IMG/VR virus record: IMGVR_UViG_3300017991_000002
Coordinates: 62,001 to 126,000 of that record
Length of the DNA: 64,000 nucleotides
Direction: 5' to 3' (one strand)
Shown piece after piece: positions 1 to 64,000 of the stretch (position 1 is the stretch's first letter; each line of letters opens with the position of its first letter). A program made the translations under genes and the position numbers. The notes below the pieces were generated by a model. That model searched no databases. It worked only from the letters and a program-made list of their open reading frames with translations, and was not told the DNA's origin.

Positions 1-141
1 CGTGTCAGGATCCGCACCGACGGGTGCGTTGACCCGGAAACGATCCTTGCGATCTGCCCTGAGGACGAGCAATTCAAGAAATGGGTAAACAAGAATCGTC
101 CGGAGGAAGGTATGTTCTTTAGTACCCACCTATGTGGTTAA
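1..141 (+). CDS. 3' end of hypothetical protein (partial)
   Basis: Frame 1 is open from the window edge to TAA at 139-141, followed by a hairpin. Confidence 0.55.
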   Translation, partial: RVRIRTDGCVDPETILAICPEDEQFKKWVNKNRPEEGMFFSTHLCG

Positions 142-151
142 CAGTACTATC

Positions 152-172
152 AGGCCCACTGTCTGTGGGCCT
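152..172 (+). terminator. Hairpin, probable terminator
   Basis: AGGCCCAC-TGTCT-GTGGGCCT, with a T-rich tract slightly downstream. Confidence 0.5.
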
Positions 173-232
173 CGCAATAATCATTTATTTTTCTTTATTT
201 GAATCACTGTTCTCTACGGAAGGAGGTACTCC

Positions 233-841
233 ATGGCCTTCAAGTTCGACATTATCTTGAAGCCAAAGAAGAGAGGTAACTGGCGTCCTGAAGTTATTAT
301 TACTCTGGAAATCCTGGCTCCGGCATTTCCACACAGGCCTTACGTACCACGATTACACATAGTCTCAATAAATATGAAGGACTTTATTGAGAAAGGGATA
401 AGGCCTGAAGAGGCAGAATGGTTTTGGCCTGTTACACACGAAAAGCCCTTCAAAATAATTTCACGAGATAAGTGGTTCCTTGATCTCAGCGACCTTGCAA
501 GGGATTCTTCTGATAATCTGAAGGAGGATTGCACCCATGCTTTTCATGATAGTCCAAAGAGGGGCGTGGAGGCTGCTTATCCCTTAACGGGAGGAGACAT
601 AGGTCCCGGTGGATTTCTTGAGGTAAACTATAGACACGATCTACATTTATTTCTGCCGTGGAGGCCGGGAATCAGGCCGGACTATTCAGACTATATGGCC
701 AGGTTTGAAAATGCAGGTCGCTGGTTTGCTGAAAGATTAAAGGACGGCGAAGATAGCGGACAAAACGATGAGATGATTATCTCTGTAACCTCTGCGAGAA
801 AAAAGTCGAGGGAGCAGGGTGTCAGGAAATTACGCTTTTGA
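233..841 (+). CDS. Hypothetical protein with C-terminal RKLRF tag
   Basis: AGGAGGT RBS; 202 aa; ends GVRKLRF*. Confidence 0.8.
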   Translation: MAFKFDIILKPKKRGNWRPEVIITLEILAPAFPHRPYVPRLHIVSINMKDFIEKGIRPEEAEWFWPVTHEKPFKIISRDKWFLDLSDLARDSSDNLKEDCTHAFHDSPKRGVEAAYPLTGGDIGPGGFLEVNYRHDLHLFLPWRPGIRPDYSDYMARFENAGRWFAERLKDGEDSGQNDEMIISVTSARKKSREQGVRKLRF

Positions 842-854
842 ATCTTTGATTACA

Positions 855-1336
855 GGGGGTGAAAATTGCGGCATAAGGATACTATAGCCGAAGCTGGCTC
901 GCCCGCGACCGATCCCTTTCAGAAGAAAGGGCAAATCGGGGAGTTGCACCATAAGGTGCGCCTGCGGAGGAGGAACCGAGAGGATTCTACGGTGGGGCAA
1001 GCGCCGGCCATGCCTGACCAGAGGTCCTATCGCACATTCTTGGGGATGCCTCGGGTGACTCGACAGAAAATAGAATCGAGGCCCAACTTATAAGAGGATT
1101 ATAATAGGATGAACGAAAAAGGAGACCGTGTTCAGTGTGCGAGCTTTATTATCATACTTGGGGATTCCATAGGCTAAGAAGCAGGGATTGATCCTACTCT
1201 TAGAGGATTCCGTTTCAATCTCGGTGGAGCTCAGGGTGGCCACCTTTAAAAACCCCTTGAGGTGGCGGGTGTGGTGAGGAAAGGACTAACCCATAACGGA
1301 GTGTGCAGATGCTGCTCTTACAAAAGGGGTTTTTTA
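855..1336 (+). ncRNA. Candidate large structured ncRNA (unclassified; ends and strand approximate)
   Basis: Intergenic, with many nested and long-range complementary segments (see findings). Confidence 0.55.
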
Positions 1337-1404
1337 TTTCCGCACAAATATAGTGGTCATTATGGCCACTTGAAATATACCCAACCTTTTCAGAAAGGAT
1401 TCAA

Positions 1405-1569
1405 GTGAGAAAGAATCAACGCTGTCCGGGGTGTGGTCGTCGGTACAAAAAATCCCACGACGATCGAGAAAAGAAGTATACGAAGGAATGCTTGTCTTAC
1501 AAGGAATACAAGGCAGCAGCTGCAAAAATTCGAGAAGCAAGAAATATAACCACCAAATCATCTTCGTAG
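1405..1569 (+). CDS. 54-aa basic protein with CxxC (weakly SEC-C-like)
   Basis: GAAAGGA RBS, GTG start, RKNQRCPGCGRRYKKSH; stop overlaps the RBS of the protease gene. Confidence 0.55.
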   Translation: MRKNQRCPGCGRRYKKSHDDREKKYTKECLSYKEYKAAAAKIREARNITTKSSS

Positions 1570-1579
1570 GAGGTGTCAC

Positions 1580-4027
1580 TTGAAGAAGAAGTTCAAAGAA
1601 GTACCCGTCGAATTACTCAGAAAAGTTTGTCCGACCGATATCATGAAATTCAAGACCACCGATGATATCGAACCGTCGTCCAATATCCTTGGCCAAAAAC
1701 GTGCCGTCGATGCTTTAAATATGGGCATTGAGATGAAAGGGAAGGGATTCAATATATTTATCACCGGCGCGCCAGGGACCGGAAGAAGGGAGATGGTTAA
1801 ATCATTTCTCGGGGGCTTGGAGGAGCAGAAGAAGGAGTTTCACGATATATGCTACGTGAACAACTTCCAGAATGAAGACATGCCTACCTTGCTTGCCCTG
1901 CCTAAGGGGCATGGTGTTGAATTGAAGATGGATATGGAGAACCTGACGGAAACAGTTATCCGGAGCACTCCCTCGATTCTTGAAAGTGATGAATACAGGG
2001 AAGCAAGGAAGAAGCTAACGGACGAGTACCAGGAAAAGGAGCAGGAGGTCTTCAAGGAGTTTGAGGAGGTATTAAGCGAGCATGGATTTGGCCTGATTCA
2101 AATTGCCAATCATGACGTGTCAAATGTGCGTCCAGAAATTGCTCCACTTATCCAAGACCGTCCCGTTCCATTGAGAATGCTTGAAGATCAGAAGAAGGAT
2201 GGGATAATCACCAAGGAGAAATTTGATAAGATCAAGAAGACTTATGATGAGCTGAAAATAGAGATGGAAAAGGCGTTCCGTAAATCCCGGGATATTGGTC
2301 GAGAGTTGAAGAAGAAGCTGTCCAATCTGAATGATGACCATATCGGCCCCATGATTGAGGATCAGGTCACTGATCTGTGCTCTAAGTATAAAAGCGAGAA
2401 AGTGGCCGATTATTTACAAGCTGCCAAGAACCATATGGTCTCCAATATCGACCGATTGCAGCCAAAAAACACCGGGGAGCCCCCAAAGAATGAAGCGGAG
2501 GCACAAGGCAGGATGATGGACATGATATTCGGCAGCCAGCGTGATCCGTTGCTGCCTTATAAAGTAAATGTTATCGTGGACAACTCTGATCGCTTGGATG
2601 ACCCTATCGTCTTCGAAAATTTCCCTTCCTATAAAAATCTGTTTGGCTGTATCGAACGGGTCATTGATGCTCGAGGTGGGGCGGTCATTGACTTCATGAA
2701 AATCAAGGCTGGGTCCCTTCTTCGTGCAGACGGCGGTTATCTTATCGTTGATGCCCTGGATATGCTAATGGAATACGGTGTCTGGCAGACCTTAAAGCGA
2801 ATCATGAAGTCCGGAGAGATTGAAATACAGAACTTTGACCCATGGTCTTTTGGTGGGACCCTCCTGAAACCCGAACCGGTCAAGGTCAATGTTAAGATCA
2901 TCCTCATCGGGAGCAGTCACATATATCATCTCCTACACCACTTTGATGAAGACTTCCATAAGATTTTCAAGATTCGGGCTGATTTTGATTCTTCCGTCCA
3001 GCTGGAGAATGAAAGTATTGTCAAGTATGCTGAGCACATCAAGAAAGTCACTGCTGAGGAAGGGTTGCTTCCTTTCTCCAAAAGCGGAGTTGCTGCTATT
3101 GTCGAACAAGGGCTCCGAGAGGTGGGACATCGAAGGAAACTGAGCACCCGGTTCAGTGTGATCGATAACATCGTCCAAGAATCAAGCTACTGGGCGCAGA
3201 AGGATGGCAAAAAGACGGTGGACCATAAGTCGGTCGAGAAGGCACTTCAGGAGAAACGGATCCGGCTGAATATGGTAGAGGAGAAGATCCAGGAGATGAT
3301 TGAGGAAGGAGTACTCCTGATCGATACCGAGGAGCCCAAGATAGGGCAGGTTAACGGTCTTGCCGTATACCAGCTTGGTGACTACATGTTTGGGAAACCT
3401 TCCAGAATCACCGCTCAGTCGTCATTAGGGCGTGCTGGGATATTGAATATAGAAAGAGAGGCCGAGATGTCAGGAAAGATTCACAATAAAGGAGTCTTAA
3501 TCCTGTCCGGTTATTTGAAGGGGAAATATGCTCAAGAATTCCCCTTGAGTATGGAGGCCTCCATTGCCTTTGAACAGTCCTATGCTGGGGTGGAGGGTGA
3601 TAGTGCTTCGAGCACTGAGGCATTTGCCCTTCTTTCTTCCCTGTCGGGACTGCCTTTAAGGCAGGGAATCGCCGTCACCGGTTCGATGGATCAGCTCGGT
3701 CAGATCCAACCGATTGGCGGGGTGAATGACAAGATAGAGGGATTCTTTGATGTCTGCAAGGCACGGGGCCTTACTGGTGAGCATGGAGTTATTATTCCTC
3801 ATCAGAATGTTGAGGATCTTATGCTTCGTAAGGACGTCGTCCAAGCGGTTAAATCCAAGAAATTTCATATTTACCCCATTAAGACAGTGGATGAGGGAAT
3901 GGAAATTTTGACCGGTAAGACAATCCATCAGGTGAATAAGCTTGTCAAGGAACATCTTAAAAGGATGAATGACTTGATGATGGAGACGGGGAACGGGAAC
4001 GGCAATAACAAGAAGGGCAAGAAGTAA
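1580..4027 (+). CDS. lonC: LonC-type Lon-like serine protease (S16) with degenerate AAA+ module
   Basis: GDSASS catalytic Ser, IGGVNDKIEGFF Lys, YVNNF and GSLLRADGGYL motifs, coiled-coil insert; Walker A GTGRRE. Confidence 0.9.
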   Translation: MKKKFKEVPVELLRKVCPTDIMKFKTTDDIEPSSNILGQKRAVDALNMGIEMKGKGFNIFITGAPGTGRREMVKSFLGGLEEQKKEFHDICYVNNFQNEDMPTLLALPKGHGVELKMDMENLTETVIRSTPSILESDEYREARKKLTDEYQEKEQEVFKEFEEVLSEHGFGLIQIANHDVSNVRPEIAPLIQDRPVPLRMLEDQKKDGIITKEKFDKIKKTYDELKIEMEKAFRKSRDIGRELKKKLSNLNDDHIGPMIEDQVTDLCSKYKSEKVADYLQAAKNHMVSNIDRLQPKNTGEPPKNEAEAQGRMMDMIFGSQRDPLLPYKVNVIVDNSDRLDDPIVFENFPSYKNLFGCIERVIDARGGAVIDFMKIKAGSLLRADGGYLIVDALDMLMEYGVWQTLKRIMKSGEIEIQNFDPWSFGGTLLKPEPVKVNVKIILIGSSHIYHLLHHFDEDFHKIFKIRADFDSSVQLENESIVKYAEHIKKVTAEEGLLPFSKSGVAAIVEQGLREVGHRRKLSTRFSVIDNIVQESSYWAQKDGKKTVDHKSVEKALQEKRIRLNMVEEKIQEMIEEGVLLIDTEEPKIGQVNGLAVYQLGDYMFGKPSRITAQSSLGRAGILNIEREAEMSGKIHNKGVLILSGYLKGKYAQEFPLSMEASIAFEQSYAGVEGDSASSTEAFALLSSLSGLPLRQGIAVTGSMDQLGQIQPIGGVNDKIEGFFDVCKARGLTGEHGVIIPHQNVEDLMLRKDVVQAVKSKKFHIYPIKTVDEGMEILTGKTIHQVNKLVKEHLKRMNDLMMETGNGNGNNKKGKK

Positions 4028-4040
4028 CCGGACACTACCA

Positions 4041-4075
4041 GGACATTATCCGGACATTTTGTCCGGTTAGTGTCC
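4041..4075 (+). terminator. Long hairpin after lonC
   Basis: GGACATTA-T-CCGGACA-TTT-TGTCCGG-T-TAGTGTCC. Confidence 0.5.
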
Positions 4076-4095
4076 TATTTAGGGGGACTATAATC

Positions 4096-4257
4096 ATGGG
4101 TATTTTAGTGTCACTTGTTCTTTTTGTTTTTATTTGGTGGATCCTCTGTAAGGTATTTACACCGGGATTCTTTACTTCCTTTATCAGGAGGAGAGCGCCT
4201 GATATCCCGGAAGCAGAGCGTAAACGCAAGCTAAAGATTCGGGAGGACAAGCAATGA
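4096..4257 (+). CDS. 53-aa single-TM protein with RKLKI tag
   Basis: MGILVSLVLFVFIWWILCK...ERKRKLKIREDKQ*; ATGA-coupled to the next gene; below the ORF-track cutoff. Confidence 0.75.
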   Translation: MGILVSLVLFVFIWWILCKVFTPGFFTSFIRRRAPDIPEAERKRKLKIREDKQ

Positions 4258-4643
4258 TCTGGTCAATCATATTGGGCACCTTCTTTGGGATATTTTTTGG
4301 TATATTCTACTTTCTCAACCCTCTTCCCGGGGAGAGTGATGTTCGGGATGGCCGCTATCGGGACATAGATAGTGTGGCAAAGATTCTCGGTACCTTGTTC
4401 TGGGAAGTTGGTGAGGATAATGAGATGAGGGCATACGTGCAGGTACATGAGGAAGCCGCTAGGATCGTAGAAGGCTGGAATGAACGTATTCTGTCCATGC
4501 GAGAGACCGAGTCCCGCCAGCCTTCTAGTGACCAAGAGAATGGCCTGAGGGAGGTACATATTGACATGGAGGAGGAAGAGGTGGAAACTAAACCTCTTAT
4601 AAGGAAGAGAAAACTCAGGATTGAGGGGAGGGGGAAATCATGA
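4254..4643 (+). CDS. N-terminal TM protein with RKLRI tag
   Basis: Hydrophobic N-terminus; ends RKRKLRIEGRGKS*. Confidence 0.8.
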   Translation: MIWSIILGTFFGIFFGIFYFLNPLPGESDVRDGRYRDIDSVAKILGTLFWEVGEDNEMRAYVQVHEEAARIVEGWNERILSMRETESRQPSSDQENGLREVHIDMEEEEVETKPLIRKRKLRIEGRGKS

Positions 4644-4999
4644 GGACTGTTTTATGGTTATTATTCTTTGGGGCTTCGTTTTATCTCTCCCTTCTTAGCG
4701 TGGTCACTAGAGATACTGCTAAGGGAAGGGGATTGGAGGGTGAGGATTATCATGTATTTATGGACATGAGGATTAAAAGGTCCCCAATTATCTGGTTCCT
4801 TCTCGCTGCGTCCGCTATTCCCTTAATATTCTTGCTGATATACGGTGTTTTTACTTTCCAGTGGCAGGCATTTGTACTGATCCTTATGGCCTCGTTGAGC
4901 CACAACCTAAGGAAGAGGGTTAACATATCCTACTGTATCGATCAGCTGATTAACTGTGTATGCTTAGGAGTTCTGTGGACATGGGTAATGAAGATATAA
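4640..4999 (+). CDS. Multi-pass membrane protein
   Basis: 3-4 hydrophobic segments; ATGA overlap. Confidence 0.75.
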   Translation: MRTVLWLLFFGASFYLSLLSVVTRDTAKGRGLEGEDYHVFMDMRIKRSPIIWFLLAASAIPLIFLLIYGVFTFQWQAFVLILMASLSHNLRKRVNISYCIDQLINCVCLGVLWTWVMKI

Positions 5000-5220
5000 A
5001 GCAGGTGAAGGGATATCACCTTTTATCAAGATCCGCGGTGATCCCCCTGGTTAATAGGGTTACCGGTGAGGAATATGTGATAAATAATGATCACATGTTC
5101 GGAATTTTACGACAGTTCGAGTTCCTGGTTCATGATGGAGAACTTATTCCTTTTAGCGAAGGTGTTTTGGAGACTCCCCAGCCTTTAAAATCAAAAAGAA
5201 AACTCAGAATTAATCCGTAG
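4981..5220 (+). CDS. Hypothetical protein with RKLRI tag
   Basis: AGGAG upstream of ATG 4981; ends SKRKLRINP*. Confidence 0.7.
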   Translation: MGNEDIKQVKGYHLLSRSAVIPLVNRVTGEEYVINNDHMFGILRQFEFLVHDGELIPFSEGVLETPQPLKSKRKLRINP

Positions 5221-5308
5221 CAGCTACCTGCCTTGCAAACGTGCACTTGCTGTTGCTTGGCAAATCTTGGTAGGTAAGGGAGGTGAGAAGTAGCCAGAAA
5301 GGAGTTGC

Positions 5309-5581
5309 ATGGATTTAAAAGAGTTTCAAGACCGTCTCGCTGAGGCCGGTTTGACTATCCAAGACTTAGAGAGTTTTTGCTTGGTAATGTATAGCCCTTT
5401 TGGCAAGAAGAGCAAAAACCCTATACCAACCTTAAGGGCTATTTTCAAGTTCCTGAACATTAGTATTCAAGTTCACTTTAAACGCTATGATGAAGAAATG
5501 GAGCCGGGACTGAACGTCCGAATGAAAAACTATGGTGATAATCTTCATGTATGGCTTAACTTTAAGGAGGAAGATAATTGA
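5309..5581 (+). CDS. Hypothetical protein
   Basis: AAGGAG RBS, 90 aa. Confidence 0.75.
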   Translation: MDLKEFQDRLAEAGLTIQDLESFCLVMYSPFGKKSKNPIPTLRAIFKFLNISIQVHFKRYDEEMEPGLNVRMKNYGDNLHVWLNFKEEDN

Positions 5582-5946
5582 GCAGAGAAGATGATTTGGC
5601 CGGAGTCTTAAAAGATATCCTTGATGCATTTTGGGATATGTCTCCCTTAGAGTATGTTCAATCAAGGGGGCACCCATGTATGAGCGATAAGATAGGAGAA
5701 GAAGTATTGAACCGCGCTCGAGAGCTCGTTAAAGGGAGCAAAACCACAGACGCAGTCAAGATTCTCCATAATCGTTACATTGGAGATGACGAAGAGCGAA
5801 AGAAGTCCCTGGAAAAGGAGCGGGTGATTAATAAGATTGCGGTTGAACTTGATCACATCCGCATGGATGGAATGTGTATTCCAAGAGATGCTAAGTCAAG
5901 AAGAAGAGAGGAGGATTTATGTTTGTTGTTGGTATCTTATTCTTAG
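5578..5946 (+). CDS. Hypothetical protein
   Basis: AGGAGG RBS, TTGA overlap. Confidence 0.7.
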   Translation: MSREDDLAGVLKDILDAFWDMSPLEYVQSRGHPCMSDKIGEEVLNRARELVKGSKTTDAVKILHNRYIGDDEERKKSLEKERVINKIAVELDHIRMDGMCIPRDAKSRRREEDLCLLLVSYS

Positions 5947-6242
5947 TTGGAGGATCCCTTGGAGCCGTTATTAACTTTAGCCATAAAGCATCACGGCAGT
6001 GGGTGGCGTGGGGAATACTATTCTCCATTTTTGCCTTGTTGGGAGCTTGGATGATGTTCTTGGACTGCTTGGCCCAACCTATCAATGTTATCTCCAAAAT
6101 GGTGGTTACAGATACACTGCCTCCTCCCCTGGAGGTGACATTTGATAGGCCGGTTACCGTTATTGTATCAAGAAGTATTTACCCCTGGTGGAAAGTAACC
6201 GATGACCCAATTTACTCCTATCATGTTGTCCTGAGGAGGTGA
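5919..6242 (+). CDS. Two-TM membrane protein
   Basis: GGAGG RBS; two hydrophobic helices. Confidence 0.75.
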   Translation: MFVVGILFLVGGSLGAVINFSHKASRQWVAWGILFSIFALLGAWMMFLDCLAQPINVISKMVVTDTLPPPLEVTFDRPVTVIVSRSIYPWWKVTDDPIYSYHVVLRR

Positions 6243-6246
6243 TCTT

Positions 6247-6594
6247 GTGAAGAGCAAGGAGATCAGGTCTATTTTTGATGAGGTGAGTAAAGATATATCA
6301 GTGATAGAGGACATAAGGAACGATACAAAAAGATTATTGACAAGCCTCGGTTTTTCAGTCCACAAGGACATCTGCATAATTGCCTCCCGTAACGGGGGTA
6401 TACAGATTGACTTCAGACTTGGCACCATGTCCTGTAACGGTAAGTTTGTAAAGACCCATGAGGATGTTGAGGAAGCTGTTGATATGCTCATAGAGGCTCT
6501 GGCGGAGAGAAGGAAGATCGTTGCCCACTCCAGAGAGAACCATGGGGTAATGAGATCGTTCTTGACGGTTTTTAATAATAGACGTATGAGTTAA
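6247..6594 (+). CDS. Hypothetical protein
   Basis: GGAGGT RBS, GTG start. Confidence 0.75.
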   Translation: MKSKEIRSIFDEVSKDISVIEDIRNDTKRLLTSLGFSVHKDICIIASRNGGIQIDFRLGTMSCNGKFVKTHEDVEEAVDMLIEALAERRKIVAHSRENHGVMRSFLTVFNNRRMS

Positions 6595-6671
6595 TAGCCC
6601 TTTTGAGAGTTTCGGCTATACAGAAACTCCAAGCAGGAAAAGCCTGCCGAGCAAAAACTTCAAAAAAGTTT

Positions 6672-6732
6672 TTGCTTTCCCGGTTGGGCTTTTCCTCTAT
6701 AATAATGAATTACCCCCCAAAAAAGGTAATTC
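6672..6732 (+). promoter_or_regulatory. Promoter-like element plus ATTACC/GGTAAT inverted repeat (copy 1)
   Basis: TTGCTT-N20-TATAAT then GAATTACC-N10-GGTAATTC; related copy at 32649-32710. Confidence 0.55.
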
Positions 6733-6742
6733 TGGAGTATAG

Positions 6743-6777
6743 AAGCCCATCCGGACACGTTCCGGGTGGGCTTTTTT
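6743..6777 (+). terminator. Intrinsic terminator
   Basis: AAGCCCATCCGGA-CACGT-TCCGGGTGGGCTT + T run. Confidence 0.8.
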
Positions 6778-6801
6778 GTTTATTTTTCCAGGGAGAGAAA
6801 A

Positions 6802-7329
6802 ATGGAATATTTAATAGATACGTTTTCTTTTGGGACCTTTGTAAACAGTCGTGGAGAAATGAGAGACGTGATGAGTTATATAACCGCGAGCAATTCGATC
6901 CCTAGAGATCAAGGTCTAGAGTTTCATAATCTAGATCATAATGGAGTAGTATGGTCTTTGGCAGGGCAACGAGGACCGATATTCTACTTCCAGGAATGGG
7001 ACGGTCTTAACAGTATATTTGTTACCACTGAAGGTCGTTCATTTCACGCTGATCCGTCGAGGCTGGGATGGGATATAGCCTGTGTAATTAAAGGACTACT
7101 GGCGGAAAATAGGAGGACACTTTTGGTCTTGACTCCTGTCAATAACAATGAGTATCCGGTAGGGTTTGCCATATGCAGAGTTTATGTGGTTCGTGCAAAT
7201 TTGATATGGGCTGTCCTAAATAAAAACAGGACTACTGCTGTTCCTATTGGTGAATGGATAGCCGAAACCGATACTGATGTCGGAAAGAGCCCCCCCTTGA
7301 AGGGTCGCAGAAGGTTGAGGATTGTATGA
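6802..7329 (+). CDS. Hypothetical protein with RRLRI tag
   Basis: GGGAG RBS; ends GRRRLRIV*. Confidence 0.8.
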   Translation: MEYLIDTFSFGTFVNSRGEMRDVMSYITASNSIPRDQGLEFHNLDHNGVVWSLAGQRGPIFYFQEWDGLNSIFVTTEGRSFHADPSRLGWDIACVIKGLLAENRRTLLVLTPVNNNEYPVGFAICRVYVVRANLIWAVLNKNRTTAVPIGEWIAETDTDVGKSPPLKGRRRLRIV

Positions 7330-7595
7330 GATTATATATGAGCAAAGAAGGGGTAACGGAAGCCATAAGAGTAATGGGAGAATTAATTGATCTTCTCGAT
7401 GCCCCCGGTATCATGGCCGATTTCCAATCGCGACAAATGGTCAGGGCAATACGAGGACATTTCAGAACTATTGCCGGACATTTTAATAAACACGGACAGA
7501 TAACATTTATTGATTTGGAGATGAAGCTTAAGACACCGGAAGACTTACAACAATATAGGAGAAGATTGAGACTGGAGGATGACAATGGCATATAA
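7326..7595 (+). CDS. Hypothetical protein with RRLRL tag
   Basis: ATGA overlap; ends RRRLRLEDDNGI*. Confidence 0.75.
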   Translation: MRLYMSKEGVTEAIRVMGELIDLLDAPGIMADFQSRQMVRAIRGHFRTIAGHFNKHGQITFIDLEMKLKTPEDLQQYRRRLRLEDDNGI

Positions 7596-8094
7596 ATTAT
7601 ACCTACCTCATCCGGTATCGTTTAGGACATCGCTCACTAATTCTTCTTACCTCAGTAGAAAATTCCGCGGTTTGTTGAGGAATATTATTGGTACCATAGA
7701 GCTGGATAGGGGACGTCTTGTTGATACAGGTGGGGGAACAGTAGCATTTCTAAGGTCGGTCAATCCAGATACACATTACACAATTCATCTTAGTGGATGG
7801 CATCCTATCCCTGAAACCGTAATCAGAAACTTTGGAGTTATCTTTTCCTCCTTGATAGAAATAGACTCAGTTGTCCTTTTTACAGCCTGTAACTTTCCAC
7901 AAGGATCCGAGAAAATCGGCTACAGGGTTATGAGGGGAGATATTCGGCGTCTATATTTTCCGGCCTGTATAAAACTGGAAAACGGGGTCTATGTTCGGAT
8001 TGACTCCGACTTTGCCGTAAAACACCTCGGCCGGGATGAAGGGAAGAGGAGAGGTAAAGTAACGACAAGAAGATTGAGAGTAGGAGGTCGGTAA
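7585..8094 (+). CDS. Hypothetical protein (paralog of 8094-8552) with RRLRV tag
   Basis: Shares EKIGY...FPACI.L.NG with the next gene. Confidence 0.8.
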   Translation: MAYKLYLPHPVSFRTSLTNSSYLSRKFRGLLRNIIGTIELDRGRLVDTGGGTVAFLRSVNPDTHYTIHLSGWHPIPETVIRNFGVIFSSLIEIDSVVLFTACNFPQGSEKIGYRVMRGDIRRLYFPACIKLENGVYVRIDSDFAVKHLGRDEGKRRGKVTTRRLRVGGR

Positions 8095-8552
8095 TGGAGC
8101 ATGAGAAGGAATTCTTACCCCATAATATACAGATCAAGACATCTATTAACAGCACTCCCTATTTTAGAAGGAGGCTCCGTGACTTGTTGTTCCGTCTTCC
8201 TGGAGACGATTCATACTCAACAGACAAACCACTGGGAGAAATAGCAAACGTGCATTTTCATCCCCCAACAGCCATTATTTATTGGTATTCCTCAATACCT
8301 CGTTCATTATTCAAAGGGTTTGCTCTCGTTTTCTGTGAGATTATAAAGAAGGGGGAGTTGGCTTACTTTGTCTCGCACGACTTTGAGAAGATCGGATATG
8401 CCATTTGGCGAGGGGGAATCCACGAAGTAATTTTTCCGGCATGTATCAGACTTGCAAATGGGACTATTATGCCTGCCTCAGAATTTGACTTTATAAGGAA
8501 CGCTAAGATAGAAAAGGTACCTTCAGTAAGAAGGTTAAGGATTCCAAAATGA
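8094..8552 (+). CDS. Hypothetical protein (paralog of 7585-8094) with RRLRI tag
   Basis: TAATG overlap; ends SVRRLRIPK*. Confidence 0.8.
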   Translation: MEHEKEFLPHNIQIKTSINSTPYFRRRLRDLLFRLPGDDSYSTDKPLGEIANVHFHPPTAIIYWYSSIPRSLFKGFALVFCEIIKKGELAYFVSHDFEKIGYAIWRGGIHEVIFPACIRLANGTIMPASEFDFIRNAKIEKVPSVRRLRIPK

Positions 8553-8851
8553 GTGGCTGGGTAGAAGACCTCATCATGGGCCCCAGCCAATGTTACTTCT
8601 TCGTTGTTTTTAAGGACACGCGGTATTGCCTGTACCTTAGATGGCGGGACAGGAACCCGTGGAAGGGGTATATTATCAAGGATGTTCAATGGGTAGGGAC
8701 GATAACAGGAGGTAAGATGTCTGATGATCTCCTAAAGCAAAGAGGACTCTACTTTAGACAGGAAGAACACAAAAAGGCGCAATCGGCCATGATGCTTGCC
8801 TGGAATGATTATGTGAAAGGAAAGGTAAATATTTCCTTTGGGAGGAACTGA
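8549..8851 (+). CDS. Hypothetical protein
   Basis: Coupled ORF; YLRWR..PW motif. Confidence 0.75.
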   Translation: MSGWVEDLIMGPSQCYFFVVFKDTRYCLYLRWRDRNPWKGYIIKDVQWVGTITGGKMSDDLLKQRGLYFRQEEHKKAQSAMMLAWNDYVKGKVNISFGRN

Positions 8852-9138
8852 TGTCAAAACGATATATAGAGGATACAAAAATGAATAACGAATTTGATGA
8901 CCCAAGAATTGTTTCATTGGTACGAGGGATAGAAAGAGTAAAATACGAGGCCGAAAGTGCCCAGTGTCTAGAGGTTGTTGTTGTCCTTAATACTCTCCTG
9001 GGCGCCCTCCTCTGCGGCAGGTTGGTGGACCTGACAAAACTCTGTCAGGAGTTTGCTGGGGAGATAAGAGAAGAGCTTGCCAGCAAAAGACCAAAAAGAA
9101 AGATTCGAGTCAATGAAGATACCACATCGACCAGATAA
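8851..9138 (+). CDS. Hypothetical protein with RKIRV tag
   Basis: TGATG overlap; ends KRKIRVNEDTTSTR*. Confidence 0.7.
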   Translation: MSKRYIEDTKMNNEFDDPRIVSLVRGIERVKYEAESAQCLEVVVVLNTLLGALLCGRLVDLTKLCQEFAGEIREELASKRPKRKIRVNEDTTSTR

Positions 9139-9367
9139 TATTGGTCCTTTCAAGGTAAGAAAGAGTAAGAAATATACAAGAAAGTGGAGAATCTGTTATG
9201 GTTCACTTACTGTATTGGACAGGATAAATTTTAAGCGGGATGCTGCCCGAGAAGCTTACAACATAAACAAGCCGTGGAGGGACGCCATAACTAGGCTGAA
9301 TATAACAGATGGAGTTATTCCAACCTTCAGGAGACTTAAAGTGAGGGCGGAAGAAGGAGAAGAATAA
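9113..9367 (+). CDS. Hypothetical protein with RRLKV tag
   Basis: Ends FRRLKVRAEEGEE*; start uncertain. Confidence 0.7.
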   Translation: MKIPHRPDNIGPFKVRKSKKYTRKWRICYGSLTVLDRINFKRDAAREAYNINKPWRDAITRLNITDGVIPTFRRLKVRAEEGEE

Positions 9368-9673
9368 ATGATATCACCGCACATGTTAGGGAGATATGAG
9401 TTCCACAGTCAGTCAACTGATAGCCATAAATTTTATCATGTATACTTTGACCACATGACAGGAACATATACATGCGAACATGGTCGATGTGGAAGAACTT
9501 CTATGAAGATCATGAGAGGTATTCCCGAGGAGAAGGCCCTCAAAAAGATAGTGGAGAAGATTAATAAAGGATATGAGAAAGTGACCGATCGCGGTTATAC
9601 CATAGAAGTCAATCGGGGTTCATCCCCTCCAACCCATAAAGTGAGAAAGCTTACTGTTCAGGAAAAGGGATAA
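9368..9673 (+). CDS. WGR-like domain protein with RKLTV tag
   Basis: SHKFY...HGRCG...EKINKGY pattern typical of WGR domains. Confidence 0.7.
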   Translation: MISPHMLGRYEFHSQSTDSHKFYHVYFDHMTGTYTCEHGRCGRTSMKIMRGIPEEKALKKIVEKINKGYEKVTDRGYTIEVNRGSSPPTHKVRKLTVQEKG

Positions 9674-9939
9674 TGCTATTTACTAACCGGATGGTCAGAG
9701 ACATGCTAAGGGACATAAACTGTATACCTGATCAGGGGCTTGTCGACATGGTAAGAGATGATCTGAACAGAGATCAGATATATAACGAAATCGCCAGAGC
9801 TCATACTAACTACGGCCGTATGCTTTATATCGATTTTTTAAGGGTTCTTGAGGAGAAAGTAGATATAGCTCTGAGAGCTTTAACTATTGAAAAGGCACGT
9901 TTGGGGGAGCCTATAAGGAGGTTGCGTATACATGAATAA
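9673..9939 (+). CDS. Hypothetical protein with RRLRI tag
   Basis: TAATG overlap; ends PIRRLRIHE*. Confidence 0.75.
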   Translation: MLFTNRMVRDMLRDINCIPDQGLVDMVRDDLNRDQIYNEIARAHTNYGRMLYIDFLRVLEEKVDIALRALTIEKARLGEPIRRLRIHE

Positions 9940-10132
9940 TAAAGGAATTATTGAGCTGCAACATAGTATCGAGTCAATCCTGTCTGACCCACAGATAATT
10001 CCTGTTTTTGATTTTCCTATAGAGGAGACTTACTCTTCCCTAATAGAGAGGCATCGGATACCGGAGGACATGTTAGTCAAACCAAAAAGGATATACTCTG
10101 TCAGAAAATTGAGGTTACCGTGCGTATCCTAA
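9932..10132 (+). CDS. Hypothetical protein with RKLRL tag
   Basis: Ends SVRKLRLPCVS*. Confidence 0.7.
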   Translation: MNNKGIIELQHSIESILSDPQIIPVFDFPIEETYSSLIERHRIPEDMLVKPKRIYSVRKLRLPCVS

Positions 10133-10536
10133 AGGTTGGGAAGAAGCCAAGAGCCAAGCGTCTGGAGATGCCTCGGCTTATTGATTGGGACAACCCAGAA
10201 ACTCAGAGAATAATTAGGGCGGCCAGGTGTTATGTTCGTAGAGATAGAGGTTTGGAGTACCCCAGCGGAACCAGATTATGGAGGGGAAGACAGGGAGGTA
10301 TATGGTTACCTTCTAATGGGGAGTGGCAGGAATGTTGCAATCATATAAAGCCTCCGATACCTAACTACCCATTTACACACTACAGACATTGTAAAACTAT
10401 AAAGCATATAATTCATCTTTATAAGGTTGATTATAAGGCTACAAAGGAGTTTATAAACCTGATAGTAAAGGGGGTGATACCTATGGAGGACAGTAAGATA
10501 GGGAAGCATAAACGGGTCTTAAGGATACGAACTTAA
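10120..10536 (+). CDS. Basic Cys/His protein with RVLRI tag
   Basis: W.P...E.QECC..I.PP....PF....HC.T.KH motif; ends KRVLRIRT*. Confidence 0.75.
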   Translation: MRILKVGKKPRAKRLEMPRLIDWDNPETQRIIRAARCYVRRDRGLEYPSGTRLWRGRQGGIWLPSNGEWQECCNHIKPPIPNYPFTHYRHCKTIKHIIHLYKVDYKATKEFINLIVKGVIPMEDSKIGKHKRVLRIRT

Positions 10537-10548
10537 AAAGGAGTAAGT

Positions 10549-10725
10549 ATGGTGACAGAATCTATGGAATATGAGTGCCTGGAGGATGCTCTACGATATG
10601 CTTTCGACGACTGCTTGGAGTTAAGGGAGAAGATAAAAGGAAAGAAGAAAAAGCGGGTCGGTAAGCTCGATAATAAGTTAAAGCGGTCTAGAAAGGGCCG
10701 AGAGAGGAGAGTAAGGAACAAATAG
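10549..10725 (+). CDS. 58-aa protein with acidic N-half and very basic C-half
   Basis: AAGGAG RBS; ...KIKGKKKKRVGKLDNKLKRSRKGRERRVRNK*. Confidence 0.6.
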   Translation: MVTESMEYECLEDALRYAFDDCLELREKIKGKKKKRVGKLDNKLKRSRKGRERRVRNK

Positions 10726-10786
10726 ATCGGATAAATCCGCTCCACATATTGATAAGTGGAGACATTATGTCTGGGAAAGGAGGCCT

Positions 10787-11053
10787 ATGCTTAGGTTTTT
10801 TACTCTGCTTATGCATAAACACAGATGGCGTCGGATCGCTTTCTTTTTTGCGCCGCCTTCTGGGGAGCTGTTTCGACGATCCCTGGACGGTCCTACCAGG
10901 GAGAGGGCGACATACGGTATAACGACCATTGTCTGGGAATGTGATATTTGCGGAAAGTCTAAAAAGATGGAAGTTCTCGGCGAGGTTGTTGATCGGCCCC
11001 CTGTCGAGCAAAGGACGGAAAAGTACTCTAGGAGGCTTAGCATCCAAAGGTAG
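10787..11053 (+). CDS. Zn-ribbon-like protein with RRLSI tag
   Basis: AGGAGG RBS; HKHRW...CDICG; ends SRRLSIQR*. Confidence 0.75.
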   Translation: MLRFFTLLMHKHRWRRIAFFFAPPSGELFRRSLDGPTRERATYGITTIVWECDICGKSKKMEVLGEVVDRPPVEQRTEKYSRRLSIQR

Positions 11054-11064
11054 AAAGGAGATAC

Positions 11065-11274
11065 GTGTTTATCCTAACATTTGAACCAGGGGCTGTGGCT
11101 ATAAAGCCATGGAAACCGGGACAGCCACTAAAAGGAGATAGATTAGTGGCTACTATACCAGAATTAGGTGAATTGCTATGGGATCTTGAGATTGCTGAGG
11201 ACATGATCAATGATGCCGTAGAAAGATTGGAGAGCAGTGAGCAGTCTATCACTCTTCCAGTCAAGACACATTAA
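11065..11274 (+). CDS. Hypothetical protein
   Basis: AAGGAG RBS, GTG start. Confidence 0.7.
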   Translation: MFILTFEPGAVAIKPWKPGQPLKGDRLVATIPELGELLWDLEIAEDMINDAVERLESSEQSITLPVKTH

Positions 11275-11319
11275 AGAAGTTTTACCCAACCACAAACCCG
11301 TATTACAGGAGGTGTAACT

Positions 11320-12063
11320 ATGGGTATCTTTCAATTGAACCATCGTCAAGAGTTGAACACTTTACAAGTACCATCCGCAACCGCAACGTATCAGCCAATC
11401 CCCCATCGGGATGCTTTGGAGATTGTGGAGGACCAGTTCAAGAGAAGCGGTTTTTCCATTCAAAAGGAGTCAATTAGTATTGGGCAGGAGGGTCTCGTCA
11501 TGGCAGCCAAGTGGCAGTTGGAGCCTGAAGGGTTTGAAGCGATGCCGTCGCATTCGCCTATTGCTGTTGTCCTGAACGGTAATACGCGGAAGCACACCCT
11601 CAGAGTTGGTTTTGGGCTGAATTGCATGGTTTGTACCAACGGCATGTTCATTTCTGAGAAGTCAATCAAGAGAAAACACACCAAGAATATCTATCTTGAC
11701 ATCCCGGACATGGTCTATGATATGATCCAAAGCTCGGAGAATTGGTACTCGAAGTTTATGGGATTTCTGGAGGAGTTGAAGGATTTTGAACCAAGACGAG
11801 AGTACGTCAATGATATGTTGGTTCGATCAATGGAGGCAGGAGTCATCGCTTCCTCTCACATCAGAAAAGTCCTGAACATCTTCAGCGATCCAACTTATGA
11901 AGAGTATGGTAATGACACGTTGTATACTCTCCACAACGCTTATACCGAGGTTCTTCGTGACACCTCGACGGATATGGAAATTCCGCGGAAAACGATCAAA
12001 CTGAACGAAATGATCGATGGGATCAGGAACAATTTTCGATCTCGTAAACTCAGAATTCAGTAG
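11320..12063 (+). CDS. DUF932-like protein with RKLRI tag
   Basis: TYQPIPH, VCTNG, KRKHT, LHNAYTE motifs; ends RSRKLRIQ*. Confidence 0.75.
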   Translation: MGIFQLNHRQELNTLQVPSATATYQPIPHRDALEIVEDQFKRSGFSIQKESISIGQEGLVMAAKWQLEPEGFEAMPSHSPIAVVLNGNTRKHTLRVGFGLNCMVCTNGMFISEKSIKRKHTKNIYLDIPDMVYDMIQSSENWYSKFMGFLEELKDFEPRREYVNDMLVRSMEAGVIASSHIRKVLNIFSDPTYEEYGNDTLYTLHNAYTEVLRDTSTDMEIPRKTIKLNEMIDGIRNNFRSRKLRIQ

Positions 12064-12073
12064 GAGGTGCAGT

Positions 12074-12550
12074 ATGACAAGAAAAGTCAGAGTCAACAAC
12101 AACCACAATATTGTTCACCAGATTACCTTACAGAATGTAGAGAATCTACGGAAGATGGAGGAAAAAATCAAGAGTGAGTTGAAAGAGGTGGTCGAGAAAA
12201 GAAAGGAAGCTGAGGACGAGGTTCTTGATAAGATCAAGAGACGGTTCTCGGTCGAACCGGGTGAACTGTCCGCCAAGATCGAAGAGAAAACGAAACGAAA
12301 CTCGGTCAGCTGGAAGACAGAATTCGTCTCCTTTGTTGGGAAACAGATCCACAGTAGACTGAGACGGAGCACCGATATACTCGAAAAGCTGATAGAAATC
12401 TGCGGTTCCCAGAAGAAAGCGAAATCCATCCTCAAGAAATTTTCCAATAACGAGGATGCTGCTTTTATTCATGCCGCGGGAGAGGCGGAAGCAAAGAAAA
12501 TCTCCGACAGCCAGCCTGAGGAGATCCAGGAAATATTAGTTATCGAATAG
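12074..12550 (+). CDS. Coiled-coil hypothetical protein with N-terminal RKVRV
   Basis: AGGAGGT RBS; starts MTRKVRV. Confidence 0.8.
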   Translation: MTRKVRVNNNHNIVHQITLQNVENLRKMEEKIKSELKEVVEKRKEAEDEVLDKIKRRFSVEPGELSAKIEEKTKRNSVSWKTEFVSFVGKQIHSRLRRSTDILEKLIEICGSQKKAKSILKKFSNNEDAAFIHAAGEAEAKKISDSQPEEIQEILVIE

Positions 12551-12559
12551 TTTACCAGC

Positions 12560-12586
12560 AGGGGCCCTTTTTGGGCCCCTCCTTTT
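12560..12586 (+). terminator. Intrinsic terminator
   Basis: AGGGGCCC-TTTTT-GGGCCCCT-CCTTTT. Confidence 0.7.
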
Positions 12587-12596
12587 GGAGATTATT

Positions 12597-13019
12597 ATGG
12601 GCACCTTTAAGATTGGTAAAGCTTCCATAGCTTCCCTTGCATTCCGGCAGTTGGAGCTCATGGACAACGATTTTCAATATGCCAAGTATTGTCTGTCCTC
12701 TACCCTGCCTCCTCTGTTAGAATTCTTTACTGATCTCCCAAGTGAGGAGATCGCTGAAGTCAATACGAAATTAATAAAACGAACAGACGGGGGTTGGAAT
12801 ATTATAGTCAGGGCGTTGACGGAAGTGAACAGGGATTGTACTAATAGTGCGTTGAAAACTCTTCCAGACCATGCAATAGTTCAGTTCAGAGACGGGGGTT
12901 TCGAAATAACATTCAAGTTCCCGGGACCGAAAATGTTCAGATCCAGGGTATGGGAAGGTTTAGTAGCGCCAGATACCAGAAAGCCTGTTAGGAAGTTAAA
13001 CATCAATAAGGAGGAGTAG
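12597..13019 (+). CDS. Hypothetical protein with RKLNI tag
   Basis: GGAG RBS; ends PVRKLNINKEE*. Confidence 0.75.
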   Translation: MGTFKIGKASIASLAFRQLELMDNDFQYAKYCLSSTLPPLLEFFTDLPSEEIAEVNTKLIKRTDGGWNIIVRALTEVNRDCTNSALKTLPDHAIVQFRDGGFEITFKFPGPKMFRSRVWEGLVAPDTRKPVRKLNINKEE

Positions 13020-13021
13020 CT

Positions 13022-13927
13022 ATGTCACATTTCACAGTTCTCGTTATCGGCGGCGACCCAGACGGGCTCTTAGAGCCTTATTGGGAGCTTGATTTGAGTG
13101 CCGAGGAGATGATTAATGATCCGAGGGCAGAGTTCAAAATTGAGGTTATTAACACCCCCTCCACAGGTGTTATACCTCCCCCCGGTTCTCGATTTAATTA
13201 TCCTCATGATGTAGAGACAGTGGATGAGTTGTTTGCCAAATTCAAATCCGAGCATCCGGACAGGGCTGATCAATACGGAGACATTCGTCAGTGGCTGGAC
13301 GTTTGGCACGGCTTTACCTACAGCGAGGAGCACAATGCATGGGGGTATTGGAGCAATCCCTATGCTAAATGGGACTGGTACCAAATCGGCGGCAGATGGG
13401 CAGGACTCCTTGTCCTGAAACCAGGAAAGAAGGGTCATAGGGGAGAGGAAAGTTGGACCTGGGACGGAGAGGGTCCTTACAAACCAGACGATAATAGGGC
13501 CAGAGTAGATCAGGCATTGTTTGATGACATTGACTGGGACTTTATGGACACCCCTACGGAGAAGGAACTCAAAAACATGGAATCGATATGGTACCATAAT
13601 GTCGAAAATCCGCTGACCAATGAACAGCTGCAGAGTGTGTCGGAGGAGGAAAGACGTGAGATACTGCAGTTTAGGTCTTTTTACAACCGTCAATACTTTG
13701 TTGATCGGTACGGCACCCTCGAGAAGTATATTGAGGCCGAAGGTAAGTTTTCGACCTACGCTGTTCTGGATGCCGCGGGGTGGCATAGTCCCGGTGATAT
13801 GGGGTGGTTTGGTATGTCTACAGAGTCTCATGAGGATTCAGTACTATGGTCTTTAAAATTTAGAGAGAACTTTTTAACAAACGTGGATCCGACAGAATTG
13901 ATCACTGTCGTTGATTGCCACATTTAA
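13022..13927 (+). CDS. Conserved phage protein (NP.AKWDWY.IGGRW family)
   Basis: MSHFTVLV start, G.MGWFG, terminal VDCHI. Confidence 0.85.
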   Translation: MSHFTVLVIGGDPDGLLEPYWELDLSAEEMINDPRAEFKIEVINTPSTGVIPPPGSRFNYPHDVETVDELFAKFKSEHPDRADQYGDIRQWLDVWHGFTYSEEHNAWGYWSNPYAKWDWYQIGGRWAGLLVLKPGKKGHRGEESWTWDGEGPYKPDDNRARVDQALFDDIDWDFMDTPTEKELKNMESIWYHNVENPLTNEQLQSVSEEERREILQFRSFYNRQYFVDRYGTLEKYIEAEGKFSTYAVLDAAGWHSPGDMGWFGMSTESHEDSVLWSLKFRENFLTNVDPTELITVVDCHI

Positions 13928-13941
13928 CAAAGGAGGTTTTT

Positions 13942-14628
13942 ATGGGAACAAGAGGAGCTTATGGATTCAGAATCAATGGTAAGGACAAAATCACTTACAA
14001 CCATTATGATTCCTATCCCAGTTATCTCGGTTCGAGTATTTTGGGGTTTATTGAAGAGACTCCTATCGAGGATATGAAGAGTATAGCAGAGAAGATAACC
14101 CTTATCATAAATCAAGATGCTGCCCCATCCGAGCAAGATATTTCCAGATACAAGGACTTCATGGATCTTGAAGTCAGTAAACAAAGTGAGAAAGATTGGT
14201 ATTGTCTTCTTCGTAAGGCACAGGGTAATCTCAACATCTACAAGAACCCTTCGTTCCTTCATATGATTGACAACCATGATTTCCTTCTGGACAGTCTGTT
14301 TTGTGAGTGGGCATATATTATTAATCTTGACGAGAAGGCCCTCGAGATTTATACCGGGTTCAATAAGAACAGACACGCGAAAGGCAGGTATGCAAGTGGT
14401 AAAGATCCCCAAAGCGATAAAGATTACTACGGTGTGGCCCTTGTTGTCAGCATACCGTTAAGTGCCCTGAAGGAGGATAAAGAGGGAGCGGTAAAGATAG
14501 TCAGGTGCTCAGATTTCTCTCAGATACCTTATGGTAAGGAGACTAAGAAAGAGATCATTGAAATGCTGGGAGCGTCGGACAGCCCTGAAAAATCGAAAAG
14601 GGTTCTTAAAGTCCAGGAGTCTGTGTAA
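13942..14628 (+). CDS. Conserved phage protein (MGTR...HYDSYP family) with RVLKV tag
   Basis: DSLFCEWAYIINLD motif; ends KRVLKVQESV*. Confidence 0.85.
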   Translation: MGTRGAYGFRINGKDKITYNHYDSYPSYLGSSILGFIEETPIEDMKSIAEKITLIINQDAAPSEQDISRYKDFMDLEVSKQSEKDWYCLLRKAQGNLNIYKNPSFLHMIDNHDFLLDSLFCEWAYIINLDEKALEIYTGFNKNRHAKGRYASGKDPQSDKDYYGVALVVSIPLSALKEDKEGAVKIVRCSDFSQIPYGKETKKEIIEMLGASDSPEKSKRVLKVQESV

Positions 14629-14975
14629 TGGGATTGGATAACTTTTGGGAGCTTCCTGACGGAAGTGAACCGCCTGACCTTAACCCACCACTAAATTTAT
14701 GTGGGGGCATGTTCTCCGGACATGGAGGAGGCTCGTTTCGTGGTAAGGTTTATAACGGCCTCATTGAGGAGATAACAGGGGTGTCACTTTACCAGGATAA
14801 GATTGACAATGATACCATAATCGAGATGGCCCTTGCACTCTCTGAGGTAGATCCTGGTTCCGAGGTCATTAGGAGGCACTCAGGATGGGATACTGCAGAG
14901 GATGAATTTAAAGACCTTGTGAGGATGTTTATGACCTATGCTGAAATGGGGGCTGTTTTGAGAGGATGGTGGTAG
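14628..14975 (+). CDS. Conserved phage protein (MGLD...SFRGKVY...GWW)
   Basis: TAATG overlap; motif pattern. Confidence 0.8.
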   Translation: MGLDNFWELPDGSEPPDLNPPLNLCGGMFSGHGGGSFRGKVYNGLIEEITGVSLYQDKIDNDTIIEMALALSEVDPGSEVIRRHSGWDTAEDEFKDLVRMFMTYAEMGAVLRGWW

Positions 14976-14976
14976 T

Positions 14977-15144
14977 TTGGAAAGGGTCGTCATTATTGTT
15001 AACGGGGGACTTGTAGAGTCCGTATTTTCAACAGCGAAAGAGATGGACGTTTATGTCGTCGATGTTGATCACATGATCGGGGATGAAAAGCCTGATGAGG
15101 TTATTGACCAAGAATACTACAGCTCGGGAGCGAAGAATGACTGA
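14977..15144 (+). CDS. 55-aa small acidic protein
   Basis: TTG start; RVVIIVNGGLVESVF...VVD; fills the gap between neighbours. Confidence 0.6.
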   Translation: MERVVIIVNGGLVESVFSTAKEMDVYVVDVDHMIGDEKPDEVIDQEYYSSGAKND

Positions 15145-15388
15145 ACCATTCTGCACCAAGTGCAGTAAAACCATGGATTGTTATAAGGTAGGCGCAGCAG
15201 TAGTTACAATGGCCAGAAACGAAGAAGGGGAAAAATTCCCTCTAACATTGCGGTGGGGGGACATTTATAAATGCCCCTCCTGCGGAAACGAAGTAATTAC
15301 AAACTTTGGAAGTTCAAATTCGAATGCGGCAGAGGTTGAAGCAAACGTTAAAAACTTATCTTCTTTTTTTGAGGAGGATGTCTCTTAA
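15137..15388 (+). CDS. Zn-ribbon protein
   Basis: CTKC...CPSC. Confidence 0.75.
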   Translation: MTEPFCTKCSKTMDCYKVGAAVVTMARNEEGEKFPLTLRWGDIYKCPSCGNEVITNFGSSNSNAAEVEANVKNLSSFFEEDVS

Positions 15389-15699
15389 TGACAGACATAC
15401 TTAAATGTCCTTTTTGCGGAAGCAGTCATCTTTACAGGATAGAGGCAGTGTGGGCCCTTGCACGAATAGAGCCAGTTGTTAACTCTGTATTCGAGCTAGA
15501 TTGGACGTACACAGGGGAAACTGATGTAATATGGGATTCTCAAGGGAGGAAACTTGTACCTGACGGCGTACCGGAATTCCAATGTGCTGAGTGTGCACTA
15601 GAATTTGACAGTAACCTTAAACCATCTCATTCTTCCGATAAATTAAAGAGGAATGAGAGAGTCAAGACAGGAAGAGTTCTAAGACTTAAAAAGGAGTAA
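15388..15699 (+). CDS. Zn-ribbon protein with RVLRL tag
   Basis: CPFC...CAEC; ends GRVLRLKKE*. Confidence 0.8.
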   Translation: MTDILKCPFCGSSHLYRIEAVWALARIEPVVNSVFELDWTYTGETDVIWDSQGRKLVPDGVPEFQCAECALEFDSNLKPSHSSDKLKRNERVKTGRVLRLKKE

Positions 15700-15702
15700 A
15701 CA

Positions 15703-16065
15703 ATGGACGATAAACTCGCCAAAGAAATATTCGACATTAAACCAGAATGGTTTAGGGATCGATGCTCTATCTCTGTCGGGGATGGATGGTTCAATATCCT
15801 GAGGATATTGGTTGGACATTTAAAAGATGTAGTCAAGGATCAGAAATTTTCTATAACCACTATCAAGGAGAAGTTCGGCGGTCTGCGGTTTTATGTATCG
15901 GCCGTTGAGGGGGAAAGGGAATTTGACAAGGTAAATTGCCTTATAATGTTTGCCGAGAGTATGAGCTTTGTTACTTGCGAATACTGTGGACGCCCTGGAA
16001 AACCAAGGAGTGGGTCATGGGTCAAAACACTGTGCGACGACTGCCTGGAGAAGAAGAGGCCATAA
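15703..16065 (+). CDS. Conserved phage Zn-binding protein (KEKFGGLRFY family)
   Basis: GDGW, KEKFGGLRFY, TCEYCG.PG, W..TLCDDC. Confidence 0.85.
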   Translation: MDDKLAKEIFDIKPEWFRDRCSISVGDGWFNILRILVGHLKDVVKDQKFSITTIKEKFGGLRFYVSAVEGEREFDKVNCLIMFAESMSFVTCEYCGRPGKPRSGSWVKTLCDDCLEKKRP

Positions 16066-16688
16066 ACGATTCAATAAGTAATGTAAAGGGACACCTTGAA
16101 CCTCTTGCTCTTTTTAGCCTTAAGGAATTGGGCAGAGATTTGGTTTCCTATTTCAACCGTATAAGTGTTACCGGAACCTCACTGGAAGTGGTTGGGATAC
16201 GGCTATTCAGAACACATGGCTATGTAGCTCTTAAATGTACCCTGGAGAACGGGTACAAGGAGACTCGCCTACTCCAGATAACCATAAAAAAGAGGGTAGC
16301 GTCTTATGTGTGTCATGTATTTGAAGAGGGATACTTTAATCATTTTGATTGCCCAGATAGTATATTAAGCCTGCTGTCCCCGCCTGATACGGAAGTGATC
16401 GGGGAGTGGAGGGAGAACTGCAGAGAGAGGAACATGAGGTATGATGAAGCAAGGAGAGCGTGGAGAAGGTTAAAACCTGGTGACATTATCGAGGTTCATG
16501 GTTATAGATACATGCTGATAAGCAAAAGGGGCCAGATATGGTCGCAGGAAGTAGACTGGGACGCCCCATTTCGCTGTGCATTCATCAGGCCCCACTGTAA
16601 ACTCCACAAGACCGAAGTTGTCGGTAAAAGATCCATTTGTCCCCTTGTGAAGCAGCAATTTGGCCTAAGGACAATACCTAGGAGATGA
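16062..16688 (+). CDS. Hypothetical protein (start uncertain, possibly ATA)
   Basis: DCP.SIL.LLSP......EWRE.CR motif. Confidence 0.65.
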   Translation: MNDSISNVKGHLEPLALFSLKELGRDLVSYFNRISVTGTSLEVVGIRLFRTHGYVALKCTLENGYKETRLLQITIKKRVASYVCHVFEEGYFNHFDCPDSILSLLSPPDTEVIGEWRENCRERNMRYDEARRAWRRLKPGDIIEVHGYRYMLISKRGQIWSQEVDWDAPFRCAFIRPHCKLHKTEVVGKRSICPLVKQQFGLRTIPRR

Positions 16689-17053
16689 GCATGAAAATAG
16701 GAAGGAGTTTAAGCGCCTGTGTTGCAGACATTGCTGAGGGAAAAGTTGATATAAACGACGTTGAATATATTGAAGCAGGAACGAAGGCTAAGTCCGATGA
16801 AGATTGGGAGTATGTATTCAAGTTTTATGCGAGAACGATGTGGAGAAAAGATCCGGACAAGTGCCGCGAGATTGCACAAAGTCTCATAAAAGAGCATAAG
16901 GTAATTCAAACAAGACTCATGAGACTGCCTGCCAAACCATTCCCCACATGGAGACCCGCCACCAGGACAGTGTTTATTTCAAAGAGGGAAATGTCGAGTA
17001 GTCCAATTACTCGGACCAAGAGAATAATTAAACTAGGAAAGGAGACTCCATGA
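16685..17053 (+). CDS. Conserved phage protein with RIIKL tag
   Basis: IG.SLS.CV.DI..GKV; ends KRIIKLGKETP*. Confidence 0.8.
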   Translation: MSMKIGRSLSACVADIAEGKVDINDVEYIEAGTKAKSDEDWEYVFKFYARTMWRKDPDKCREIAQSLIKEHKVIQTRLMRLPAKPFPTWRPATRTVFISKREMSSSPITRTKRIIKLGKETP

Positions 17054-17514
17054 GTAACAAAAAACTCTATGTGATTATGATCTGGGGGGATGTTGAGCCC
17101 AAGGTATTTGGACCTTATAATACTGCCCACGAGCGTGACCGGAAGGCACTTGCTCTAAAGGAAGAGCACGGTGACAATAACGGCATTTTTAGGGCGGAGG
17201 TTGGGGACTATCTATTGTCCGTTCGGGCTTATCCCCATCATTTTTTTAACCCCGAAGATACTCAGTGTAGGATATGCGGCAATATGCATACCCCGAAGGG
17301 AGAAGAGCTATGTCGACGGTGCAATATTCTGAGCCAGAGTATAGAACACAATCCAGAGGTAGCAATTAAAATATTGGAGAGTATCCCAGAATCTGGAATA
17401 GCCGATATGAAGGAAGCGTGTCAGGCCGTTATCGATCGGTGGGAGGAAGGTGACCTTGCCGAGGCTGCCAGACAATGCCAAGATGCTCTCAATAGATTGA
17501 ACCTGAAGGAGTAA
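17050..17514 (+). CDS. Hypothetical protein with CxxC pairs
   Basis: GDVEP.V.GPY; CRIC/CRRC. Confidence 0.75.
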   Translation: MSNKKLYVIMIWGDVEPKVFGPYNTAHERDRKALALKEEHGDNNGIFRAEVGDYLLSVRAYPHHFFNPEDTQCRICGNMHTPKGEELCRRCNILSQSIEHNPEVAIKILESIPESGIADMKEACQAVIDRWEEGDLAEAARQCQDALNRLNLKE

Positions 17515-17516
17515 AA

Positions 17517-17858
17517 ATGCCTTCTTTACTTATGGACATTGTATGGGAATGCTGGAATGAGGAGAGCAGCTGTAAATCTTGCCCCTGCAAGGATCACTGT
17601 AAAGATGGGAGGGTTTTTTATGAGGAATGCGACATAGAGTTTTACTACGAGGAAGAGAACAAGGGTAGTTGGCACGAGGAATCTCATGGCTCACATGTTG
17701 ACATTTCGTCTGTCTACTACAGGGGAGAAGATATTTTCACCACACTCCCGTCTTCACTCCTCGATGACCTAACCGAGGAAGTTTTAACTGCGTATGAAAA
17801 TCAATGCGCCGATAATTATATGCAGGAGCGGTATGAAGCCTACCTCGAAAGAGATTAG
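17517..17858 (+). CDS. Acidic Cys-rich hypothetical protein
   Basis: AAGGAG RBS. Confidence 0.75.
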   Translation: MPSLLMDIVWECWNEESSCKSCPCKDHCKDGRVFYEECDIEFYYEEENKGSWHEESHGSHVDISSVYYRGEDIFTTLPSSLLDDLTEEVLTAYENQCADNYMQERYEAYLERD

Positions 17859-17950
17859 GAAATATGTGAGTTATTATGCATACCGCAATATGAGTATTTT
17901 GTTCACACAACAACGTCGGGGGACTATACCCGACAAAAAGGAGGAGTAAC

Positions 17951-18373
17951 ATGAATCTCTGGGCATGGACATTCAACGTAAAACAAGAGATGGTAGAGAC
18001 TAATGAGAAGAAAGAAAATGGGAAACCGAGGTTTAAGTCCGCTTATAAGCTTAATCAAGTGTTCCCCAAAGTTATTCAAGGAGGCAGGATCAAGAAGGAA
18101 TGGAGCGGGGGAGAAGTTGGAAAAGGGAAGCTTTACAGGAATGTGGAGTTTACAGACAACGAGCACAAAAGAAGAACGGCCAGAGCTTTTGAGGAGGCAA
18201 ACAGGGAGATAAATCGTCTTCTTAATGATGGGAGGAATCTTATGGGTGTCGTCGTTTGTGAGAAGGACGGCAAATACGGCATCTCCGTATGTTCAGCATA
18301 CGAAGATAAGTTCAAGCTTCCCAGGGGGATTGATATCGCGAGGGGGAGAGTGGTCAAGGCATTGAACACATAA
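17951..18373 (+). CDS. Hypothetical protein
   Basis: GGAGGAG RBS; G.SVCS..DKF....G..IA.GR. Confidence 0.8.
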   Translation: MNLWAWTFNVKQEMVETNEKKENGKPRFKSAYKLNQVFPKVIQGGRIKKEWSGGEVGKGKLYRNVEFTDNEHKRRTARAFEEANREINRLLNDGRNLMGVVVCEKDGKYGISVCSAYEDKFKLPRGIDIARGRVVKALNT

Positions 18374-18386
18374 TTCCGTAATAAGG

Positions 18387-18426
18387 CAGGGAGGATCCGT
18401 CGTCTTCTTAGCACGGATCCTCCCTG
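18387..18426. repeat. Perfect 14-bp inverted repeat
   Basis: CAGGGAGGATCCGT-N12-ACGGATCCTCCCTG; no U tract. Confidence 0.85.
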
Positions 18427-18463
18427 GGGGAGATACAGAGTAACTCTTTCGGTAGGTAAGACT

Positions 18464-18604
18464 ATGGAAGGATGGATTATTGTTAATGTTGAATTTGACG
18501 AAGTGTACGATCCCGAGATTTATAGATCGTACGAGGAGGCCAAGTCATCAGAATATGCTGACTTGGATAATGCCATGATTATTAAGATAGGCACATTTAA
18601 CTAG
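18464..18604 (+). CDS. 46-aa acidic protein
   Basis: MEGWIIVNVEFDEVYDPE...; fills the gap. Confidence 0.5.
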   Translation: MEGWIIVNVEFDEVYDPEIYRSYEEAKSSEYADLDNAMIIKIGTFN

Positions 18605-18618
18605 GGAGGAGGTTCTAT

Positions 18619-19065
18619 ATGACTTCAGTAAGATCTTATGCCGTCCTTGGGGTAAGGATTGATAAAGAGAAGCTTTATAAGAGGGTAAGAATCAGGGGAT
18701 GTCAAGAGTGCGATGATGAGGGGGGAATCTCTCCCAAGAATGAGATGTGCCCAGATGAGGAGTCAAGCAAGAACTTCACTTACTGTCCTGTATGTGGCCA
18801 TGCCCCATTTTGTGATGAGTTGATTCCCATAGAAGGATTTGATCCATGGGATTTAACGCTTCATAGAGAGGAGCTAATATCCTCCCATGAGGACTTCTAC
18901 TATGGAGTATGGTCACAGGACTCATGGGATGGCCGTGACTGTGCAAACTTCACAGGGTTGATGGATCCGGCAGCGGCAATGGAAGAGATTAAAAACTTCC
19001 TCGAGCCTCTAGGGTTATGGAACCCCGACGAGTTCGGGATATGGGGTATACTGGACGCATCATGA
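18619..19065 (+). CDS. Hypothetical protein with Zn-finger insert
   Basis: GGAGG RBS; CQEC, CPVCG. Confidence 0.75.
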   Translation: MTSVRSYAVLGVRIDKEKLYKRVRIRGCQECDDEGGISPKNEMCPDEESSKNFTYCPVCGHAPFCDELIPIEGFDPWDLTLHREELISSHEDFYYGVWSQDSWDGRDCANFTGLMDPAAAMEEIKNFLEPLGLWNPDEFGIWGILDAS

Positions 19066-19238
19066 AAGCAAAAAGGTGGTATTTGAAGTGGCCGTTGGAT
19101 GCCTATGCACTCGGCCCAAAAGAGTTCGAAAAACCTGTAAGTGAGAAGGAGGTCAGGGATTTTGCCCGGAGATGGGAGGGAGTCAAGCGTCTTCCTCAAG
19201 GGTTTCATTGTTGGCCTGCTTCAGAGAAAGGAAATTGA
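19062..19238 (+). CDS. Small hypothetical protein
   Basis: ATGA overlap; V.RLP.GF.CW. Confidence 0.65.
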   Translation: MKAKRWYLKWPLDAYALGPKEFEKPVSEKEVRDFARRWEGVKRLPQGFHCWPASEKGN

Positions 19239-19239
19239 A

Positions 19240-19554
19240 ATGGATAATTTATGGGACTTCTATCATGGGGAAATTCCAGGGTACGTTGTTTCTGCTGATG
19301 AGGAATCTTTCACCTTAAATATACGAGGGGTTCTCGATGAACGGATAGAACTTGTGGTTACTGTGAACGATGTTGCGGAGTACTTCGCTACACAGGCTCG
19401 ATCGATGTCGGGAATGAGATCACTGGCTGGTCACTACGGAGATTGGAGGCAAATAGATCAACTGGCACAGGAAGTATTATCATGGTTCAAATTTGTGAAT
19501 ATAGAGGGAATGAGAAAAGCGTCTTTGTCTCTTGGATTGATCCCAAAGTTCTAG
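19240..19554 (+). CDS. Hypothetical protein
   Basis: AAGGA RBS. Confidence 0.7.
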   Translation: MDNLWDFYHGEIPGYVVSADEESFTLNIRGVLDERIELVVTVNDVAEYFATQARSMSGMRSLAGHYGDWRQIDQLAQEVLSWFKFVNIEGMRKASLSLGLIPKF

Positions 19555-19566
19555 GAGGGTAAGAAT

Positions 19567-19947
19567 ATGCTAATAATAAAACCATTGGATGATATTCACG
19601 GTCCCGAGTCAGAGAACACTATTCAAGATCTTTATAGGTTGTACAATTGCGTAAAGGTCAATCTTCCAGAGGATGAATCAAAGTGGGTCTCTGGTAATGG
19701 CGAGGGTGTATGGGCTGCTCCTTGCTCTGAGGAGGACTCTCAAAAATGTCGGGATGATAACAGCTACCATGAAGATGCTTTTGTCAGATTAATGAATCAG
19801 CCCCTTTTTCACCCACTTATCTGGGGAGATAAAATCAGGGTACAGACACGAGGTGATAAAAGACCTGTCGCCTATTTGGAGGAGATGTCCGAGGAAGACA
19901 TGAAGGGATACATTAACAGGCTCCTTGCAGAGGATGAAAAAGAGTAA
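19567..19947 (+). CDS. Hypothetical protein
   Basis: GGAGG RBS; GNGEGVW motif. Confidence 0.75.
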   Translation: MLIIKPLDDIHGPESENTIQDLYRLYNCVKVNLPEDESKWVSGNGEGVWAAPCSEEDSQKCRDDNSYHEDAFVRLMNQPLFHPLIWGDKIRVQTRGDKRPVAYLEEMSEEDMKGYINRLLAEDEKE

Positions 19948-20262
19948 ATGGACGAAAGGATGCAACATATTCAGAATATGGCGGAAAGGCGTGGGTCTGC
20001 AATCGTGTGTAAACTGAACCTCGAGGATTCCTCCCGTAACCGCTCGCAGCTCACGGTTCGTGTAGATTCAACAGGTTGGTTATCTTATCAGTTAGGAAAC
20101 GGGTCCCTGAGCAACCTGCAATGCAGTGGATTCGGCCCAGAAAGATTTGATAGACATGATACGGTTAATGAACTTGCTAAGACCATAAAATTCTGGGTTA
20201 GGGGAGGCACAAGAAAGGTGCTGGCAGTTATCACTGGAAAGGAGATGTATGATGCCGGCTGA
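19948..20262 (+). CDS. Hypothetical protein
   Basis: Abuts the upstream stop. Confidence 0.7.
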   Translation: MDERMQHIQNMAERRGSAIVCKLNLEDSSRNRSQLTVRVDSTGWLSYQLGNGSLSNLQCSGFGPERFDRHDTVNELAKTIKFWVRGGTRKVLAVITGKEMYDAG

Positions 20263-20566
20263 AATGAAATCAGAAGTAACATTCGAAGTTGACGCAAGAT
20301 CTCTGGCCAAAGCATTTTGTGATATGGGTTCCAACGAACAGGCCGAGTTCTTTTCCCATGTCCGATTCTTCAGTTCGCAGTGGGAGGACGGTACTTGGGT
20401 TCATCAGGCACATTGGATCTGTGAGGACTTGAGTGAGGATGGGAGATACATTCTTAGGGCATTTCTCGCTTACCTCTCACCGGGAGAGAAAGCACCGAAT
20501 CCTCCTAAAAATGTGAGAAAATCTGTCGGATCAACAGCAACCAGGAAACTTACCGTTAAAAAGTAA
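20249..20566 (+). CDS. Hypothetical protein with RKLTV tag
   Basis: LA.AFC.M...EQA.FF; ends ATRKLTVKK*. Confidence 0.8.
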   Translation: MMPAEMKSEVTFEVDARSLAKAFCDMGSNEQAEFFSHVRFFSSQWEDGTWVHQAHWICEDLSEDGRYILRAFLAYLSPGEKAPNPPKNVRKSVGSTATRKLTVKK

Positions 20567-20574
20567 GGAGATGT

Positions 20575-20901
20575 ATGATGGCTTATGAAAATCAGATCAA
20601 GTGTAATCGGTGTGGGAAGTCTATACTTCCCATGCCGGAGGACGCCTCTCCAGAAGAGTTGTTATGCGATGGCTGTTATGAGTCAGAGCAGGTAAAAGCT
20701 GCATATGAGAATAGTGAATGTCCTGATTGTGGCGAGGCAATACCTGTCCATGTAAAAGAGGGTGAAGCCTGTAGGAACTGTGGCCATGTGTTTTGGAGTG
20801 ACCACACAAAAGAGAATAGCGATTATTGCCCAAAATGCGGTTGCCATTGGATTACTCACAATGACGACGGAAGCTGCGTCGATAATAAGGAGGCGGAATG
20901 A
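20575..20901 (+). CDS. Multi-Zn-finger protein
   Basis: Five CxxC pairs. Confidence 0.8.
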   Translation: MMAYENQIKCNRCGKSILPMPEDASPEELLCDGCYESEQVKAAYENSECPDCGEAIPVHVKEGEACRNCGHVFWSDHTKENSDYCPKCGCHWITHNDDGSCVDNKEAE

Positions 20902-21095
20902 GCAAACGTCTGGTTACAACCATACCCGTGGGTAACTTGAGGTACCTTCGGGAGAAGCTAGGGGAGAGAGCTTTTCAGGACGCTGTCCAGCAGGTGGTGC
21001 ACAGGGTAGGGGCCGAACTGAGAGAAGAGCTTTTATCTCATGCGGACAACTATTCAAATGAGTGGTATCATATTCGGATTGAGCCGGGCCGATGA
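20898..21095 (+). CDS. Hypothetical protein
   Basis: AGGAGG RBS, ATGA overlap. Confidence 0.65.
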   Translation: MSKRLVTTIPVGNLRYLREKLGERAFQDAVQQVVHRVGAELREELLSHADNYSNEWYHIRIEPGR

Positions 21096-21212
21096 TGGAG
21101 ATTATTGCGATAAGTGCGGTCTTGGTCCAGAAAACCATAAACCAGATGGGGCATGCGATGATGATTGGGCCAAGCACCCTAACCCTGCAGGTCCTGGTTA
21201 CATAGAGGATGT

Positions 21213-21767
21213 ATGAGAGAAATAACTGATTATCTTGACTCCCTTGTAGAGGAGTGGATAGAGAAAGTAAAACCACTGATAGTTACGAGAGCCTCAGACA
21301 CAGCCAGCTTCGTAGAGTATTGGTGGATTAAACGATCTGAGCTACACGAAGACAGAGTATCTCAATGGAGCAATATAACAAAGGGTACCGAGTATACAGC
21401 TGAAATGTTTTACAATGCCGAGTCTTGGGAGGAGGCGGCCCATGTATGTCTTGCAGCGGGCTTTTCGTCGTTTGAGACTAAACCTGAGCACGCCTGGTGC
21501 GGTGATCTTGTTCGACTGGCCGATGATATGGTTATTGCAATAAATGACAGGTATCCGCACATCGGCTGGCCCTGGGCGTGTAGAAATCATATTCCGGAAA
21601 GGCTTGAATGCATAGCACCGAAGGAGGACTTTGGTGTGTACAGTTTATTCGAAAGGATAATGGCGGAGCAGATCATCACGTTTGCTTTATGGGTCCCGCT
21701 TTGTATGTGTGATGACAGCCCGCCCCTGCTTACCCCGAAACTCAGTGTGGTTGGAGGTAAGCTATGA
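21213..21767 (+). CDS. Hypothetical protein
   Basis: GAGG RBS, 184 aa. Confidence 0.75.
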   Translation: MREITDYLDSLVEEWIEKVKPLIVTRASDTASFVEYWWIKRSELHEDRVSQWSNITKGTEYTAEMFYNAESWEEAAHVCLAAGFSSFETKPEHAWCGDLVRLADDMVIAINDRYPHIGWPWACRNHIPERLECIAPKEDFGVYSLFERIMAEQIITFALWVPLCMCDDSPPLLTPKLSVVGGKL

Positions 21768-22009
21768 GGTTCTACAAAACCGTAATCATGATGGAGGTGC
21801 TGTCAGACTCTGATGGCCCCTCCGTCCCAGACATGGAGCTCATAGATCTTGCCGAGCAGGTAGTTCATGGTGACATGAGTGCTAAGTGGGATGTGACTCA
21901 GCACTATGAGATTAATCGTGAGCAGTTTATTAAAGAGTGCGAGCTACAAGGAACGTACCCGGGGTTCTTCCTCGGAGATGATTATGAAGATGAGGAGGAT
22001 GATGATTAA
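21764..22009 (+). CDS. Acidic conserved phage protein
   Basis: FYKTV...EVLS...QG..PGFF. Confidence 0.75.
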   Translation: MRFYKTVIMMEVLSDSDGPSVPDMELIDLAEQVVHGDMSAKWDVTQHYEINREQFIKECELQGTYPGFFLGDDYEDEEDDD

Positions 22010-22160
22010 ACGCATATTGTACTTCCTGAGACGAATAGATCTCTACTTCACGGGGGGTTGGGAGCTTTGTGGTAACTGTAAACGCTTCAGTCCCTCTCGT
22101 TATCTATGGTGCCCTTATTGCGGGGGCGACGAGAGGAGGTATCGAGATTATGGCGGATAG
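22002..22160 (+). CDS. Small Zn-ribbon protein
   Basis: CGNC...CPYCG. Confidence 0.6.
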   Translation: MIKRILYFLRRIDLYFTGGWELCGNCKRFSPSRYLWCPYCGGDERRYRDYGG

Positions 22161-22506
22161 AGTATTTCTTCCACCGAATTACATAAAAGCGCCTGACTTA
22201 CATCCACTGGATACGTATATGGAGAGGTATGAGGAGTATCGGAGGGCTATACAGGCTTTTTGTGAGGAGCAAGGTAAAGGGTCATTTCGAGGCCGGGAGA
22301 TAAGGTTTCCCGTAGCTGATGGGTACGCATGCTATTTTATATTTAGCCTTAGGCCAGTGGTCTTGATAAAGGATGATAGTGGGGACGGCTGGGACTATGC
22401 CCACATCGATGACTTGAAAGTCAGTACCCTCAAAGAGGAGGCTGAAAGACTCGAAAAACTTAACAAGCTGTTTGCAGGCAACAAGAAGGAGGAGGACGAT
22501 GCGTAA
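22150..22506 (+). CDS. Conserved phage protein
   Basis: G.EIRFPVADGYA.Y motif. Confidence 0.8.
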   Translation: MADRVFLPPNYIKAPDLHPLDTYMERYEEYRRAIQAFCEEQGKGSFRGREIRFPVADGYACYFIFSLRPVVLIKDDSGDGWDYAHIDDLKVSTLKEEAERLEKLNKLFAGNKKEEDDA

Positions 22507-22663
22507 ATATTTATGCTGGTTACTCGGGCACAGTTATATCTGCCTGTTCCGGTACCATTGGGGCACGGGCAACGTGCCGGACGGACGTCCGATGGGAAGT
22601 GAAGTATCGTGCTGGATGTGTCAGCACTGCGGCAAACAAAGGACGGAGCAGTATGATGGATAA
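22499..22663 (+). CDS. Small Cys/His protein (C.L.GH...C..CG)
   Basis: AGGAGG RBS; LCWLLGHSY...CQHCG. Confidence 0.65.
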   Translation: MRKYLCWLLGHSYICLFRYHWGTGNVPDGRPMGSEVSCWMCQHCGKQRTEQYDG

Positions 22664-23012
22664 CTACACACCCGGACCTTGGGACTGGAACATAGATGAG
22701 AGAGGATCGCTTACTCAGCAACGGTATAATCGTTACCATACTTTGTATGCTCGAGGGGGAGTAAAAGTTCTTCACCATTGGGATCAGTATTGTGATGATT
22801 CCGGCTTAGAATTATCCGACGAGGATGCTAAGTTAATTGAATCTGCTCCGGATCTTTTGGAGGCTTGTGAGAGTCTTCTTGACGCAGCCTCGGCCACAAC
22901 GGCAGGAGATACAGATTATTCTGCCTGGCACCGATGCACGGCTGCCGATATTGGGGGCATTCTCAATAAGGTTAGAATAGCCATAAAAAAGGCAAAGGGG
23001 GAGTTAATATGA
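22653..23012 (+). CDS. TPGPW...APDLL family protein, copy 1
   Basis: YTPGPW; DAKLIESAPDLLEAC; AIKKAKGE. Confidence 0.8.
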   Translation: MMDNYTPGPWDWNIDERGSLTQQRYNRYHTLYARGGVKVLHHWDQYCDDSGLELSDEDAKLIESAPDLLEACESLLDAASATTAGDTDYSAWHRCTAADIGGILNKVRIAIKKAKGELI

Positions 23013-23329
23013 AGGGAACTCACACACCTGGCCCGTGGTCAAGCCACCCAAATTGTAAGGAAGGTAAGGGAACCGCATCGTGGTCGATAATATCTGATGA
23101 TTCCTTTGCCACTATAGCAATTGTTTACAAAGAAAGTATCCCCTCCCAGCAAGAATCGAACGCTAAACTACTCGCAGCAGCCCCGGAATTGCTGTCTGCT
23201 CTGGACTATCTTTTATTACACACTGTGGATGATAACCTCAAACACGGGATCGGATTAACCGAAAATGAGGAAGAGGCCAGACAACGAGCGCTTGATGCAA
23301 TCGCAAAAGCGAAGGGAGAGGAAGCATGA
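23009..23329 (+). CDS. TPGPW...APELL family protein, copy 2
   Basis: HTPGPW; NAKLLAAAPELL; AIAKAKGE. Confidence 0.8.
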   Translation: MKGTHTPGPWSSHPNCKEGKGTASWSIISDDSFATIAIVYKESIPSQQESNAKLLAAAPELLSALDYLLLHTVDDNLKHGIGLTENEEEARQRALDAIAKAKGEEA

Positions 23330-23634
23330 GACGTGAAATTAAAGAAGTAATCAAAGAGTTTGAGGAGGTTCAGGAAAGTCTCAGGGACTTTGGAGCAGGA
23401 GATACGGAGCCCGATTGGGTATTCCATAACGTGATTCGATGCGCCGTTCAAGGGAAGGACTTTCCGGCAAACGAACCTGAGTATTGGGAGTTGTTTGAGA
23501 CCGAAGAGGGGTGGACAGAGGCTGCTCGGATGATGACAACAGCGGCCGAGAAGGTTTATAATTTCGTCCGCGAGGAGGCTAAGATAGCAGACATTGAATA
23601 TCTTCGGAGCTATTGCTGGCGTGTGGACTTTTGA
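23326..23634 (+). CDS. Hypothetical protein
   Basis: FGAGDTEP motif; ATGA overlap. Confidence 0.75.
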   Translation: MRREIKEVIKEFEEVQESLRDFGAGDTEPDWVFHNVIRCAVQGKDFPANEPEYWELFETEEGWTEAARMMTTAAEKVYNFVREEAKIADIEYLRSYCWRVDF

Positions 23635-24067
23635 GAGTAACACTGAGAAGACTGCGATTACGAGGCGGGCGCCTAGTGCGCCTGCCCGTCAGCTTAATAA
23701 GATGGGTCTCTTGAAGGGGAAAATGCTTGATTATGGATGCGGGAAGGGATTTGATGCTGAGTTCTATGGCATGGATAAGTATGATTGCTATTTTGAGCCA
23801 GAAAAGCCTGATGAGGCATATGACACAATAATTGCGGTCTATGTTTTAAATACCATATTCCCTGAAGAGGTAGAAACTATCGTCCGAGATATTCAAGGGT
23901 TTCTCAAGGATGAGGGAATTGCTTACCTGGCAGTCAGGCGTGATATTAAGCGTGAAGGATTTACCCAACGTAGGACATACCAGTGGACTGTCGTGCTAAA
24001 CTTGCCTGTCGTTTATGAGAATACCCGATTCTGCATTTACCAGCTAAGGAAAGGAGATATTTTATGA
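23594..24067 (+). CDS. Class I SAM-dependent methyltransferase-like protein (start uncertain)
   Basis: LDYGCGKGFD, YD, YVLN motifs. Confidence 0.75.
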   Translation: MNIFGAIAGVWTFESNTEKTAITRRAPSAPARQLNKMGLLKGKMLDYGCGKGFDAEFYGMDKYDCYFEPEKPDEAYDTIIAVYVLNTIFPEEVETIVRDIQGFLKDEGIAYLAVRRDIKREGFTQRRTYQWTVVLNLPVVYENTRFCIYQLRKGDIL

Positions 24068-24103
24068 GCTTTACAAAAGAAAGAGCAGTTCAGGAGGAAA
24101 ACC

Positions 24104-24286
24104 ATGTTTCTTAACTTCTATCAGTGTTCCGAATGTGCTCACGAGTGGTATGATGTATATGAGCACACATGTGACGATCGATGTCCATTATGTAATACGT
24201 CGAATTCTCCTTACAAGAGTGAAGATATTCTTAAGGCCGCCAGAACGCTAGATGGCCACCACAGAAGGAAGGGATCCAATGTCTGA
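24104..24286 (+). CDS. Small Zn-ribbon protein
   Basis: AGGAGG RBS; CSEC..EW...CDDRCPLC. Confidence 0.7.
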   Translation: MFLNFYQCSECAHEWYDVYEHTCDDRCPLCNTSNSPYKSEDILKAARTLDGHHRRKGSNV

Positions 24287-24539
24287 GGATTTTTTCGAGG
24301 TAGAACAGCCGGATTTGAGGAGGTATAATGGAGAATGTGAAGTAACATTCCCTGTAAGCTATACCTATAATGGGGGTATAATCATAGATGGTAAGTGGTA
24401 TAAAGGGTTCAGGGTTCCTTACCCTAAATTGCGGGAAGGTTTCACATTGAAGACCCTGGGGGTCGGATTAGACCTCAATCAAAAGCCTCCTCGGGCTACT
24501 ATGCTGCTTACAAAAGCAGGGAAGGAAGATAAGAAATGA
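24279..24539 (+). CDS. Hypothetical protein
   Basis: Coupled ORF. Confidence 0.7.
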   Translation: MSEDFFEVEQPDLRRYNGECEVTFPVSYTYNGGIIIDGKWYKGFRVPYPKLREGFTLKTLGVGLDLNQKPPRATMLLTKAGKEDKK

Positions 24540-24955
24540 CCAACAACGAAGAAAGGCTGATCAAAGTATTAAAGAGTTTCATCAACGTAACTGGAAATGA
24601 TGAAGGAGAGATCCTGGAGTACGTAAGACAGGAGGCGATAGGATTAATTAGAGACCTTCAAAGGGAGGAAAGATATAAGACCACACCTCCCCCCTGGTCC
24701 GTAGAACTCAATTACTTTCCCAGCGAGGAGGATAAGGCCCCTGTATTCCGTATATTTACTGAGGCACCAGGGTCATCCGGACGGGAGCAACTCCCCGATG
24801 AGGTGGACGGCAATCGTTTTCTGATAGAAGCCGCTCCTGACTTATATGATGTATGCATGAGAGCATGGAACTTTATCCATGACCACGTCCCGGGAGAGAG
24901 CGAGAAAATCAGGAGCCAGATTAATGTGGCCATGAACAAGGCAGAAGGAAAATAG
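24536..24955 (+). CDS. TPGPW-like family protein, copy 3
   Basis: TTPPPW; NRFLIEAAPDLY; AMNKAEG. Confidence 0.75.
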   Translation: MTNNEERLIKVLKSFINVTGNDEGEILEYVRQEAIGLIRDLQREERYKTTPPPWSVELNYFPSEEDKAPVFRIFTEAPGSSGREQLPDEVDGNRFLIEAAPDLYDVCMRAWNFIHDHVPGESEKIRSQINVAMNKAEGK

Positions 24956-24972
24956 ATACAGGAGGATTGATT

Positions 24973-25506
24973 ATGCCTTATATTTGGACCGAGCCAGAAC
25001 TATTCCTCGAACATCGAGGAGTTAAAGTATGGCATTGTTATGAGGACGATAATGTATCTGAGCATTGGTTTACTACAGACCCAGCCGTTGGGTTGGATAG
25101 TGATGACAGAGATAAGTACACCTTTGATGCCAGAGATTTACCATTGATAATCGGTATGACCAAGGGAGATTATGACCTCCGGATACGGTGCGCCATTGAT
25201 AATGAGGGTTTGAAGCTGCCAGAAAGTCAAAGTTACCATAAATGCAGCAGTAATCCGAATTCGCAACTGGCTACTGAGATCAGTCGGTTGGTTTACTTTA
25301 AGCAGAAGGCAATAAGCAATGGATCGGGGAATGAATACAAGGTTGCCTGGTGCGGACTTTCCGGGGAATACATTGTTCAAGTGCTGTCAATAGAAGGAGG
25401 AGAGGAGGAGTGGCTTTGCCTTCATAAGGTTGACGGTGAATCGTCTGATCCAGAACGTTACTTCGAGAAGACCGGTAAGAGTTACAAGGAGGATTTTGAT
25501 GGATGA
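24973..25506 (+). CDS. Hypothetical protein
   Basis: MPY.W.EPELFLEH.GV.V.H.Y.DD; FD.R.LP. Confidence 0.8.
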   Translation: MPYIWTEPELFLEHRGVKVWHCYEDDNVSEHWFTTDPAVGLDSDDRDKYTFDARDLPLIIGMTKGDYDLRIRCAIDNEGLKLPESQSYHKCSSNPNSQLATEISRLVYFKQKAISNGSGNEYKVAWCGLSGEYIVQVLSIEGGEEEWLCLHKVDGESSDPERYFEKTGKSYKEDFDG

Positions 25507-25693
25507 TATAATTACAAAGGAATTGAAAAAGGAAAGTATCGATTTCCTTAAAGGTGTGAAGTATGGTATCTGGATGTTTGCTTGGTGGAAGGACGGTGAG
25601 CAATTTGTGGGGTCTGGGTCAACCAGGTTAAGGGACATTACGGAAGAAATTGATAGACTGATCGAACATAAGCGGAAAAATGTTTCCGAATAA
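25499..25693 (+). CDS. Small conserved phage protein
   Basis: FAWWKDG.Q.VG. Confidence 0.7.
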   Translation: MDDIITKELKKESIDFLKGVKYGIWMFAWWKDGEQFVGSGSTRLRDITEEIDRLIEHKRKNVSE

Positions 25694-25743
25694 CGATCGA
25701 TCTTTGTAATAATCAGCAACATTTATCCAAGAAAGGAAAAACA

Positions 25744-26139
25744 ATGAGTGGACCAGAAACCCCGGCAGAAAAGTCATGGAGCTTACTCCATGGAATACAG
25801 ACAGATCTTACCTCTATTCTCGATGAGCTCAAAAGAAGCTCGTCGAATTCAATACAAAGTAAAGGCATGCTGAAACTCTCCTTACGGTATGTGATTAAGA
25901 CCATCCAGGAAATAAAGGATATCCTTTATCCCATGGAAGAAGAGAACAGTAGATTATTTGAGCTGGCGAATAGTGTGTCTGACTACCTCAGCCTTAGGAG
26001 GAACTGTATAGTGAATCAAGGGGCAGTGGGTGGACTAGAGCAGGCCGAAGTCGATAAAATTGATGACATGTTAGCATTGATTAAATCAATCAAGAACATG
26101 AAGGAGAAGAAAAATGATCTCTCTATTGATATTAACTAA
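25744..26139 (+). CDS. Helical hypothetical protein
   Basis: AAGGA RBS. Confidence 0.7.
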   Translation: MSGPETPAEKSWSLLHGIQTDLTSILDELKRSSSNSIQSKGMLKLSLRYVIKTIQEIKDILYPMEEENSRLFELANSVSDYLSLRRNCIVNQGAVGGLEQAEVDKIDDMLALIKSIKNMKEKKNDLSIDIN

Positions 26140-26280
26140 GCTAATCTGTTTGTTCTTGACTGTCTTGTTCGGAACTACAATAGTCGTCCGGCAAACCAAT
26201 AACAGTCCGGTAACTTCTTTTCACCTTATTCCGTGGTCTATCGGGGCCACGGGATTCATCTTTCTCCAATGGTTAATGTA

Positions 26281-26649
26281 ATGGAAGAGACTGAATTAAG
26301 GCAATTAGCTCTCGATATTGCTGATGGTAAGGTGTTTGGTTCTTGGAGTCTCTGGGGGACTCAACACCTTCTTCAGATAGTCTTTATGCCTTTGGCCTTC
26401 ATGTCGAGGGAAGATTTGGAGGCTATGACCGAGAAAAAGGTTGTTCACCTTTACGAATACCTCAGCGAGGCCGGTCCACGTTGTATAAATGGCTATCCGA
26501 TATTCACGTCTTTTCGAACGATAACGGAGAAGGAGTGGGAATGGCTCGTTCCGGTTATTGAAAAACTATTGAAGCATAAGGAAAGTTTCCTCAAGAAGAG
26601 TGCCCCCAAGAAACAGCGGGGGAAAAAGAAAGGAAAGAAGAATGCCTAA
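26281..26649 (+). CDS. Conserved phage protein (start uncertain)
   Basis: VFMPL, YEYLS.AGPR.INGYPIF.S. Confidence 0.75.
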   Translation: MEETELRQLALDIADGKVFGSWSLWGTQHLLQIVFMPLAFMSREDLEAMTEKKVVHLYEYLSEAGPRCINGYPIFTSFRTITEKEWEWLVPVIEKLLKHKESFLKKSAPKKQRGKKKGKKNA

Positions 26650-27314
26650 TTGGGTATACATCTATCTGACAGTGTCGGGGAAACCTGAGCACTTAAGTGA
26701 GTTCAAGAGGGCTGTTAGGTATACAGAGGAGGGGGGTAGAAATCCCCTTCAGTTTCCACAAGATACTCCCCTCTCCAGAAGAATTTAAAGGAGTCCTTGT
26801 GGGTGGGTGTACCATTGACGGAGAGAGTGTCAGGGTTTGGAGGGAGGAGATAGTTAATGGGGAGAAAAGAGCGGTCAAAATTCCGGACGAAACCTTGGAG
26901 GAGTGGAGAATAAAATACGGGGCAGACAACTGGTATGACTGGAACAATCAAAATTGGGGAACGAAGTGGGATGCCTGTGACCTCGAGTTTGAGGAATCTC
27001 CCACCGATGAGTTTGTGACCATCAGATTTAATACTGCGTGGTCGTTCCCGGAGCCTGTCTTTGATGAATTGTTCGAAATGTTTCCAGACCTTACGTTCGA
27101 GGGCGATATTGAAGAGGAAGGTGGTCTTTTTCACGGTTATATTACGGGTTGTGGTTATGAACTTATCGACGGGCCCAGTCCGACCCAGCAGGAGCGATGG
27201 GAGAGTGAAGAAGAGGAGTTGGAGATAGAGAGTTTCAATGAACTTTTTAATCCACCTGTTCCTGAGAAGGGGTCATCGAGAAAGATTAAAATCAATAAAG
27301 GAGGTGTATTGTGA
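26642..27314 (+). pseudogene. Api92/YubB (DUF1281)-like protein split by a frameshift at a G6 run; RKIKI tag
   Basis: MPNW... in one frame; F.F.KILP, WYDW...NWGTKWDA, FNTAWS.P in the +1 frame. Confidence 0.7.
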
Positions 27315-27592
27315 GATTTGTAGTTCCTGAAGATGAATGGGAAGATACCGGGGATGGAAGATTACTGGTGACAATATACATTAACGGCACTCCGATGCAT
27401 TTGGAAGCCATAGAGGTGGAAGTCAGTGAGCCTCCTGACGAATACCATCGTGGTGAGCAGATGGCCAAGGATCCTTTAATGGAATCCTATTTCGACGGCC
27501 TATTTGATGCTTGCGAACCGGATGGCTACTTTCATGAGACGGTTATAAGAGGCAGACGTTACGTCCTATTTGCCCAACCGTACAGTCAGTAG
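27311..27592 (+). CDS. Acidic hypothetical protein
   Basis: GGAGGT RBS, GTGA overlap; ING..MHLEAIEV. Confidence 0.75.
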   Translation: MRFVVPEDEWEDTGDGRLLVTIYINGTPMHLEAIEVEVSEPPDEYHRGEQMAKDPLMESYFDGLFDACEPDGYFHETVIRGRRYVLFAQPYSQ

Positions 27593-27601
27593 GAGACCAG
27601 G

Positions 27602-27904
27602 ATGGCATACACTGACATCTCATTTAAAGATGAATCGCCGAGAGCGATGGGGAGAAATGGAGATCGAGCGATAAGAGGTCTTTTTATAGAAGAAGGGGCC
27701 AGGAGGTTGAGGGTTTTTCCGGTAACAAAAAAACGGGGTATAATTATGAACTGTTATATAGATATCCCTACCGACAGGGATACCTTAACCCAACTATCTA
27801 ATATGCTCCTTCGACTCTTGAATGATCCTGCTATCGGGAAGGTAAAACGAAAAAACAAAGAGGGGAGCAGGAAACTTAATATGGAAAGGAGTCGAGGAGG
27901 GTAA
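27602..27904 (+). CDS. Hypothetical protein with RKLNM tag
   Basis: Ends GSRKLNMERSRGG*. Confidence 0.75.
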   Translation: MAYTDISFKDESPRAMGRNGDRAIRGLFIEEGARRLRVFPVTKKRGIIMNCYIDIPTDRDTLTQLSNMLLRLLNDPAIGKVKRKNKEGSRKLNMERSRGG

Positions 27905-27905
27905 T

Positions 27906-28484
27906 ATGCATACTAAGGCAAACGTCGTTTTGGTGGGGGAGATCGTAGCCCGTAAGTTTGGATCATATGTGGTAGCAGATGTGCGGGAAATATGGTTCCA
28001 TCAACGCCTTAATGGTAAACCTGAGACTACTTTACCTTTATTGGCGGTGTTTATTGAAGGGGTCAGGAAGCAGAACATTTCTGAAGACCCGGTAAGGGCA
28101 GCTGGCTGGTTGGTTCTCTTAGGAGCGGAGGCATTCGTAGAAGAGTTCAGACACTGGATGATTGGGAAGGGTGTGAAGGAGAGTTTTTCGGATAATTTCT
28201 CCACACAAGCAACTCTCTTTGAGCCTACAGTAGGCCAGCACGATGATATATCCTACAAGTATGTCATTAACCTTATAAGGGGTGATGTTCTCATATATAC
28301 CCCCTCTGTATGTGGACCTGATACGTTGATCGGTAAAATGACAGCTAAAGGCAAACTCAGGAGTATAAGGAAGACTGATAAGATACCAAAACAACCACAT
28401 CCCGGAGCCGCCTTACCGAATGGCTACCGTCATACATCGTTACAAGGCAAGAGAAAATTGAGCCTAAGAAGGGAGGATGGATGA
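27906..28484 (+). CDS. Divergent paralog of 28481-28978 with RKLSL tag
   Basis: Shared GWL.LLG.E, EPTVGQH.DI.YKY, PD.LIGKM. Confidence 0.8.
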   Translation: MHTKANVVLVGEIVARKFGSYVVADVREIWFHQRLNGKPETTLPLLAVFIEGVRKQNISEDPVRAAGWLVLLGAEAFVEEFRHWMIGKGVKESFSDNFSTQATLFEPTVGQHDDISYKYVINLIRGDVLIYTPSVCGPDTLIGKMTAKGKLRSIRKTDKIPKQPHPGAALPNGYRHTSLQGKRKLSLRREDG

Positions 28485-28978
28485 GCACCAGAGCAAATAT
28501 CGTAGTCAAGGACGAGTATGATACTTTATGGTTCTATCAGCACGGAGATGGATACCCTGAAGGAGTACTGCCAACGTTGTTCAAGTTTATGAACTGGGTC
28601 AAGAGCGGTAGAATCAGGGACAATGCCATTCAGTCTAGTGGGTGGTTGATCCTGCTGGGAGTAGAGTCTCTGATAGTGGACATGACACGATACAGGCCAG
28701 AAAAGACAAGGAGAAGAAATCCATTTGAACCCTGCAATGATTCTTTGTATGGGTGGAAGGCTGGGAGTATCGAGCCGACGGTTGGGCAGCATGGTGATAT
28801 TGACTATAAGTATATTGTTGATCTTGAAGAGAAAACAGTAATGGTTTACGAACCAGGGTGGGAAGGAGAACCTGATAAGCTCATAGGTAAAATGAACTCC
28901 AAGGGAAATATGACCAAGATCAAAGTGAGATCAGCAGAGCCGAAGACCTCAAGAGTAAGAAGGTTGAGGGTATCGTGA
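28481..28978 (+). CDS. MSTR...HxDGYP family protein with RRLRV tag
   Basis: FYQHGDGYPEG; ends RVRRLRVS*. Confidence 0.85.
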   Translation: MSTRANIVVKDEYDTLWFYQHGDGYPEGVLPTLFKFMNWVKSGRIRDNAIQSSGWLILLGVESLIVDMTRYRPEKTRRRNPFEPCNDSLYGWKAGSIEPTVGQHGDIDYKYIVDLEEKTVMVYEPGWEGEPDKLIGKMNSKGNMTKIKVRSAEPKTSRVRRLRVS

Positions 28979-29450
28979 TGGAAACTGACATCTACGGTAA
29001 GAAACGAAACAATAAGTCCGGTATAGCTCCAGCTGTTGCTCTTATCAATCCGAAGTATCCACACAATGTGGGGGCGGCCCTACGGGCTGCCTCCTGCTTT
29101 GGAGTAAAGCAGGTATGGTTTACTGGAGACCGTGTTTCTCTTGAGCCAAACGGTAAGAAGTACAGATTGCCAAGGGAGGAAAGGATGAGGGGCTATCAAG
29201 ATGTTGAACTTCGACAGTTCGAATACATCTTTGACGAATTCGAAGATGCAACTCCGGTAGCTGTAGAAATGAGGCCGAACTCAGAAAACTTGGTCTATTT
29301 TGAACATCCCGAAAATGCCTTGTATGTATTTGGTCCTGAGGATGGCAGCATTCCTCAGGTTATTTTGAGGCATTGTCAAACTTTCACCAGACGTCCTCCC
29401 AGCAAGATCTATTGGCCGGGGTGAGTCTGTTGATGTATAGGAGAGTTTAA
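28975..29450 (+). pseudogene. SpoU/TrmH-type RNA methyltransferase with frameshifted C-terminus
   Basis: NPKYPHNVGAALRAASCFG, HPENALYVFGPEDGSI; in-frame stop at 29424; final helix in the -1 frame to 29450. Confidence 0.65.
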
Positions 29451-29737
29451 TGAGTGAGAAAAGGTGGGAACCGGAAGTAGGTGAGCAAGCCATGGCCTAT
29501 TACGACGGAAAATTTGGAAGAGGAGTCCCCTGCGAGATACTCGAGGTCGAGGACGATAACCGGATTAAAGTCCGTCATAAAGACTGGGGTGAACCAGAGA
29601 GGGGTATGTTCGAGCATTGGGCAACAAGAGAGTCTCCGTTAAGATTTGGGGGTTACACTGATGACAAAGAAGGTCTTATGGCAAGGCTTTTTGGGTTTCC
29701 CGGAGACTGGTATGCTATCCTTAGGAAGGAGGAGTAA
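29450..29737 (+). CDS. Hypothetical protein
   Basis: AGGAG RBS. Confidence 0.7.
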   Translation: MSEKRWEPEVGEQAMAYYDGKFGRGVPCEILEVEDDNRIKVRHKDWGEPERGMFEHWATRESPLRFGGYTDDKEGLMARLFGFPGDWYAILRKEE

Positions 29738-29738
29738 T

Positions 29739-30104
29739 ATGACGAACGTAATTTCAATACCAACATATGAGGAGATGTTGTCTTCTCTCCCAGAAAAGTT
29801 TCGTACTGACAAGGTAAAAGAACAGCTGAAGAATGCCTATGATATAGAGAAGAAGTTCATTACCGAGGAGGCGGAGAGGCTCAAGAAGGATGGTAAGAGT
29901 GTTACTGCGATAATGCTCAAGTTCAGTAACTGTGGATCACAGTGGATTGCTGACTTTGAGGTGAGAGATAAGACCAGGGAGGTTAAGGATCAGTATAATT
30001 GGCATGGGCAGAACACGAGCCAGTGGACGTATGCTGGGTGCATATGCTTCAGTGAGACCTCTTTTGAATCCGGATCTGATTATATTATTAGCAGACATCA
30101 CTAG
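29739..30104 (+). CDS. Hypothetical protein
   Basis: AGGAGG RBS; YNWHGQNTSQW.YAG. Confidence 0.8.
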   Translation: MTNVISIPTYEEMLSSLPEKFRTDKVKEQLKNAYDIEKKFITEEAERLKKDGKSVTAIMLKFSNCGSQWIADFEVRDKTREVKDQYNWHGQNTSQWTYAGCICFSETSFESGSDYIISRHH

Positions 30105-30120
30105 GGAAGGAGTATAAAGA

Positions 30121-30642
30121 ATGAAACCTTACGAAGTAGAACCGGGGATGATTATAAAGGGCTATGGGTTTATAGTATCCTCTGGCAGCGTTTTTACTGT
30201 GATCGATGAGGATGCTGTGTTTCTCGGGCCCCGTAGAACAGTCGACTTAGACCAGAACGTTGATGAGTACGAAGAATTGTATCCGATCGGCTCGGATGAG
30301 CATCTGGAGGTTTTGGAAAAGATAAGACTTTCTATGATGCTGGAGTCCTTGGGAAGGAAGAAGTCTCTGGCTGTTTTGGATAAAGTGCTTAGCTCATATC
30401 AAAGAGCCCCCAAAACAGGTGAGAATGAAGGGCCGGATACAGTAGTCACCATCCAAGGAACTGTGGAGTGCGGTCGTTGTGGCGCAGAAGGTCAGTTTAC
30501 AGAATTCTGGCTTGACCTTAAAACGGATATAGGGAAAACAGGAGATGAGGAAAGAATTTGTTTTCTGTGTCCATTATGTCACACAGACTTTAATAAGTTT
30601 ATGGACGAAAAGATATCAGAGAAAGGGGACCAAGATGAGTAA
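30121..30642 (+). CDS. Hypothetical protein with C-terminal Zn ribbon
   Basis: CGRC...CPLC. Confidence 0.75.
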   Translation: MKPYEVEPGMIIKGYGFIVSSGSVFTVIDEDAVFLGPRRTVDLDQNVDEYEELYPIGSDEHLEVLEKIRLSMMLESLGRKKSLAVLDKVLSSYQRAPKTGENEGPDTVVTIQGTVECGRCGAEGQFTEFWLDLKTDIGKTGDEERICFLCPLCHTDFNKFMDEKISEKGDQDE

Positions 30643-31654
30643 AGAGAAGATTTATGTTGTTGATGGAATCAAAGGAACTATAGCACAACTATCAAGGCAT
30701 TTCGGTGTCGATCACCGTACCGTTTATTGGAGGATGAATTACAGATCGAAGAAAATGAGTATCGAGGAGGCACTCAAGACACCCACGGAAAAATCGAAAG
30801 GAGCTGGAAGGCCCTCAAAAAAGTTTCTGTATAAGGGTCAAATGTTGTCCGTCCCAGAAATAGCAAAATCCGAGGACATTCCTGTATCCAGACTATATTA
30901 CAGACTCAGGAGATATGATAACAATATGGAGAAGGCTTTGGGAGAAGGGGGAAGGAGGCAAAAGAAGGAACCTTTTCATCACAGCCAAACTTCATTTTAC
31001 GGAAGCTTATTTGATTTGACGACTGAAAGTTTTGAAAGTCTTGTCTACATCCTAAATAGCCATTTGAGGGATGAAGGTTCCATCAACCGTATCTTAAAGT
31101 CTCTTGATGTCTATGGTCTGGTTAAGGATGGCAATGTAAACAGGATAAATCCAAAAACCTCGAAGGTAATTCAGAAGATAATGACAGGGGACGCCCCCGA
31201 TGTGACTTTTTTCCCACAGATGAAAAAGTGGGCGCGAGCGGCCGAGTTTAAGCGGGAATTGGACCAGACTCCGAAAGTAGAATCCTCATCCATTGAAAGG
31301 CTATATGGTGAGGGTCCATACATCGCATTTATTGCTTCGGGGGAGAGATTGGTCAATCTGTGTAATGAGGAGTCGTACGATAGTATAGGGTTTGAGGATC
31401 CCTCGGAACTCGGACAGATTTTCGTTCGGAAGTTTAAGTCAGAGAAGGAGAAGATAGCGTACCTTAAAGGACTGCATGACGGGGAAGAATTGATGCCTAC
31501 TCATGTTATTTCGGAGGAGGTGTACAAGAAACTAACCCTCTGGAGACCCCTAGACGGGATCGCTCTTATGGTATCAGATGTCCATCGGAGTCTCCCTGAC
31601 GGGGAGGAAAGAGAAAAACTCGGTCGTGCTTTACAGTGGATAAAAGATATGTAA
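30635..31654 (+). CDS. Protein with two N-terminal small HTH repeats (putative DNA binding)
   Basis: G...TIAQLSR.FG....TVYWR...SIEEAL and a second similar unit. Confidence 0.7.
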   Translation: MSKEKIYVVDGIKGTIAQLSRHFGVDHRTVYWRMNYRSKKMSIEEALKTPTEKSKGAGRPSKKFLYKGQMLSVPEIAKSEDIPVSRLYYRLRRYDNNMEKALGEGGRRQKKEPFHHSQTSFYGSLFDLTTESFESLVYILNSHLRDEGSINRILKSLDVYGLVKDGNVNRINPKTSKVIQKIMTGDAPDVTFFPQMKKWARAAEFKRELDQTPKVESSSIERLYGEGPYIAFIASGERLVNLCNEESYDSIGFEDPSELGQIFVRKFKSEKEKIAYLKGLHDGEELMPTHVISEEVYKKLTLWRPLDGIALMVSDVHRSLPDGEEREKLGRALQWIKDM

Positions 31655-31746
31655 TATTAGTCACTTTTAACCTTAACAATGAAAGGAGGTTTAACGACCA
31701 GTAGAGAGAAAATAAACCGCAGCTGATTTCCGACGGAGGTGTATCT

Positions 31747-32379
31747 ATGGGGTATAAACCAGTAACCATTCTTTCTTCGAATACGAAGACTGTTGTGCCT
31801 AGCCTGAATCTACCGCGAACGAACTGTAATCCGACAAAGCTTTGTTGGCAGAGATGTTATGGAAAGCAAGGACATATGTCACTTCCTTGCTCACTACGAA
31901 AACAGACGTGGGTATCAAATTACCTTCTTGGAACTGACATTAGTCGTCTTATAAAAGAATGTAAGGCGTACTCATCCGTTCGACTGTGTGGAGGAGGAGA
32001 CTTCTTGGAGGAACACGTTCCAAATGTCCTGAGGCTTGCGGAAGAATGCCCTGATACATTATTATGGGGTTTCTCTCGTAAGCCGAATATCGTGCTTGGT
32101 CTCAATAATAAGCTGCCGAATTTGTACATGCAGCTTACTGTTGATTATACGACACCGCTAAGCATATGGAGCGATATCGATTGCGACATAGCTTATGGAC
32201 CAAGGATGCAATGGGATGATGTTCCTGAAGATGAAAGAATTAGAGTAGTATTTCCTTATCATTTCAGCGGCAAGGTAGTCAAGGGTGTGCCCCATCACCC
32301 CAAGGACTGCCAGGCTGTCTGGGATCATTCTCTTCATTGTGTGGATTGCAGACGATGCTATCCCGAAGCAAACCGATAG
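31747..32379 (+). CDS. GP88-like Cys-cluster protein
   Basis: N.K...SLNLP...C.PT..C...CY; VRL.GGGDF; C-terminal C..C..C. Confidence 0.7.
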   Translation: MGYKPVTILSSNTKTVVPSLNLPRTNCNPTKLCWQRCYGKQGHMSLPCSLRKQTWVSNYLLGTDISRLIKECKAYSSVRLCGGGDFLEEHVPNVLRLAEECPDTLLWGFSRKPNIVLGLNNKLPNLYMQLTVDYTTPLSIWSDIDCDIAYGPRMQWDDVPEDERIRVVFPYHFSGKVVKGVPHHPKDCQAVWDHSLHCVDCRRCYPEANR

Positions 32380-32388
32380 GTGATAGCT

Positions 32389-32571
32389 ATGAGCTGGCCG
32401 AAGATAATTGTCACTGCTGTGGAATGTCTTTTGTCCATAGGCAGGTGCTATGAAGCGGGCTCCAGGCTGTCTGAAGCTATACGGGAGAAGAGAATTAAGG
32501 ATGGCAACGAGAGAGTTGCTGACATGCTCTATGAGGAAGAATATGAGGAGGAAAAGGAGAGCAAGAAATAA
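32389..32571 (+). CDS. Small hypothetical protein
   Basis: AGGTGA RBS. Confidence 0.55.
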   Translation: MSWPKIIVTAVECLLSIGRCYEAGSRLSEAIREKRIKDGNERVADMLYEEEYEEEKESKK

Positions 32572-32578
32572 ATAAGAT

Positions 32579-32618
32579 GAAGGCATTCGGGCTTCGGTCC
32601 GGGTGCCTTCTCTTTTTT
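32579..32618 (+). terminator. Intrinsic terminator with cUUCGg loop
   Basis: GAAGGCATTCGGGC-TTCG-GTCCGGGTGCCTTC + T tract. Confidence 0.85.
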
Positions 32619-32648
32619 CGAAAAAAAAATGAAAATATGAAATACATT

Positions 32649-32710
32649 TTACTTATCACTCTCAAAACACTCTCTATATACAGATTACCCCCCAATTTTG
32701 AGGGGTAATC
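32649..32710 (+). promoter_or_regulatory. Promoter-like element plus ATTACC/GGTAAT inverted repeat (copy 2)
   Basis: TTACTT-N20-TATATA then GATTACCCC-N10-GGGGTAATC. Confidence 0.55.
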
Positions 32711-32741
32711 AAAAAAATTTTTTCTTTTTTCGATTTTTCAC

Positions 32742-32770
32742 TTGACATGATTATTTAGTTGCCCTAAATT
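32742..32770 (+). promoter_or_regulatory. sigma70-type promoter with overlapping palindrome
   Basis: TTGACA-N17-TAAATT; ATTTAG-N5-CTAAAT at 32753-32769. Confidence 0.7.
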
Positions 32771-32814
32771 ACTAAAAGATAGTCGTAAAACCTACTCACC
32801 TAAGGAGGAAAAAA

Positions 32815-33060
32815 GTGACGTCAAAAAGAGAGATCGATTTCAGTGCTACTGTGGCAAAACTCCGATGCCACCTTGACATCTCGCAAAGAAGATTGGCTGA
32901 GGGTCTTGGTGTCACAGAGGCCACAGTGTCCAATTGGGAACGAGGAAAGCACAAACCAAAAATGAGGCAGGCCTATAAAATCGAAAAACTTGTCAGCGAA
33001 TATGGCCTTCATATCGACTACCTTCCCGGTAAAGATAGAGCGGACAAGGTAAATCCCTGA
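32815..33060 (+). CDS. XRE/Cro-type HTH regulator
   Basis: LR..L.ISQ..LA..LGV...TVSNWERG...P. Confidence 0.9.
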   Translation: MTSKREIDFSATVAKLRCHLDISQRRLAEGLGVTEATVSNWERGKHKPKMRQAYKIEKLVSEYGLHIDYLPGKDRADKVNP

Positions 33061-33091
33061 AATCAATACCCAATAAATACGGAGGTGTAAT

Positions 33092-33676
33092 ATGGGAGAT
33101 TTCACTTCTTTTTTGGATAAGATGAGGCAATCCATCCGATGCATTATTCTTGGCAGCGGAGCTTTTATGAAAGGTCAGCATAATTTTGAAGACCTTATGC
33201 TTGAAGCCGAAAGCACTCTTTGGCTCGTTTATGATCGATATTCCGGAGATCGAAGTACCGAGCATCTGGAGAATATTGGTCGGACGGCGGTGAGGAATAA
33301 GATGATAAGCATCCAGCGTAAGGATATTGTAAGGGAAAGAAAGTTTTCTGAGATCCCGAGTAGGGGCTCGAAGGTCAGTGCCTCCCAGCATAGTGATATG
33401 TTCGTTTTAGAGCTAATAGCCAGGCTATCGAACAAGATGATGAAAAGGTCACCGTTCCACTGGGAAGTATTCAATGAGTTTATTAGGCCCTCCAAAGAGA
33501 TCTTTGAGTCCATGCAGAAATACAATGGGATGTTGATCCCTGATGATGATGCTCCGCTGCTGAGACCAGGGACACCTGTGTCCTTGATGGCGAAGAGATT
33601 TGGTGTATCCAAGTATATGATTATCAAAGTTATTAAGGACATAAGAAAAGACACCCTGGCTATCTGCAAGGACTGA
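33092..33676 (+). CDS. Sigma-factor-like protein
   Basis: Region-2-like FEDL..EA...LW....RY...AVRNKM; C-terminal HTH (MAKRFGVS). Confidence 0.6.
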   Translation: MGDFTSFLDKMRQSIRCIILGSGAFMKGQHNFEDLMLEAESTLWLVYDRYSGDRSTEHLENIGRTAVRNKMISIQRKDIVRERKFSEIPSRGSKVSASQHSDMFVLELIARLSNKMMKRSPFHWEVFNEFIRPSKEIFESMQKYNGMLIPDDDAPLLRPGTPVSLMAKRFGVSKYMIIKVIKDIRKDTLAICKD

Positions 33677-33690
33677 CCATAAAATTTATT

Positions 33691-33721
33691 TTCCTTTTTT
33701 GTTTGTGATGCGTATAAGTAT
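33691..33721 (+). promoter_or_regulatory. Putative phage promoter CGTATAAGTAT (copy 1)
   Basis: Intergenic; identical 11-mer at 55834-55844 with a similar T-rich upstream box. Confidence 0.6.
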
Positions 33722-33760
33722 AGTAGGAAGATAAATCACGATTTTTGGAAGGAGAACGTA

Positions 33761-34768
33761 ATGACGATAAAACCAGAAGATCCCATTGAAGAGCCTACTA
33801 AAGACAAGTTCAAGGGGTTTCTGTCCTCCGTAACTGCCGATGAGTATGAGGAACTTGAACAGATACTGGACGAGTATACATCTGGAGACAAAAAGACTGC
33901 TAAGAAGGAAGCTCTTGAGGTGATCGATTCCGAAGGGGGAAATACCGAGAAACTGTTTGGAGGAATGACCAGATTGTTCTCAAACAGTCCCAACTACATG
34001 ACCCATACAATGAAGAAGATAATAACATGGCATAAAGAGGTAAGCCCAGACAAAACCCCGGAGGCAAAGAAGGTTGTAAAGCGCAGGGCGAGGACTCCGA
34101 TAAAAGGAAAGAGTGAATCTGGTAAGGATAAAAGTACAGATAATTTGGAGAGGAAATTCGACAAGGCCTTCAAAGGTTCAAGAAAGGCAAGTAAAAATGA
34201 AGCTCAGGAAGAGGATGACCTTAGACCTCGAAAGGACGATAGCAAGGAAGAGGAGGCTACGGACGAGAAATTAACCAAACTGATGAAGGGGAAGGTGAAG
34301 AAGAGTGAGAGTGAGGATGATACTAAGGTTGACATTCTATCCTTCCACTACCTCAATGTGGAAATTTATGAAACGACCCCAGAGACTCACCCAGAATTTT
34401 TTCTCAGTTTCAAGGATCAACACATTTCCCGAAGGGTTATTGAGTCAAATAACAAACCAACAAATTCTTCATATTTCCCGGTAAAGAAGAATCGTCTGCT
34501 GTCAGACGTCATTCTTGAGCTCAGGGAACGTCCCCTATCATACTTGGATCTTATGATGTTGGTTGATCAAACAAAAACACCTCAAATTTTTCTTACAGCA
34601 AGAAGACTGTGGTGGAGCATTAAATACAACGAATTCTTACGATTCGGCCTCGGTAAAGAGGAGACGGTGAGAGGAGGAGAAACTTTCTTCAGGCTTTTGA
34701 GAATATGGAGCGACGATCCGATCTTTACGTTCGTCGTTGATGAGTGGAAGAAAAAACATGGGGGTTGA
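33761..34768 (+). CDS. Hypothetical protein with charged low-complexity middle
   Basis: AAGGAG RBS; 335 aa. Confidence 0.8.
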   Translation: MTIKPEDPIEEPTKDKFKGFLSSVTADEYEELEQILDEYTSGDKKTAKKEALEVIDSEGGNTEKLFGGMTRLFSNSPNYMTHTMKKIITWHKEVSPDKTPEAKKVVKRRARTPIKGKSESGKDKSTDNLERKFDKAFKGSRKASKNEAQEEDDLRPRKDDSKEEEATDEKLTKLMKGKVKKSESEDDTKVDILSFHYLNVEIYETTPETHPEFFLSFKDQHISRRVIESNNKPTNSSYFPVKKNRLLSDVILELRERPLSYLDLMMLVDQTKTPQIFLTARRLWWSIKYNEFLRFGLGKEETVRGGETFFRLLRIWSDDPIFTFVVDEWKKKHGG

Positions 34769-34770
34769 AA

Positions 34771-34980
34771 ATGAATAATGCAAAAGTTTTATTAGGAGCA
34801 GCCACGGTAGGGACGGCCCTACTTTTAGGTATCAGGGGGTGGACAGACCTGGTAGAGGGTGTAAGGGAAGATAGTGGTCAGGGTACCACAAACCCTACCC
34901 TGGAAGACATACTTGATGCATTTGAGAGACTAAGATCTAGTATTTCATTTTCCGGTGGAGAAGAAAGTCCAGTAGATTAG
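34771..34980 (+). CDS. Small protein with N-terminal hydrophobic segment
   Basis: VLLGAATVGTALLLGI. Confidence 0.65.
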   Translation: MNNAKVLLGAATVGTALLLGIRGWTDLVEGVREDSGQGTTNPTLEDILDAFERLRSSISFSGGEESPVD

Positions 34981-35038
34981 AGTGTGGGGTCAATTGGCCC
35001 TACCGTGATCACATCTCACCTGAAAGGAGAGGTTTTCA

Positions 35039-36592
35039 ATGACAGTATCGCTCTGTCTTGGGGATGCCTTCGCCCTCGCAAATGTCCCTAAGGAGGATGA
35101 AGAAGAGACGAAAAGAATTCTAAGGTTACATGATCCGAAATTGAAATATTCGAGGCCCTGGAATACTAACGTCTACCTGATATTCAAAAATAGCCATAAC
35201 AAGTTCAACTACAAATTCTATACAGGGCTTGTTCCTTGGGTTATCAGTAATCTATCCGAGAAGGGAATCAATACTGTTATTGAGAACGATGAGTCTCTTT
35301 TATTCAAGAAGGGACCCATCTTCACTCCTCCAGAGGATTATCTCAGGGGGATAGCTCTTCGGGATTTCCAAATTAATGCTATTCGGTCAGCAATTGCAGG
35401 ACAAAGGGGTATTCTTCAGCTTCCCGCGAGGTCGGGTAAGACCGAGATAGCCGCCGCCCTAATCAAGTATTATGATGTGCCCTCCGTTTTTGTTACCCAC
35501 ACAAGTAACCTTCGAGAACAGACTGCAAGAAGGTTTGTTTCCAGAGGATTAAGAGAGGTGGGTACAATAGGCGGCGGAGAGGACAATCCCCAGAGAACAA
35601 CGGTAGCTATGGTTCAAACAATCTCAAAAAGAATCCTTGAGGAAGATGATAGGATACTCAAAATTCTATCCGAAGCTAAGCTGCTCATCTTTGATGAAGT
35701 TCATCACCTTCAGGCAGATACGTGGTCACTTGTCGGAGAGGTATGTCAAGCCCCGCATCGTTTTGGTCTTTCAGCCACCCCTTTCCTCTATAAAAAGAGG
35801 GAGGAAAATTTCGGGGACTTAGCATTGACCGGACTTACCGGAAAAGTGGTATCAAGAATATCACCCAGTGTCCTTATTAAAAGAGGTTTTCTGGCTATAC
35901 CTAAGATATATACAATTGCCATACAAAATCCAAGAGTGTTTGTTCCTCCCAAGATGCAGGAGAAGAGAGTATGGAATCATGTATACAAAAAAGGTATTGT
36001 CGAAAATAGTGAAAGGAATGGGATATTTCTGGACACTGCAGAGAAAATGTATAATGCTGGTATGAAAGTTCTAATGCTTGTCTCCAGGAAAAATCATGGT
36101 CGAGACTTACTGAAGAGTTTAGTAGACAGGATCGGATGTGATGACTGCATATTTACCATGGGACAGAGAACTATCATCAGACACACTCCATTCGGTGTAA
36201 AAACCGAAACATGGCCATTCGAGCTTGTCAGGAATTTTCTCGAAGATAGAAGTTCATGTGTTGTTATTGGGACACAGATAATGGATGAAGGAGTTGACCT
36301 TCCCAGTCTAGATGCCGTCCTTATTCTATCTGCTATGAGATCCTTCCGACTGACCATCCAACGTGCTACCAGGTCAATGACTGCTGAAGAAGGAAAAAGG
36401 TCGGCGTGGATAGTGGACTCAGAGGATCTCACCCATTACATGCTGAAGCACCAATCAAAGAAGAGATTGGATATTTTAAGACTTGAATATCCCGATGCGG
36501 AAATAATAACCGGAGAGGACCTTCTCTTTTCAGACATAGAAAGAGAGGCCGAAATAAGAAAGGGGAGAGGAAACGACAATGCCATCGGGTAG
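35039..36592 (+). CDS. uvsW: SF2 DExH helicase, UvsW-like
   Basis: LRDFQ, PARSGKT, DEVHH, GLSATP, EGVDLP. Confidence 0.85.
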   Translation: MTVSLCLGDAFALANVPKEDEEETKRILRLHDPKLKYSRPWNTNVYLIFKNSHNKFNYKFYTGLVPWVISNLSEKGINTVIENDESLLFKKGPIFTPPEDYLRGIALRDFQINAIRSAIAGQRGILQLPARSGKTEIAAALIKYYDVPSVFVTHTSNLREQTARRFVSRGLREVGTIGGGEDNPQRTTVAMVQTISKRILEEDDRILKILSEAKLLIFDEVHHLQADTWSLVGEVCQAPHRFGLSATPFLYKKREENFGDLALTGLTGKVVSRISPSVLIKRGFLAIPKIYTIAIQNPRVFVPPKMQEKRVWNHVYKKGIVENSERNGIFLDTAEKMYNAGMKVLMLVSRKNHGRDLLKSLVDRIGCDDCIFTMGQRTIIRHTPFGVKTETWPFELVRNFLEDRSSCVVIGTQIMDEGVDLPSLDAVLILSAMRSFRLTIQRATRSMTAEEGKRSAWIVDSEDLTHYMLKHQSKKRLDILRLEYPDAEIITGEDLLFSDIEREAEIRKGRGNDNAIG

Positions 36593-37928
36593 ATCTGGCC
36601 TAATGAAGTACAAATCGAACGATGAATATCAAGTGAAAGTACTGGCCCTTATGGTAAGGGACCCAAAATTCATCGAAATTTATTATGACGTCTTAAATCC
36701 TGATTATTTCACAGTCGACACGTTGGGAATTCTTGGCAGGCTTATTATGGGCTATTATGACAAGTATAAGATAGCCCCTACAAGAACAAGCCTGGAAGAT
36801 ATGGTCGATGAGTACAATTACAAGAAACGAGTTATTCCGGAGGATAGAGAACGACTATTGAATATGGTCGAGTATATCTTTCGATGTGACACGAGCGAAG
36901 AGTCCTATATTAAGGACAAAGTGGTTTCATTCGGAAGAACTGTTGCCTTGAAGCATGCGCTGAGCGAAGTTATTGATCTTGTAGAGGACCCAGACGAGGA
37001 CAATTACAACAATGTTAAGGACATCATTGATCATGCCCTTATGGTCGGGACTCCCATGAGGTCGGATAGATTTGACTTCAATGCCTTCATCAGGGATCCT
37101 CATGATTATATGTCACGATTAAGAGAATTCGATCCGTCGTACAGGGTTGCTCTTCCTTGGACAAAACTCAACAATGATCTGGAGGGAGGCTTAGGAGCAG
37201 GACAACTAGGTGTTATTATGGGAGGACCTGGTATGGGTAAATCGATTTTTCTGTTAAACATTGCGCATGCTGCGGTAGAGTCCCAGGGACTCCCAACATA
37301 TTATTTTGCGATCGGTGACTTGAAACCCCATGATATCTCGATAAGATATCTCTGTAAACTATTTAACATGACATATACAGACATCGTAAAAAATCCTGAC
37401 CCGAGAACTCTTCAGGAAAAGATAGACTTCCATAGTCGACGTCACCGACCGTTGGAGATTGTGTATTTTGCTCCAAGTACCGTAACAGTAAGTACGCTAA
37501 AGTCGTATATAACAAAGACCATATCCATAGACAACGACATGAGACCGGGACTTATAATTGTCGACTATGCAGATAATCTTCTTCCTACCAGATACGAAGG
37601 ACAGGGAACTTATCTGGAGATGGGATCTGTTTATGAGAAGCTTATTGAGATGGGGAACTCATTTGATTGCCCCCTATGGACTGCCTCTCAACCACGGCGA
37701 TGGGGGCTCACGGAAGAAGTTTTGGATGTGGAAAATGTTGGGGACAGCTGGAAGAAGATACAGCATGCTGATGCAGTTATCACAATAAACCAGAGCCGGG
37801 TTGAAAGGGATAAGGATCCTCCTGTACTCCGGTTGTATAGTGCGAAAACTCGAAGAGGTGTATCGAAGAAGTCTATTCAATACACTACTGACTTTTCAAG
37901 AATGAATATAACGGAAATATCTGTATAA
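36579..37928 (+). CDS. dnaB: DnaB-like replicative helicase
   Basis: GGPGMGKS, IIVDYAD, WTASQ, KTR. Confidence 0.9.
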   Translation: MPSGRSGLMKYKSNDEYQVKVLALMVRDPKFIEIYYDVLNPDYFTVDTLGILGRLIMGYYDKYKIAPTRTSLEDMVDEYNYKKRVIPEDRERLLNMVEYIFRCDTSEESYIKDKVVSFGRTVALKHALSEVIDLVEDPDEDNYNNVKDIIDHALMVGTPMRSDRFDFNAFIRDPHDYMSRLREFDPSYRVALPWTKLNNDLEGGLGAGQLGVIMGGPGMGKSIFLLNIAHAAVESQGLPTYYFAIGDLKPHDISIRYLCKLFNMTYTDIVKNPDPRTLQEKIDFHSRRHRPLEIVYFAPSTVTVSTLKSYITKTISIDNDMRPGLIIVDYADNLLPTRYEGQGTYLEMGSVYEKLIEMGNSFDCPLWTASQPRRWGLTEEVLDVENVGDSWKKIQHADAVITINQSRVERDKDPPVLRLYSAKTRRGVSKKSIQYTTDFSRMNITEISV

Positions 37929-37937
37929 GGACAATCA

Positions 37938-38906
37938 ATGGCAGACAGCATACCCACAGGCAAAGGAAATGAGGTAAGGTATAATTGCCCCTTCTGTAAA
38001 GAGAATACAGGAAGGGAGGATACAAAATATCATCTCTACTTCGACCCAGATAGGTTGTACCGAGGGGTCATCGGTCAGTTTGTCTGCTACCGCTGTGGGG
38101 AGAGGGGAAGTTGGCGAAGGCTGAGAACAGCACTTGATATCTCCGAAAGTAGTAGAAATGGCATAGATTCCAGGTTAACAAGGTTCCGATGGGGAGAAGT
38201 TAAAAATGATGAAGACTCCGGGAAAAGCACTATCATTGACCCCCCGGGTATCCCCATAACAAAAGGATCCCCCGCTGAAGATTACTTAATCAAAAGAGGG
38301 TTTTCAACTGGGCACATTAAGATGTATAAGCTGCTGGAAGGGGTAGGGAGTATGAGTGGTAGGGTAATAATACCAGCATATAAGGAGGATAAAATAGTAT
38401 TCTGGCAGGCCAGATCGGTCAAGGACAGTATTAAGCCGAAATACATATCCCCTCCTTCCTCCAGCAAGGGTGACACTATTTTCAATATAGAGAGAGCATC
38501 GGAATTTAAGAGGATGCACATTAAGGAAGGTCCGCTCAATGCTATCATGGGAGGACTCGATTGTGTTGCTCTTTTCGGAAAGGAAATATCCCCGGGGCAG
38601 TTATCTTCCTTGATCAAGAGCGGCGTAAAAGAATTTGTTATATGTTTGGATGATGATGCATTTAAGTGGTCGCTCAGATTAGCACAGAAAATAAAGAATA
38701 AAGACTCTAATCTGAAAGTATTCGTATACATCCCGCCAATGGGAAAGGACACCGTCGATGTAGGATTCAGGGAATTTCGTAGACTGGTTAAGGATCGGAC
38801 TGTTGATGTTAATACCTTATGCGGGGAGGAGACGGCGAGAATGACATTCCAGGAACTGATGAGAAAGGATATGATGGATGAGAAAGCTGAACTTACCCAA
38901 GGTTGA
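37938..38906 (+). CDS. DNA primase
   Basis: CPFC...H...CYRC Zn finger, EG, TOPRIM CLDDD. Confidence 0.85.
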   Translation: MADSIPTGKGNEVRYNCPFCKENTGREDTKYHLYFDPDRLYRGVIGQFVCYRCGERGSWRRLRTALDISESSRNGIDSRLTRFRWGEVKNDEDSGKSTIIDPPGIPITKGSPAEDYLIKRGFSTGHIKMYKLLEGVGSMSGRVIIPAYKEDKIVFWQARSVKDSIKPKYISPPSSSKGDTIFNIERASEFKRMHIKEGPLNAIMGGLDCVALFGKEISPGQLSSLIKSGVKEFVICLDDDAFKWSLRLAQKIKNKDSNLKVFVYIPPMGKDTVDVGFREFRRLVKDRTVDVNTLCGEETARMTFQELMRKDMMDEKAELTQG

Positions 38907-41754
38907 TGATGTACCTACTAGGGAATTGGGTATTCTGTTTGACCATCGTTGTGATATATGTGATCTTTGTCACTGGGCCACTAATGTAAAGATTAAACCC
39001 AGATACGGGGGCAAAAGGGTAAAGATTTTGATGATCGGGGAAGCCCCCGGGCCTCAAGAAGATCAAAAGGGAACCGCTTTTATTGGACCCTCCGGGATCA
39101 CAATAGATACATGTGTTCATGATGCAGGTGTCCCTTCTTCCCACGTAGGATTTACAAACGTCGTTCGATGCATACCTTGGAAGGATCCTTCCCTGAGAAT
39201 GGGGATAAGACAGCCTTCGCAAGAGGAGGTATATAACTGTGGAGCAGCTTATCTGTTTCGGGAAATAGGTCATGTCAAGCCAGATATTATAGTGACATTG
39301 GGGGTACCATCCGCAAAGTTCCTCTTGGGAGATCGTTTAGTCGGATCCTTGGGAAGAATTAGGGGAAGGATATTTGATGTCAGTATTTATGGAAATACCT
39401 ATCCTGTTATCCCGACGTATCATCCGGCCTCTGTCTTAAGGGGACAAGTCCAAAACAGGCAGGATATTATTCGAGACATAAGAAGAGCCTGGAAGATTGC
39501 TACCGGGGAAAAGTACTATTACTCTCCGACCACTCATATAATCAATGACACATATAAGGCAATAGAGCTCCTTCACGACATATGTGATATGAAGGAGAGC
39601 GGGTCAATAGAATACTGTTCATATGATATAGAAAGCACTGGCTTCGACCCCTGGAGTAATGAGATACTCGGTTTCTCTGTGAGTCATGATCCGAAGGTTG
39701 GATATTTCATACCACTTTACCATACGGAGTCTGATGTGGATGTGGACAAACTGATGCCTGCTTTTAAGAGATTTTCCTCAACGGTCCCGATTGTGGCCCA
39801 TAATGCAAAATTTGATTTCCTATGGACCTTTATACGACTGGGAGTTGAGCTGGACATAGAATTGGATACGTTCCTTATATCATCTCTTACCTACGGGGAA
39901 ACGAGGCGTCATAAGTTGGAAGAGCTGGCTCAGGATCTTCTTGATTTTAATGACTATGACACCTCTTTGCATAAATATGTGGAGACCCTCCCCGCCTCAA
40001 AAAGGCATTTTGGAAATGTTCCCTTAGAACTGTTGGGAACCTACGGGGCAATGGATGCGATTGCTACAAGATGCCTGGCTCCTATAATGAAAGAGAACAT
40101 AAAGACTCATGGTCTCGAGTATCCGTGGAATCTCTTACTGGAATCCATCTATGTTTTTTCGGAGATAGAATTAAACGGGTGGGCCGTTGACAGGGATAAA
40201 TTGGAGGAGTTGAAAAAGCTTTATCCTGAAAGGGTTATGGTTTATTTTAAGAAACTATTAAGATCAGAGGGGGCCAAGAATTTCCTTAGACAGCAGGAAG
40301 AGGACAAAAAACTTGCTCCCTTGCTTCACAGACTTGATGATATTGATAGCTTTGATGAGGGGGAGATGAAGGTCATATATAAAAAGTGCAATCCTATGTC
40401 CCACAAGCAGATGAGAACTATTATGTATGATTATTATAAGGCCCCTGTCCTGGAGAAAGAGAAATCAAAGAAAACGGAGGAGCCCAGCACTAACGAAAAA
40501 AGCATATTGAACGCCATTAAATACTTTAAATCGGAAGACGGGAATGAAGATGCTCACGAATTTCACCAGAACCTATGGGTCTGCAGGAAGATAAATAAGT
40601 CTATCTCTGCATATATCAAGGGTATCCCAAAGCACTTAAGAGAAGGGCAAGAAGAGGACATAATAAATTTCGTCTATAATCTCAGCGGAACAGTAACTGG
40701 AAGGTTCTCCACTAGAACATATGCTATACACACAACACCAAGGAAATCTGACATAAAGAGGCTGTTTCGGTCATTTTGGCATGATAGAGGAGGTCTTATA
40801 ATAGATGGAGATTACTCTCAATGGGAGATGAGAATCTTCGCTCTCGAGTCCGAAGAGACCGGCATGATTGAGGCATTCAAGAGGGGTTACGATATCTACC
40901 GCTACATAGGGTCAATAATATATGAAAAAGGAATGGAAGATATAACCGATGAAGAACGGCAGATCTCAAAGAAGATAGCCCTTGGGCTTATATACGGGTT
41001 GGGTATAGAATCCATAGCAGAACAATGTTTCATTCCTGTATACCAAGCGGAGGATGTCCTTTCGCGATTCTTTACGAAGTTCCCAGGGGCAAAGAACTAT
41101 ACGACCAGAATACACCGTAGAATGAAAACCGACGGATTTGTGAGAACCAGGCTGGGAAGGATACGGCACTTTCCAATGGCGATGGGAGACAGGGATGTCC
41201 CGAAATGGAAAATGCATAAGATGGAAAGAGAGGCCCAGAACTTTCCCATACAGAGTGTCGCCAGTGATCTTACATTAACGGGCTTGTTGTCATTTTTTGT
41301 GAGGCTCCGCAAAGGTGGGTTCAAGTCTCGTATATTAGGATTTGTGCATGACGGTATCCCGGCTGATGTATACCCGGGTGAGTTGTTTCCGATGATGCAT
41401 CAATTCAAAAAGGCGATGAATGACGATCTTACAGAAATGTATGAGTGGTTAACGATCCCTGTAAAATCAGATTTTAAATTAGGGAAAACGTGGGGAAGTA
41501 CCCTAGAAGTAAAGGATTGGAGAGATGGATATCTTAAATTGAAGGGAAAGAAGGAGTATTTTGAAGACCTGATCGATACACTGGGGAAAAATTATACATT
41601 TGAGTGGGAGATACTTGATGAATTTGAGGTCAAGGAGCAGGAATTTATCCTTGGGAAGGCTTATCAAGGATACAGTGAAGACAACGGTTATGTTGTTGCG
41701 GAGATAAGAGATGCCAAAACAATACAGGAAGTGCCATGGATAGATGTCAGATAA
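38878..41754 (+). CDS. polA: Family A DNA polymerase with N-terminal family-4 uracil-DNA glycosylase domain
   Basis: GEAPG, TNVVRC, YHPA; exonuclease DIES/HNAKFD; TVTGRFS, DYSQ, NFPIQS, VHD. Confidence 0.93.
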   Translation: MRKLNLPKVDDVPTRELGILFDHRCDICDLCHWATNVKIKPRYGGKRVKILMIGEAPGPQEDQKGTAFIGPSGITIDTCVHDAGVPSSHVGFTNVVRCIPWKDPSLRMGIRQPSQEEVYNCGAAYLFREIGHVKPDIIVTLGVPSAKFLLGDRLVGSLGRIRGRIFDVSIYGNTYPVIPTYHPASVLRGQVQNRQDIIRDIRRAWKIATGEKYYYSPTTHIINDTYKAIELLHDICDMKESGSIEYCSYDIESTGFDPWSNEILGFSVSHDPKVGYFIPLYHTESDVDVDKLMPAFKRFSSTVPIVAHNAKFDFLWTFIRLGVELDIELDTFLISSLTYGETRRHKLEELAQDLLDFNDYDTSLHKYVETLPASKRHFGNVPLELLGTYGAMDAIATRCLAPIMKENIKTHGLEYPWNLLLESIYVFSEIELNGWAVDRDKLEELKKLYPERVMVYFKKLLRSEGAKNFLRQQEEDKKLAPLLHRLDDIDSFDEGEMKVIYKKCNPMSHKQMRTIMYDYYKAPVLEKEKSKKTEEPSTNEKSILNAIKYFKSEDGNEDAHEFHQNLWVCRKINKSISAYIKGIPKHLREGQEEDIINFVYNLSGTVTGRFSTRTYAIHTTPRKSDIKRLFRSFWHDRGGLIIDGDYSQWEMRIFALESEETGMIEAFKRGYDIYRYIGSIIYEKGMEDITDEERQISKKIALGLIYGLGIESIAEQCFIPVYQAEDVLSRFFTKFPGAKNYTTRIHRRMKTDGFVRTRLGRIRHFPMAMGDRDVPKWKMHKMEREAQNFPIQSVASDLTLTGLLSFFVRLRKGGFKSRILGFVHDGIPADVYPGELFPMMHQFKKAMNDDLTEMYEWLTIPVKSDFKLGKTWGSTLEVKDWRDGYLKLKGKKEYFEDLIDTLGKNYTFEWEILDEFEVKEQEFILGKAYQGYSEDNGYVVAEIRDAKTIQEVPWIDVR

Positions 41755-42515
41755 TAGAATTGATAAAGACCACAAAGAACAAAATAGAGTGGGCTAAAAA
41801 GTTTCCATTTGATTGGCCGTTTTATCAGGACTATAGGATAGGTGATATTGTTTACATAGAAAGTAAAGTCGGTAAGTTAATTGATAAAGAGTTTAACTGT
41901 ATTGTTGTTAACCACTTTGATGGCGTAGAGCATTATTTCAGACCCGGCTCGATAATTCCTGAGGTTGAGGAGAGGATATTGATGGAGAGGCATGAGAAAA
42001 CAAAACAGGAAATGTCGGAGGAGTATGGAATATCGATAGGTCAGATAAATTATATACTCTATCACAGGCCGAGTAGTCGATTTCATGAGTGGTCCGATAA
42101 CGAAGATGAGATATTGCATAAATATAAAAACGAGAGTACCTACAGTCTTTCCACAATATTGAGTAGATGTCCGAGCGATGTGAAGAACAGGAGGAGAGAA
42201 TTGGGATTGATCAAATCCAATAAAAGCTGGAGTGATGTCGATGATGATGAATTCTTAAGGATGTATAAAGAACACAGTGCCAAGGAGCTTGCAAAGATAT
42301 ACAGGACGACAGAAGAATCAGTTCGATGGCACATTTCCGTTGCTCGGAGACGTGTAGGTAATTATGAGCCCAAATCAGTAAAACGGTTATGGACGAGAGA
42401 GGAGGTTGAATTCCTTAAGACGGAGATCCATAATATGTCCAAAAGGGACATTGCTGACGCTTTATCTCGGTCTTTCCATTCTATCAGGTCGAAACTACGA
42501 AGGATAGGAGAATGA
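41736..42515 (+). CDS. Tandem Myb-like HTH repeat protein
   Basis: Three W(S/T)..E...L...A..L.R...V..R repeats. Confidence 0.7.
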   Translation: MDRCQIIELIKTTKNKIEWAKKFPFDWPFYQDYRIGDIVYIESKVGKLIDKEFNCIVVNHFDGVEHYFRPGSIIPEVEERILMERHEKTKQEMSEEYGISIGQINYILYHRPSSRFHEWSDNEDEILHKYKNESTYSLSTILSRCPSDVKNRRRELGLIKSNKSWSDVDDDEFLRMYKEHSAKELAKIYRTTEESVRWHISVARRRVGNYEPKSVKRLWTREEVEFLKTEIHNMSKRDIADALSRSFHSIRSKLRRIGE

Positions 42516-43084
42516 GCAAATTCGAGGTCAATGAGATATGCTCTGTGTGTCGGGAAGAACTCGACGACTATGGAGATTGTCTGTGTACTAAAGGCAAGCC
42601 GGGAATGAGGGAGGCTGTAAAATGGCTGAAAACTTCAGATGCATTTGATGGCCATGAAGGATCCCGGGTAGCTGATCTGGTCAAGATGATTGATACTCCA
42701 GTTAAAAGACTGGATTCAAAAATATCCATCCAGCCTCAATTGGCTGCATCAGTGGCTGCCCTATACACCAAATACTTGAAGAGGGCCCTGTCCCTCGAAC
42801 TAGAGAAAGAGAGGTTGCATGCTAACTTATCCCTGGAAAAGAGAAAACGATACGATAGTGTCAAAGGAACATCTAGGGAGAAGCCTTGGAAGATTTTTGA
42901 GTATGAGATCAAAATTGATCCCAGATTCAATGATCTCCAGGATCGTCACATCAGGGCTGATATAGCTCAAACATTTTTAGGCGACTTAACGAGCACAATG
43001 AAATCAAGGGGCCATGACCTCCAAAAGATGTCTGACGATCGCCGTCAGAAGCTCAGAATAGACGCAGAATCAAGAGACTTATAG
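42512..43084 (+). CDS. UvsY-like recombination mediator (putative)
   Basis: Helical protein with I..DP.F..L; lies before SSB and RecA. Confidence 0.5.
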   Translation: MSKFEVNEICSVCREELDDYGDCLCTKGKPGMREAVKWLKTSDAFDGHEGSRVADLVKMIDTPVKRLDSKISIQPQLAASVAALYTKYLKRALSLELEKERLHANLSLEKRKRYDSVKGTSREKPWKIFEYEIKIDPRFNDLQDRHIRADIAQTFLGDLTSTMKSRGHDLQKMSDDRRQKLRIDAESRDL

Positions 43085-43102
43085 CCAAAAAGGAGACAAA
43101 CA

Positions 43103-44050
43103 ATGGTTAATATTAAGACTTCTCACAAAGCTGATTTGAGTATTTTGAAGAAGTTTGCCAAGGAGTACAAAGAGAGGCAGACTTACGATTCACGGAAAAA
43201 GAACAGCAAGGATATAGATTGGTATCAGTGGAAGGAAAAAAACAAGATCAGAATTCTTCCTCCTTGGTCAAGTTCGGGTGAGATTTTCAAGCTGATCCAA
43301 TATCACTATGGTCTTCCTCCCAGCAATAAGAGTCAACAGTGCCTCAGGCTGACATGGGATCGGCAATGTTACATCTGTACTGCTTTCGGTCGGATGTGGA
43401 CAAAGGACAGTAAGTACGATTTCAAGTGGCGGACGAAGGCATACGCCAACTGCATTGACAGAGACAACCTCGCCGCGGGGGTTCAGGTAGTTGCATTACC
43501 TATGTCGGTATTCAATTGGATTATCCAAATGGTTGATGACGAAGAAGTGGGCGATGTATCCGATGCGAATAAGGGATCAGATATTATGGTTCTTAAGGAA
43601 AAAACCGGTGATCAGCCCAAGGATGTGAAATATATCCCATCTCTGTGGGTGAGAGATTGTGTTCTTTCCAAGGACAAGGAGCAGGCTGAGGAGTGGCTCT
43701 CAAACCTATACGACCTGGATTCTATTTTCAGGTCCCCCAGAGAATCAACCTTCCAGGCCAACCTCGAGGCTGCAAATGCATTTCTCAATAAGTACGGTCT
43801 TCGCTCAATCGACCCCAATAATCTCAGCGAGGAAGACAAATATGTCTTGGAACTGGAGCTTCCTTCTGGCAATGGAGGAAAGAAGGACGAAGAAGAAGAG
43901 GAGGAAGAAGACGTCGAAAGAAAGGCTGCAGAATACCAAGACTCGGATCAACGATCTGAGTGCTTCGGAAATTATGACAAGGACAACGAGGAATGCTTAG
44001 TGTGTCCTGACAGCTCCGATTGCTATGACCAAACAAGCGGAGTAGGTTAA
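43103..44050 (+). CDS. gp32-like single-stranded DNA-binding protein
   Basis: IRILPP, HY, C...C.IC, G.DI, acidic tail. Confidence 0.75.
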   Translation: MVNIKTSHKADLSILKKFAKEYKERQTYDSRKKNSKDIDWYQWKEKNKIRILPPWSSSGEIFKLIQYHYGLPPSNKSQQCLRLTWDRQCYICTAFGRMWTKDSKYDFKWRTKAYANCIDRDNLAAGVQVVALPMSVFNWIIQMVDDEEVGDVSDANKGSDIMVLKEKTGDQPKDVKYIPSLWVRDCVLSKDKEQAEEWLSNLYDLDSIFRSPRESTFQANLEAANAFLNKYGLRSIDPNNLSEEDKYVLELELPSGNGGKKDEEEEEEEDVERKAAEYQDSDQRSECFGNYDKDNEECLVCPDSSDCYDQTSGVG

Positions 44051-44054
44051 AATC

Positions 44055-45080
44055 ATGTCGAGCAAGAAGGAAAAATTAACGGAGGCCCAGTCTGTAGCGA
44101 AGATGCTTAATTCTTCTCTCAAGACAAAAGCTTTTCATGGTGATCCGGCCCTTCTTCTCTCCAACGTAACAAGGTGGCTCCCTACGGGGGCCACCCTTGT
44201 TGACGAGGCTACCACGGGAGGTGTCCCCCAGGGAAGGGTTATAGAACTTTACGGCCCTCCGGATGTCGGTAAAAGCACACTAGGTCAGGCTATTATAAAG
44301 AGAGCAATAGACCTTGATTGGCTACCATTCTACATTGATAAAGAAAATGCCCTAGACAGAAAGCGGGCGGTTAACATCGGATTGGATATGTCAAAAATTG
44401 TCTTCATGGTTCCATCCACAATAGAGGAAGTGTTTACTCTTATTTGCGGATCCGTTGAGAAGGTTAGGGTCGGGAAGATAACAAAACCAATTATTTTCGT
44501 ATGGGATACCCTTGCCAGAACTATGACAGATGAACAAAAGCAAGGCAAAAGAAAACTCGGCTCTTTGGCCAGAGCAGTTCGCTCCAGTATAGCTGAACTC
44601 GGCGATACTTTACCGGAGGGACATGCTTCGTTGCTTATACTGAATCATAGAGTAGCGAAAAATATCAGTTCCGGCAGGTCTTCCTACGGGAGCCCGGGCG
44701 GAAGTGCTCTTTACCATGAAGCCTCGCTTCGGTTACGAATGGCCTATACTGCAGAGGGGAAGATTAAGGATGGTGACAGGATTGTTGGGAATATAGTCAA
44801 TTTGAAGGTAGAGGAGTCAAATCTTTGTGCCCCCTACAGAGAAGCTCCGGTATTTATCCGATTTAAAGAAGGATTGGACGATTTTGGAGCAAATGTATTT
44901 TTTATGAAGAAGATAAATGCCTTTGAGCAGAACGGGACTTGGTTCGTATGGAAACATAAGGACAAGGAATACAAGTTCCAAAATGATCAACAGTTCCTGA
45001 AACAAATGGGTGAGGATACTAAACTGATGGATGCCTTCAGGGAAGAAGTCAGGGGAAGGTATAGGGATATGTATGCATAG
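44055..45080 (+). CDS. recA: RecA/UvsX recombinase
   Basis: GGVPQGRVIELYGPPDVGKST, D.ENALD, PGG.AL. Confidence 0.9.
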   Translation: MSSKKEKLTEAQSVAKMLNSSLKTKAFHGDPALLLSNVTRWLPTGATLVDEATTGGVPQGRVIELYGPPDVGKSTLGQAIIKRAIDLDWLPFYIDKENALDRKRAVNIGLDMSKIVFMVPSTIEEVFTLICGSVEKVRVGKITKPIIFVWDTLARTMTDEQKQGKRKLGSLARAVRSSIAELGDTLPEGHASLLILNHRVAKNISSGRSSYGSPGGSALYHEASLRLRMAYTAEGKIKDGDRIVGNIVNLKVEESNLCAPYREAPVFIRFKEGLDDFGANVFFMKKINAFEQNGTWFVWKHKDKEYKFQNDQQFLKQMGEDTKLMDAFREEVRGRYRDMYA

Positions 45081-45555
45081 AGTCAAAAGGCTGGCTAATA
45101 GATTGGTCATTGACCTTAAACCCTTCTCAAAGAAAATAGAGATTGCCGGATCCATAAGAAGAAAAGCATCAAATCCCAGAGATATTGACATCCTTATCGT
45201 ACCCAGGGACAAGAATGGTATCCTTCAATATTTTAAAAGTATTGACAGGAAAGAAAAGGGAAAACTGCTTGGAGCTGGGGGTATGGCCCTTAACGCAGAA
45301 GTGGACGGCGTCGGTATAAATATCATCTTCACCTCCCAACCCGAATGGGCCCCCAGTCTTCTTCATTTTACAGGACCTAAAGGGGCCAATATCTGGAAGA
45401 AAAGGGTGGCGAAAGACAAGGGATATATTCTCAACAGACATGGATTATTTGATAAGAAGACGAAGAGAAGAATACCGACGCCGACGGAGTATTCTATCTA
45501 CAAGCATCTCGATATGACCTACAGGCCCCCAGAAATGAGAGGTAAGAAGAGATGA
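45073..45555 (+). CDS. Minimal family X DNA polymerase (palm and thumb)
   Basis: IAGSIRR...DIDIL, LLHFTG, LN.HGLF, Y.PPE.R. Confidence 0.85.
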   Translation: MHRVKRLANRLVIDLKPFSKKIEIAGSIRRKASNPRDIDILIVPRDKNGILQYFKSIDRKEKGKLLGAGGMALNAEVDGVGINIIFTSQPEWAPSLLHFTGPKGANIWKKRVAKDKGYILNRHGLFDKKTKRRIPTPTEYSIYKHLDMTYRPPEMRGKKR

Positions 45556-46508
45556 ATAACCTCATTCTGGTAGATGCAAATTATACACTGAAAAGGTGTA
45601 TGTATTCCAAAGATATCAAACCTACTATCAACCACAAGGAAATGAGGATAGGAGGGTCCATAGGATTCCTGTTGAATCTGTCTTCTACCCTAGAGAAGCT
45701 CTCTGCAAAATACTGTGTCCTTGTCTGGGACGGGGGAATTTCAAAGAGGAGACTTGAGAGGTTCCCTGGCTATAAAAGAACTCGATATTTACAGTCCCAA
45801 GATCAGGATTCGATGCTGTTCAGAGATGTTTTTAAGGAGCAAAAAGGTATCTTGAAGGAGATTGCTCTCAAATTGGGTGTGTCATGGATAGAGTTAAAGG
45901 GTCGGGAAGCAGACGATGTGATATACAAAATGATTGATACCTTTCCGGTAGGAGGTAGAACATTCGTTGCTTCGGAGGATAAGGATCTGTTTCAGTCCTG
46001 CATGAAAGGAGCAACTGTGTTTCGTCCATTTAAAAATGATATGATAACACCTAACAACTTTGAACGTTTAATGGGTATTCCCATCAATAAGTATATACTA
46101 TGGAGAGCTATTGTAGGAGAAAGGTCCAGAAACGATGTTGACGGAGTTCCTGGCATAGGAAGCGTTACGGCTACTGATCTACTTAAGAACGATAATGTTT
46201 CCGACTTCGCGAGCATGGCAGTACACTGTATACAAGAGGATGCCTCTAAAAAAGAGGAGGATATAATAAATTTTTTTGAGGTTATTTGCCGCAACATCTA
46301 CATATTGGATCTGGGGAAGGAGGAGTTTTCTGTCGAGGACGAGCTCGAGATGAGAGAGCAGGTAATGGAAACGACCACTACCTTTGACGAGAAAGATGTC
46401 CGGGATATACTAATCAGGAACGAGATGGAGTCACTATTGAGCAACTTTACTAAGTTTATCCGTCCTTTCCGTAAACTTGAATCGTTATGTTCCCAGACCT
46501 CTCCGTAG
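45552..46508 (+). CDS. 5'-3' exonuclease / flap endonuclease (T4 RNase H-like)
   Basis: LVDAN, VWDG, YK..R, EADD, SEDKD, GVPGIG. Confidence 0.88.
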   Translation: MNNLILVDANYTLKRCMYSKDIKPTINHKEMRIGGSIGFLLNLSSTLEKLSAKYCVLVWDGGISKRRLERFPGYKRTRYLQSQDQDSMLFRDVFKEQKGILKEIALKLGVSWIELKGREADDVIYKMIDTFPVGGRTFVASEDKDLFQSCMKGATVFRPFKNDMITPNNFERLMGIPINKYILWRAIVGERSRNDVDGVPGIGSVTATDLLKNDNVSDFASMAVHCIQEDASKKEEDIINFFEVICRNIYILDLGKEEFSVEDELEMREQVMETTTTFDEKDVRDILIRNEMESLLSNFTKFIRPFRKLESLCSQTSP

Positions 46509-46588
46509 AGATGGCTGTGCAGGAACTGGCAACCTGTACCTCCAGACTGATACGGAAGCAGGCTCTGGGAACTTTTTAGGGGTGATTT

Positions 46589-49513
46589 GTGAGAATATTA
46601 TTTTTCGGCGATGTTCATATCTCCAAGACGAATGAGTACAGCAAACCATTGCCAAACGGTTTGACCACGCTATTAAATGAGTGTAGGCTAAGCTTGGAAT
46701 GGGTTGCTGAAAAAGTATTGGAGAGTAAGGCTGATCTTGTGGTTAATCTGGGCGACTTGTTCGATAATCATGAGGCTATTGACGGGGCCAGTCTATTGGT
46801 GGGTTGGGAGGGCATGCAGAAGATATATAATGCATGTGAACAGGTGGGTTCATCAATCATATCAATAGTCGGTAATCATGAATGGGTTAAGGCCGGTGAG
46901 ATATATACCGTGCCTTTTCTCAAGAGATTTGGAAGGCTAATAACAGGTCCTGAGGTAGTTGATGGTATACTGTTTATCCCATATACAGACGATACTAAGG
47001 CAGTTAAGAGTATTATATTTGAATACTTGGACAGACGAACTGATAAAGACAGTCTGCCGCTCATAGCCTCTCATTTGGATGTTGTGGGTGGTATATGGAA
47101 TAATAAAAAGTCAGATAAGGGAGTTGACGTATCTGATATCGAAAACTGTTTTATGGTAAACGGACACTTCCATACTCCACAGGACATAGAGGATCGTGAT
47201 GGGACAATAATTAATGTTGGCTCATTGATCTATAAAAACTTCAAAGACCAATATGACCCCGAGGGGCCGGAGAGGGGAGTGCTGTTATTTGATTACGATG
47301 AGGATGAAATATCTTGGTCTCGATTAGGAAACCCTCACACTTCCATATTCTATTCTGTCTCCCTAAAAAATGAAGAGGAGATAGATAGCCGTATATTATC
47401 CGTCATCCCCAATGATAGAATGAACCTCAGGATAATGCCCACCGGTTTCACTTTCGATGAAAGTTTAATAAAGGAGAGATGGGTTAATAACTTAAAAGTG
47501 CTCCCGGGGGTTCAAACATCCGTAGAGAGGCATTCCTTTGACGCCGAGGCCGATCCTCGTGCTCTATGGGAACATTATATAAACACACTCGAAATTCCGC
47601 CTGATGTTGATAAGGATAAATGTATTGAATCCGGAAAAGACATCTTAAGCAGGGCCGAATCGCTTACTCCTGAGGTTAACTACGAGGATATCCTTATCAC
47701 TTCTTGGGAGGGTGAGAATTTTATAAGTATAGGGAAGGTGGAGGTAACAGTCCCGGAGGATAAGTCTGTTATTACTGTAGTAGGGGACAATCAGGACAGT
47801 ATTGCCATGGATAATAACGGATCAGGAAAATCTTCTCTATTCGAAATAGTCCCTTATGCTCTTTGGGGTAGGACTTTAAGAGGGCTTCTCATCGACGAGG
47901 TTGTACATACTGACTTTCCTCAGAAAGGATGTTATACCTCTGTAAAATTTTTAAAAGGCGAAAGACATTACGAGATCAAAAGAGCAAGAAAGTGGGGGGA
48001 GGATAGACAAAACATACTAGAGATTTATTGTGACGGGGAGAATATTACAGAGAGGGGTAAGGCGCAGAATCAGATAAATAAGTTGATCAATTTCTCCTTC
48101 GATGAATTCAAGCACTTGGTCTATTTGGGAGGGTCAGGTCATTTTACTGAATTAACAGACGATACAAAAAGGAAAGATTTACTGGAATCCATTATAGGAA
48201 CAGTTATCTACTCAGTGGCCGAGGATATTGCAAAACAAGATCTGGCGGAAGTTGAGGACACCGTGGCTCACCTCGAAGCCGATGTTGATGAAGTGAGTCA
48301 GGATATAATGAGGTATGAGACAAAAATTGATGATCTCCTCCATCTGAAAGAATTAACAGAACAGCAGGTTGAAGTTAAGACGAAGAAATGGAAAGATAGG
48401 ATAGAGGACTCAAAGGATGTTATTAATGAGACTGAGGAAAAGCTATCCAAGAAAGAGAAGTTTATTGATAAGCTGAGCTCGTCACTCGATAAGTGGAAGG
48501 AGAAGATAGAGACTTTGACGGACCAGGTGGAGGGGGTCCTAGATAGGCTATCTTATAGCCAGGCTGAAGTTGCCTCCAGAATAAAAGAAAAGACTGAGAA
48601 GGTCGATCTCCTCAAGAGAGGAATATGTCCAAAATGTGGTTCCAATATTCAAAAGAAAAAAGTTGAGTCAGAAGTTATGGTTATGGAAGATAAGATAACA
48701 GAGCTCAAGTATAACATTCAGGAATATGAGAGTAAATCTGATAAAATAAAGGAAAAGATTGATCTCGCCAAGCAGCAGTATGAATCGCTTCAGTCCAAGG
48801 TCCTGAACGAGAGCTCTGATCTTGTTTCCCTGAAAGGAGTAATAAGACAAGAAAAAAGAAACATTCATGATTACGAAGAGGAGATAGAATCTGCCAAAGA
48901 AGAAGCACAAGTTCTTGATCCTCAAATATCAGAAGCTAAAGAATCGTTAAAAGATACAAGAAAAAAGAAGACCCTTCTTGAGGATAGGCTCAATTCAAGA
49001 TATAAGATATTTGACGTCTCCAAATTTGTCTCCGATCATTTCCATGCCACGAAACTTCGATCATTTGTCATGGACTTTGCTCTTAACCTCGGTAATGCTT
49101 ATATTCAGGAGATGACAGAAACTTTCTCCAACGGTGATTTACAAGTAAGAATATCCCCGGAAAAGAGACAGAAGGATAAAGTGGTTTCGAAGTTCGATTT
49201 TGAGACAAACGCAAAAGCTCCCTCTTACAAGGGATGCTCTTTAGGGGAAAGAAACAGGATGGATCTCATGCTGGAGCTATCATTGTCGGCTCTCAGTAAG
49301 AAATATAGGAGTATTTTCAATATTCTCATTATTGATGAAGAAGGTGCCGGGCTGGACGATACGGGGATGGACAATTTTTCGAAAGTGCTATATAATCTTG
49401 ATAGGACAGTATTTTTGGTTTCACAACAGTCCAAGATGAAAACGTCATCAACGAAACGAATAGTGGCAACAAAATCAAACGGTATCACAAGCTACGAATT
49501 CGAGAACTTCTGA
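46589..49513 (+). CDS. Fused Mre11/SbcD nuclease - Rad50/SbcC ATPase (gp47-gp46)
   Basis: GDVH, GDLFD, GNHE, GHFH; NGSGKSS, CPKC hook, SLGE, IIDE in one ORF. Confidence 0.9.
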   Translation: MRILFFGDVHISKTNEYSKPLPNGLTTLLNECRLSLEWVAEKVLESKADLVVNLGDLFDNHEAIDGASLLVGWEGMQKIYNACEQVGSSIISIVGNHEWVKAGEIYTVPFLKRFGRLITGPEVVDGILFIPYTDDTKAVKSIIFEYLDRRTDKDSLPLIASHLDVVGGIWNNKKSDKGVDVSDIENCFMVNGHFHTPQDIEDRDGTIINVGSLIYKNFKDQYDPEGPERGVLLFDYDEDEISWSRLGNPHTSIFYSVSLKNEEEIDSRILSVIPNDRMNLRIMPTGFTFDESLIKERWVNNLKVLPGVQTSVERHSFDAEADPRALWEHYINTLEIPPDVDKDKCIESGKDILSRAESLTPEVNYEDILITSWEGENFISIGKVEVTVPEDKSVITVVGDNQDSIAMDNNGSGKSSLFEIVPYALWGRTLRGLLIDEVVHTDFPQKGCYTSVKFLKGERHYEIKRARKWGEDRQNILEIYCDGENITERGKAQNQINKLINFSFDEFKHLVYLGGSGHFTELTDDTKRKDLLESIIGTVIYSVAEDIAKQDLAEVEDTVAHLEADVDEVSQDIMRYETKIDDLLHLKELTEQQVEVKTKKWKDRIEDSKDVINETEEKLSKKEKFIDKLSSSLDKWKEKIETLTDQVEGVLDRLSYSQAEVASRIKEKTEKVDLLKRGICPKCGSNIQKKKVESEVMVMEDKITELKYNIQEYESKSDKIKEKIDLAKQQYESLQSKVLNESSDLVSLKGVIRQEKRNIHDYEEEIESAKEEAQVLDPQISEAKESLKDTRKKKTLLEDRLNSRYKIFDVSKFVSDHFHATKLRSFVMDFALNLGNAYIQEMTETFSNGDLQVRISPEKRQKDKVVSKFDFETNAKAPSYKGCSLGERNRMDLMLELSLSALSKKYRSIFNILIIDEEGAGLDDTGMDNFSKVLYNLDRTVFLVSQQSKMKTSSTKRIVATKSNGITSYEFENF

Positions 49514-49530
49514 AAGGGGAATGATATCAA

Positions 49531-50076
49531 ATGATATCAATGGGCATAGATCCAGGATTCTCCAATACTGGTTGGGTTATCTTGAAGAAGGAGAAGAAGA
49601 CCTATGAAACCATTGATTTTGGTTGCATTGTGACAAAACCCATTAAGAAGGTTCTGCGGCATGGGATAAGAATAACGGATGATGACTCCAGAAGAGCGAT
49701 GGAGATATCTGACCATTTAATAGGTCTTCTCCGAAAGAAAACCCCAGATGTTATAGGTATAGAAACATTTTCCCTTAGACCAAAAATGGGAAAGGCCTGG
49801 AAGACCGCGTTTGGGTATGCTATTGCTTTATGCTCTTCTAGAATCGTAAATACAACCGTTTTAACCTTCACCCCGTCAGATATAAAATCATTTACCGGGG
49901 ATAAGACAGCTTCCAAGAAGAAGGTCAGAGAGTCCGTTACTTCCCTCTATCTTCCAAAGTTTGATTGGAGCTCAGTCAAGGAGGCACATAAAGAGCATAT
50001 TGGTGATGCTTGTGCTTTATCCGTAATGGCCGCAGAGCAGTTTATGGAGTATCGTAGTAAATTAGGTATCAAATAG
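49531..50076 (+). CDS. ruvC: RuvC Holliday junction resolvase
   Basis: GIDPG..NTGW, IE, P..IK..TG...A.K, H..DA. Confidence 0.9.
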   Translation: MISMGIDPGFSNTGWVILKKEKKTYETIDFGCIVTKPIKKVLRHGIRITDDDSRRAMEISDHLIGLLRKKTPDVIGIETFSLRPKMGKAWKTAFGYAIALCSSRIVNTTVLTFTPSDIKSFTGDKTASKKKVRESVTSLYLPKFDWSSVKEAHKEHIGDACALSVMAAEQFMEYRSKLGIK

Positions 50077-50086
50077 AGCGATCTTT

Positions 50087-50806
50087 ATGGAAACACTAAG
50101 GCAGAAGGCTTTTAAGGATCTTTGTCAAGACTTGGCTCAAGATAGCTATCAACTATACTGCAATGATTCCAATCTCATAACGGCGGAGGATGTTGCCGAT
50201 TTAATAATCCCTATAGCAAAGATAATCCTCTTATCAACTTTCAGGGGAGTTCCAGAACACATATGGGATGACCTTATTTCAGAGGCTTATGTAAAAGTTT
50301 ATTATGCCATCAAGGACAAAAAGTGTGAACACGGCAGACCAATATTTCCCTACTTTTATAGTGTAATCAGGAATACATTTATAACTCATATAGACTCGTA
50401 CCTTCCCTTAGCAAAAAACACCATTCCAAAAGGATATGTCCCCCCCAAGAGCGGATACAGTATAAGAGCTGTTGAAACGCAAATGTTCTTGGAGAAACTA
50501 CCCGAAGTAATACGGGGCAGAGTTCTTAGGATGACAAGATTTACCGGGTTTGAATATGAAGCCTGCAAATACATATTAAACAGATTTCTTATGGACAAAA
50601 GAGTTGTTTACATTGTCCTGACAAACAGGTATTATATAGAAGAAGAGCACATACCGTTTTTTGTTGATTATGTGATTACGTTATACAGGATAGCATTATT
50701 CGGTATAAAAAAGAGATACTTGTGCACATCAGAACCGGATGAGTACACAACATGGGTCAATAAGGCCGCACGGAAGGGAGAGCGTGAAAGATCTGAAGAT
50801 AACTGA
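50087..50806 (+). CDS. Sigma-factor-like protein (possible late sigma)
   Basis: DDLISEAY.K...F.YF..VIRN.F region-2 pattern. Confidence 0.55.
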   Translation: METLRQKAFKDLCQDLAQDSYQLYCNDSNLITAEDVADLIIPIAKIILLSTFRGVPEHIWDDLISEAYVKVYYAIKDKKCEHGRPIFPYFYSVIRNTFITHIDSYLPLAKNTIPKGYVPPKSGYSIRAVETQMFLEKLPEVIRGRVLRMTRFTGFEYEACKYILNRFLMDKRVVYIVLTNRYYIEEEHIPFFVDYVITLYRIALFGIKKRYLCTSEPDEYTTWVNKAARKGERERSEDN

Positions 50807-51224
50807 TGTTGGAGAGATCAGGCGTAGGAAAGGTTTTAAAGACCTTCTCCTCTTCGCTTTAATAATCGATAACAAGTATACACTCCTGCCGGAAATTTAT
50901 AAGGTGTTCGGTAAGAAATACCTCCTCAAGTTCCTCGATGTATTCGGAGGATCCACCATATCTGTTCCCTCCCATGAAGACCTTTTGTACACTGTAAAGA
51001 ACGTTCAGATATATCTGGATGCAAAATTCCGTGTTGACGGCTATCCTACGTTCTCTGAGATAGCAAAAAAATATGGAATATCAAAGAAGGAAGCTTTGGA
51101 AATATATCACGAAATGGGAGAGGCTGTAAAAAAGAGCGGGATTCTTCTCGATGATAACTTTGATATTCCCCAAGGAGATGATGACATATGTCAAGGACTG
51201 GAAGAGATCCTCGAGAGTCAGTAA
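50784..51224 (+). CDS. Mor-like transcription activator
   Basis: FGG.TI.VP...IY...EIAKKYGIS. Confidence 0.6.
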   Translation: MKDLKITDVGEIRRRKGFKDLLLFALIIDNKYTLLPEIYKVFGKKYLLKFLDVFGGSTISVPSHEDLLYTVKNVQIYLDAKFRVDGYPTFSEIAKKYGISKKEALEIYHEMGEAVKKSGILLDDNFDIPQGDDDICQGLEEILESQ

Positions 51225-51712
51225 GAGAGTTTATGGAATCATTGGCAACAAGGTCCAATGTAACTCCTGCTGCACGACTGGTTTTGGACGAGGATCCGAA
51301 TTCGGAAAAGTTAAAATATGAAATAGCCAGACGAATCTATATGAGAGAAGGTATGAGAGGCTGGGGAAAGATAGCCGAGAGGGTAGATGTGATTATAGAC
51401 TTTTATTCCGACGATGATTCAGAACAGATAAGAGATATGAGTCATCGGGACAGGATCAGGCTGCTGCATGAACTCTTCGGACAATCACAAAATTTTCTCC
51501 GTAACCTTAATGAGGCTATACGGACGGATACCGAATCTACTGGAATGGAGAAAAACCAGAACATCATCAATATACTGGCCTTCAGTGACGACGGTTCAGC
51601 CCTAACATCTGAGGAAGCACACCTTCAAAGAAAATCAAGACAGCGTGTAAGGGGTTTCATATCTGATCTACTGCTGTCAGCCAAAGGAAATGATGACAAA
51701 CAATCAGACTAG
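51188..51712 (+). CDS. Hypothetical protein, possible small terminase
   Basis: Helical; directly upstream of terL. Confidence 0.4.
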   Translation: MSRTGRDPRESVREFMESLATRSNVTPAARLVLDEDPNSEKLKYEIARRIYMREGMRGWGKIAERVDVIIDFYSDDDSEQIRDMSHRDRIRLLHELFGQSQNFLRNLNEAIRTDTESTGMEKNQNIINILAFSDDGSALTSEEAHLQRKSRQRVRGFISDLLLSAKGNDDKQSD

Positions 51713-53795
51713 ACGGCTCAATATACCACTGCCACGATTTGATGACGAGGACATAGACCAAGAAATCTTTCTCGATGTTATCAGAGACTACGATATTAAC
51801 CTGTATGATAACTTCTTAGCAATGGATGAAGAAGAGCAGGAACAAGTAATTCAGATCGTATCAGACTTAATGACCCAAGGCAGCTCAGGCTCCTTGAAGA
51901 GCATATGGCAGCAAGATTTTATCAAGGTTCCTCCTACTCCCCAGGAATTTTTAGAGGATGAATATTTTGTCGGAAGAACGGCCAGATCACTCTATCCTGT
52001 GTGGAAAAAAGAACTCCTCTACGTCCTTGAGCCAAGAAATGACATAAGAGAGTGGATCATCTCGGGCTCGATAGGCAGTGGGAAGTCATTTGCGGCAACA
52101 TATGCCCAGGCCTATAAACTTGCTGTCTTATCCTGCCTTAGGAGCCCTCAGAAGTATTATGGCCTTGCTGAAGGAACTAGCCTGATTTTTTCGGTTTTTA
52201 ATCTGACTATAGACAAGACAGAGCTCACCCTCTACCAGGATCTTAAGAACCTTCTAAACTCATCCCCCTTCTTCAGAGAAACCTTCCCCCTGAAAACAGT
52301 ATATGGTTCAAAAGGGGAGGAGAAAGAGGTCCAGATGCCAAAAGGGGTTCATCTTATTCCCGGGTCTAAAGCAGTACATGCAATGAGTACCAACGTATTC
52401 TCCTGTATCCTGGACGAGATGAACTTTCGAGACTCTAAAAAGTCAGCGACCTATACTGAAAAGAGTGAAGCATTCAATCTATACACTCAGATACATCGAC
52501 GTATTGTCTCCAGGTTTATTACAGTCCCAGGTATCCTGGTTCTCATATCTTCTCGCCAAACAATCACCGATTTCCTCGAGGAGCATATAGAGAGGAATAG
52601 AACATCTCCTCATGTTCATATATCTGATTACGCCTTGTGGGAGACACTTCCTCCTCATAAATTTGAAATTTACCACAAGACTGGTAGAACTTTCTCCATG
52701 ATGATAGGGGATAGATCGAATAACAGGAATTCTCGGGTTTTAAAGGAGGACGAAGATCCTCCGGCCGATGCTACGATCAAAACCGGCATACCCATAGACC
52801 TATTGGAAGAGGCCATTAAGGATCCTAACGGATTTGCTCGTGATGTTGCCGGCGCTGCTACTTTCCCCTCCGAACCATTGATTTCGGACAGACAGCGTAT
52901 CGTTGCTTGTATTGATAATAGAAGACATCCGTTCGATTCAGAATCCATTGTCTTGAACTTTAAGTCCAATACAAAGGTACAAGATCATCTTATTGAAAGC
53001 ATGATAGTATGGGATACCGGAGATCGCGGGCTTCGTCCTATATTTCACCCGGAAAAGATACGTGTGATAGGATTGGATTTGAGCCTTACCGGGGATTCAA
53101 CCGGTATCGCAATGGGCTGCCCGGTAACAACGAAAGTGGTTCGAACCTTGCAAAGGAACCAAAAGACTGGTGAACTGGAATACAAGAAAATCCCCAGATG
53201 GATCATTCACTACGATTTTTTCCTGGAAATAAACCCTCCAGAATATGGTACGGGGGAGATTGATCTGGAGGGTATACAGGAGTTTGTGGTATATTTACGA
53301 GATAGTCTTCATTTTAATATTTGGAAAGTGAGCTGCGATGGTTATCAGTCCAGACATATGAGGCAAAATTTAATAAAGCGTAATTTTGATGCTGTTATCA
53401 CCTCGGTCGATGTTGACGACATAGCTTATATCGACTTAAAACAGGCTATTATAGAGGAAAGGGCATTATTTTATAATTATACTCCTTTTATGGAGATAGA
53501 ATACCTGCAACACTTTAAAAACGCAGGAAGGGTGGGATCCAAAAGAAAAGGACGGGTGGACCACTTAAAAAGTAAAAAGAAGGATGTATGTGACGCGGCA
53601 GCAGCGGTCGCTTTCCACTGCAATGCATACTCCCTGAGGGAACCGCTGGTTCCGACTGAGGATGATATTAAAAAACTTCAGACAGGAAGAGATAAAAGTA
53701 TCAAAGGGGAGAGAGTGTCTGATATGCTATATCATGACTATGTGAGTAAATCGTCGAAAGGTAGAAAGACGAGAAAAATTATCGGTATAAACTAA
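51690..53795 (+). CDS. terL: Terminase large subunit
   Basis: GSIGSGKS, ILDE, ISS; nuclease GLDLS...D, DGYQS, DH...KDVCDA. Confidence 0.9.
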   Translation: MMTNNQTRRLNIPLPRFDDEDIDQEIFLDVIRDYDINLYDNFLAMDEEEQEQVIQIVSDLMTQGSSGSLKSIWQQDFIKVPPTPQEFLEDEYFVGRTARSLYPVWKKELLYVLEPRNDIREWIISGSIGSGKSFAATYAQAYKLAVLSCLRSPQKYYGLAEGTSLIFSVFNLTIDKTELTLYQDLKNLLNSSPFFRETFPLKTVYGSKGEEKEVQMPKGVHLIPGSKAVHAMSTNVFSCILDEMNFRDSKKSATYTEKSEAFNLYTQIHRRIVSRFITVPGILVLISSRQTITDFLEEHIERNRTSPHVHISDYALWETLPPHKFEIYHKTGRTFSMMIGDRSNNRNSRVLKEDEDPPADATIKTGIPIDLLEEAIKDPNGFARDVAGAATFPSEPLISDRQRIVACIDNRRHPFDSESIVLNFKSNTKVQDHLIESMIVWDTGDRGLRPIFHPEKIRVIGLDLSLTGDSTGIAMGCPVTTKVVRTLQRNQKTGELEYKKIPRWIIHYDFFLEINPPEYGTGEIDLEGIQEFVVYLRDSLHFNIWKVSCDGYQSRHMRQNLIKRNFDAVITSVDVDDIAYIDLKQAIIEERALFYNYTPFMEIEYLQHFKNAGRVGSKRKGRVDHLKSKKKDVCDAAAAVAFHCNAYSLREPLVPTEDDIKKLQTGRDKSIKGERVSDMLYHDYVSKSSKGRKTRKIIGIN

Positions 53796-53806
53796 AGGAG
53801 TATACC

Positions 53807-55504
53807 ATGGCCAATACAAAGAAATGGTTGCACCTCCTCTCATCCGGAGAAGAATTGCCAGGTTCTCAAAGGAAGAAGAGTAGACGGCAGCCGAGTATCG
53901 ATCAGAATAATCTTGAGGAATGGCTAAAGTGGCTCCGGGGAGAGGTAGAGGTCTATACGGATCGTAAACGGAAGTATAAGGAATATGAACGTATGGACGA
54001 TAAGTCCTTGGAAATATCGTCTGCCTTAGGTATGTATGCCAGCGATGCAACAGCTATCGATTGGAACATGCATACGAACTTGTGGATTGAGGCAAGGGAT
54101 AGAAAGATAAAGGCTGAAGGAGAAGCTCTGTTCGATGCCCTGGATATGCCTAACATGATCTGGTCTATTGCAAGGAATCTTGCAAAGTATGGAGACGACT
54201 TCGAGCGTCCCATTTTTGCAAGAGACAAAAATTGTGATCCTGTAATAGGAGGAGGAACCAATGGCATCGTTCAAATACGATGGGCCAACCCAAAGTATAT
54301 AGAAAGAATAGAGGATGAGTATTCTAAGTTAAAAGGGTTCCTCGACTCCGATCCTTGGCATCATAAAGTGGTCAAAAAGATGGTTAAGACAGGTGCGCTC
54401 GATCAGAAATTTAATGACGCCCGTAATGTCTCAAAAAGAAGACCATGGGATCTTATTCACTTTAGGCTGGTCGGAAAAGGGAGAAACATGAAATATGGAG
54501 GTGCCATGATAGAAGATGTTAGGGCAGTCTGGAAATATTTAGACCTTATAACGGAAGTTATCATGGTCACTAGACTATCCAGAGGACCCTCCAGAAAAGT
54601 ATTTTATGTTGATATAGGAGATAGAACACCTGACGAGGAGGCATGGGACATCATCAAATTCTGGAAGCAAATGATGAATAAAGACCATTGGCTTAACCCT
54701 CAGACGGGTGAATTTCGTTCTATTCATGACCCTAAATCGCCAAGTGAGAACTTGTTCTGGCCGGTTCGTGGTCAGAAGTCAGCATCAAGGATCGAGGAAC
54801 TTCCCGGTCTTACTGATGTCAGAGAGATGGCTGATGTTGATCTTCTTTGGACAAGGCTATTTTCTGGGCTAAAAATACCTCCTGAGTATTTTGGGTACCG
54901 AATAGGCGGAGGAGGCCTGACTACACCGAATAATGCCAGAACGTTAACCCTTCAGGATATGAGATATGCCCGGACGATAAAAACTCTCCAAGTTGCAATC
55001 TTGAGAGGTATTCACAGGATGTTGGATATTCACTTCTCTCTTCTTGGATGGAGTGAGGATTCCTTTAAAGGTAAGTATAATGTTATGCTTTCTGCAGTCA
55101 GTACAGATGAAGAGTTTCAAAGAAGTGAACTCATTTCATCAAAGCTGTCCCAAGCATCTCAGTGGGCAGATCTGGTAGAGAGGCTTAACGCCAATAAGGA
55201 AGCCGTACTTAAACATGTTTTAACGAAGGTTCTTAACTTGACAAAGACAGAAGCTGAAGAGATATCTGAGCCTCCACCACCTCCCCCTCAAGAGCCTCAA
55301 CAGGGAATCCCCGGGCAGCCTCCAATGGGAGGATACCCCGAGAGTTCGGAAAATAAGGAGTTGAAGAAGTTGTTGGAATCTGTCGAGGACCCGGAAGCTT
55401 TAAGGGAATTGATTTCTGAGCTCTCTAGGGGTGATGATGATCTTGTGAGGACTTATGACAACGATCCATTACCTATCCAAAACCCAGACGACGAGGAGGA
55501 ATAA
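53807..55504 (+). CDS. Portal protein (T4 gp20-like)
   Basis: EISSAL..YA, R.SR.P.RKVFYVDIG, IEELPG, LF.GLKIP..Y, L..QD.R.AR. Confidence 0.9.
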   Translation: MANTKKWLHLLSSGEELPGSQRKKSRRQPSIDQNNLEEWLKWLRGEVEVYTDRKRKYKEYERMDDKSLEISSALGMYASDATAIDWNMHTNLWIEARDRKIKAEGEALFDALDMPNMIWSIARNLAKYGDDFERPIFARDKNCDPVIGGGTNGIVQIRWANPKYIERIEDEYSKLKGFLDSDPWHHKVVKKMVKTGALDQKFNDARNVSKRRPWDLIHFRLVGKGRNMKYGGAMIEDVRAVWKYLDLITEVIMVTRLSRGPSRKVFYVDIGDRTPDEEAWDIIKFWKQMMNKDHWLNPQTGEFRSIHDPKSPSENLFWPVRGQKSASRIEELPGLTDVREMADVDLLWTRLFSGLKIPPEYFGYRIGGGGLTTPNNARTLTLQDMRYARTIKTLQVAILRGIHRMLDIHFSLLGWSEDSFKGKYNVMLSAVSTDEEFQRSELISSKLSQASQWADLVERLNANKEAVLKHVLTKVLNLTKTEAEEISEPPPPPPQEPQQGIPGQPPMGGYPESSENKELKKLLESVEDPEALRELISELSRGDDDLVRTYDNDPLPIQNPDDEEE

Positions 55505-55506
55505 CT

Positions 55507-55797
55507 GTGAACATGAACGGTATTAAGAGTAATACAGCCAAGAATCTGGGAATGAAGAGAGGCGAAGTCAGCAGGGTATTGGACGAGGCTGTTGCCGTAA
55601 TAATGGAGGCACTTATAGACTCTGATATCGTTCACCTTGACCCTTTGGGATCTTTTGAGTTGAGGTCGAGGAGTATGGTTATCAGCGATGGGAATGACAG
55701 TCCCAACGGAGATCTCGAATTTTCTCCCCAGAAAAACACCCTTAAATTCCTCATCAAAGAAAATCTCAACATGATTCAATTGGAAGAATTTGAGTAA
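55507..55797 (+). CDS. HU/IHF-like protein with acidic arm
   Basis: A...G....EV..VL.....I.EAL....V.L..LG.F..R...LKF. Confidence 0.65.
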   Translation: MNMNGIKSNTAKNLGMKRGEVSRVLDEAVAVIMEALIDSDIVHLDPLGSFELRSRSMVISDGNDSPNGDLEFSPQKNTLKFLIKENLNMIQLEEFE

Positions 55798-55812
55798 AAA
55801 AGCATTTTCTTT

Positions 55813-55844
55813 TTACTTTTCCCTTCTCAGAAACGTATAAGTAT
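55813..55844 (+). promoter_or_regulatory. Putative phage promoter CGTATAAGTAT (copy 2)
   Basis: TTACTT-N17-TATAAG; intergenic. Confidence 0.6.
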
Positions 55845-55877
55845 TATAGGGATCGAAATATCGAAAGGAGAAGATGC

Positions 55878-56783
55878 ATGGAGAGTTTTGATGAAGTAAA
55901 GAAAGAGATCAGGGAAAAAGAAGGGGATATTATCACTGTTGAATTTGGTCCTTACTCAATGCTGCCAAGCGGAAGCTTTGGTGATACAGAAGGGTTCTTT
56001 ACCCTAACCCCTACCCAGGAGGGACTGGGTATTTTAGCGAAGGCATGTAAAATACCCTCTTCTTATCTCAGGAACCTTCCTCCGGACCTTCAAGCTGAGA
56101 ATATCAACTACGGAGTCTATGCTCACTCTGTCCGGGAGAAATACAATCTTGTGGTTAAGGACCACAATCTCGTAGGACTGACCAAAAAAGATACAGAAAT
56201 AACCACAAATAAGGAGCTTGTGGAGACTCTCGAGAGTTCTCTCCTCTCTCTAGGTCTGGACAATCCAGAAGTCATAAACAGAGAGATAGGGACTTCCAGA
56301 TCCATGTACATAGTTAAACTGACCGGAACGGAGGTGGGAGTAGGTATTGCCTTGGAGATATTTCCCATGACAAGCAATCCGACCTTAATGATTCCATGTA
56401 TAATAGAGAAAAAGACTGGAATCATCTCGCTGCATCCTTCTGCAGGTAACATGGAAGGGTCATGCAAAGAGCCCATCATGAAAAACTTTATTCTGACAAG
56501 GGTTATCGACCAGAGCAAAATGCTAATAGAAGGCTTTGATAGGATGAAAACCACAGGTATAGATAATAAATTCGGCAGTCTAGAAGGTGCCTTGTCCTCT
56601 CTCAAAGTGGGAAAGTCCCTCAGTAAGTTTATAATGAAGAAATCTCTGAATGGCCTGCTGCTCACCGTGTACGATCTATACTTGTTTCTTCAGAGAGGCG
56701 ATAACTCCGAAAGTCTGCTGTCCAGGAAAACTACAAACACTATATGCGGAAAAATTATATCGAGGATGACAGGAAATGCCTAA
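55878..56783 (+). CDS. Hypothetical protein, distantly DUF932-like
   Basis: LA....IP..YL..LP..L.A.NIN. Confidence 0.65.
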   Translation: MESFDEVKKEIREKEGDIITVEFGPYSMLPSGSFGDTEGFFTLTPTQEGLGILAKACKIPSSYLRNLPPDLQAENINYGVYAHSVREKYNLVVKDHNLVGLTKKDTEITTNKELVETLESSLLSLGLDNPEVINREIGTSRSMYIVKLTGTEVGVGIALEIFPMTSNPTLMIPCIIEKKTGIISLHPSAGNMEGSCKEPIMKNFILTRVIDQSKMLIEGFDRMKTTGIDNKFGSLEGALSSLKVGKSLSKFIMKKSLNGLLLTVYDLYLFLQRGDNSESLLSRKTTNTICGKIISRMTGNA

Positions 56784-56967
56784 AAAGAAAGGAGGAACAG
56801 TAAACAACAGTAAACCAAAACGGGTTGACATAGAAGATATCATACGCTCTATATCAATCAAAATGAAGGACTCTTCCAATAGGGATGATGAGGAGGGAGG
56901 AGTTGATCCCACTCCTATCAGATATGTCAGGATCAGGAAGAATCCTAAGAAAGAGGAGAAAAAGTGA
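56776..56967 (+). CDS. Small charged protein
   Basis: Overlaps both neighbours; IRYVRI near the C-terminus. Confidence 0.6.
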   Translation: MPKKKGGTVNNSKPKRVDIEDIIRSISIKMKDSSNRDDEEGGVDPTPIRYVRIRKNPKKEEKK

Positions 56968-59900
56968 AGAAAAAAATTATTTTTATTATTTTGATCACTA
57001 TGTTTTTTATACAGTACTCACAAAGCGAGGTACTGTATAAAGGGGACAAATCAGAATGTATGACCAAGGACGGTTTTCAGCTTCAGATCCCAATTATGCC
57101 TATTAGGTCCTCAAATTCTGATATGACCACTACCGGTATTATTGATCTTCCCATATGGGGTGGATATTTCCAGATGGCTGTTGACGAAGTGAGTGGAGAT
57201 GTTTGGCTTCTATATCACGAAGGAGGAGAGTATACAGAGTCTCCTGTATCTCTATTCAACTGTCATACCATGGAGAGAATAGCCGTACCTGATGCAAAGG
57301 TTAAATGGGGCCTGCTTAGGAGTGGGATTGCTGCCAGAGACGGAATTATCCACGTTGCCTGGTCTCCGGATAACCAGCACATCATGTATCGATCCTTTAA
57401 TACGGTATCAAGGACATGGACGGGACAGGAACAGATTTACCAAGACCAGGAATATCCCTCTGTCCCTGACGCTGATACGGGTAACTGCTCCCTTGCAGTG
57501 TCAAGCAATGGAACGGTTATGTGCGTCTTTGCATCAGACTTCAAGATGCAGAGCAGATTCAAATCCCCTGGACAGGGGTGGTCAGGGATTCAAGAAGTTG
57601 CCCCTTATCACACAAATGAGCCTCGGTGCCCAAGCGTCCAATCAAACGGAAATGGGTTTACGGTCTCTTATACAGCCGTATTTCATGCGGACAGGGGATC
57701 AGTGGCGACTTCCTATTGGAACGGAAATTGGAGTAGGGATCCTTATTACTGTAACGACGTTGGTTCCTCATGGCCGGACTCTGCCTCATGCTTTGTAGAT
57801 CCAAATGGTAACAATTACACTGCATGGATATTATGGGAGGGGTCCACTCAAAAGTATTCACGAATAGGATTTGGTCAAAAGGTAAATGGACAATGGAGTC
57901 AGAATACATGGAGCATTGTCTCTGTCGGGGGAGATATTGAGCATCCCCCAATGACTCCTGTTGCGGTTGATGCCGAGGGGAATATCGTTGCTGGATACTT
58001 TAACTTTGTCTCTTCAGACAAAAGAACCTTCTTAAAGATCAAGGAAAAGGGAAAGGATTGGGTTACTCTCCAGAAGGGTGAAGACAGCCATATTGCTGTC
58101 ACTTATAACCCAACCAACAAATATTTCTATTCAGTTTATATAAACGGAACCTTGAAGCTCGAAACCTTCAGTTTTGAGTCTCAGGTGGAACCAACCCCTA
58201 CCCCCACCCCGTCAACACCTGAAGACAACATTCCGCTATGGGATGTCTTTGAGGTAGAACTTTATACCTCTAAAAACTATGGCAATCCTTTTACCGATGA
58301 GACATTATTTGGATGGTTTGCCGAACCGGGAACGTCCCTCCCTTCAAATGAGTGTAATGGGGACTGCCATGCAGTTGAGGGAGTATATGATGGGATAGAA
58401 AACGGCAAGCATAAATTCTTGCTAAGATTCAGACCGGATATTAAAGGTGAGTGGACTTATGCAACATTCTCTGCCACTGGAAATACGGATCTGAGAATTG
58501 CAAATAAGAAGTTGACAGTAGTAGAGCCTAGAGAAAACAATCATGGTCCTATGCATCGAGATGGGAAATATATCTGGCATGCCGATGGCACAGCCCATCA
58601 ACACTTGGGTGGGACGTCATTCGGTCTCCTGTGGAGGGGTCCGTATCTTCAGTATCTCCAAAAGAACATAGACCAGGGAGTAACCTATTTCCGAATCGGC
58701 CTCCTGATAGCATGGGGAGAAGGGTGTTCTAGCCAAGGCGGATGGGAAGGATGCTGCGGCGATGGCTATAGGAATGGATGCTGGCTGGGACTCTCTCCCT
58801 TCGAAACGTGGTTCTTCCCCCCTACTCAAAATATTGATTGGGCACGGATGAATATTGGTCTATTTCAGAAGCTGGATGAGGTTATGAACTATCTCCTAGA
58901 GAGGGGATGCTATGCAGAACTCCTCATTTATGATGCATCGATCAATTACTGTCTACGGGAATATGGATCTGAGTACGGGTACGTGAAGGATGATGGAAGA
59001 CAGACTCACTATCTCAAATATTTGGCTAAGAGGTATAAGGCATATCCACATTTCTGGTATGAGCTTGGTAATGAGATCCGTCACTCTACTCCAATAACCC
59101 AAATGGCTCCCTCCCAGGAATGGGTGATTTGGGTTTTCAATACATTAAGCTCAATTGATCCTGAGAGACTTCTTGCTTATGAGGCCCCTGGTGCATCAGC
59201 TTATGGAGACCCCCAATGGGACTGGAATCCTTCATTTCACTACGATTGGTTCCATACTATTGAACAAGGCTCACATAAAGTAATCTTGGAGCAGTTTGCT
59301 GATATTATCAATATCCATACTGCTCGAGGGTATGAATGGTGGTCTGCCGGGCCTATGCAGATGGAGTACCTATCTGATACCTTCGGCAAGCCAGTCAACA
59401 ACGATGAACCTCATCGAAAAGGATACTATGGCATCCCGTGCGAGGACTGGCAGATACGGAGATCAGCCTGGAGGACAGCCTTCGTAGGAAATGCATACTA
59501 CACAATACACGGGGTTTCCCTTGGAGATTTCTGCAGGGCCTGCCTCGAAGACTCCGATCTGGGTGCTGGTATGTCAAATCACTTTACGAAGTTCTGGGAT
59601 AAGATAGGAACTTACAACTTCGAACGAGATAATAGCCTGATCGAAGGGTCTGGAAGTGCCCGTCGGTGTATGCATCGAGACAGCATTTATGTCTATTACG
59701 AAGAAGATGGATTCGGTTGGGTTCGATTAAAGACCCACCATAATAAGACATATGAGATGTATGTAATGGACACATCGACAGGTGAGGTTATTGAAGAGAA
59801 AATAAAAGACAGTCAGAACCCTACTGTGTTTATTGGCGACTTTAAACGTGACTATGCGGCCTTTCTTAGACCGTATACTCCTCCCACTCCAACACCAACT

Positions 59901-60083
59901 CCTACCCCGAAGCCTACACCAACCCCAGGCAACGGAGGTGGTCCGGGATGTGGATGTGCCCATTTCGCCTTTGCAAGTGAAGGGGAGTGGACAGTAGCGG
60001 ATGAGGCTATGGAGATAGGTCCCACCTTTTTGACGATAATCGTCCTGGTAATCGTTACTGGTTACTTAAGACGATACCTTTAA
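56964..60083 (+). CDS. Secreted, C-terminally membrane-anchored protein: beta-propeller + DUF5060 + DUF4038-like glycoside hydrolase
   Basis: Signal peptide; PT linkers; WDVFE..NPF.D..YDG..RF.P...G.W.Y; LGNE, NDEP; GGGPGCGC, TM, RR. Confidence 0.8.
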   Translation: MKKKIIFIILITMFFIQYSQSEVLYKGDKSECMTKDGFQLQIPIMPIRSSNSDMTTTGIIDLPIWGGYFQMAVDEVSGDVWLLYHEGGEYTESPVSLFNCHTMERIAVPDAKVKWGLLRSGIAARDGIIHVAWSPDNQHIMYRSFNTVSRTWTGQEQIYQDQEYPSVPDADTGNCSLAVSSNGTVMCVFASDFKMQSRFKSPGQGWSGIQEVAPYHTNEPRCPSVQSNGNGFTVSYTAVFHADRGSVATSYWNGNWSRDPYYCNDVGSSWPDSASCFVDPNGNNYTAWILWEGSTQKYSRIGFGQKVNGQWSQNTWSIVSVGGDIEHPPMTPVAVDAEGNIVAGYFNFVSSDKRTFLKIKEKGKDWVTLQKGEDSHIAVTYNPTNKYFYSVYINGTLKLETFSFESQVEPTPTPTPSTPEDNIPLWDVFEVELYTSKNYGNPFTDETLFGWFAEPGTSLPSNECNGDCHAVEGVYDGIENGKHKFLLRFRPDIKGEWTYATFSATGNTDLRIANKKLTVVEPRENNHGPMHRDGKYIWHADGTAHQHLGGTSFGLLWRGPYLQYLQKNIDQGVTYFRIGLLIAWGEGCSSQGGWEGCCGDGYRNGCWLGLSPFETWFFPPTQNIDWARMNIGLFQKLDEVMNYLLERGCYAELLIYDASINYCLREYGSEYGYVKDDGRQTHYLKYLAKRYKAYPHFWYELGNEIRHSTPITQMAPSQEWVIWVFNTLSSIDPERLLAYEAPGASAYGDPQWDWNPSFHYDWFHTIEQGSHKVILEQFADIINIHTARGYEWWSAGPMQMEYLSDTFGKPVNNDEPHRKGYYGIPCEDWQIRRSAWRTAFVGNAYYTIHGVSLGDFCRACLEDSDLGAGMSNHFTKFWDKIGTYNFERDNSLIEGSGSARRCMHRDSIYVYYEEDGFGWVRLKTHHNKTYEMYVMDTSTGEVIEEKIKDSQNPTVFIGDFKRDYAAFLRPYTPPTPTPTPTPKPTPTPGNGGGPGCGCAHFAFASEGEWTVADEAMEIGPTFLTIIVLVIVTGYLRRYL

Positions 60084-60103
60084 CCCTAACAGGAGGTACC
60101 TGT

Positions 60104-60433
60104 ATGTACTACAGTATTGTAAAGGCCGAAAACGCTGTTGATTTGGCCAAAACCCTCAGCAGTGAGGTTCAGGAAGGTAGATACCCTCACGGAAATATTT
60201 TCTGTGTTAAGGGTATCCTTTATCATGCTACGGCTATACCAAATGGTAAGAAGCCGAGAATCGTTCCAAATAAGATTGTCTATGCCGCGGTTGGAGGAAG
60301 CATTGACGACTTAATGGACAACGTCAACATGCTTAACGAGCAGGAGGGCTATACGGCATTGAACGACATTTTCTGGTGGGATTCGGGGAGTATCTTTATT
60401 CAGCTCATGGTTCTACCGGGATTTAGCCGATAG
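60104..60433 (+). CDS. Tandem DUF1737-like small protein
   Basis: Two L...V/L......EG.P/Y units. Confidence 0.6.
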   Translation: MYYSIVKAENAVDLAKTLSSEVQEGRYPHGNIFCVKGILYHATAIPNGKKPRIVPNKIVYAAVGGSIDDLMDNVNMLNEQEGYTALNDIFWWDSGSIFIQLMVLPGFSR

Positions 60434-60449
60434 GTACTCTTGGAAGGCA

Positions 60450-60647
60450 TTGTCAAAAACAACGATGAGCGAAGACATTCTCACAGATAAGAGCCCGAGG
60501 GAAGAACTGCAGGAGATTAGGGACCATGTAAAGGAATGCCCTATTGGATGGTTTAGGGGCAGGATAATGAGACACCTGAATATCTCCGACGAAGAAGTTA
60601 TTGTGTGGCTCCAGAAACTTTTCTTTATCACAGGTAATGAGGGCTAA
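60450..60647 (+). CDS. Small hypothetical protein
   Basis: ORF fills the gap. Confidence 0.5.
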   Translation: MSKTTMSEDILTDKSPREELQEIRDHVKECPIGWFRGRIMRHLNISDEEVIVWLQKLFFITGNEG

Positions 60648-60656
60648 CCTCGGTTT

Positions 60657-60785
60657 AGGGACGGCGACGTGGTGGGAACACGTCCGATGACCGCATGTAG
60701 GCGTTGCACGGTGGCGGGACTGGCAGAAATCCTAGAAGCCTTGGAAAACCGAAACACGTAGGAGGTTCGATTCCTCCCGTCTCTG
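60657..60785 (+). ncRNA. tRNA-like RNA (acceptor, D-like and T arms; no canonical anticodon arm)
   Basis: AGGGACG/CGTCTCT acceptor, GACGTG/CACGTC stem, GGAGG-TTCGATT-CCTCC T arm. Confidence 0.6.
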
Positions 60786-60802
60786 GACCGTTCTTTTGCT
60801 TC

Positions 60803-61042
60803 ATGAGAAAGACCGATAATTTGCGGAACTTTAGTCGATCTGTTATAAAGCACATTACCTCTGGAATGATTACCGTAGATCGTGATACTTACGATAACAG
60901 GATGAAAGAATGTGACTATTGTATAGAACGTATGGGGTCTCGCTGCAGAGCCTGTGGATGCTTTGTTAAGATAAAGGCAAGATGGTTGGAGCAGAGATGT
61001 CCTTTAAATAGGTGGGAAACATACAAAGGAGAGGATTCATGA
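60803..61042 (+). CDS. Cys-rich small protein (C..C...C..CGCF..K.....CP..RW)
   Basis: Conserved Cys pattern. Confidence 0.7.
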   Translation: MRKTDNLRNFSRSVIKHITSGMITVDRDTYDNRMKECDYCIERMGSRCRACGCFVKIKARWLEQRCPLNRWETYKGEDS

Positions 61043-61329
61043 ACATTGGCGAGTTTAAAGAAAGAATAAAAGATATTCCGGATGATTGGGAATTCACGAA
61101 TTCGTTTTACTATGTCATAGATGAAGAGGCCGGCGTGATGGTTATTGTTCACAGACCTTTTGTGGGTGTCCTAGTGGATCAAGCAGAGAATCAGATTGCA
61201 TTTGTCTCCGGGGAAGATTTGGAGGCAACCGATAAGGCATGTCACGAAGTTATCCCTTTAACTGAAAACTTTAAGATCTCCGAACTGGATCCTTTGGATG
61301 AGGAGGACGAGGATGATAACGGGGATTGA
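61039..61329 (+). CDS. Acidic hypothetical protein
   Basis: GGAGAGG RBS, ATGA overlap. Confidence 0.75.
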   Translation: MNIGEFKERIKDIPDDWEFTNSFYYVIDEEAGVMVIVHRPFVGVLVDQAENQIAFVSGEDLEATDKACHEVIPLTENFKISELDPLDEEDEDDNGD

Positions 61330-61561
61330 GTTTGTTGCAGATGACATCGGTGATGACCCTACTGTCTTGTCCGGAAAACTTATGATCAAGTATGAAATTC
61401 CTGTAATAAAGTTTGAGTGCGTGATTACTTCCAATGGAGTGGAGTTTAAAGATGTCGTCACCAATAAACCAAGAAGGCTGTACAGGAAATTAAGATTGCC
61501 GGTTTATAAAAATGCCAGTATGCCCACTTATAGTGGACATATTGGCACAGAAATAAACTGA
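61313..61561 (+). CDS. Hypothetical protein with sub-terminal RKLRL
   Basis: AGGAGG RBS. Confidence 0.65.
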   Translation: MITGIEFVADDIGDDPTVLSGKLMIKYEIPVIKFECVITSNGVEFKDVVTNKPRRLYRKLRLPVYKNASMPTYSGHIGTEIN

Positions 61562-61626
61562 TTATTGACAATATAACTTACAACCCACAACAAAACTATG
61601 GGATACAGGAGATAAGGTCAAGTAAG

Positions 61627-61917
61627 ATGAAGGACGGTACTATAGACAGCATAAAGGTGGATGGGAAGAGGAGGAAACTTGCAACACCATTGTCTGTTAA
61701 TATCATTCCTGACGATACTGTGGGGTTTATTGCTGTGTGTGAGGATCTGATCCTTTTCGGGACAGGGAGAACTAAGATACAGGCTATAAAGGATCTTCGA
61801 TCAATAGTCTCTCATTTCTACGAGTATTACAGGGACATTGAGGAGGATAAGTTAATAGGTCAGGCAATTCTTCAAAAACGATACTATGAAAATTTATTGG
61901 AGGAGGATAATGATTAG
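61627..61917 (+). CDS. HicB-like fold protein
   Basis: FIAVCEDL.LFGTG.T..QAI.DL. Confidence 0.55.
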   Translation: MKDGTIDSIKVDGKRRKLATPLSVNIIPDDTVGFIAVCEDLILFGTGRTKIQAIKDLRSIVSHFYEYYRDIEEDKLIGQAILQKRYYENLLEEDND

Positions 61918-62251
61918 AGAAAAATTGTATCTTGAGTGTTCCTGTTCGAGTGATGAACATACACTGAGGTTTACTTTATGGAGGTCAGAGTTCGACGATA
62001 CACAGGAGGTGGAGATATTTGCTCACGTTTTCCTTAATGATCGGCCTCTTCTTGGAAGAATAAAAAATGCCATAAAATATATCTTCGGGTATAAGTGCCG
62101 GTATGGTCATTGGGACGAATTTATCACAAATGATCCCGAGGAGGTAAAAAGATTACGGGATATGTGCAATAAGTTTCTTGAGCTAAGTGATGAAACACTT
62201 CCCAAGGAACTGAACAAAAATAGAAAAATAAGACTTGGAGGAGAAGAATGA
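61910..62251 (+). CDS. Conserved phage protein with RKIRL tag
   Basis: C.C...EH; RIK.A.KYIFGYK.RYG.WDE; ends NRKIRLGGEE*. Confidence 0.8.
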   Translation: MIREKLYLECSCSSDEHTLRFTLWRSEFDDTQEVEIFAHVFLNDRPLLGRIKNAIKYIFGYKCRYGHWDEFITNDPEEVKRLRDMCNKFLELSDETLPKELNKNRKIRLGGEE

Positions 62252-62709
62252 GGAAGAAGACAATAACAACCAAATACCACAAGATTACCAGAGAGTGGTG
62301 GTTTGATGTAGTTCCCCTCACGAAAGTGGGAGGGTTTATGGACTATTGTTTGGAGGCTATTTCTGATATCTACCCCCTCCCTGATGAGAAGATTGTTGTC
62401 GAAATAGGGTTTAAAGAAGGGAATTATGTCGAGAATGGAGGCTACATGATAAAAATAGCCAATAATTTTGGAGAGAAGCTATCCTCATACTCATGCTTTG
62501 CAGCAGCAGTGAGAATGGGCGATGCGTTCGAAGATGTATTTCCTCACGATTTTATTGACAGCCTTATTCATAAGATACAGAAAGATATGAGATCTGAAGG
62601 GATCAGGGGATGGCTGAGGGAGTTCTTCTGGTTCAGTTCACATTGGTTTCGGTCGGCTCCTTTGAATAGGGGATCAAAGAAGAGGTTGAAAAGGAAGTCA
62701 AAGTTATGA
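62248..62709 (+). CDS. Hypothetical protein
   Basis: ATGA overlap, GGAGG RBS. Confidence 0.7.
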   Translation: MRKKTITTKYHKITREWWFDVVPLTKVGGFMDYCLEAISDIYPLPDEKIVVEIGFKEGNYVENGGYMIKIANNFGEKLSSYSCFAAAVRMGDAFEDVFPHDFIDSLIHKIQKDMRSEGIRGWLREFFWFSSHWFRSAPLNRGSKKRLKRKSKL

Positions 62710-63110
62710 GGTTCCTAAAGGCGGTATTGAAGAGACTGACTCTGACGATTCCTGTAAGAAGATTATTTTTGAGGTCGATAAGAAGGGATCATCGGGTTAA
62801 GATGTTTGTCGTATCCAGAAGAGACATCCCTCAACACTATCGAACAGTTTGCTACCTTCATGCGGTGTCCCTAATGACCTCCCGCCTGAAGTACACAAAA
62901 CGATGTGCTCGATGGGATCCTGATGTCAATATTATCGTTCCTTTGCTTACTGATGATCATCACAGCCTTCGGGAACTGCAGCATTACTTGAAAGGTACCC
63001 TTGGCTGGTCAGTTGCCTCCTGGGAAACTCCGTATGGCGTCGGCGCCTTCGCCTTTATCGCTGGAGATGAAGAGGCTATAACAATAATCGATAATCTTAC
63101 AATTGCCTGA
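62706..63110 (+). CDS. Divergent Pth2 (peptidyl-tRNA hydrolase II)-like protein
   Basis: KMFVV.R.DI.......HA...W...IV.L...L..L pattern. Confidence 0.45.
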   Translation: MRFLKAVLKRLTLTIPVRRLFLRSIRRDHRVKMFVVSRRDIPQHYRTVCYLHAVSLMTSRLKYTKRCARWDPDVNIIVPLLTDDHHSLRELQHYLKGTLGWSVASWETPYGVGAFAFIAGDEEAITIIDNLTIA

Positions 63111-63134
63111 ATGAGGGTATGAGAGGTTTATTTA

Positions 63135-63422
63135 ATGACCCAACCTATGTGGATAAAGGAAGCTGCTGCCTTAGCTATCAGCAGAGTACGATTTGAAGGG
63201 GCATACTTTAATGAAGGAACTGAAGAGGTGAGAAGAATTACAAAAGGCTTTGTCGAATCTTGGATTGTTCCTATTTTGAGGTCGATAAGAGATAGAGATA
63301 GTGAGACGGCCAGGTGTTATTTAGAGGGGGAGGAGAAGTACATCAATCATGGTATGGAAGACGGGAAGAATCAAAAGTCGTATTATGAAAGTCCCCGTAT
63401 TATATCATCCACCCCTTTGTAG
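63135..63422 (+). CDS. Hypothetical protein
   Basis: GAGGT RBS; V.SWI.P.L. Confidence 0.7.
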   Translation: MTQPMWIKEAAALAISRVRFEGAYFNEGTEEVRRITKGFVESWIVPILRSIRDRDSETARCYLEGEEKYINHGMEDGKNQKSYYESPRIISSTPL

Positions 63423-63428
63423 TATAAC

Positions 63429-63491
63429 AAAAAACGGAGCCCTTGGAAGGCCAGTAGTTTCAACCCTATCCGCCTTCTGGGGGCTTTTTTT
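63429..63491. terminator. Probable bidirectional terminator between convergent genes
   Basis: A tract, AGCCCTTGGAAGGC...GCCTTCTGGGGGCT, T tract. Confidence 0.6.
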
Positions 63492-64000
63492 ATGCCTTCT
63501 GGGTAAGCTTGGAGAATATCGGATACCAGTTATGCTGCTCAACAAGACCATACTTGAGGTGCCATAGCATACACTGAACGTTTCTCAGGTTTATGTATCC
63601 CTTCATCTTCGTCCAACGACTTGGAATAACCAGGGTTGGCAAACACCTGAACAGGATTCCTTGTCTGTCTTCAACCAACTGATGATGGAAGTGGCCCGTG
63701 TGCCATTCGTGAAACTGAGTTTGGGCCCAAGCCTCCTTCATTTCGTTTGTCATGAGGCTATACAGGCGTTCCTTCTTTTCCTGGTCCCCGTGGCAGAAAC
63801 CGATGAGATTATTACCAAAATGATAATACTTCCTCATCATGGGTCTGTTTTCCACGGTAACATTATCATCGCTTCTGTACCAACAATGAAGCGCATCCCC
63901 GAGGTGGAACATTCTGTCCGGTGCGTGGTTGTCGAGAACTACAATGACCTTTACGGGGCCCAATTGACGGCACATGTCTATTATCTTAACCCACATCTCC
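63490..64000 (-). CDS. Metallophosphoesterase-like phage protein (5' part outside the window)
   Basis: DNH, HGD, HTGHFHH, W....GY. Confidence 0.75.
   Translation of the reverse strand, partial: EMWVKIIDMCRQLGPVKVIVVLDNHAPDRMFHLGDALHCWYRSDDNVTVENRPMMRKYYHFGNNLIGFCHGDQEKKERLYSLMTNEMKEAWAQTQFHEWHTGHFHHQLVEDRQGILFRCLPTLVIPSRWTKMKGYINLRNVQCMLWHLKYGLVEQHNWYPIFSKLTQKA

What the first reader, a model, noticed from the sequence alone, without database searches (positions are those of the whole stretch)
12074..51725. The same motif occurs at the N-termini of DNA polymerase, large terminase and two accessory proteins
SEEN: PolA begins M-RKLNL-P (38878); TerL begins MMTNNQT-RRLNI-P (motif 51711-51725); gene 12074 begins MT-RKVRV; gene 10120 has RILKV at its N-terminus as well as RVLRI at its C-terminus. 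Weaker C-terminal variants occur in the UvsY-like protein (QKLRI) and gene 56776 (RYVRI). INFERENCE: if real, the tag works at either end, needs no free carboxylate and is used by core enzymes. That fits a docking or localisation signal better than an ssrA-type degron.
Basis: partly seen in the sequence, partly recalled or inferred. Interest (0 to 1): 0.7.

Follow-up and report, generated by a model that had tools for sequence, protein, structure and literature searches.

The report
Terminal peptide tag shared across phage proteins
An uncultivated 205-kb phage puts the same five-residue peptide, R-[K/R]-L-[R/K/N]-hydrophobic, on the floppy ends of about 74 unrelated non-structural proteins. 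The copies at the start of its DNA polymerase and large terminase are real and conserved, so many phage proteins probably dock to one still-unknown partner.

Summary
PolA (MRKLNLP), TerL (RRLNIP) and the gene at 12074 (MTRKVRV) start with the motif at the stated coordinates.

**Same motif as the C-terminal tails.** It is the motif R-[KR]-L-[RKN]-[IVLM] that ends 62-74 of 334 predicted genes, against 0.4 expected. All carriers lie in non-structural regions, and 67 of 74 have no paralogue once the tail is removed.

**N-terminal enrichment.** There are 4 hits in the first 15 residues against about 0.4 expected. None of 2000 local shuffles reached 4.

**Start sites.** The starts are sound.

**Conservation.** All three testable N-terminal copies persist in sister-phage orthologues of 40-68% identity. 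The flanks diverge, and in TerL all five motif codons differ synonymously.

**Level of selection.** Selection acts on the peptide, not the DNA.

**Structure.** In an AlphaFold model of TerL the motif lies in a disordered N-terminal extension.

**Weaker cases.** RILKV and RYVRI are weak matches.

**Function.** This is inferred only. The motif is probably a docking tag for one receptor that engages protein termini. My best guess is an AAA+ unfoldase or protease: host ClpX, or the phage's own AAA ATPases with its LonC-type peptidase. A non-proteolytic localisation signal is not excluded. The one complex prediction gave no answer.

The parts
38881..38895 (+). N-terminal motif RKLNL of the UDG-exonuclease-PolA fusion protein (gene 38878-41754), directly after the start Met
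   Evidence: the ATG is 2 codons after an in-frame stop; the 60%-identical orthologue P0002 begins MRKLNI. Pfam domains UDG, exonuclease and PolA.
51711..51725 (+). N-terminal motif RRLNI of the large terminase (gene 51690/51693-53795)
   Evidence: the 68%-identical orthologue P0022 begins MSVRRLNI; all five motif codons differ synonymously; pLDDT is below 50 for residues 1-12 and there is no secondary structure before residue 23.
12080..12094 (+). N-terminal motif RKVRV of the 158-aa protein encoded at 12074-12550
   Evidence: AGGAGGT ribosome-binding site; the 40%-identical orthologue in L048 begins MPRRVNL.
10123..10137 (+). Weak N-terminal variant RILKV of the 138-aa protein encoded at 10120-10536 (GTG start)
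   Evidence: The match is below the matrix threshold. The start is plausible (GAGG 6 nt upstream) but not certain.
10513..10527 (+). C-terminal variant RVLRI of the same protein
   Evidence: matrix score 7.5.
12043..12057 (+). C-terminal RKLRI of the DUF932 protein (gene 11320-12063), a typical C-terminal copy
   Evidence: the 63%-identical orthologue P0193 ends ARRLRMV, and more distant homologues lack the tail.
43046..43060 (+).
   Evidence: matrix score 12.2. No family match.
56920..56934 (+). RYVRI near the C-terminus of the 63-aa protein encoded at 56776-56967; a weak match, not supported
   Evidence: matrix score 2.0.
233..29000 (+). Block of small genes in which at least 16 products end with the motif. 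Examples: 233-841, 4096-4257, 4254-4643, 4981-5220, 6802-7329, 7326-7595, 7585-8094, 8094-8552, 8851-9138, 9113-9367, 9673-9939, 12597-13019, 26799-27314, 27602-27904, 28481-28978
1580..4027 (+). LonC-type Lon-like protease (815 aa), a candidate phage-encoded partner only
   Evidence: AAA_32, LonB lid, LonC helical and Lon_C domains. GDSASS...K dyad intact, Walker A degenerate (GTGR) as in all cellular homologues.

Best explanation
The N-terminal RKLNL (PolA), RRLNI (TerL) and RKVRV (gene 12074) are genuine copies of one short linear peptide motif, R-[KR]-L-[RKN]-[IVLM]. This phage places the motif in the disordered termini of about 74 otherwise unrelated non-structural proteins, usually 0-12 residues before the C-terminus and occasionally 1-6 residues after the start Met.

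**Shown:**
- It is selected as a peptide.
- It is modular.
- It is confined to non-structural genes.
- It is conserved in sister phages at both ends.

**Inferred:**
- All carriers dock to one common receptor that engages protein termini.
- The most likely kind of receptor is an AAA+ unfoldase or protease recognition or tethering site. That could be host ClpX, or the phage's own BCS1/Cdc48-like AAA ATPases working with its LonC-type peptidase.
- The tag would then set turnover or remodelling of early proteins. PolA and TerL carry the Asn variant.

My confidence that the motif is a real, functional, shared peptide signal is about 0.9. My confidence in the AAA+/protease-tether reading is about 0.35-0.4, and the figure below refers to that full statement.
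For: **Enrichment**
- C-terminal: 62 hits against 0.37 expected.
- N-terminal: 4 hits against about 0.4 expected, and 0 of 2000 shuffles reached 4.

**Peptide-level selection**
- All six Leu codons are used in the motif.
- Nucleotide information is confined to first and second codon positions of the 15-nt motif, with no conserved flanks.
- Only 27% of copies lie where they could double as the next gene's Shine-Dalgarno sequence.

**Modularity and distribution**
- 67 of 74 carriers have no paralogue once the tail is removed.
- 74 of 252 genes in non-structural regions carry it, against 0 of 82 in structural regions.

**Conservation in sister phages**
- PolA: MRKLNI.
- TerL: MSVRRLNI, with 5 of 5 motif codons changed synonymously.
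- Orthologue of gene 12074: MPRRVNL at 40% identity.
- DUF932 orthologue: ends ARRLRMV.
- TerL relatives at 53-57% identity lack the N-terminal motif, and their loci have no C-terminal tails.
- Thirty distant phage loci show only background levels.

**Structure**
The motif lies in a disordered N-terminal extension of TerL.

**Points favouring an AAA+/protease reading**
- The position is strictly terminal.
- The number of carriers is large.
- Structural proteins and most replication enzymes lack it.
- The phage encodes a LonC-type peptidase and two classic-clade AAA ATPases.
- The XB peptide RGGRPALRVVK binds the ClpX N-domain wherever it sits in a chain, and when fused to GFP it drives ClpXP-dependent degradation (PMC3983244, PMC12373786). 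Twelve tails end L-[RK]-hydrophobic-x-[KR]-COOH like XB.
- ClpX degrons occur at both termini, and phage lambda O (TNTAKILNFGR) and MuA (..NRRKKAI) are classic examples (PMC12723719, PMC3983244).
Against: - No binding partner has been shown. The single complex prediction (ClpX zinc-binding domain plus two tails) returned 'no answer' and counts neither way.
- The invariant Arg and Lys/Arg before the Leu are absent from XB, and the terminal Lys of XB is present in only 12 of 74 tails. The phage motif is therefore not an XB motif by sequence.
- If a universal host protein such as ClpX were the receptor, the tag should be widespread in phages. It is seen only in this lineage.
- The LonC-type family lacks a canonical Walker A and is thought to be ATP-independent.
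- One of the AAA genes appears truncated or interrupted.
- It is not obvious why a polymerase and a terminase should carry a turnover tag.
- The host is unknown and there are no expression data.
Confidence: 0.4

Rival explanations
1. A non-proteolytic docking or localisation signal. The tag would recruit carriers to a phage-specific hub or compartment, such as a replication or packaging factory, the SSB-DNA filament or a shell, without affecting their stability.
For: - It works at either end and needs no free carboxylate.
- PolA, TerL and a protein next to the SSB and RecA genes carry it.
- The large number of carriers suits an address label.
- The lineage-specific distribution fits a phage-encoded receptor.
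Against: - Helicases, primase, SSB, RecA, the SbcCD-like protein, RuvC and the sigma-like factors of the same module lack it.
- No clamp was found in the complete genome, and no compartment gene was recognised among the proteins scanned.
- The motif is always within 12 residues of a terminus. A pure docking motif need not be.
Confidence: 0.3
2. A prohead or capsid cargo-loading peptide, by analogy with encapsulin cargo peptides or the T4 capsid-targeting sequence. Carriers would be packaged into the head.
For: - Two carriers are early-region paralogues of the major capsid protein and of the S77 prohead protease.
- TerL must dock on proheads.
- From general knowledge, cargo peptides can be N- or C-terminal.
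Against: - Carriers sit only in non-structural, early-looking gene blocks.
- About 74 cargo species plus a DNA polymerase is implausible.
- The motif contains no protease-type cleavage site.
Confidence: 0.07
3. A variant sliding-clamp-binding motif (beta-clamp QL[SD]LF or QLxLxL type), used by PolA, TerL and others to bind the host clamp.
For: - KLNLP and RLNIP resemble QLSLPL or QLNLF-type motifs. This rests on my own knowledge of the family, not on a test.
- From general knowledge, such motifs occur at N-termini, C-termini or internally.
Against: - Gln occupies the first position in 1 of 63 copies, and an aromatic residue occupies the last position in 2 of 63.
- Basic residues are invariant instead.
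- About 74 small unrelated proteins would all have to bind the clamp.
- The phage encodes no clamp.
Confidence: 0.05
4. The N-terminal occurrences are chance matches or lie upstream of the true starts; only the C-terminal tails are real.
For: - The motif is short.
- The PolA copy lies in a 29-nt overlap with the upstream primase-like gene.
- RILKV and RYVRI are indeed weak.
Against: - 4 observed against about 0.4 expected, and 0 of 2000 shuffles reached 4.
- In the orthologues there is no alternative in-frame start within 60 codons downstream, and the overlap with the upstream gene is only 4 nt for PolA.
- All three testable copies are conserved while their flanks diverge.
Confidence: 0.05
5. 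A nucleic-acid-level signal, such as a ribosome-binding site for the next gene, a promoter or a terminator, that happens to translate as RKLRI.
For: - AGR Arg codons and purine-ending Leu codons are over-represented in the motif.
- 27% of copies lie at Shine-Dalgarno distance from the next start.
Against: - All six Leu codons are used.
- Third codon positions carry almost no information, and there are no conserved flanks.
- Distances to the next start range from 7 to more than 260 nt.
- The N-terminal copies are conserved through synonymous changes.
Confidence: 0.03

Closest known systems
SspB XB peptide (RGGRPALRVVK), the ClpX N-domain tethering module
   Same: - Short, basic and hydrophobic, with an L-R-hydrophobic core at the end of a flexible tail.
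- Reported to work regardless of its position in the chain and to cause ClpXP-dependent degradation when fused to a protein (PMC12373786, PMC3983244).
- Twelve phage tails end L-[RK]-hydrophobic-x-[KR]-COOH.
   Different: - The phage motif requires R-[KR] before the Leu, where XB has P-A.
- The terminal Lys is optional in the phage motif.
- It sits on about 74 cargo proteins rather than on one adaptor.
- Binding to ClpX is untested (one search gave no answer).
ClpX degrons of phage proteins: lambda O N-motif 1 (TNTAKILNFGR) and MuA C-motif 2 (..NRRKKAI)
   Same: - Terminal, unstructured tags on phage replication or transposition proteins, at either the N- or the C-terminus (PMC12723719).
- KILNF resembles RKLNL and RRLNI; RRKKAI resembles KRKLRI.
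   Different: - In ClpX the N- and C-terminal classes are different sequences. Here one and the same motif is used at both ends.
- The similarity is by eye only.
ssrA tag (ClpX C-motif 1)
   Same: A C-terminal peptide tag shared by many proteins.
   Different: - ssrA must be at the C-terminus for recognition by ClpX (PMC12373786) and is non-polar (..YALAA).
- The phage motif is basic, is followed by 0-12 residues, also occurs at N-termini, and is genome-encoded.
Cargo-targeting peptides (encapsulin cargo-loading peptides, T4 capsid-targeting sequence, microcompartment encapsulation peptides)
   Same: Short terminal peptides on unrelated proteins that direct them to one protein shell. From general knowledge, they can be N- or C-terminal.
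   Different: - Different sequences.
- The carriers here are non-structural, early-region proteins plus a polymerase and a terminase.
- No shell or receptor has been identified.
Beta-clamp-binding motifs (QL[SD]LF / QLxLxL)
   Same: A five- or six-residue motif with Leu and a second hydrophobic residue two positions on, found at N- or C-termini of polymerases and repair proteins.
   Different: There is no Gln and no aromatic residue; basic residues are invariant; there are far too many carriers; and the phage has no clamp.

Membership tests
SspB XB-type ClpX N-domain tether | Sequence ..ALRVVK at the extreme C-terminus of a flexible tail (PMC3983244) | tested here: inconclusive
   An L-[RK]-hydrophobic core is in nearly all copies. 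The full L-[RK]-hydrophobic-x-[KR]-COOH form is in 12 of 74. The invariant R-[KR] upstream has no counterpart in XB.
SspB XB-type ClpX N-domain tether | Functions regardless of position in the polypeptide (PMC12373786) | tested here: met
   By sequence only: conserved copies at N-termini, and C-terminal copies with 0-12 residues following.
SspB XB-type ClpX N-domain tether | [quoted passage not shown] | tested here: inconclusive
   Complex prediction with E. coli ClpX residues 1-61 (two copies), zinc, PolA residues 1-18 and one tail gave 'no answer'. The host ClpX is unknown.
ssrA-type degron (ClpX C-motif 1) | Non-polar ..LAA-type end, recognised only at the C-terminus | tested here: not met
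   The motif is basic, is followed by 0-12 residues, and also occurs at N-termini.
Beta-clamp-binding motif | Gln at position 1 and Leu/Phe at positions 4-5 (QL[SD]LF); a clamp partner is available | tested here: not met
   Gln in 1 of 63 copies and Phe in 2 of 63. No beta-clamp or gp45-type clamp in the complete phage genome.
Nucleotide-level element (ribosome-binding site, promoter or terminator) | Conservation at the DNA level independent of reading frame, at a fixed distance from the neighbouring gene | tested here: not met
Capsid or encapsulin cargo-loading peptide | Carriers are packaged in the shell; the peptide binds the shell or scaffold protein | not testable with these tools
   Indirect evidence only: carriers are absent from structural gene blocks, but two are capsid-protein and prohead-protease paralogues.
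Lon family, LonC type (for the candidate partner at window 1580-4027) | Lon_C proteolytic domain with a Ser-Lys dyad; AAA-like module with degenerate Walker motifs and a helical insertion | tested here: met
   Pfam AAA_32, LonB lid, LonC helical and Lon_C domains. GDSASS and GGVNDK are conserved, and Walker A is GTGR in the phage protein and in 39 of 39 homologues.

The most novel reading that the evidence does not exclude
The phage runs its own proteome-wide addressing system. One genome-encoded five-residue tag, usable at either terminus and carried by about a fifth of its proteins including the polymerase and terminase, would be read by a phage-encoded receptor. Candidates are a BCS1/Cdc48-like AAA machine with a LonC-type peptidase, or an unrecognised hub or compartment. 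The system would schedule the fate or location of early proteins. No such virus-encoded tag-and-reader system is known for phages.
Probability: 0.3. Interest if true: 0.9.

Novelty: new variant of a known kind. Interest (0 to 1): 0.72.

Why it matters
Short terminal tags such as degrons, tethers and cargo peptides are known one protein or one host system at a time. Here a single phage has placed one tag on about 74 unrelated proteins and, in an N-terminal form, on two core enzymes.

If the reader of the tag is found, it would give three things:
- a handle on dozens of orphan early genes at once;
- a natural, position-independent tag for controlling proteins in bacteria;
- a possible example of a virus timing its own proteome by tagging.

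It also shows that genome-wide scans of protein termini can reveal function in uncultivated phages.

Tried and rejected
- **Close relatives in public phage collections.** None exist for PolA or TerL in cultured phages (25-30% identity) or in IMG/VR (TerL up to 32%). The metagenome scan returned only the window's own contig plus distant relatives.
- **Sister-phage sequence.** It came only as short contigs (L001, L002, L004, L005, L048). Co-occurrence of the tag with candidate receptor genes therefore could not be tested.
- **Lon homologues as a guide to tagged phages.** Rejected: the protein has thousands of cellular homologues at about 50% identity, and the best one sits in a bacterial chromosome.
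- **Phage-encoded partners sought and not found.** Clamp, gp45-type clamp, ClpP and ClpX-type zinc finger.
- **Complex prediction.** ClpX N-domain with tails gave no answer.
- **Function of carriers.** Family scans of 30 motif carriers (28 with a C-terminal tail) gave curated-threshold hits in four (ExoX-like C domain, DUF932, Api92-like ferredoxin-like domain, Gp23), plus a head maturation protease match in PHROGs and weak zinc-ribbon hits.
- **Literature.** Searches for a phage-wide terminal motif or a phage Lon degron found nothing relevant.
- **Shine-Dalgarno or DNA-element explanation.** Tested and rejected.
- **A resemblance to the T4 gp32 N-terminal FKRKST motif.** Considered from memory and dropped, because this phage's SSB-like protein (window 43103-44050) does not start that way.

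Full report
**What the window is.** The window is bases 62001-126000 of a single 205,367-bp contig. It is an IMG/VR virus record with direct terminal repeats, rated 100% complete, and is identical to JGI metagenome contig Ga0180433_10000036. It encodes a T4-type portal, a Gp23-type capsid protein, sigma-like factors, Mor, HU, a DnaB-like helicase, a weak primase-domain match, RecA, an SSB-like protein and a UDG-exonuclease-PolA fusion. It has no close relative among cultured phages or in IMG/VR. I called 334 genes with a simple codon-bias and ribosome-binding-site caller.

**The observation.**
- PolA: ATG at 38878, then RKLNL-P.
- TerL: ATG ATG at 51690/51693, with RRLNI-P at 51711-51725.
- Gene 12074: MTRKVRV, behind an AGGAGGT ribosome-binding site.
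- Gene 10120: GTG start, MRILKV at the start and ..KRVLRIRT at the end.

**The larger context.**
- *Frequency.* With a loose pattern, 63 of 334 proteins carry R-[KR]-L-[RKN]-[IVLM] within their last 17 residues. With a slightly wider pattern the count is 74.
- *Consensus.* Arg 61/63, Lys/Arg 63/63, Leu 58/63, Arg/Lys/Asn 63/63, Ile/Val/Leu/Met 61/63. An aromatic or Lys residue often precedes the motif, and 0-12 residues follow it, most often 2.
- *Chance expectation.* A weight matrix built from these copies gives 62 C-terminal hits against 0.37 expected from shuffled proteins.
- *Distribution.* Carriers make up 74 of 252 genes in the non-structural regions and 0 of 82 in the structural regions.
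- *Modularity.* After the tail is removed, 67 of 74 carriers have no paralogue in the genome, so the tail is a module on unrelated proteins.
- *Specificity.* Thirty loci from distant phages, plus the loci of TerL relatives at 53-57% identity, show background levels or none.

**Peptide or nucleic acid?** The signal is a peptide.
- All six Leu codons occur in the motif.
- Nucleotide information is confined to the 15 nt of the motif and is concentrated at first and second codon positions. Third positions carry 0.03-0.40 bit, and nothing is conserved on either side.
- Only 27% of copies sit at Shine-Dalgarno distance from the next start. Distances range from 7 to more than 260 nt.
- A mild excess of AGR and purine-ending codons remains unexplained.

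**Are the N-terminal copies more than chance?**
- In the first 15 positions there are 4 matrix hits: PolA, TerL, gene 12074, and genome 42187-42483 beginning MKEKERRKLRIPP.
- Whole-protein shuffles expect 0.44. Shuffling only residues 2-19 expects 0.37, and none of 2000 such shuffles reached 4.
- Internal positions give 6 hits in 52,612, against 3.6 expected. Five of them are strong, and all five lie in small proteins.
- RILKV falls below the threshold but matches a minor C-terminal subclass (RVLRI, RVLKV, RVLRL, RILRL). RYVRI is not supported. QKLRI is a good match.

**Are the starts right?**
- The PolA ATG is two codons after an in-frame stop.
- In the PolA and TerL orthologues no other in-frame start exists within 60 codons downstream.
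- The PolA motif lies in a 29-nt overlap with the upstream primase-like gene. In the orthologue the overlap is only ATGA, so the overlap does not explain the conservation.
- Distant homologues begin to align at PolA residue ~24 and at TerL residue ~20-80.
- In an AlphaFold2 model of TerL built on 30 homologues, residues 1-12 have pLDDT below 50 and the first helix starts at residue 23. The motif therefore lies in an N-terminal extension ahead of the fold.

**Conservation.** Only short contigs of sister phages exist, but every testable copy is kept.

| Protein | Orthologue identity | This phage | Orthologue |
|---|---|---|---|
| PolA | 60% | MRKLNLPKV | MRKLNIYGE |
| TerL | 68% | ..QTRRLNIPLP | MSVRRLNIEFP |
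| Gene 12074 product | 40% | MTRKVRV | MPRRVNL |
| DUF932 protein (C-terminus) | 63% | RSRKLRIQ | HARRLRMV |

- In TerL all five motif codons differ synonymously (AGA CGG CTC AAT ATA against AGG CGC CTG AAC ATC).
- DUF932 homologues at 45% identity or less have no tail.
- TerL relatives at 53% and 57% identity lack the extension, and their neighbourhoods have no tails.
- The tag system is therefore specific to a narrow lineage and is kept as a whole.

**What it most likely does.**

*Shown.* The motif is a modular, peptide-level, terminal signal shared by many unrelated non-structural proteins and by two core enzymes.

*Inferred.* All carriers bind one receptor.

*What kind of receptor?* Three features point to a machine that engages protein ends, such as an AAA+ unfoldase or protease:
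- the strict closeness to a terminus;
- the very large number of carriers;
- the absence of the motif from virion proteins and from most replication and recombination proteins (helicases, primase, SSB, RecA, SbcCD-like protein, RuvC, sigma-like factors).

*Two candidate readers exist.*
- The phage encodes a LonC-type Lon-like peptidase (window 1580-4027). Its Ser-Lys dyad is intact, and its Walker A is degenerate, as in all 39 aligned homologues.
- The phage also encodes two classic-clade AAA ATPases with BCS1/Cdc48-like modules. One has a hydrophobic N-terminus, and the other lies 3.5 kb upstream of the Lon gene.
The SspB XB peptide RGGRPALRVVK binds the ClpX N-domain (PMC3983244). It is reported to do so regardless of its position in a chain, and when fused to GFP it causes steady ClpXP-dependent degradation (PMC12373786). 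Twelve phage tails end L-[RK]-hydrophobic-x-[KR]-COOH.
- ClpX degrons occur at both termini, and lambda O and MuA are classic phage examples (PMC12723719, PMC3983244). By eye, KILNF in the lambda O tag resembles the Asn variants RKLNL and RRLNI.

*Limits.* These resemblances are leads, not tests. The one complex prediction allowed returned 'no answer' and counts neither way.

**Arguments against, and rivals.**
- A universal host receptor does not fit the narrow lineage distribution, which favours a phage-encoded reader.
- The invariant R-[KR] has no counterpart in XB.
- LonC-type proteins are thought to be ATP-independent.
- A non-proteolytic localisation or docking signal remains a serious rival, at about 0.3.
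- A prohead cargo peptide is suggested only by two carriers that are early-region paralogues of the capsid protein and prohead protease.
- A clamp-binding motif fails its sequence criteria, and the phage has no clamp.
- Chance, false starts and a nucleic-acid signal are contradicted by the tests above.

**Verdict.**
It is weak for RILKV and RYVRI.
The step to 'docking rather than degron' is not decided, because known tethers do both.
- The phenomenon as a whole looks new in scale and in its use of one motif at both ends. I found no description of it in the literature searches.

Noticed in passing
window 1580-4027 (+): The phage encodes an 815-aa LonC-type Lon-like protease, about 50% identical to thousands of cellular homologues. 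The Ser-Lys dyad is intact, and Walker A is degenerate (GTGR) as in the whole family.
   Followed up: partly
genome 169647-171777 (-), outside the window (L013:12647-14777): The Gp23-type major capsid gene is in two pieces (profile positions 30-183 and 215-354), separated by a 288-aa ORF with a TnsA-like endonuclease domain. This probably reflects an intron or mobile insertion.
   Followed up: partly
genome 58830-59993 (+) (L011:6830-7993): A Cdc48-like AAA gene ends halfway through the AAA domain (Pfam positions 1-65 of 131; PHROG profile 29-372 of 568) and is followed by a zinc-ribbon ORF. It may be interrupted or truncated.
   Followed up: no
genome 24320-25777 (-) (L007:12320-13777): A 485-aa AAA ATPase with a hydrophobic N-terminus. 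Its best solved relatives are the mitochondrial BCS1 proteins.
   Followed up: no
genome 134738-135736 (+) and 49742-50296 (-): Paralogues of the capsid protein (Gp23 domain) and of the S77 prohead protease lie in the non-structural regions, and both carry the C-terminal tag.
   Followed up: partly
window 53750-53795 (+), C-terminus of TerL: The TerL C-terminus ..GRKxRKIIGIN is conserved in relatives down to 53% identity, including those without the N-terminal motif. It is a separate basic and hydrophobic tail of unknown role.
   Followed up: no
window 38878-41754 (+): The polymerase is a three-part fusion: uracil-DNA-glycosylase-like domain, 3'-5' exonuclease and family A polymerase. The same architecture is seen in a few metagenomic homologues.
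   Followed up: no
genome 22609-22854, 40499-41098, 50903-51370 (-); window 27602-27904 and 61313-61561 (+): Five strong internal copies of the motif lie in small proteins, at least 20 residues from either end. They may be longer tails, mis-set gene ends or internal sites.
   Followed up: no
motif codons genome-wide: AGR Arg codons (54 of 61 at the first position) and purine-ending Leu codons are over-represented in the motif relative to the same genes elsewhere. This is unexplained.
   Followed up: partly
L003:1-2624 and L006:9438-12107: TerL relatives that lack the tag encode an ~890-aa protein with a major-vault-protein shoulder domain near the packaging genes.
   Followed up: no
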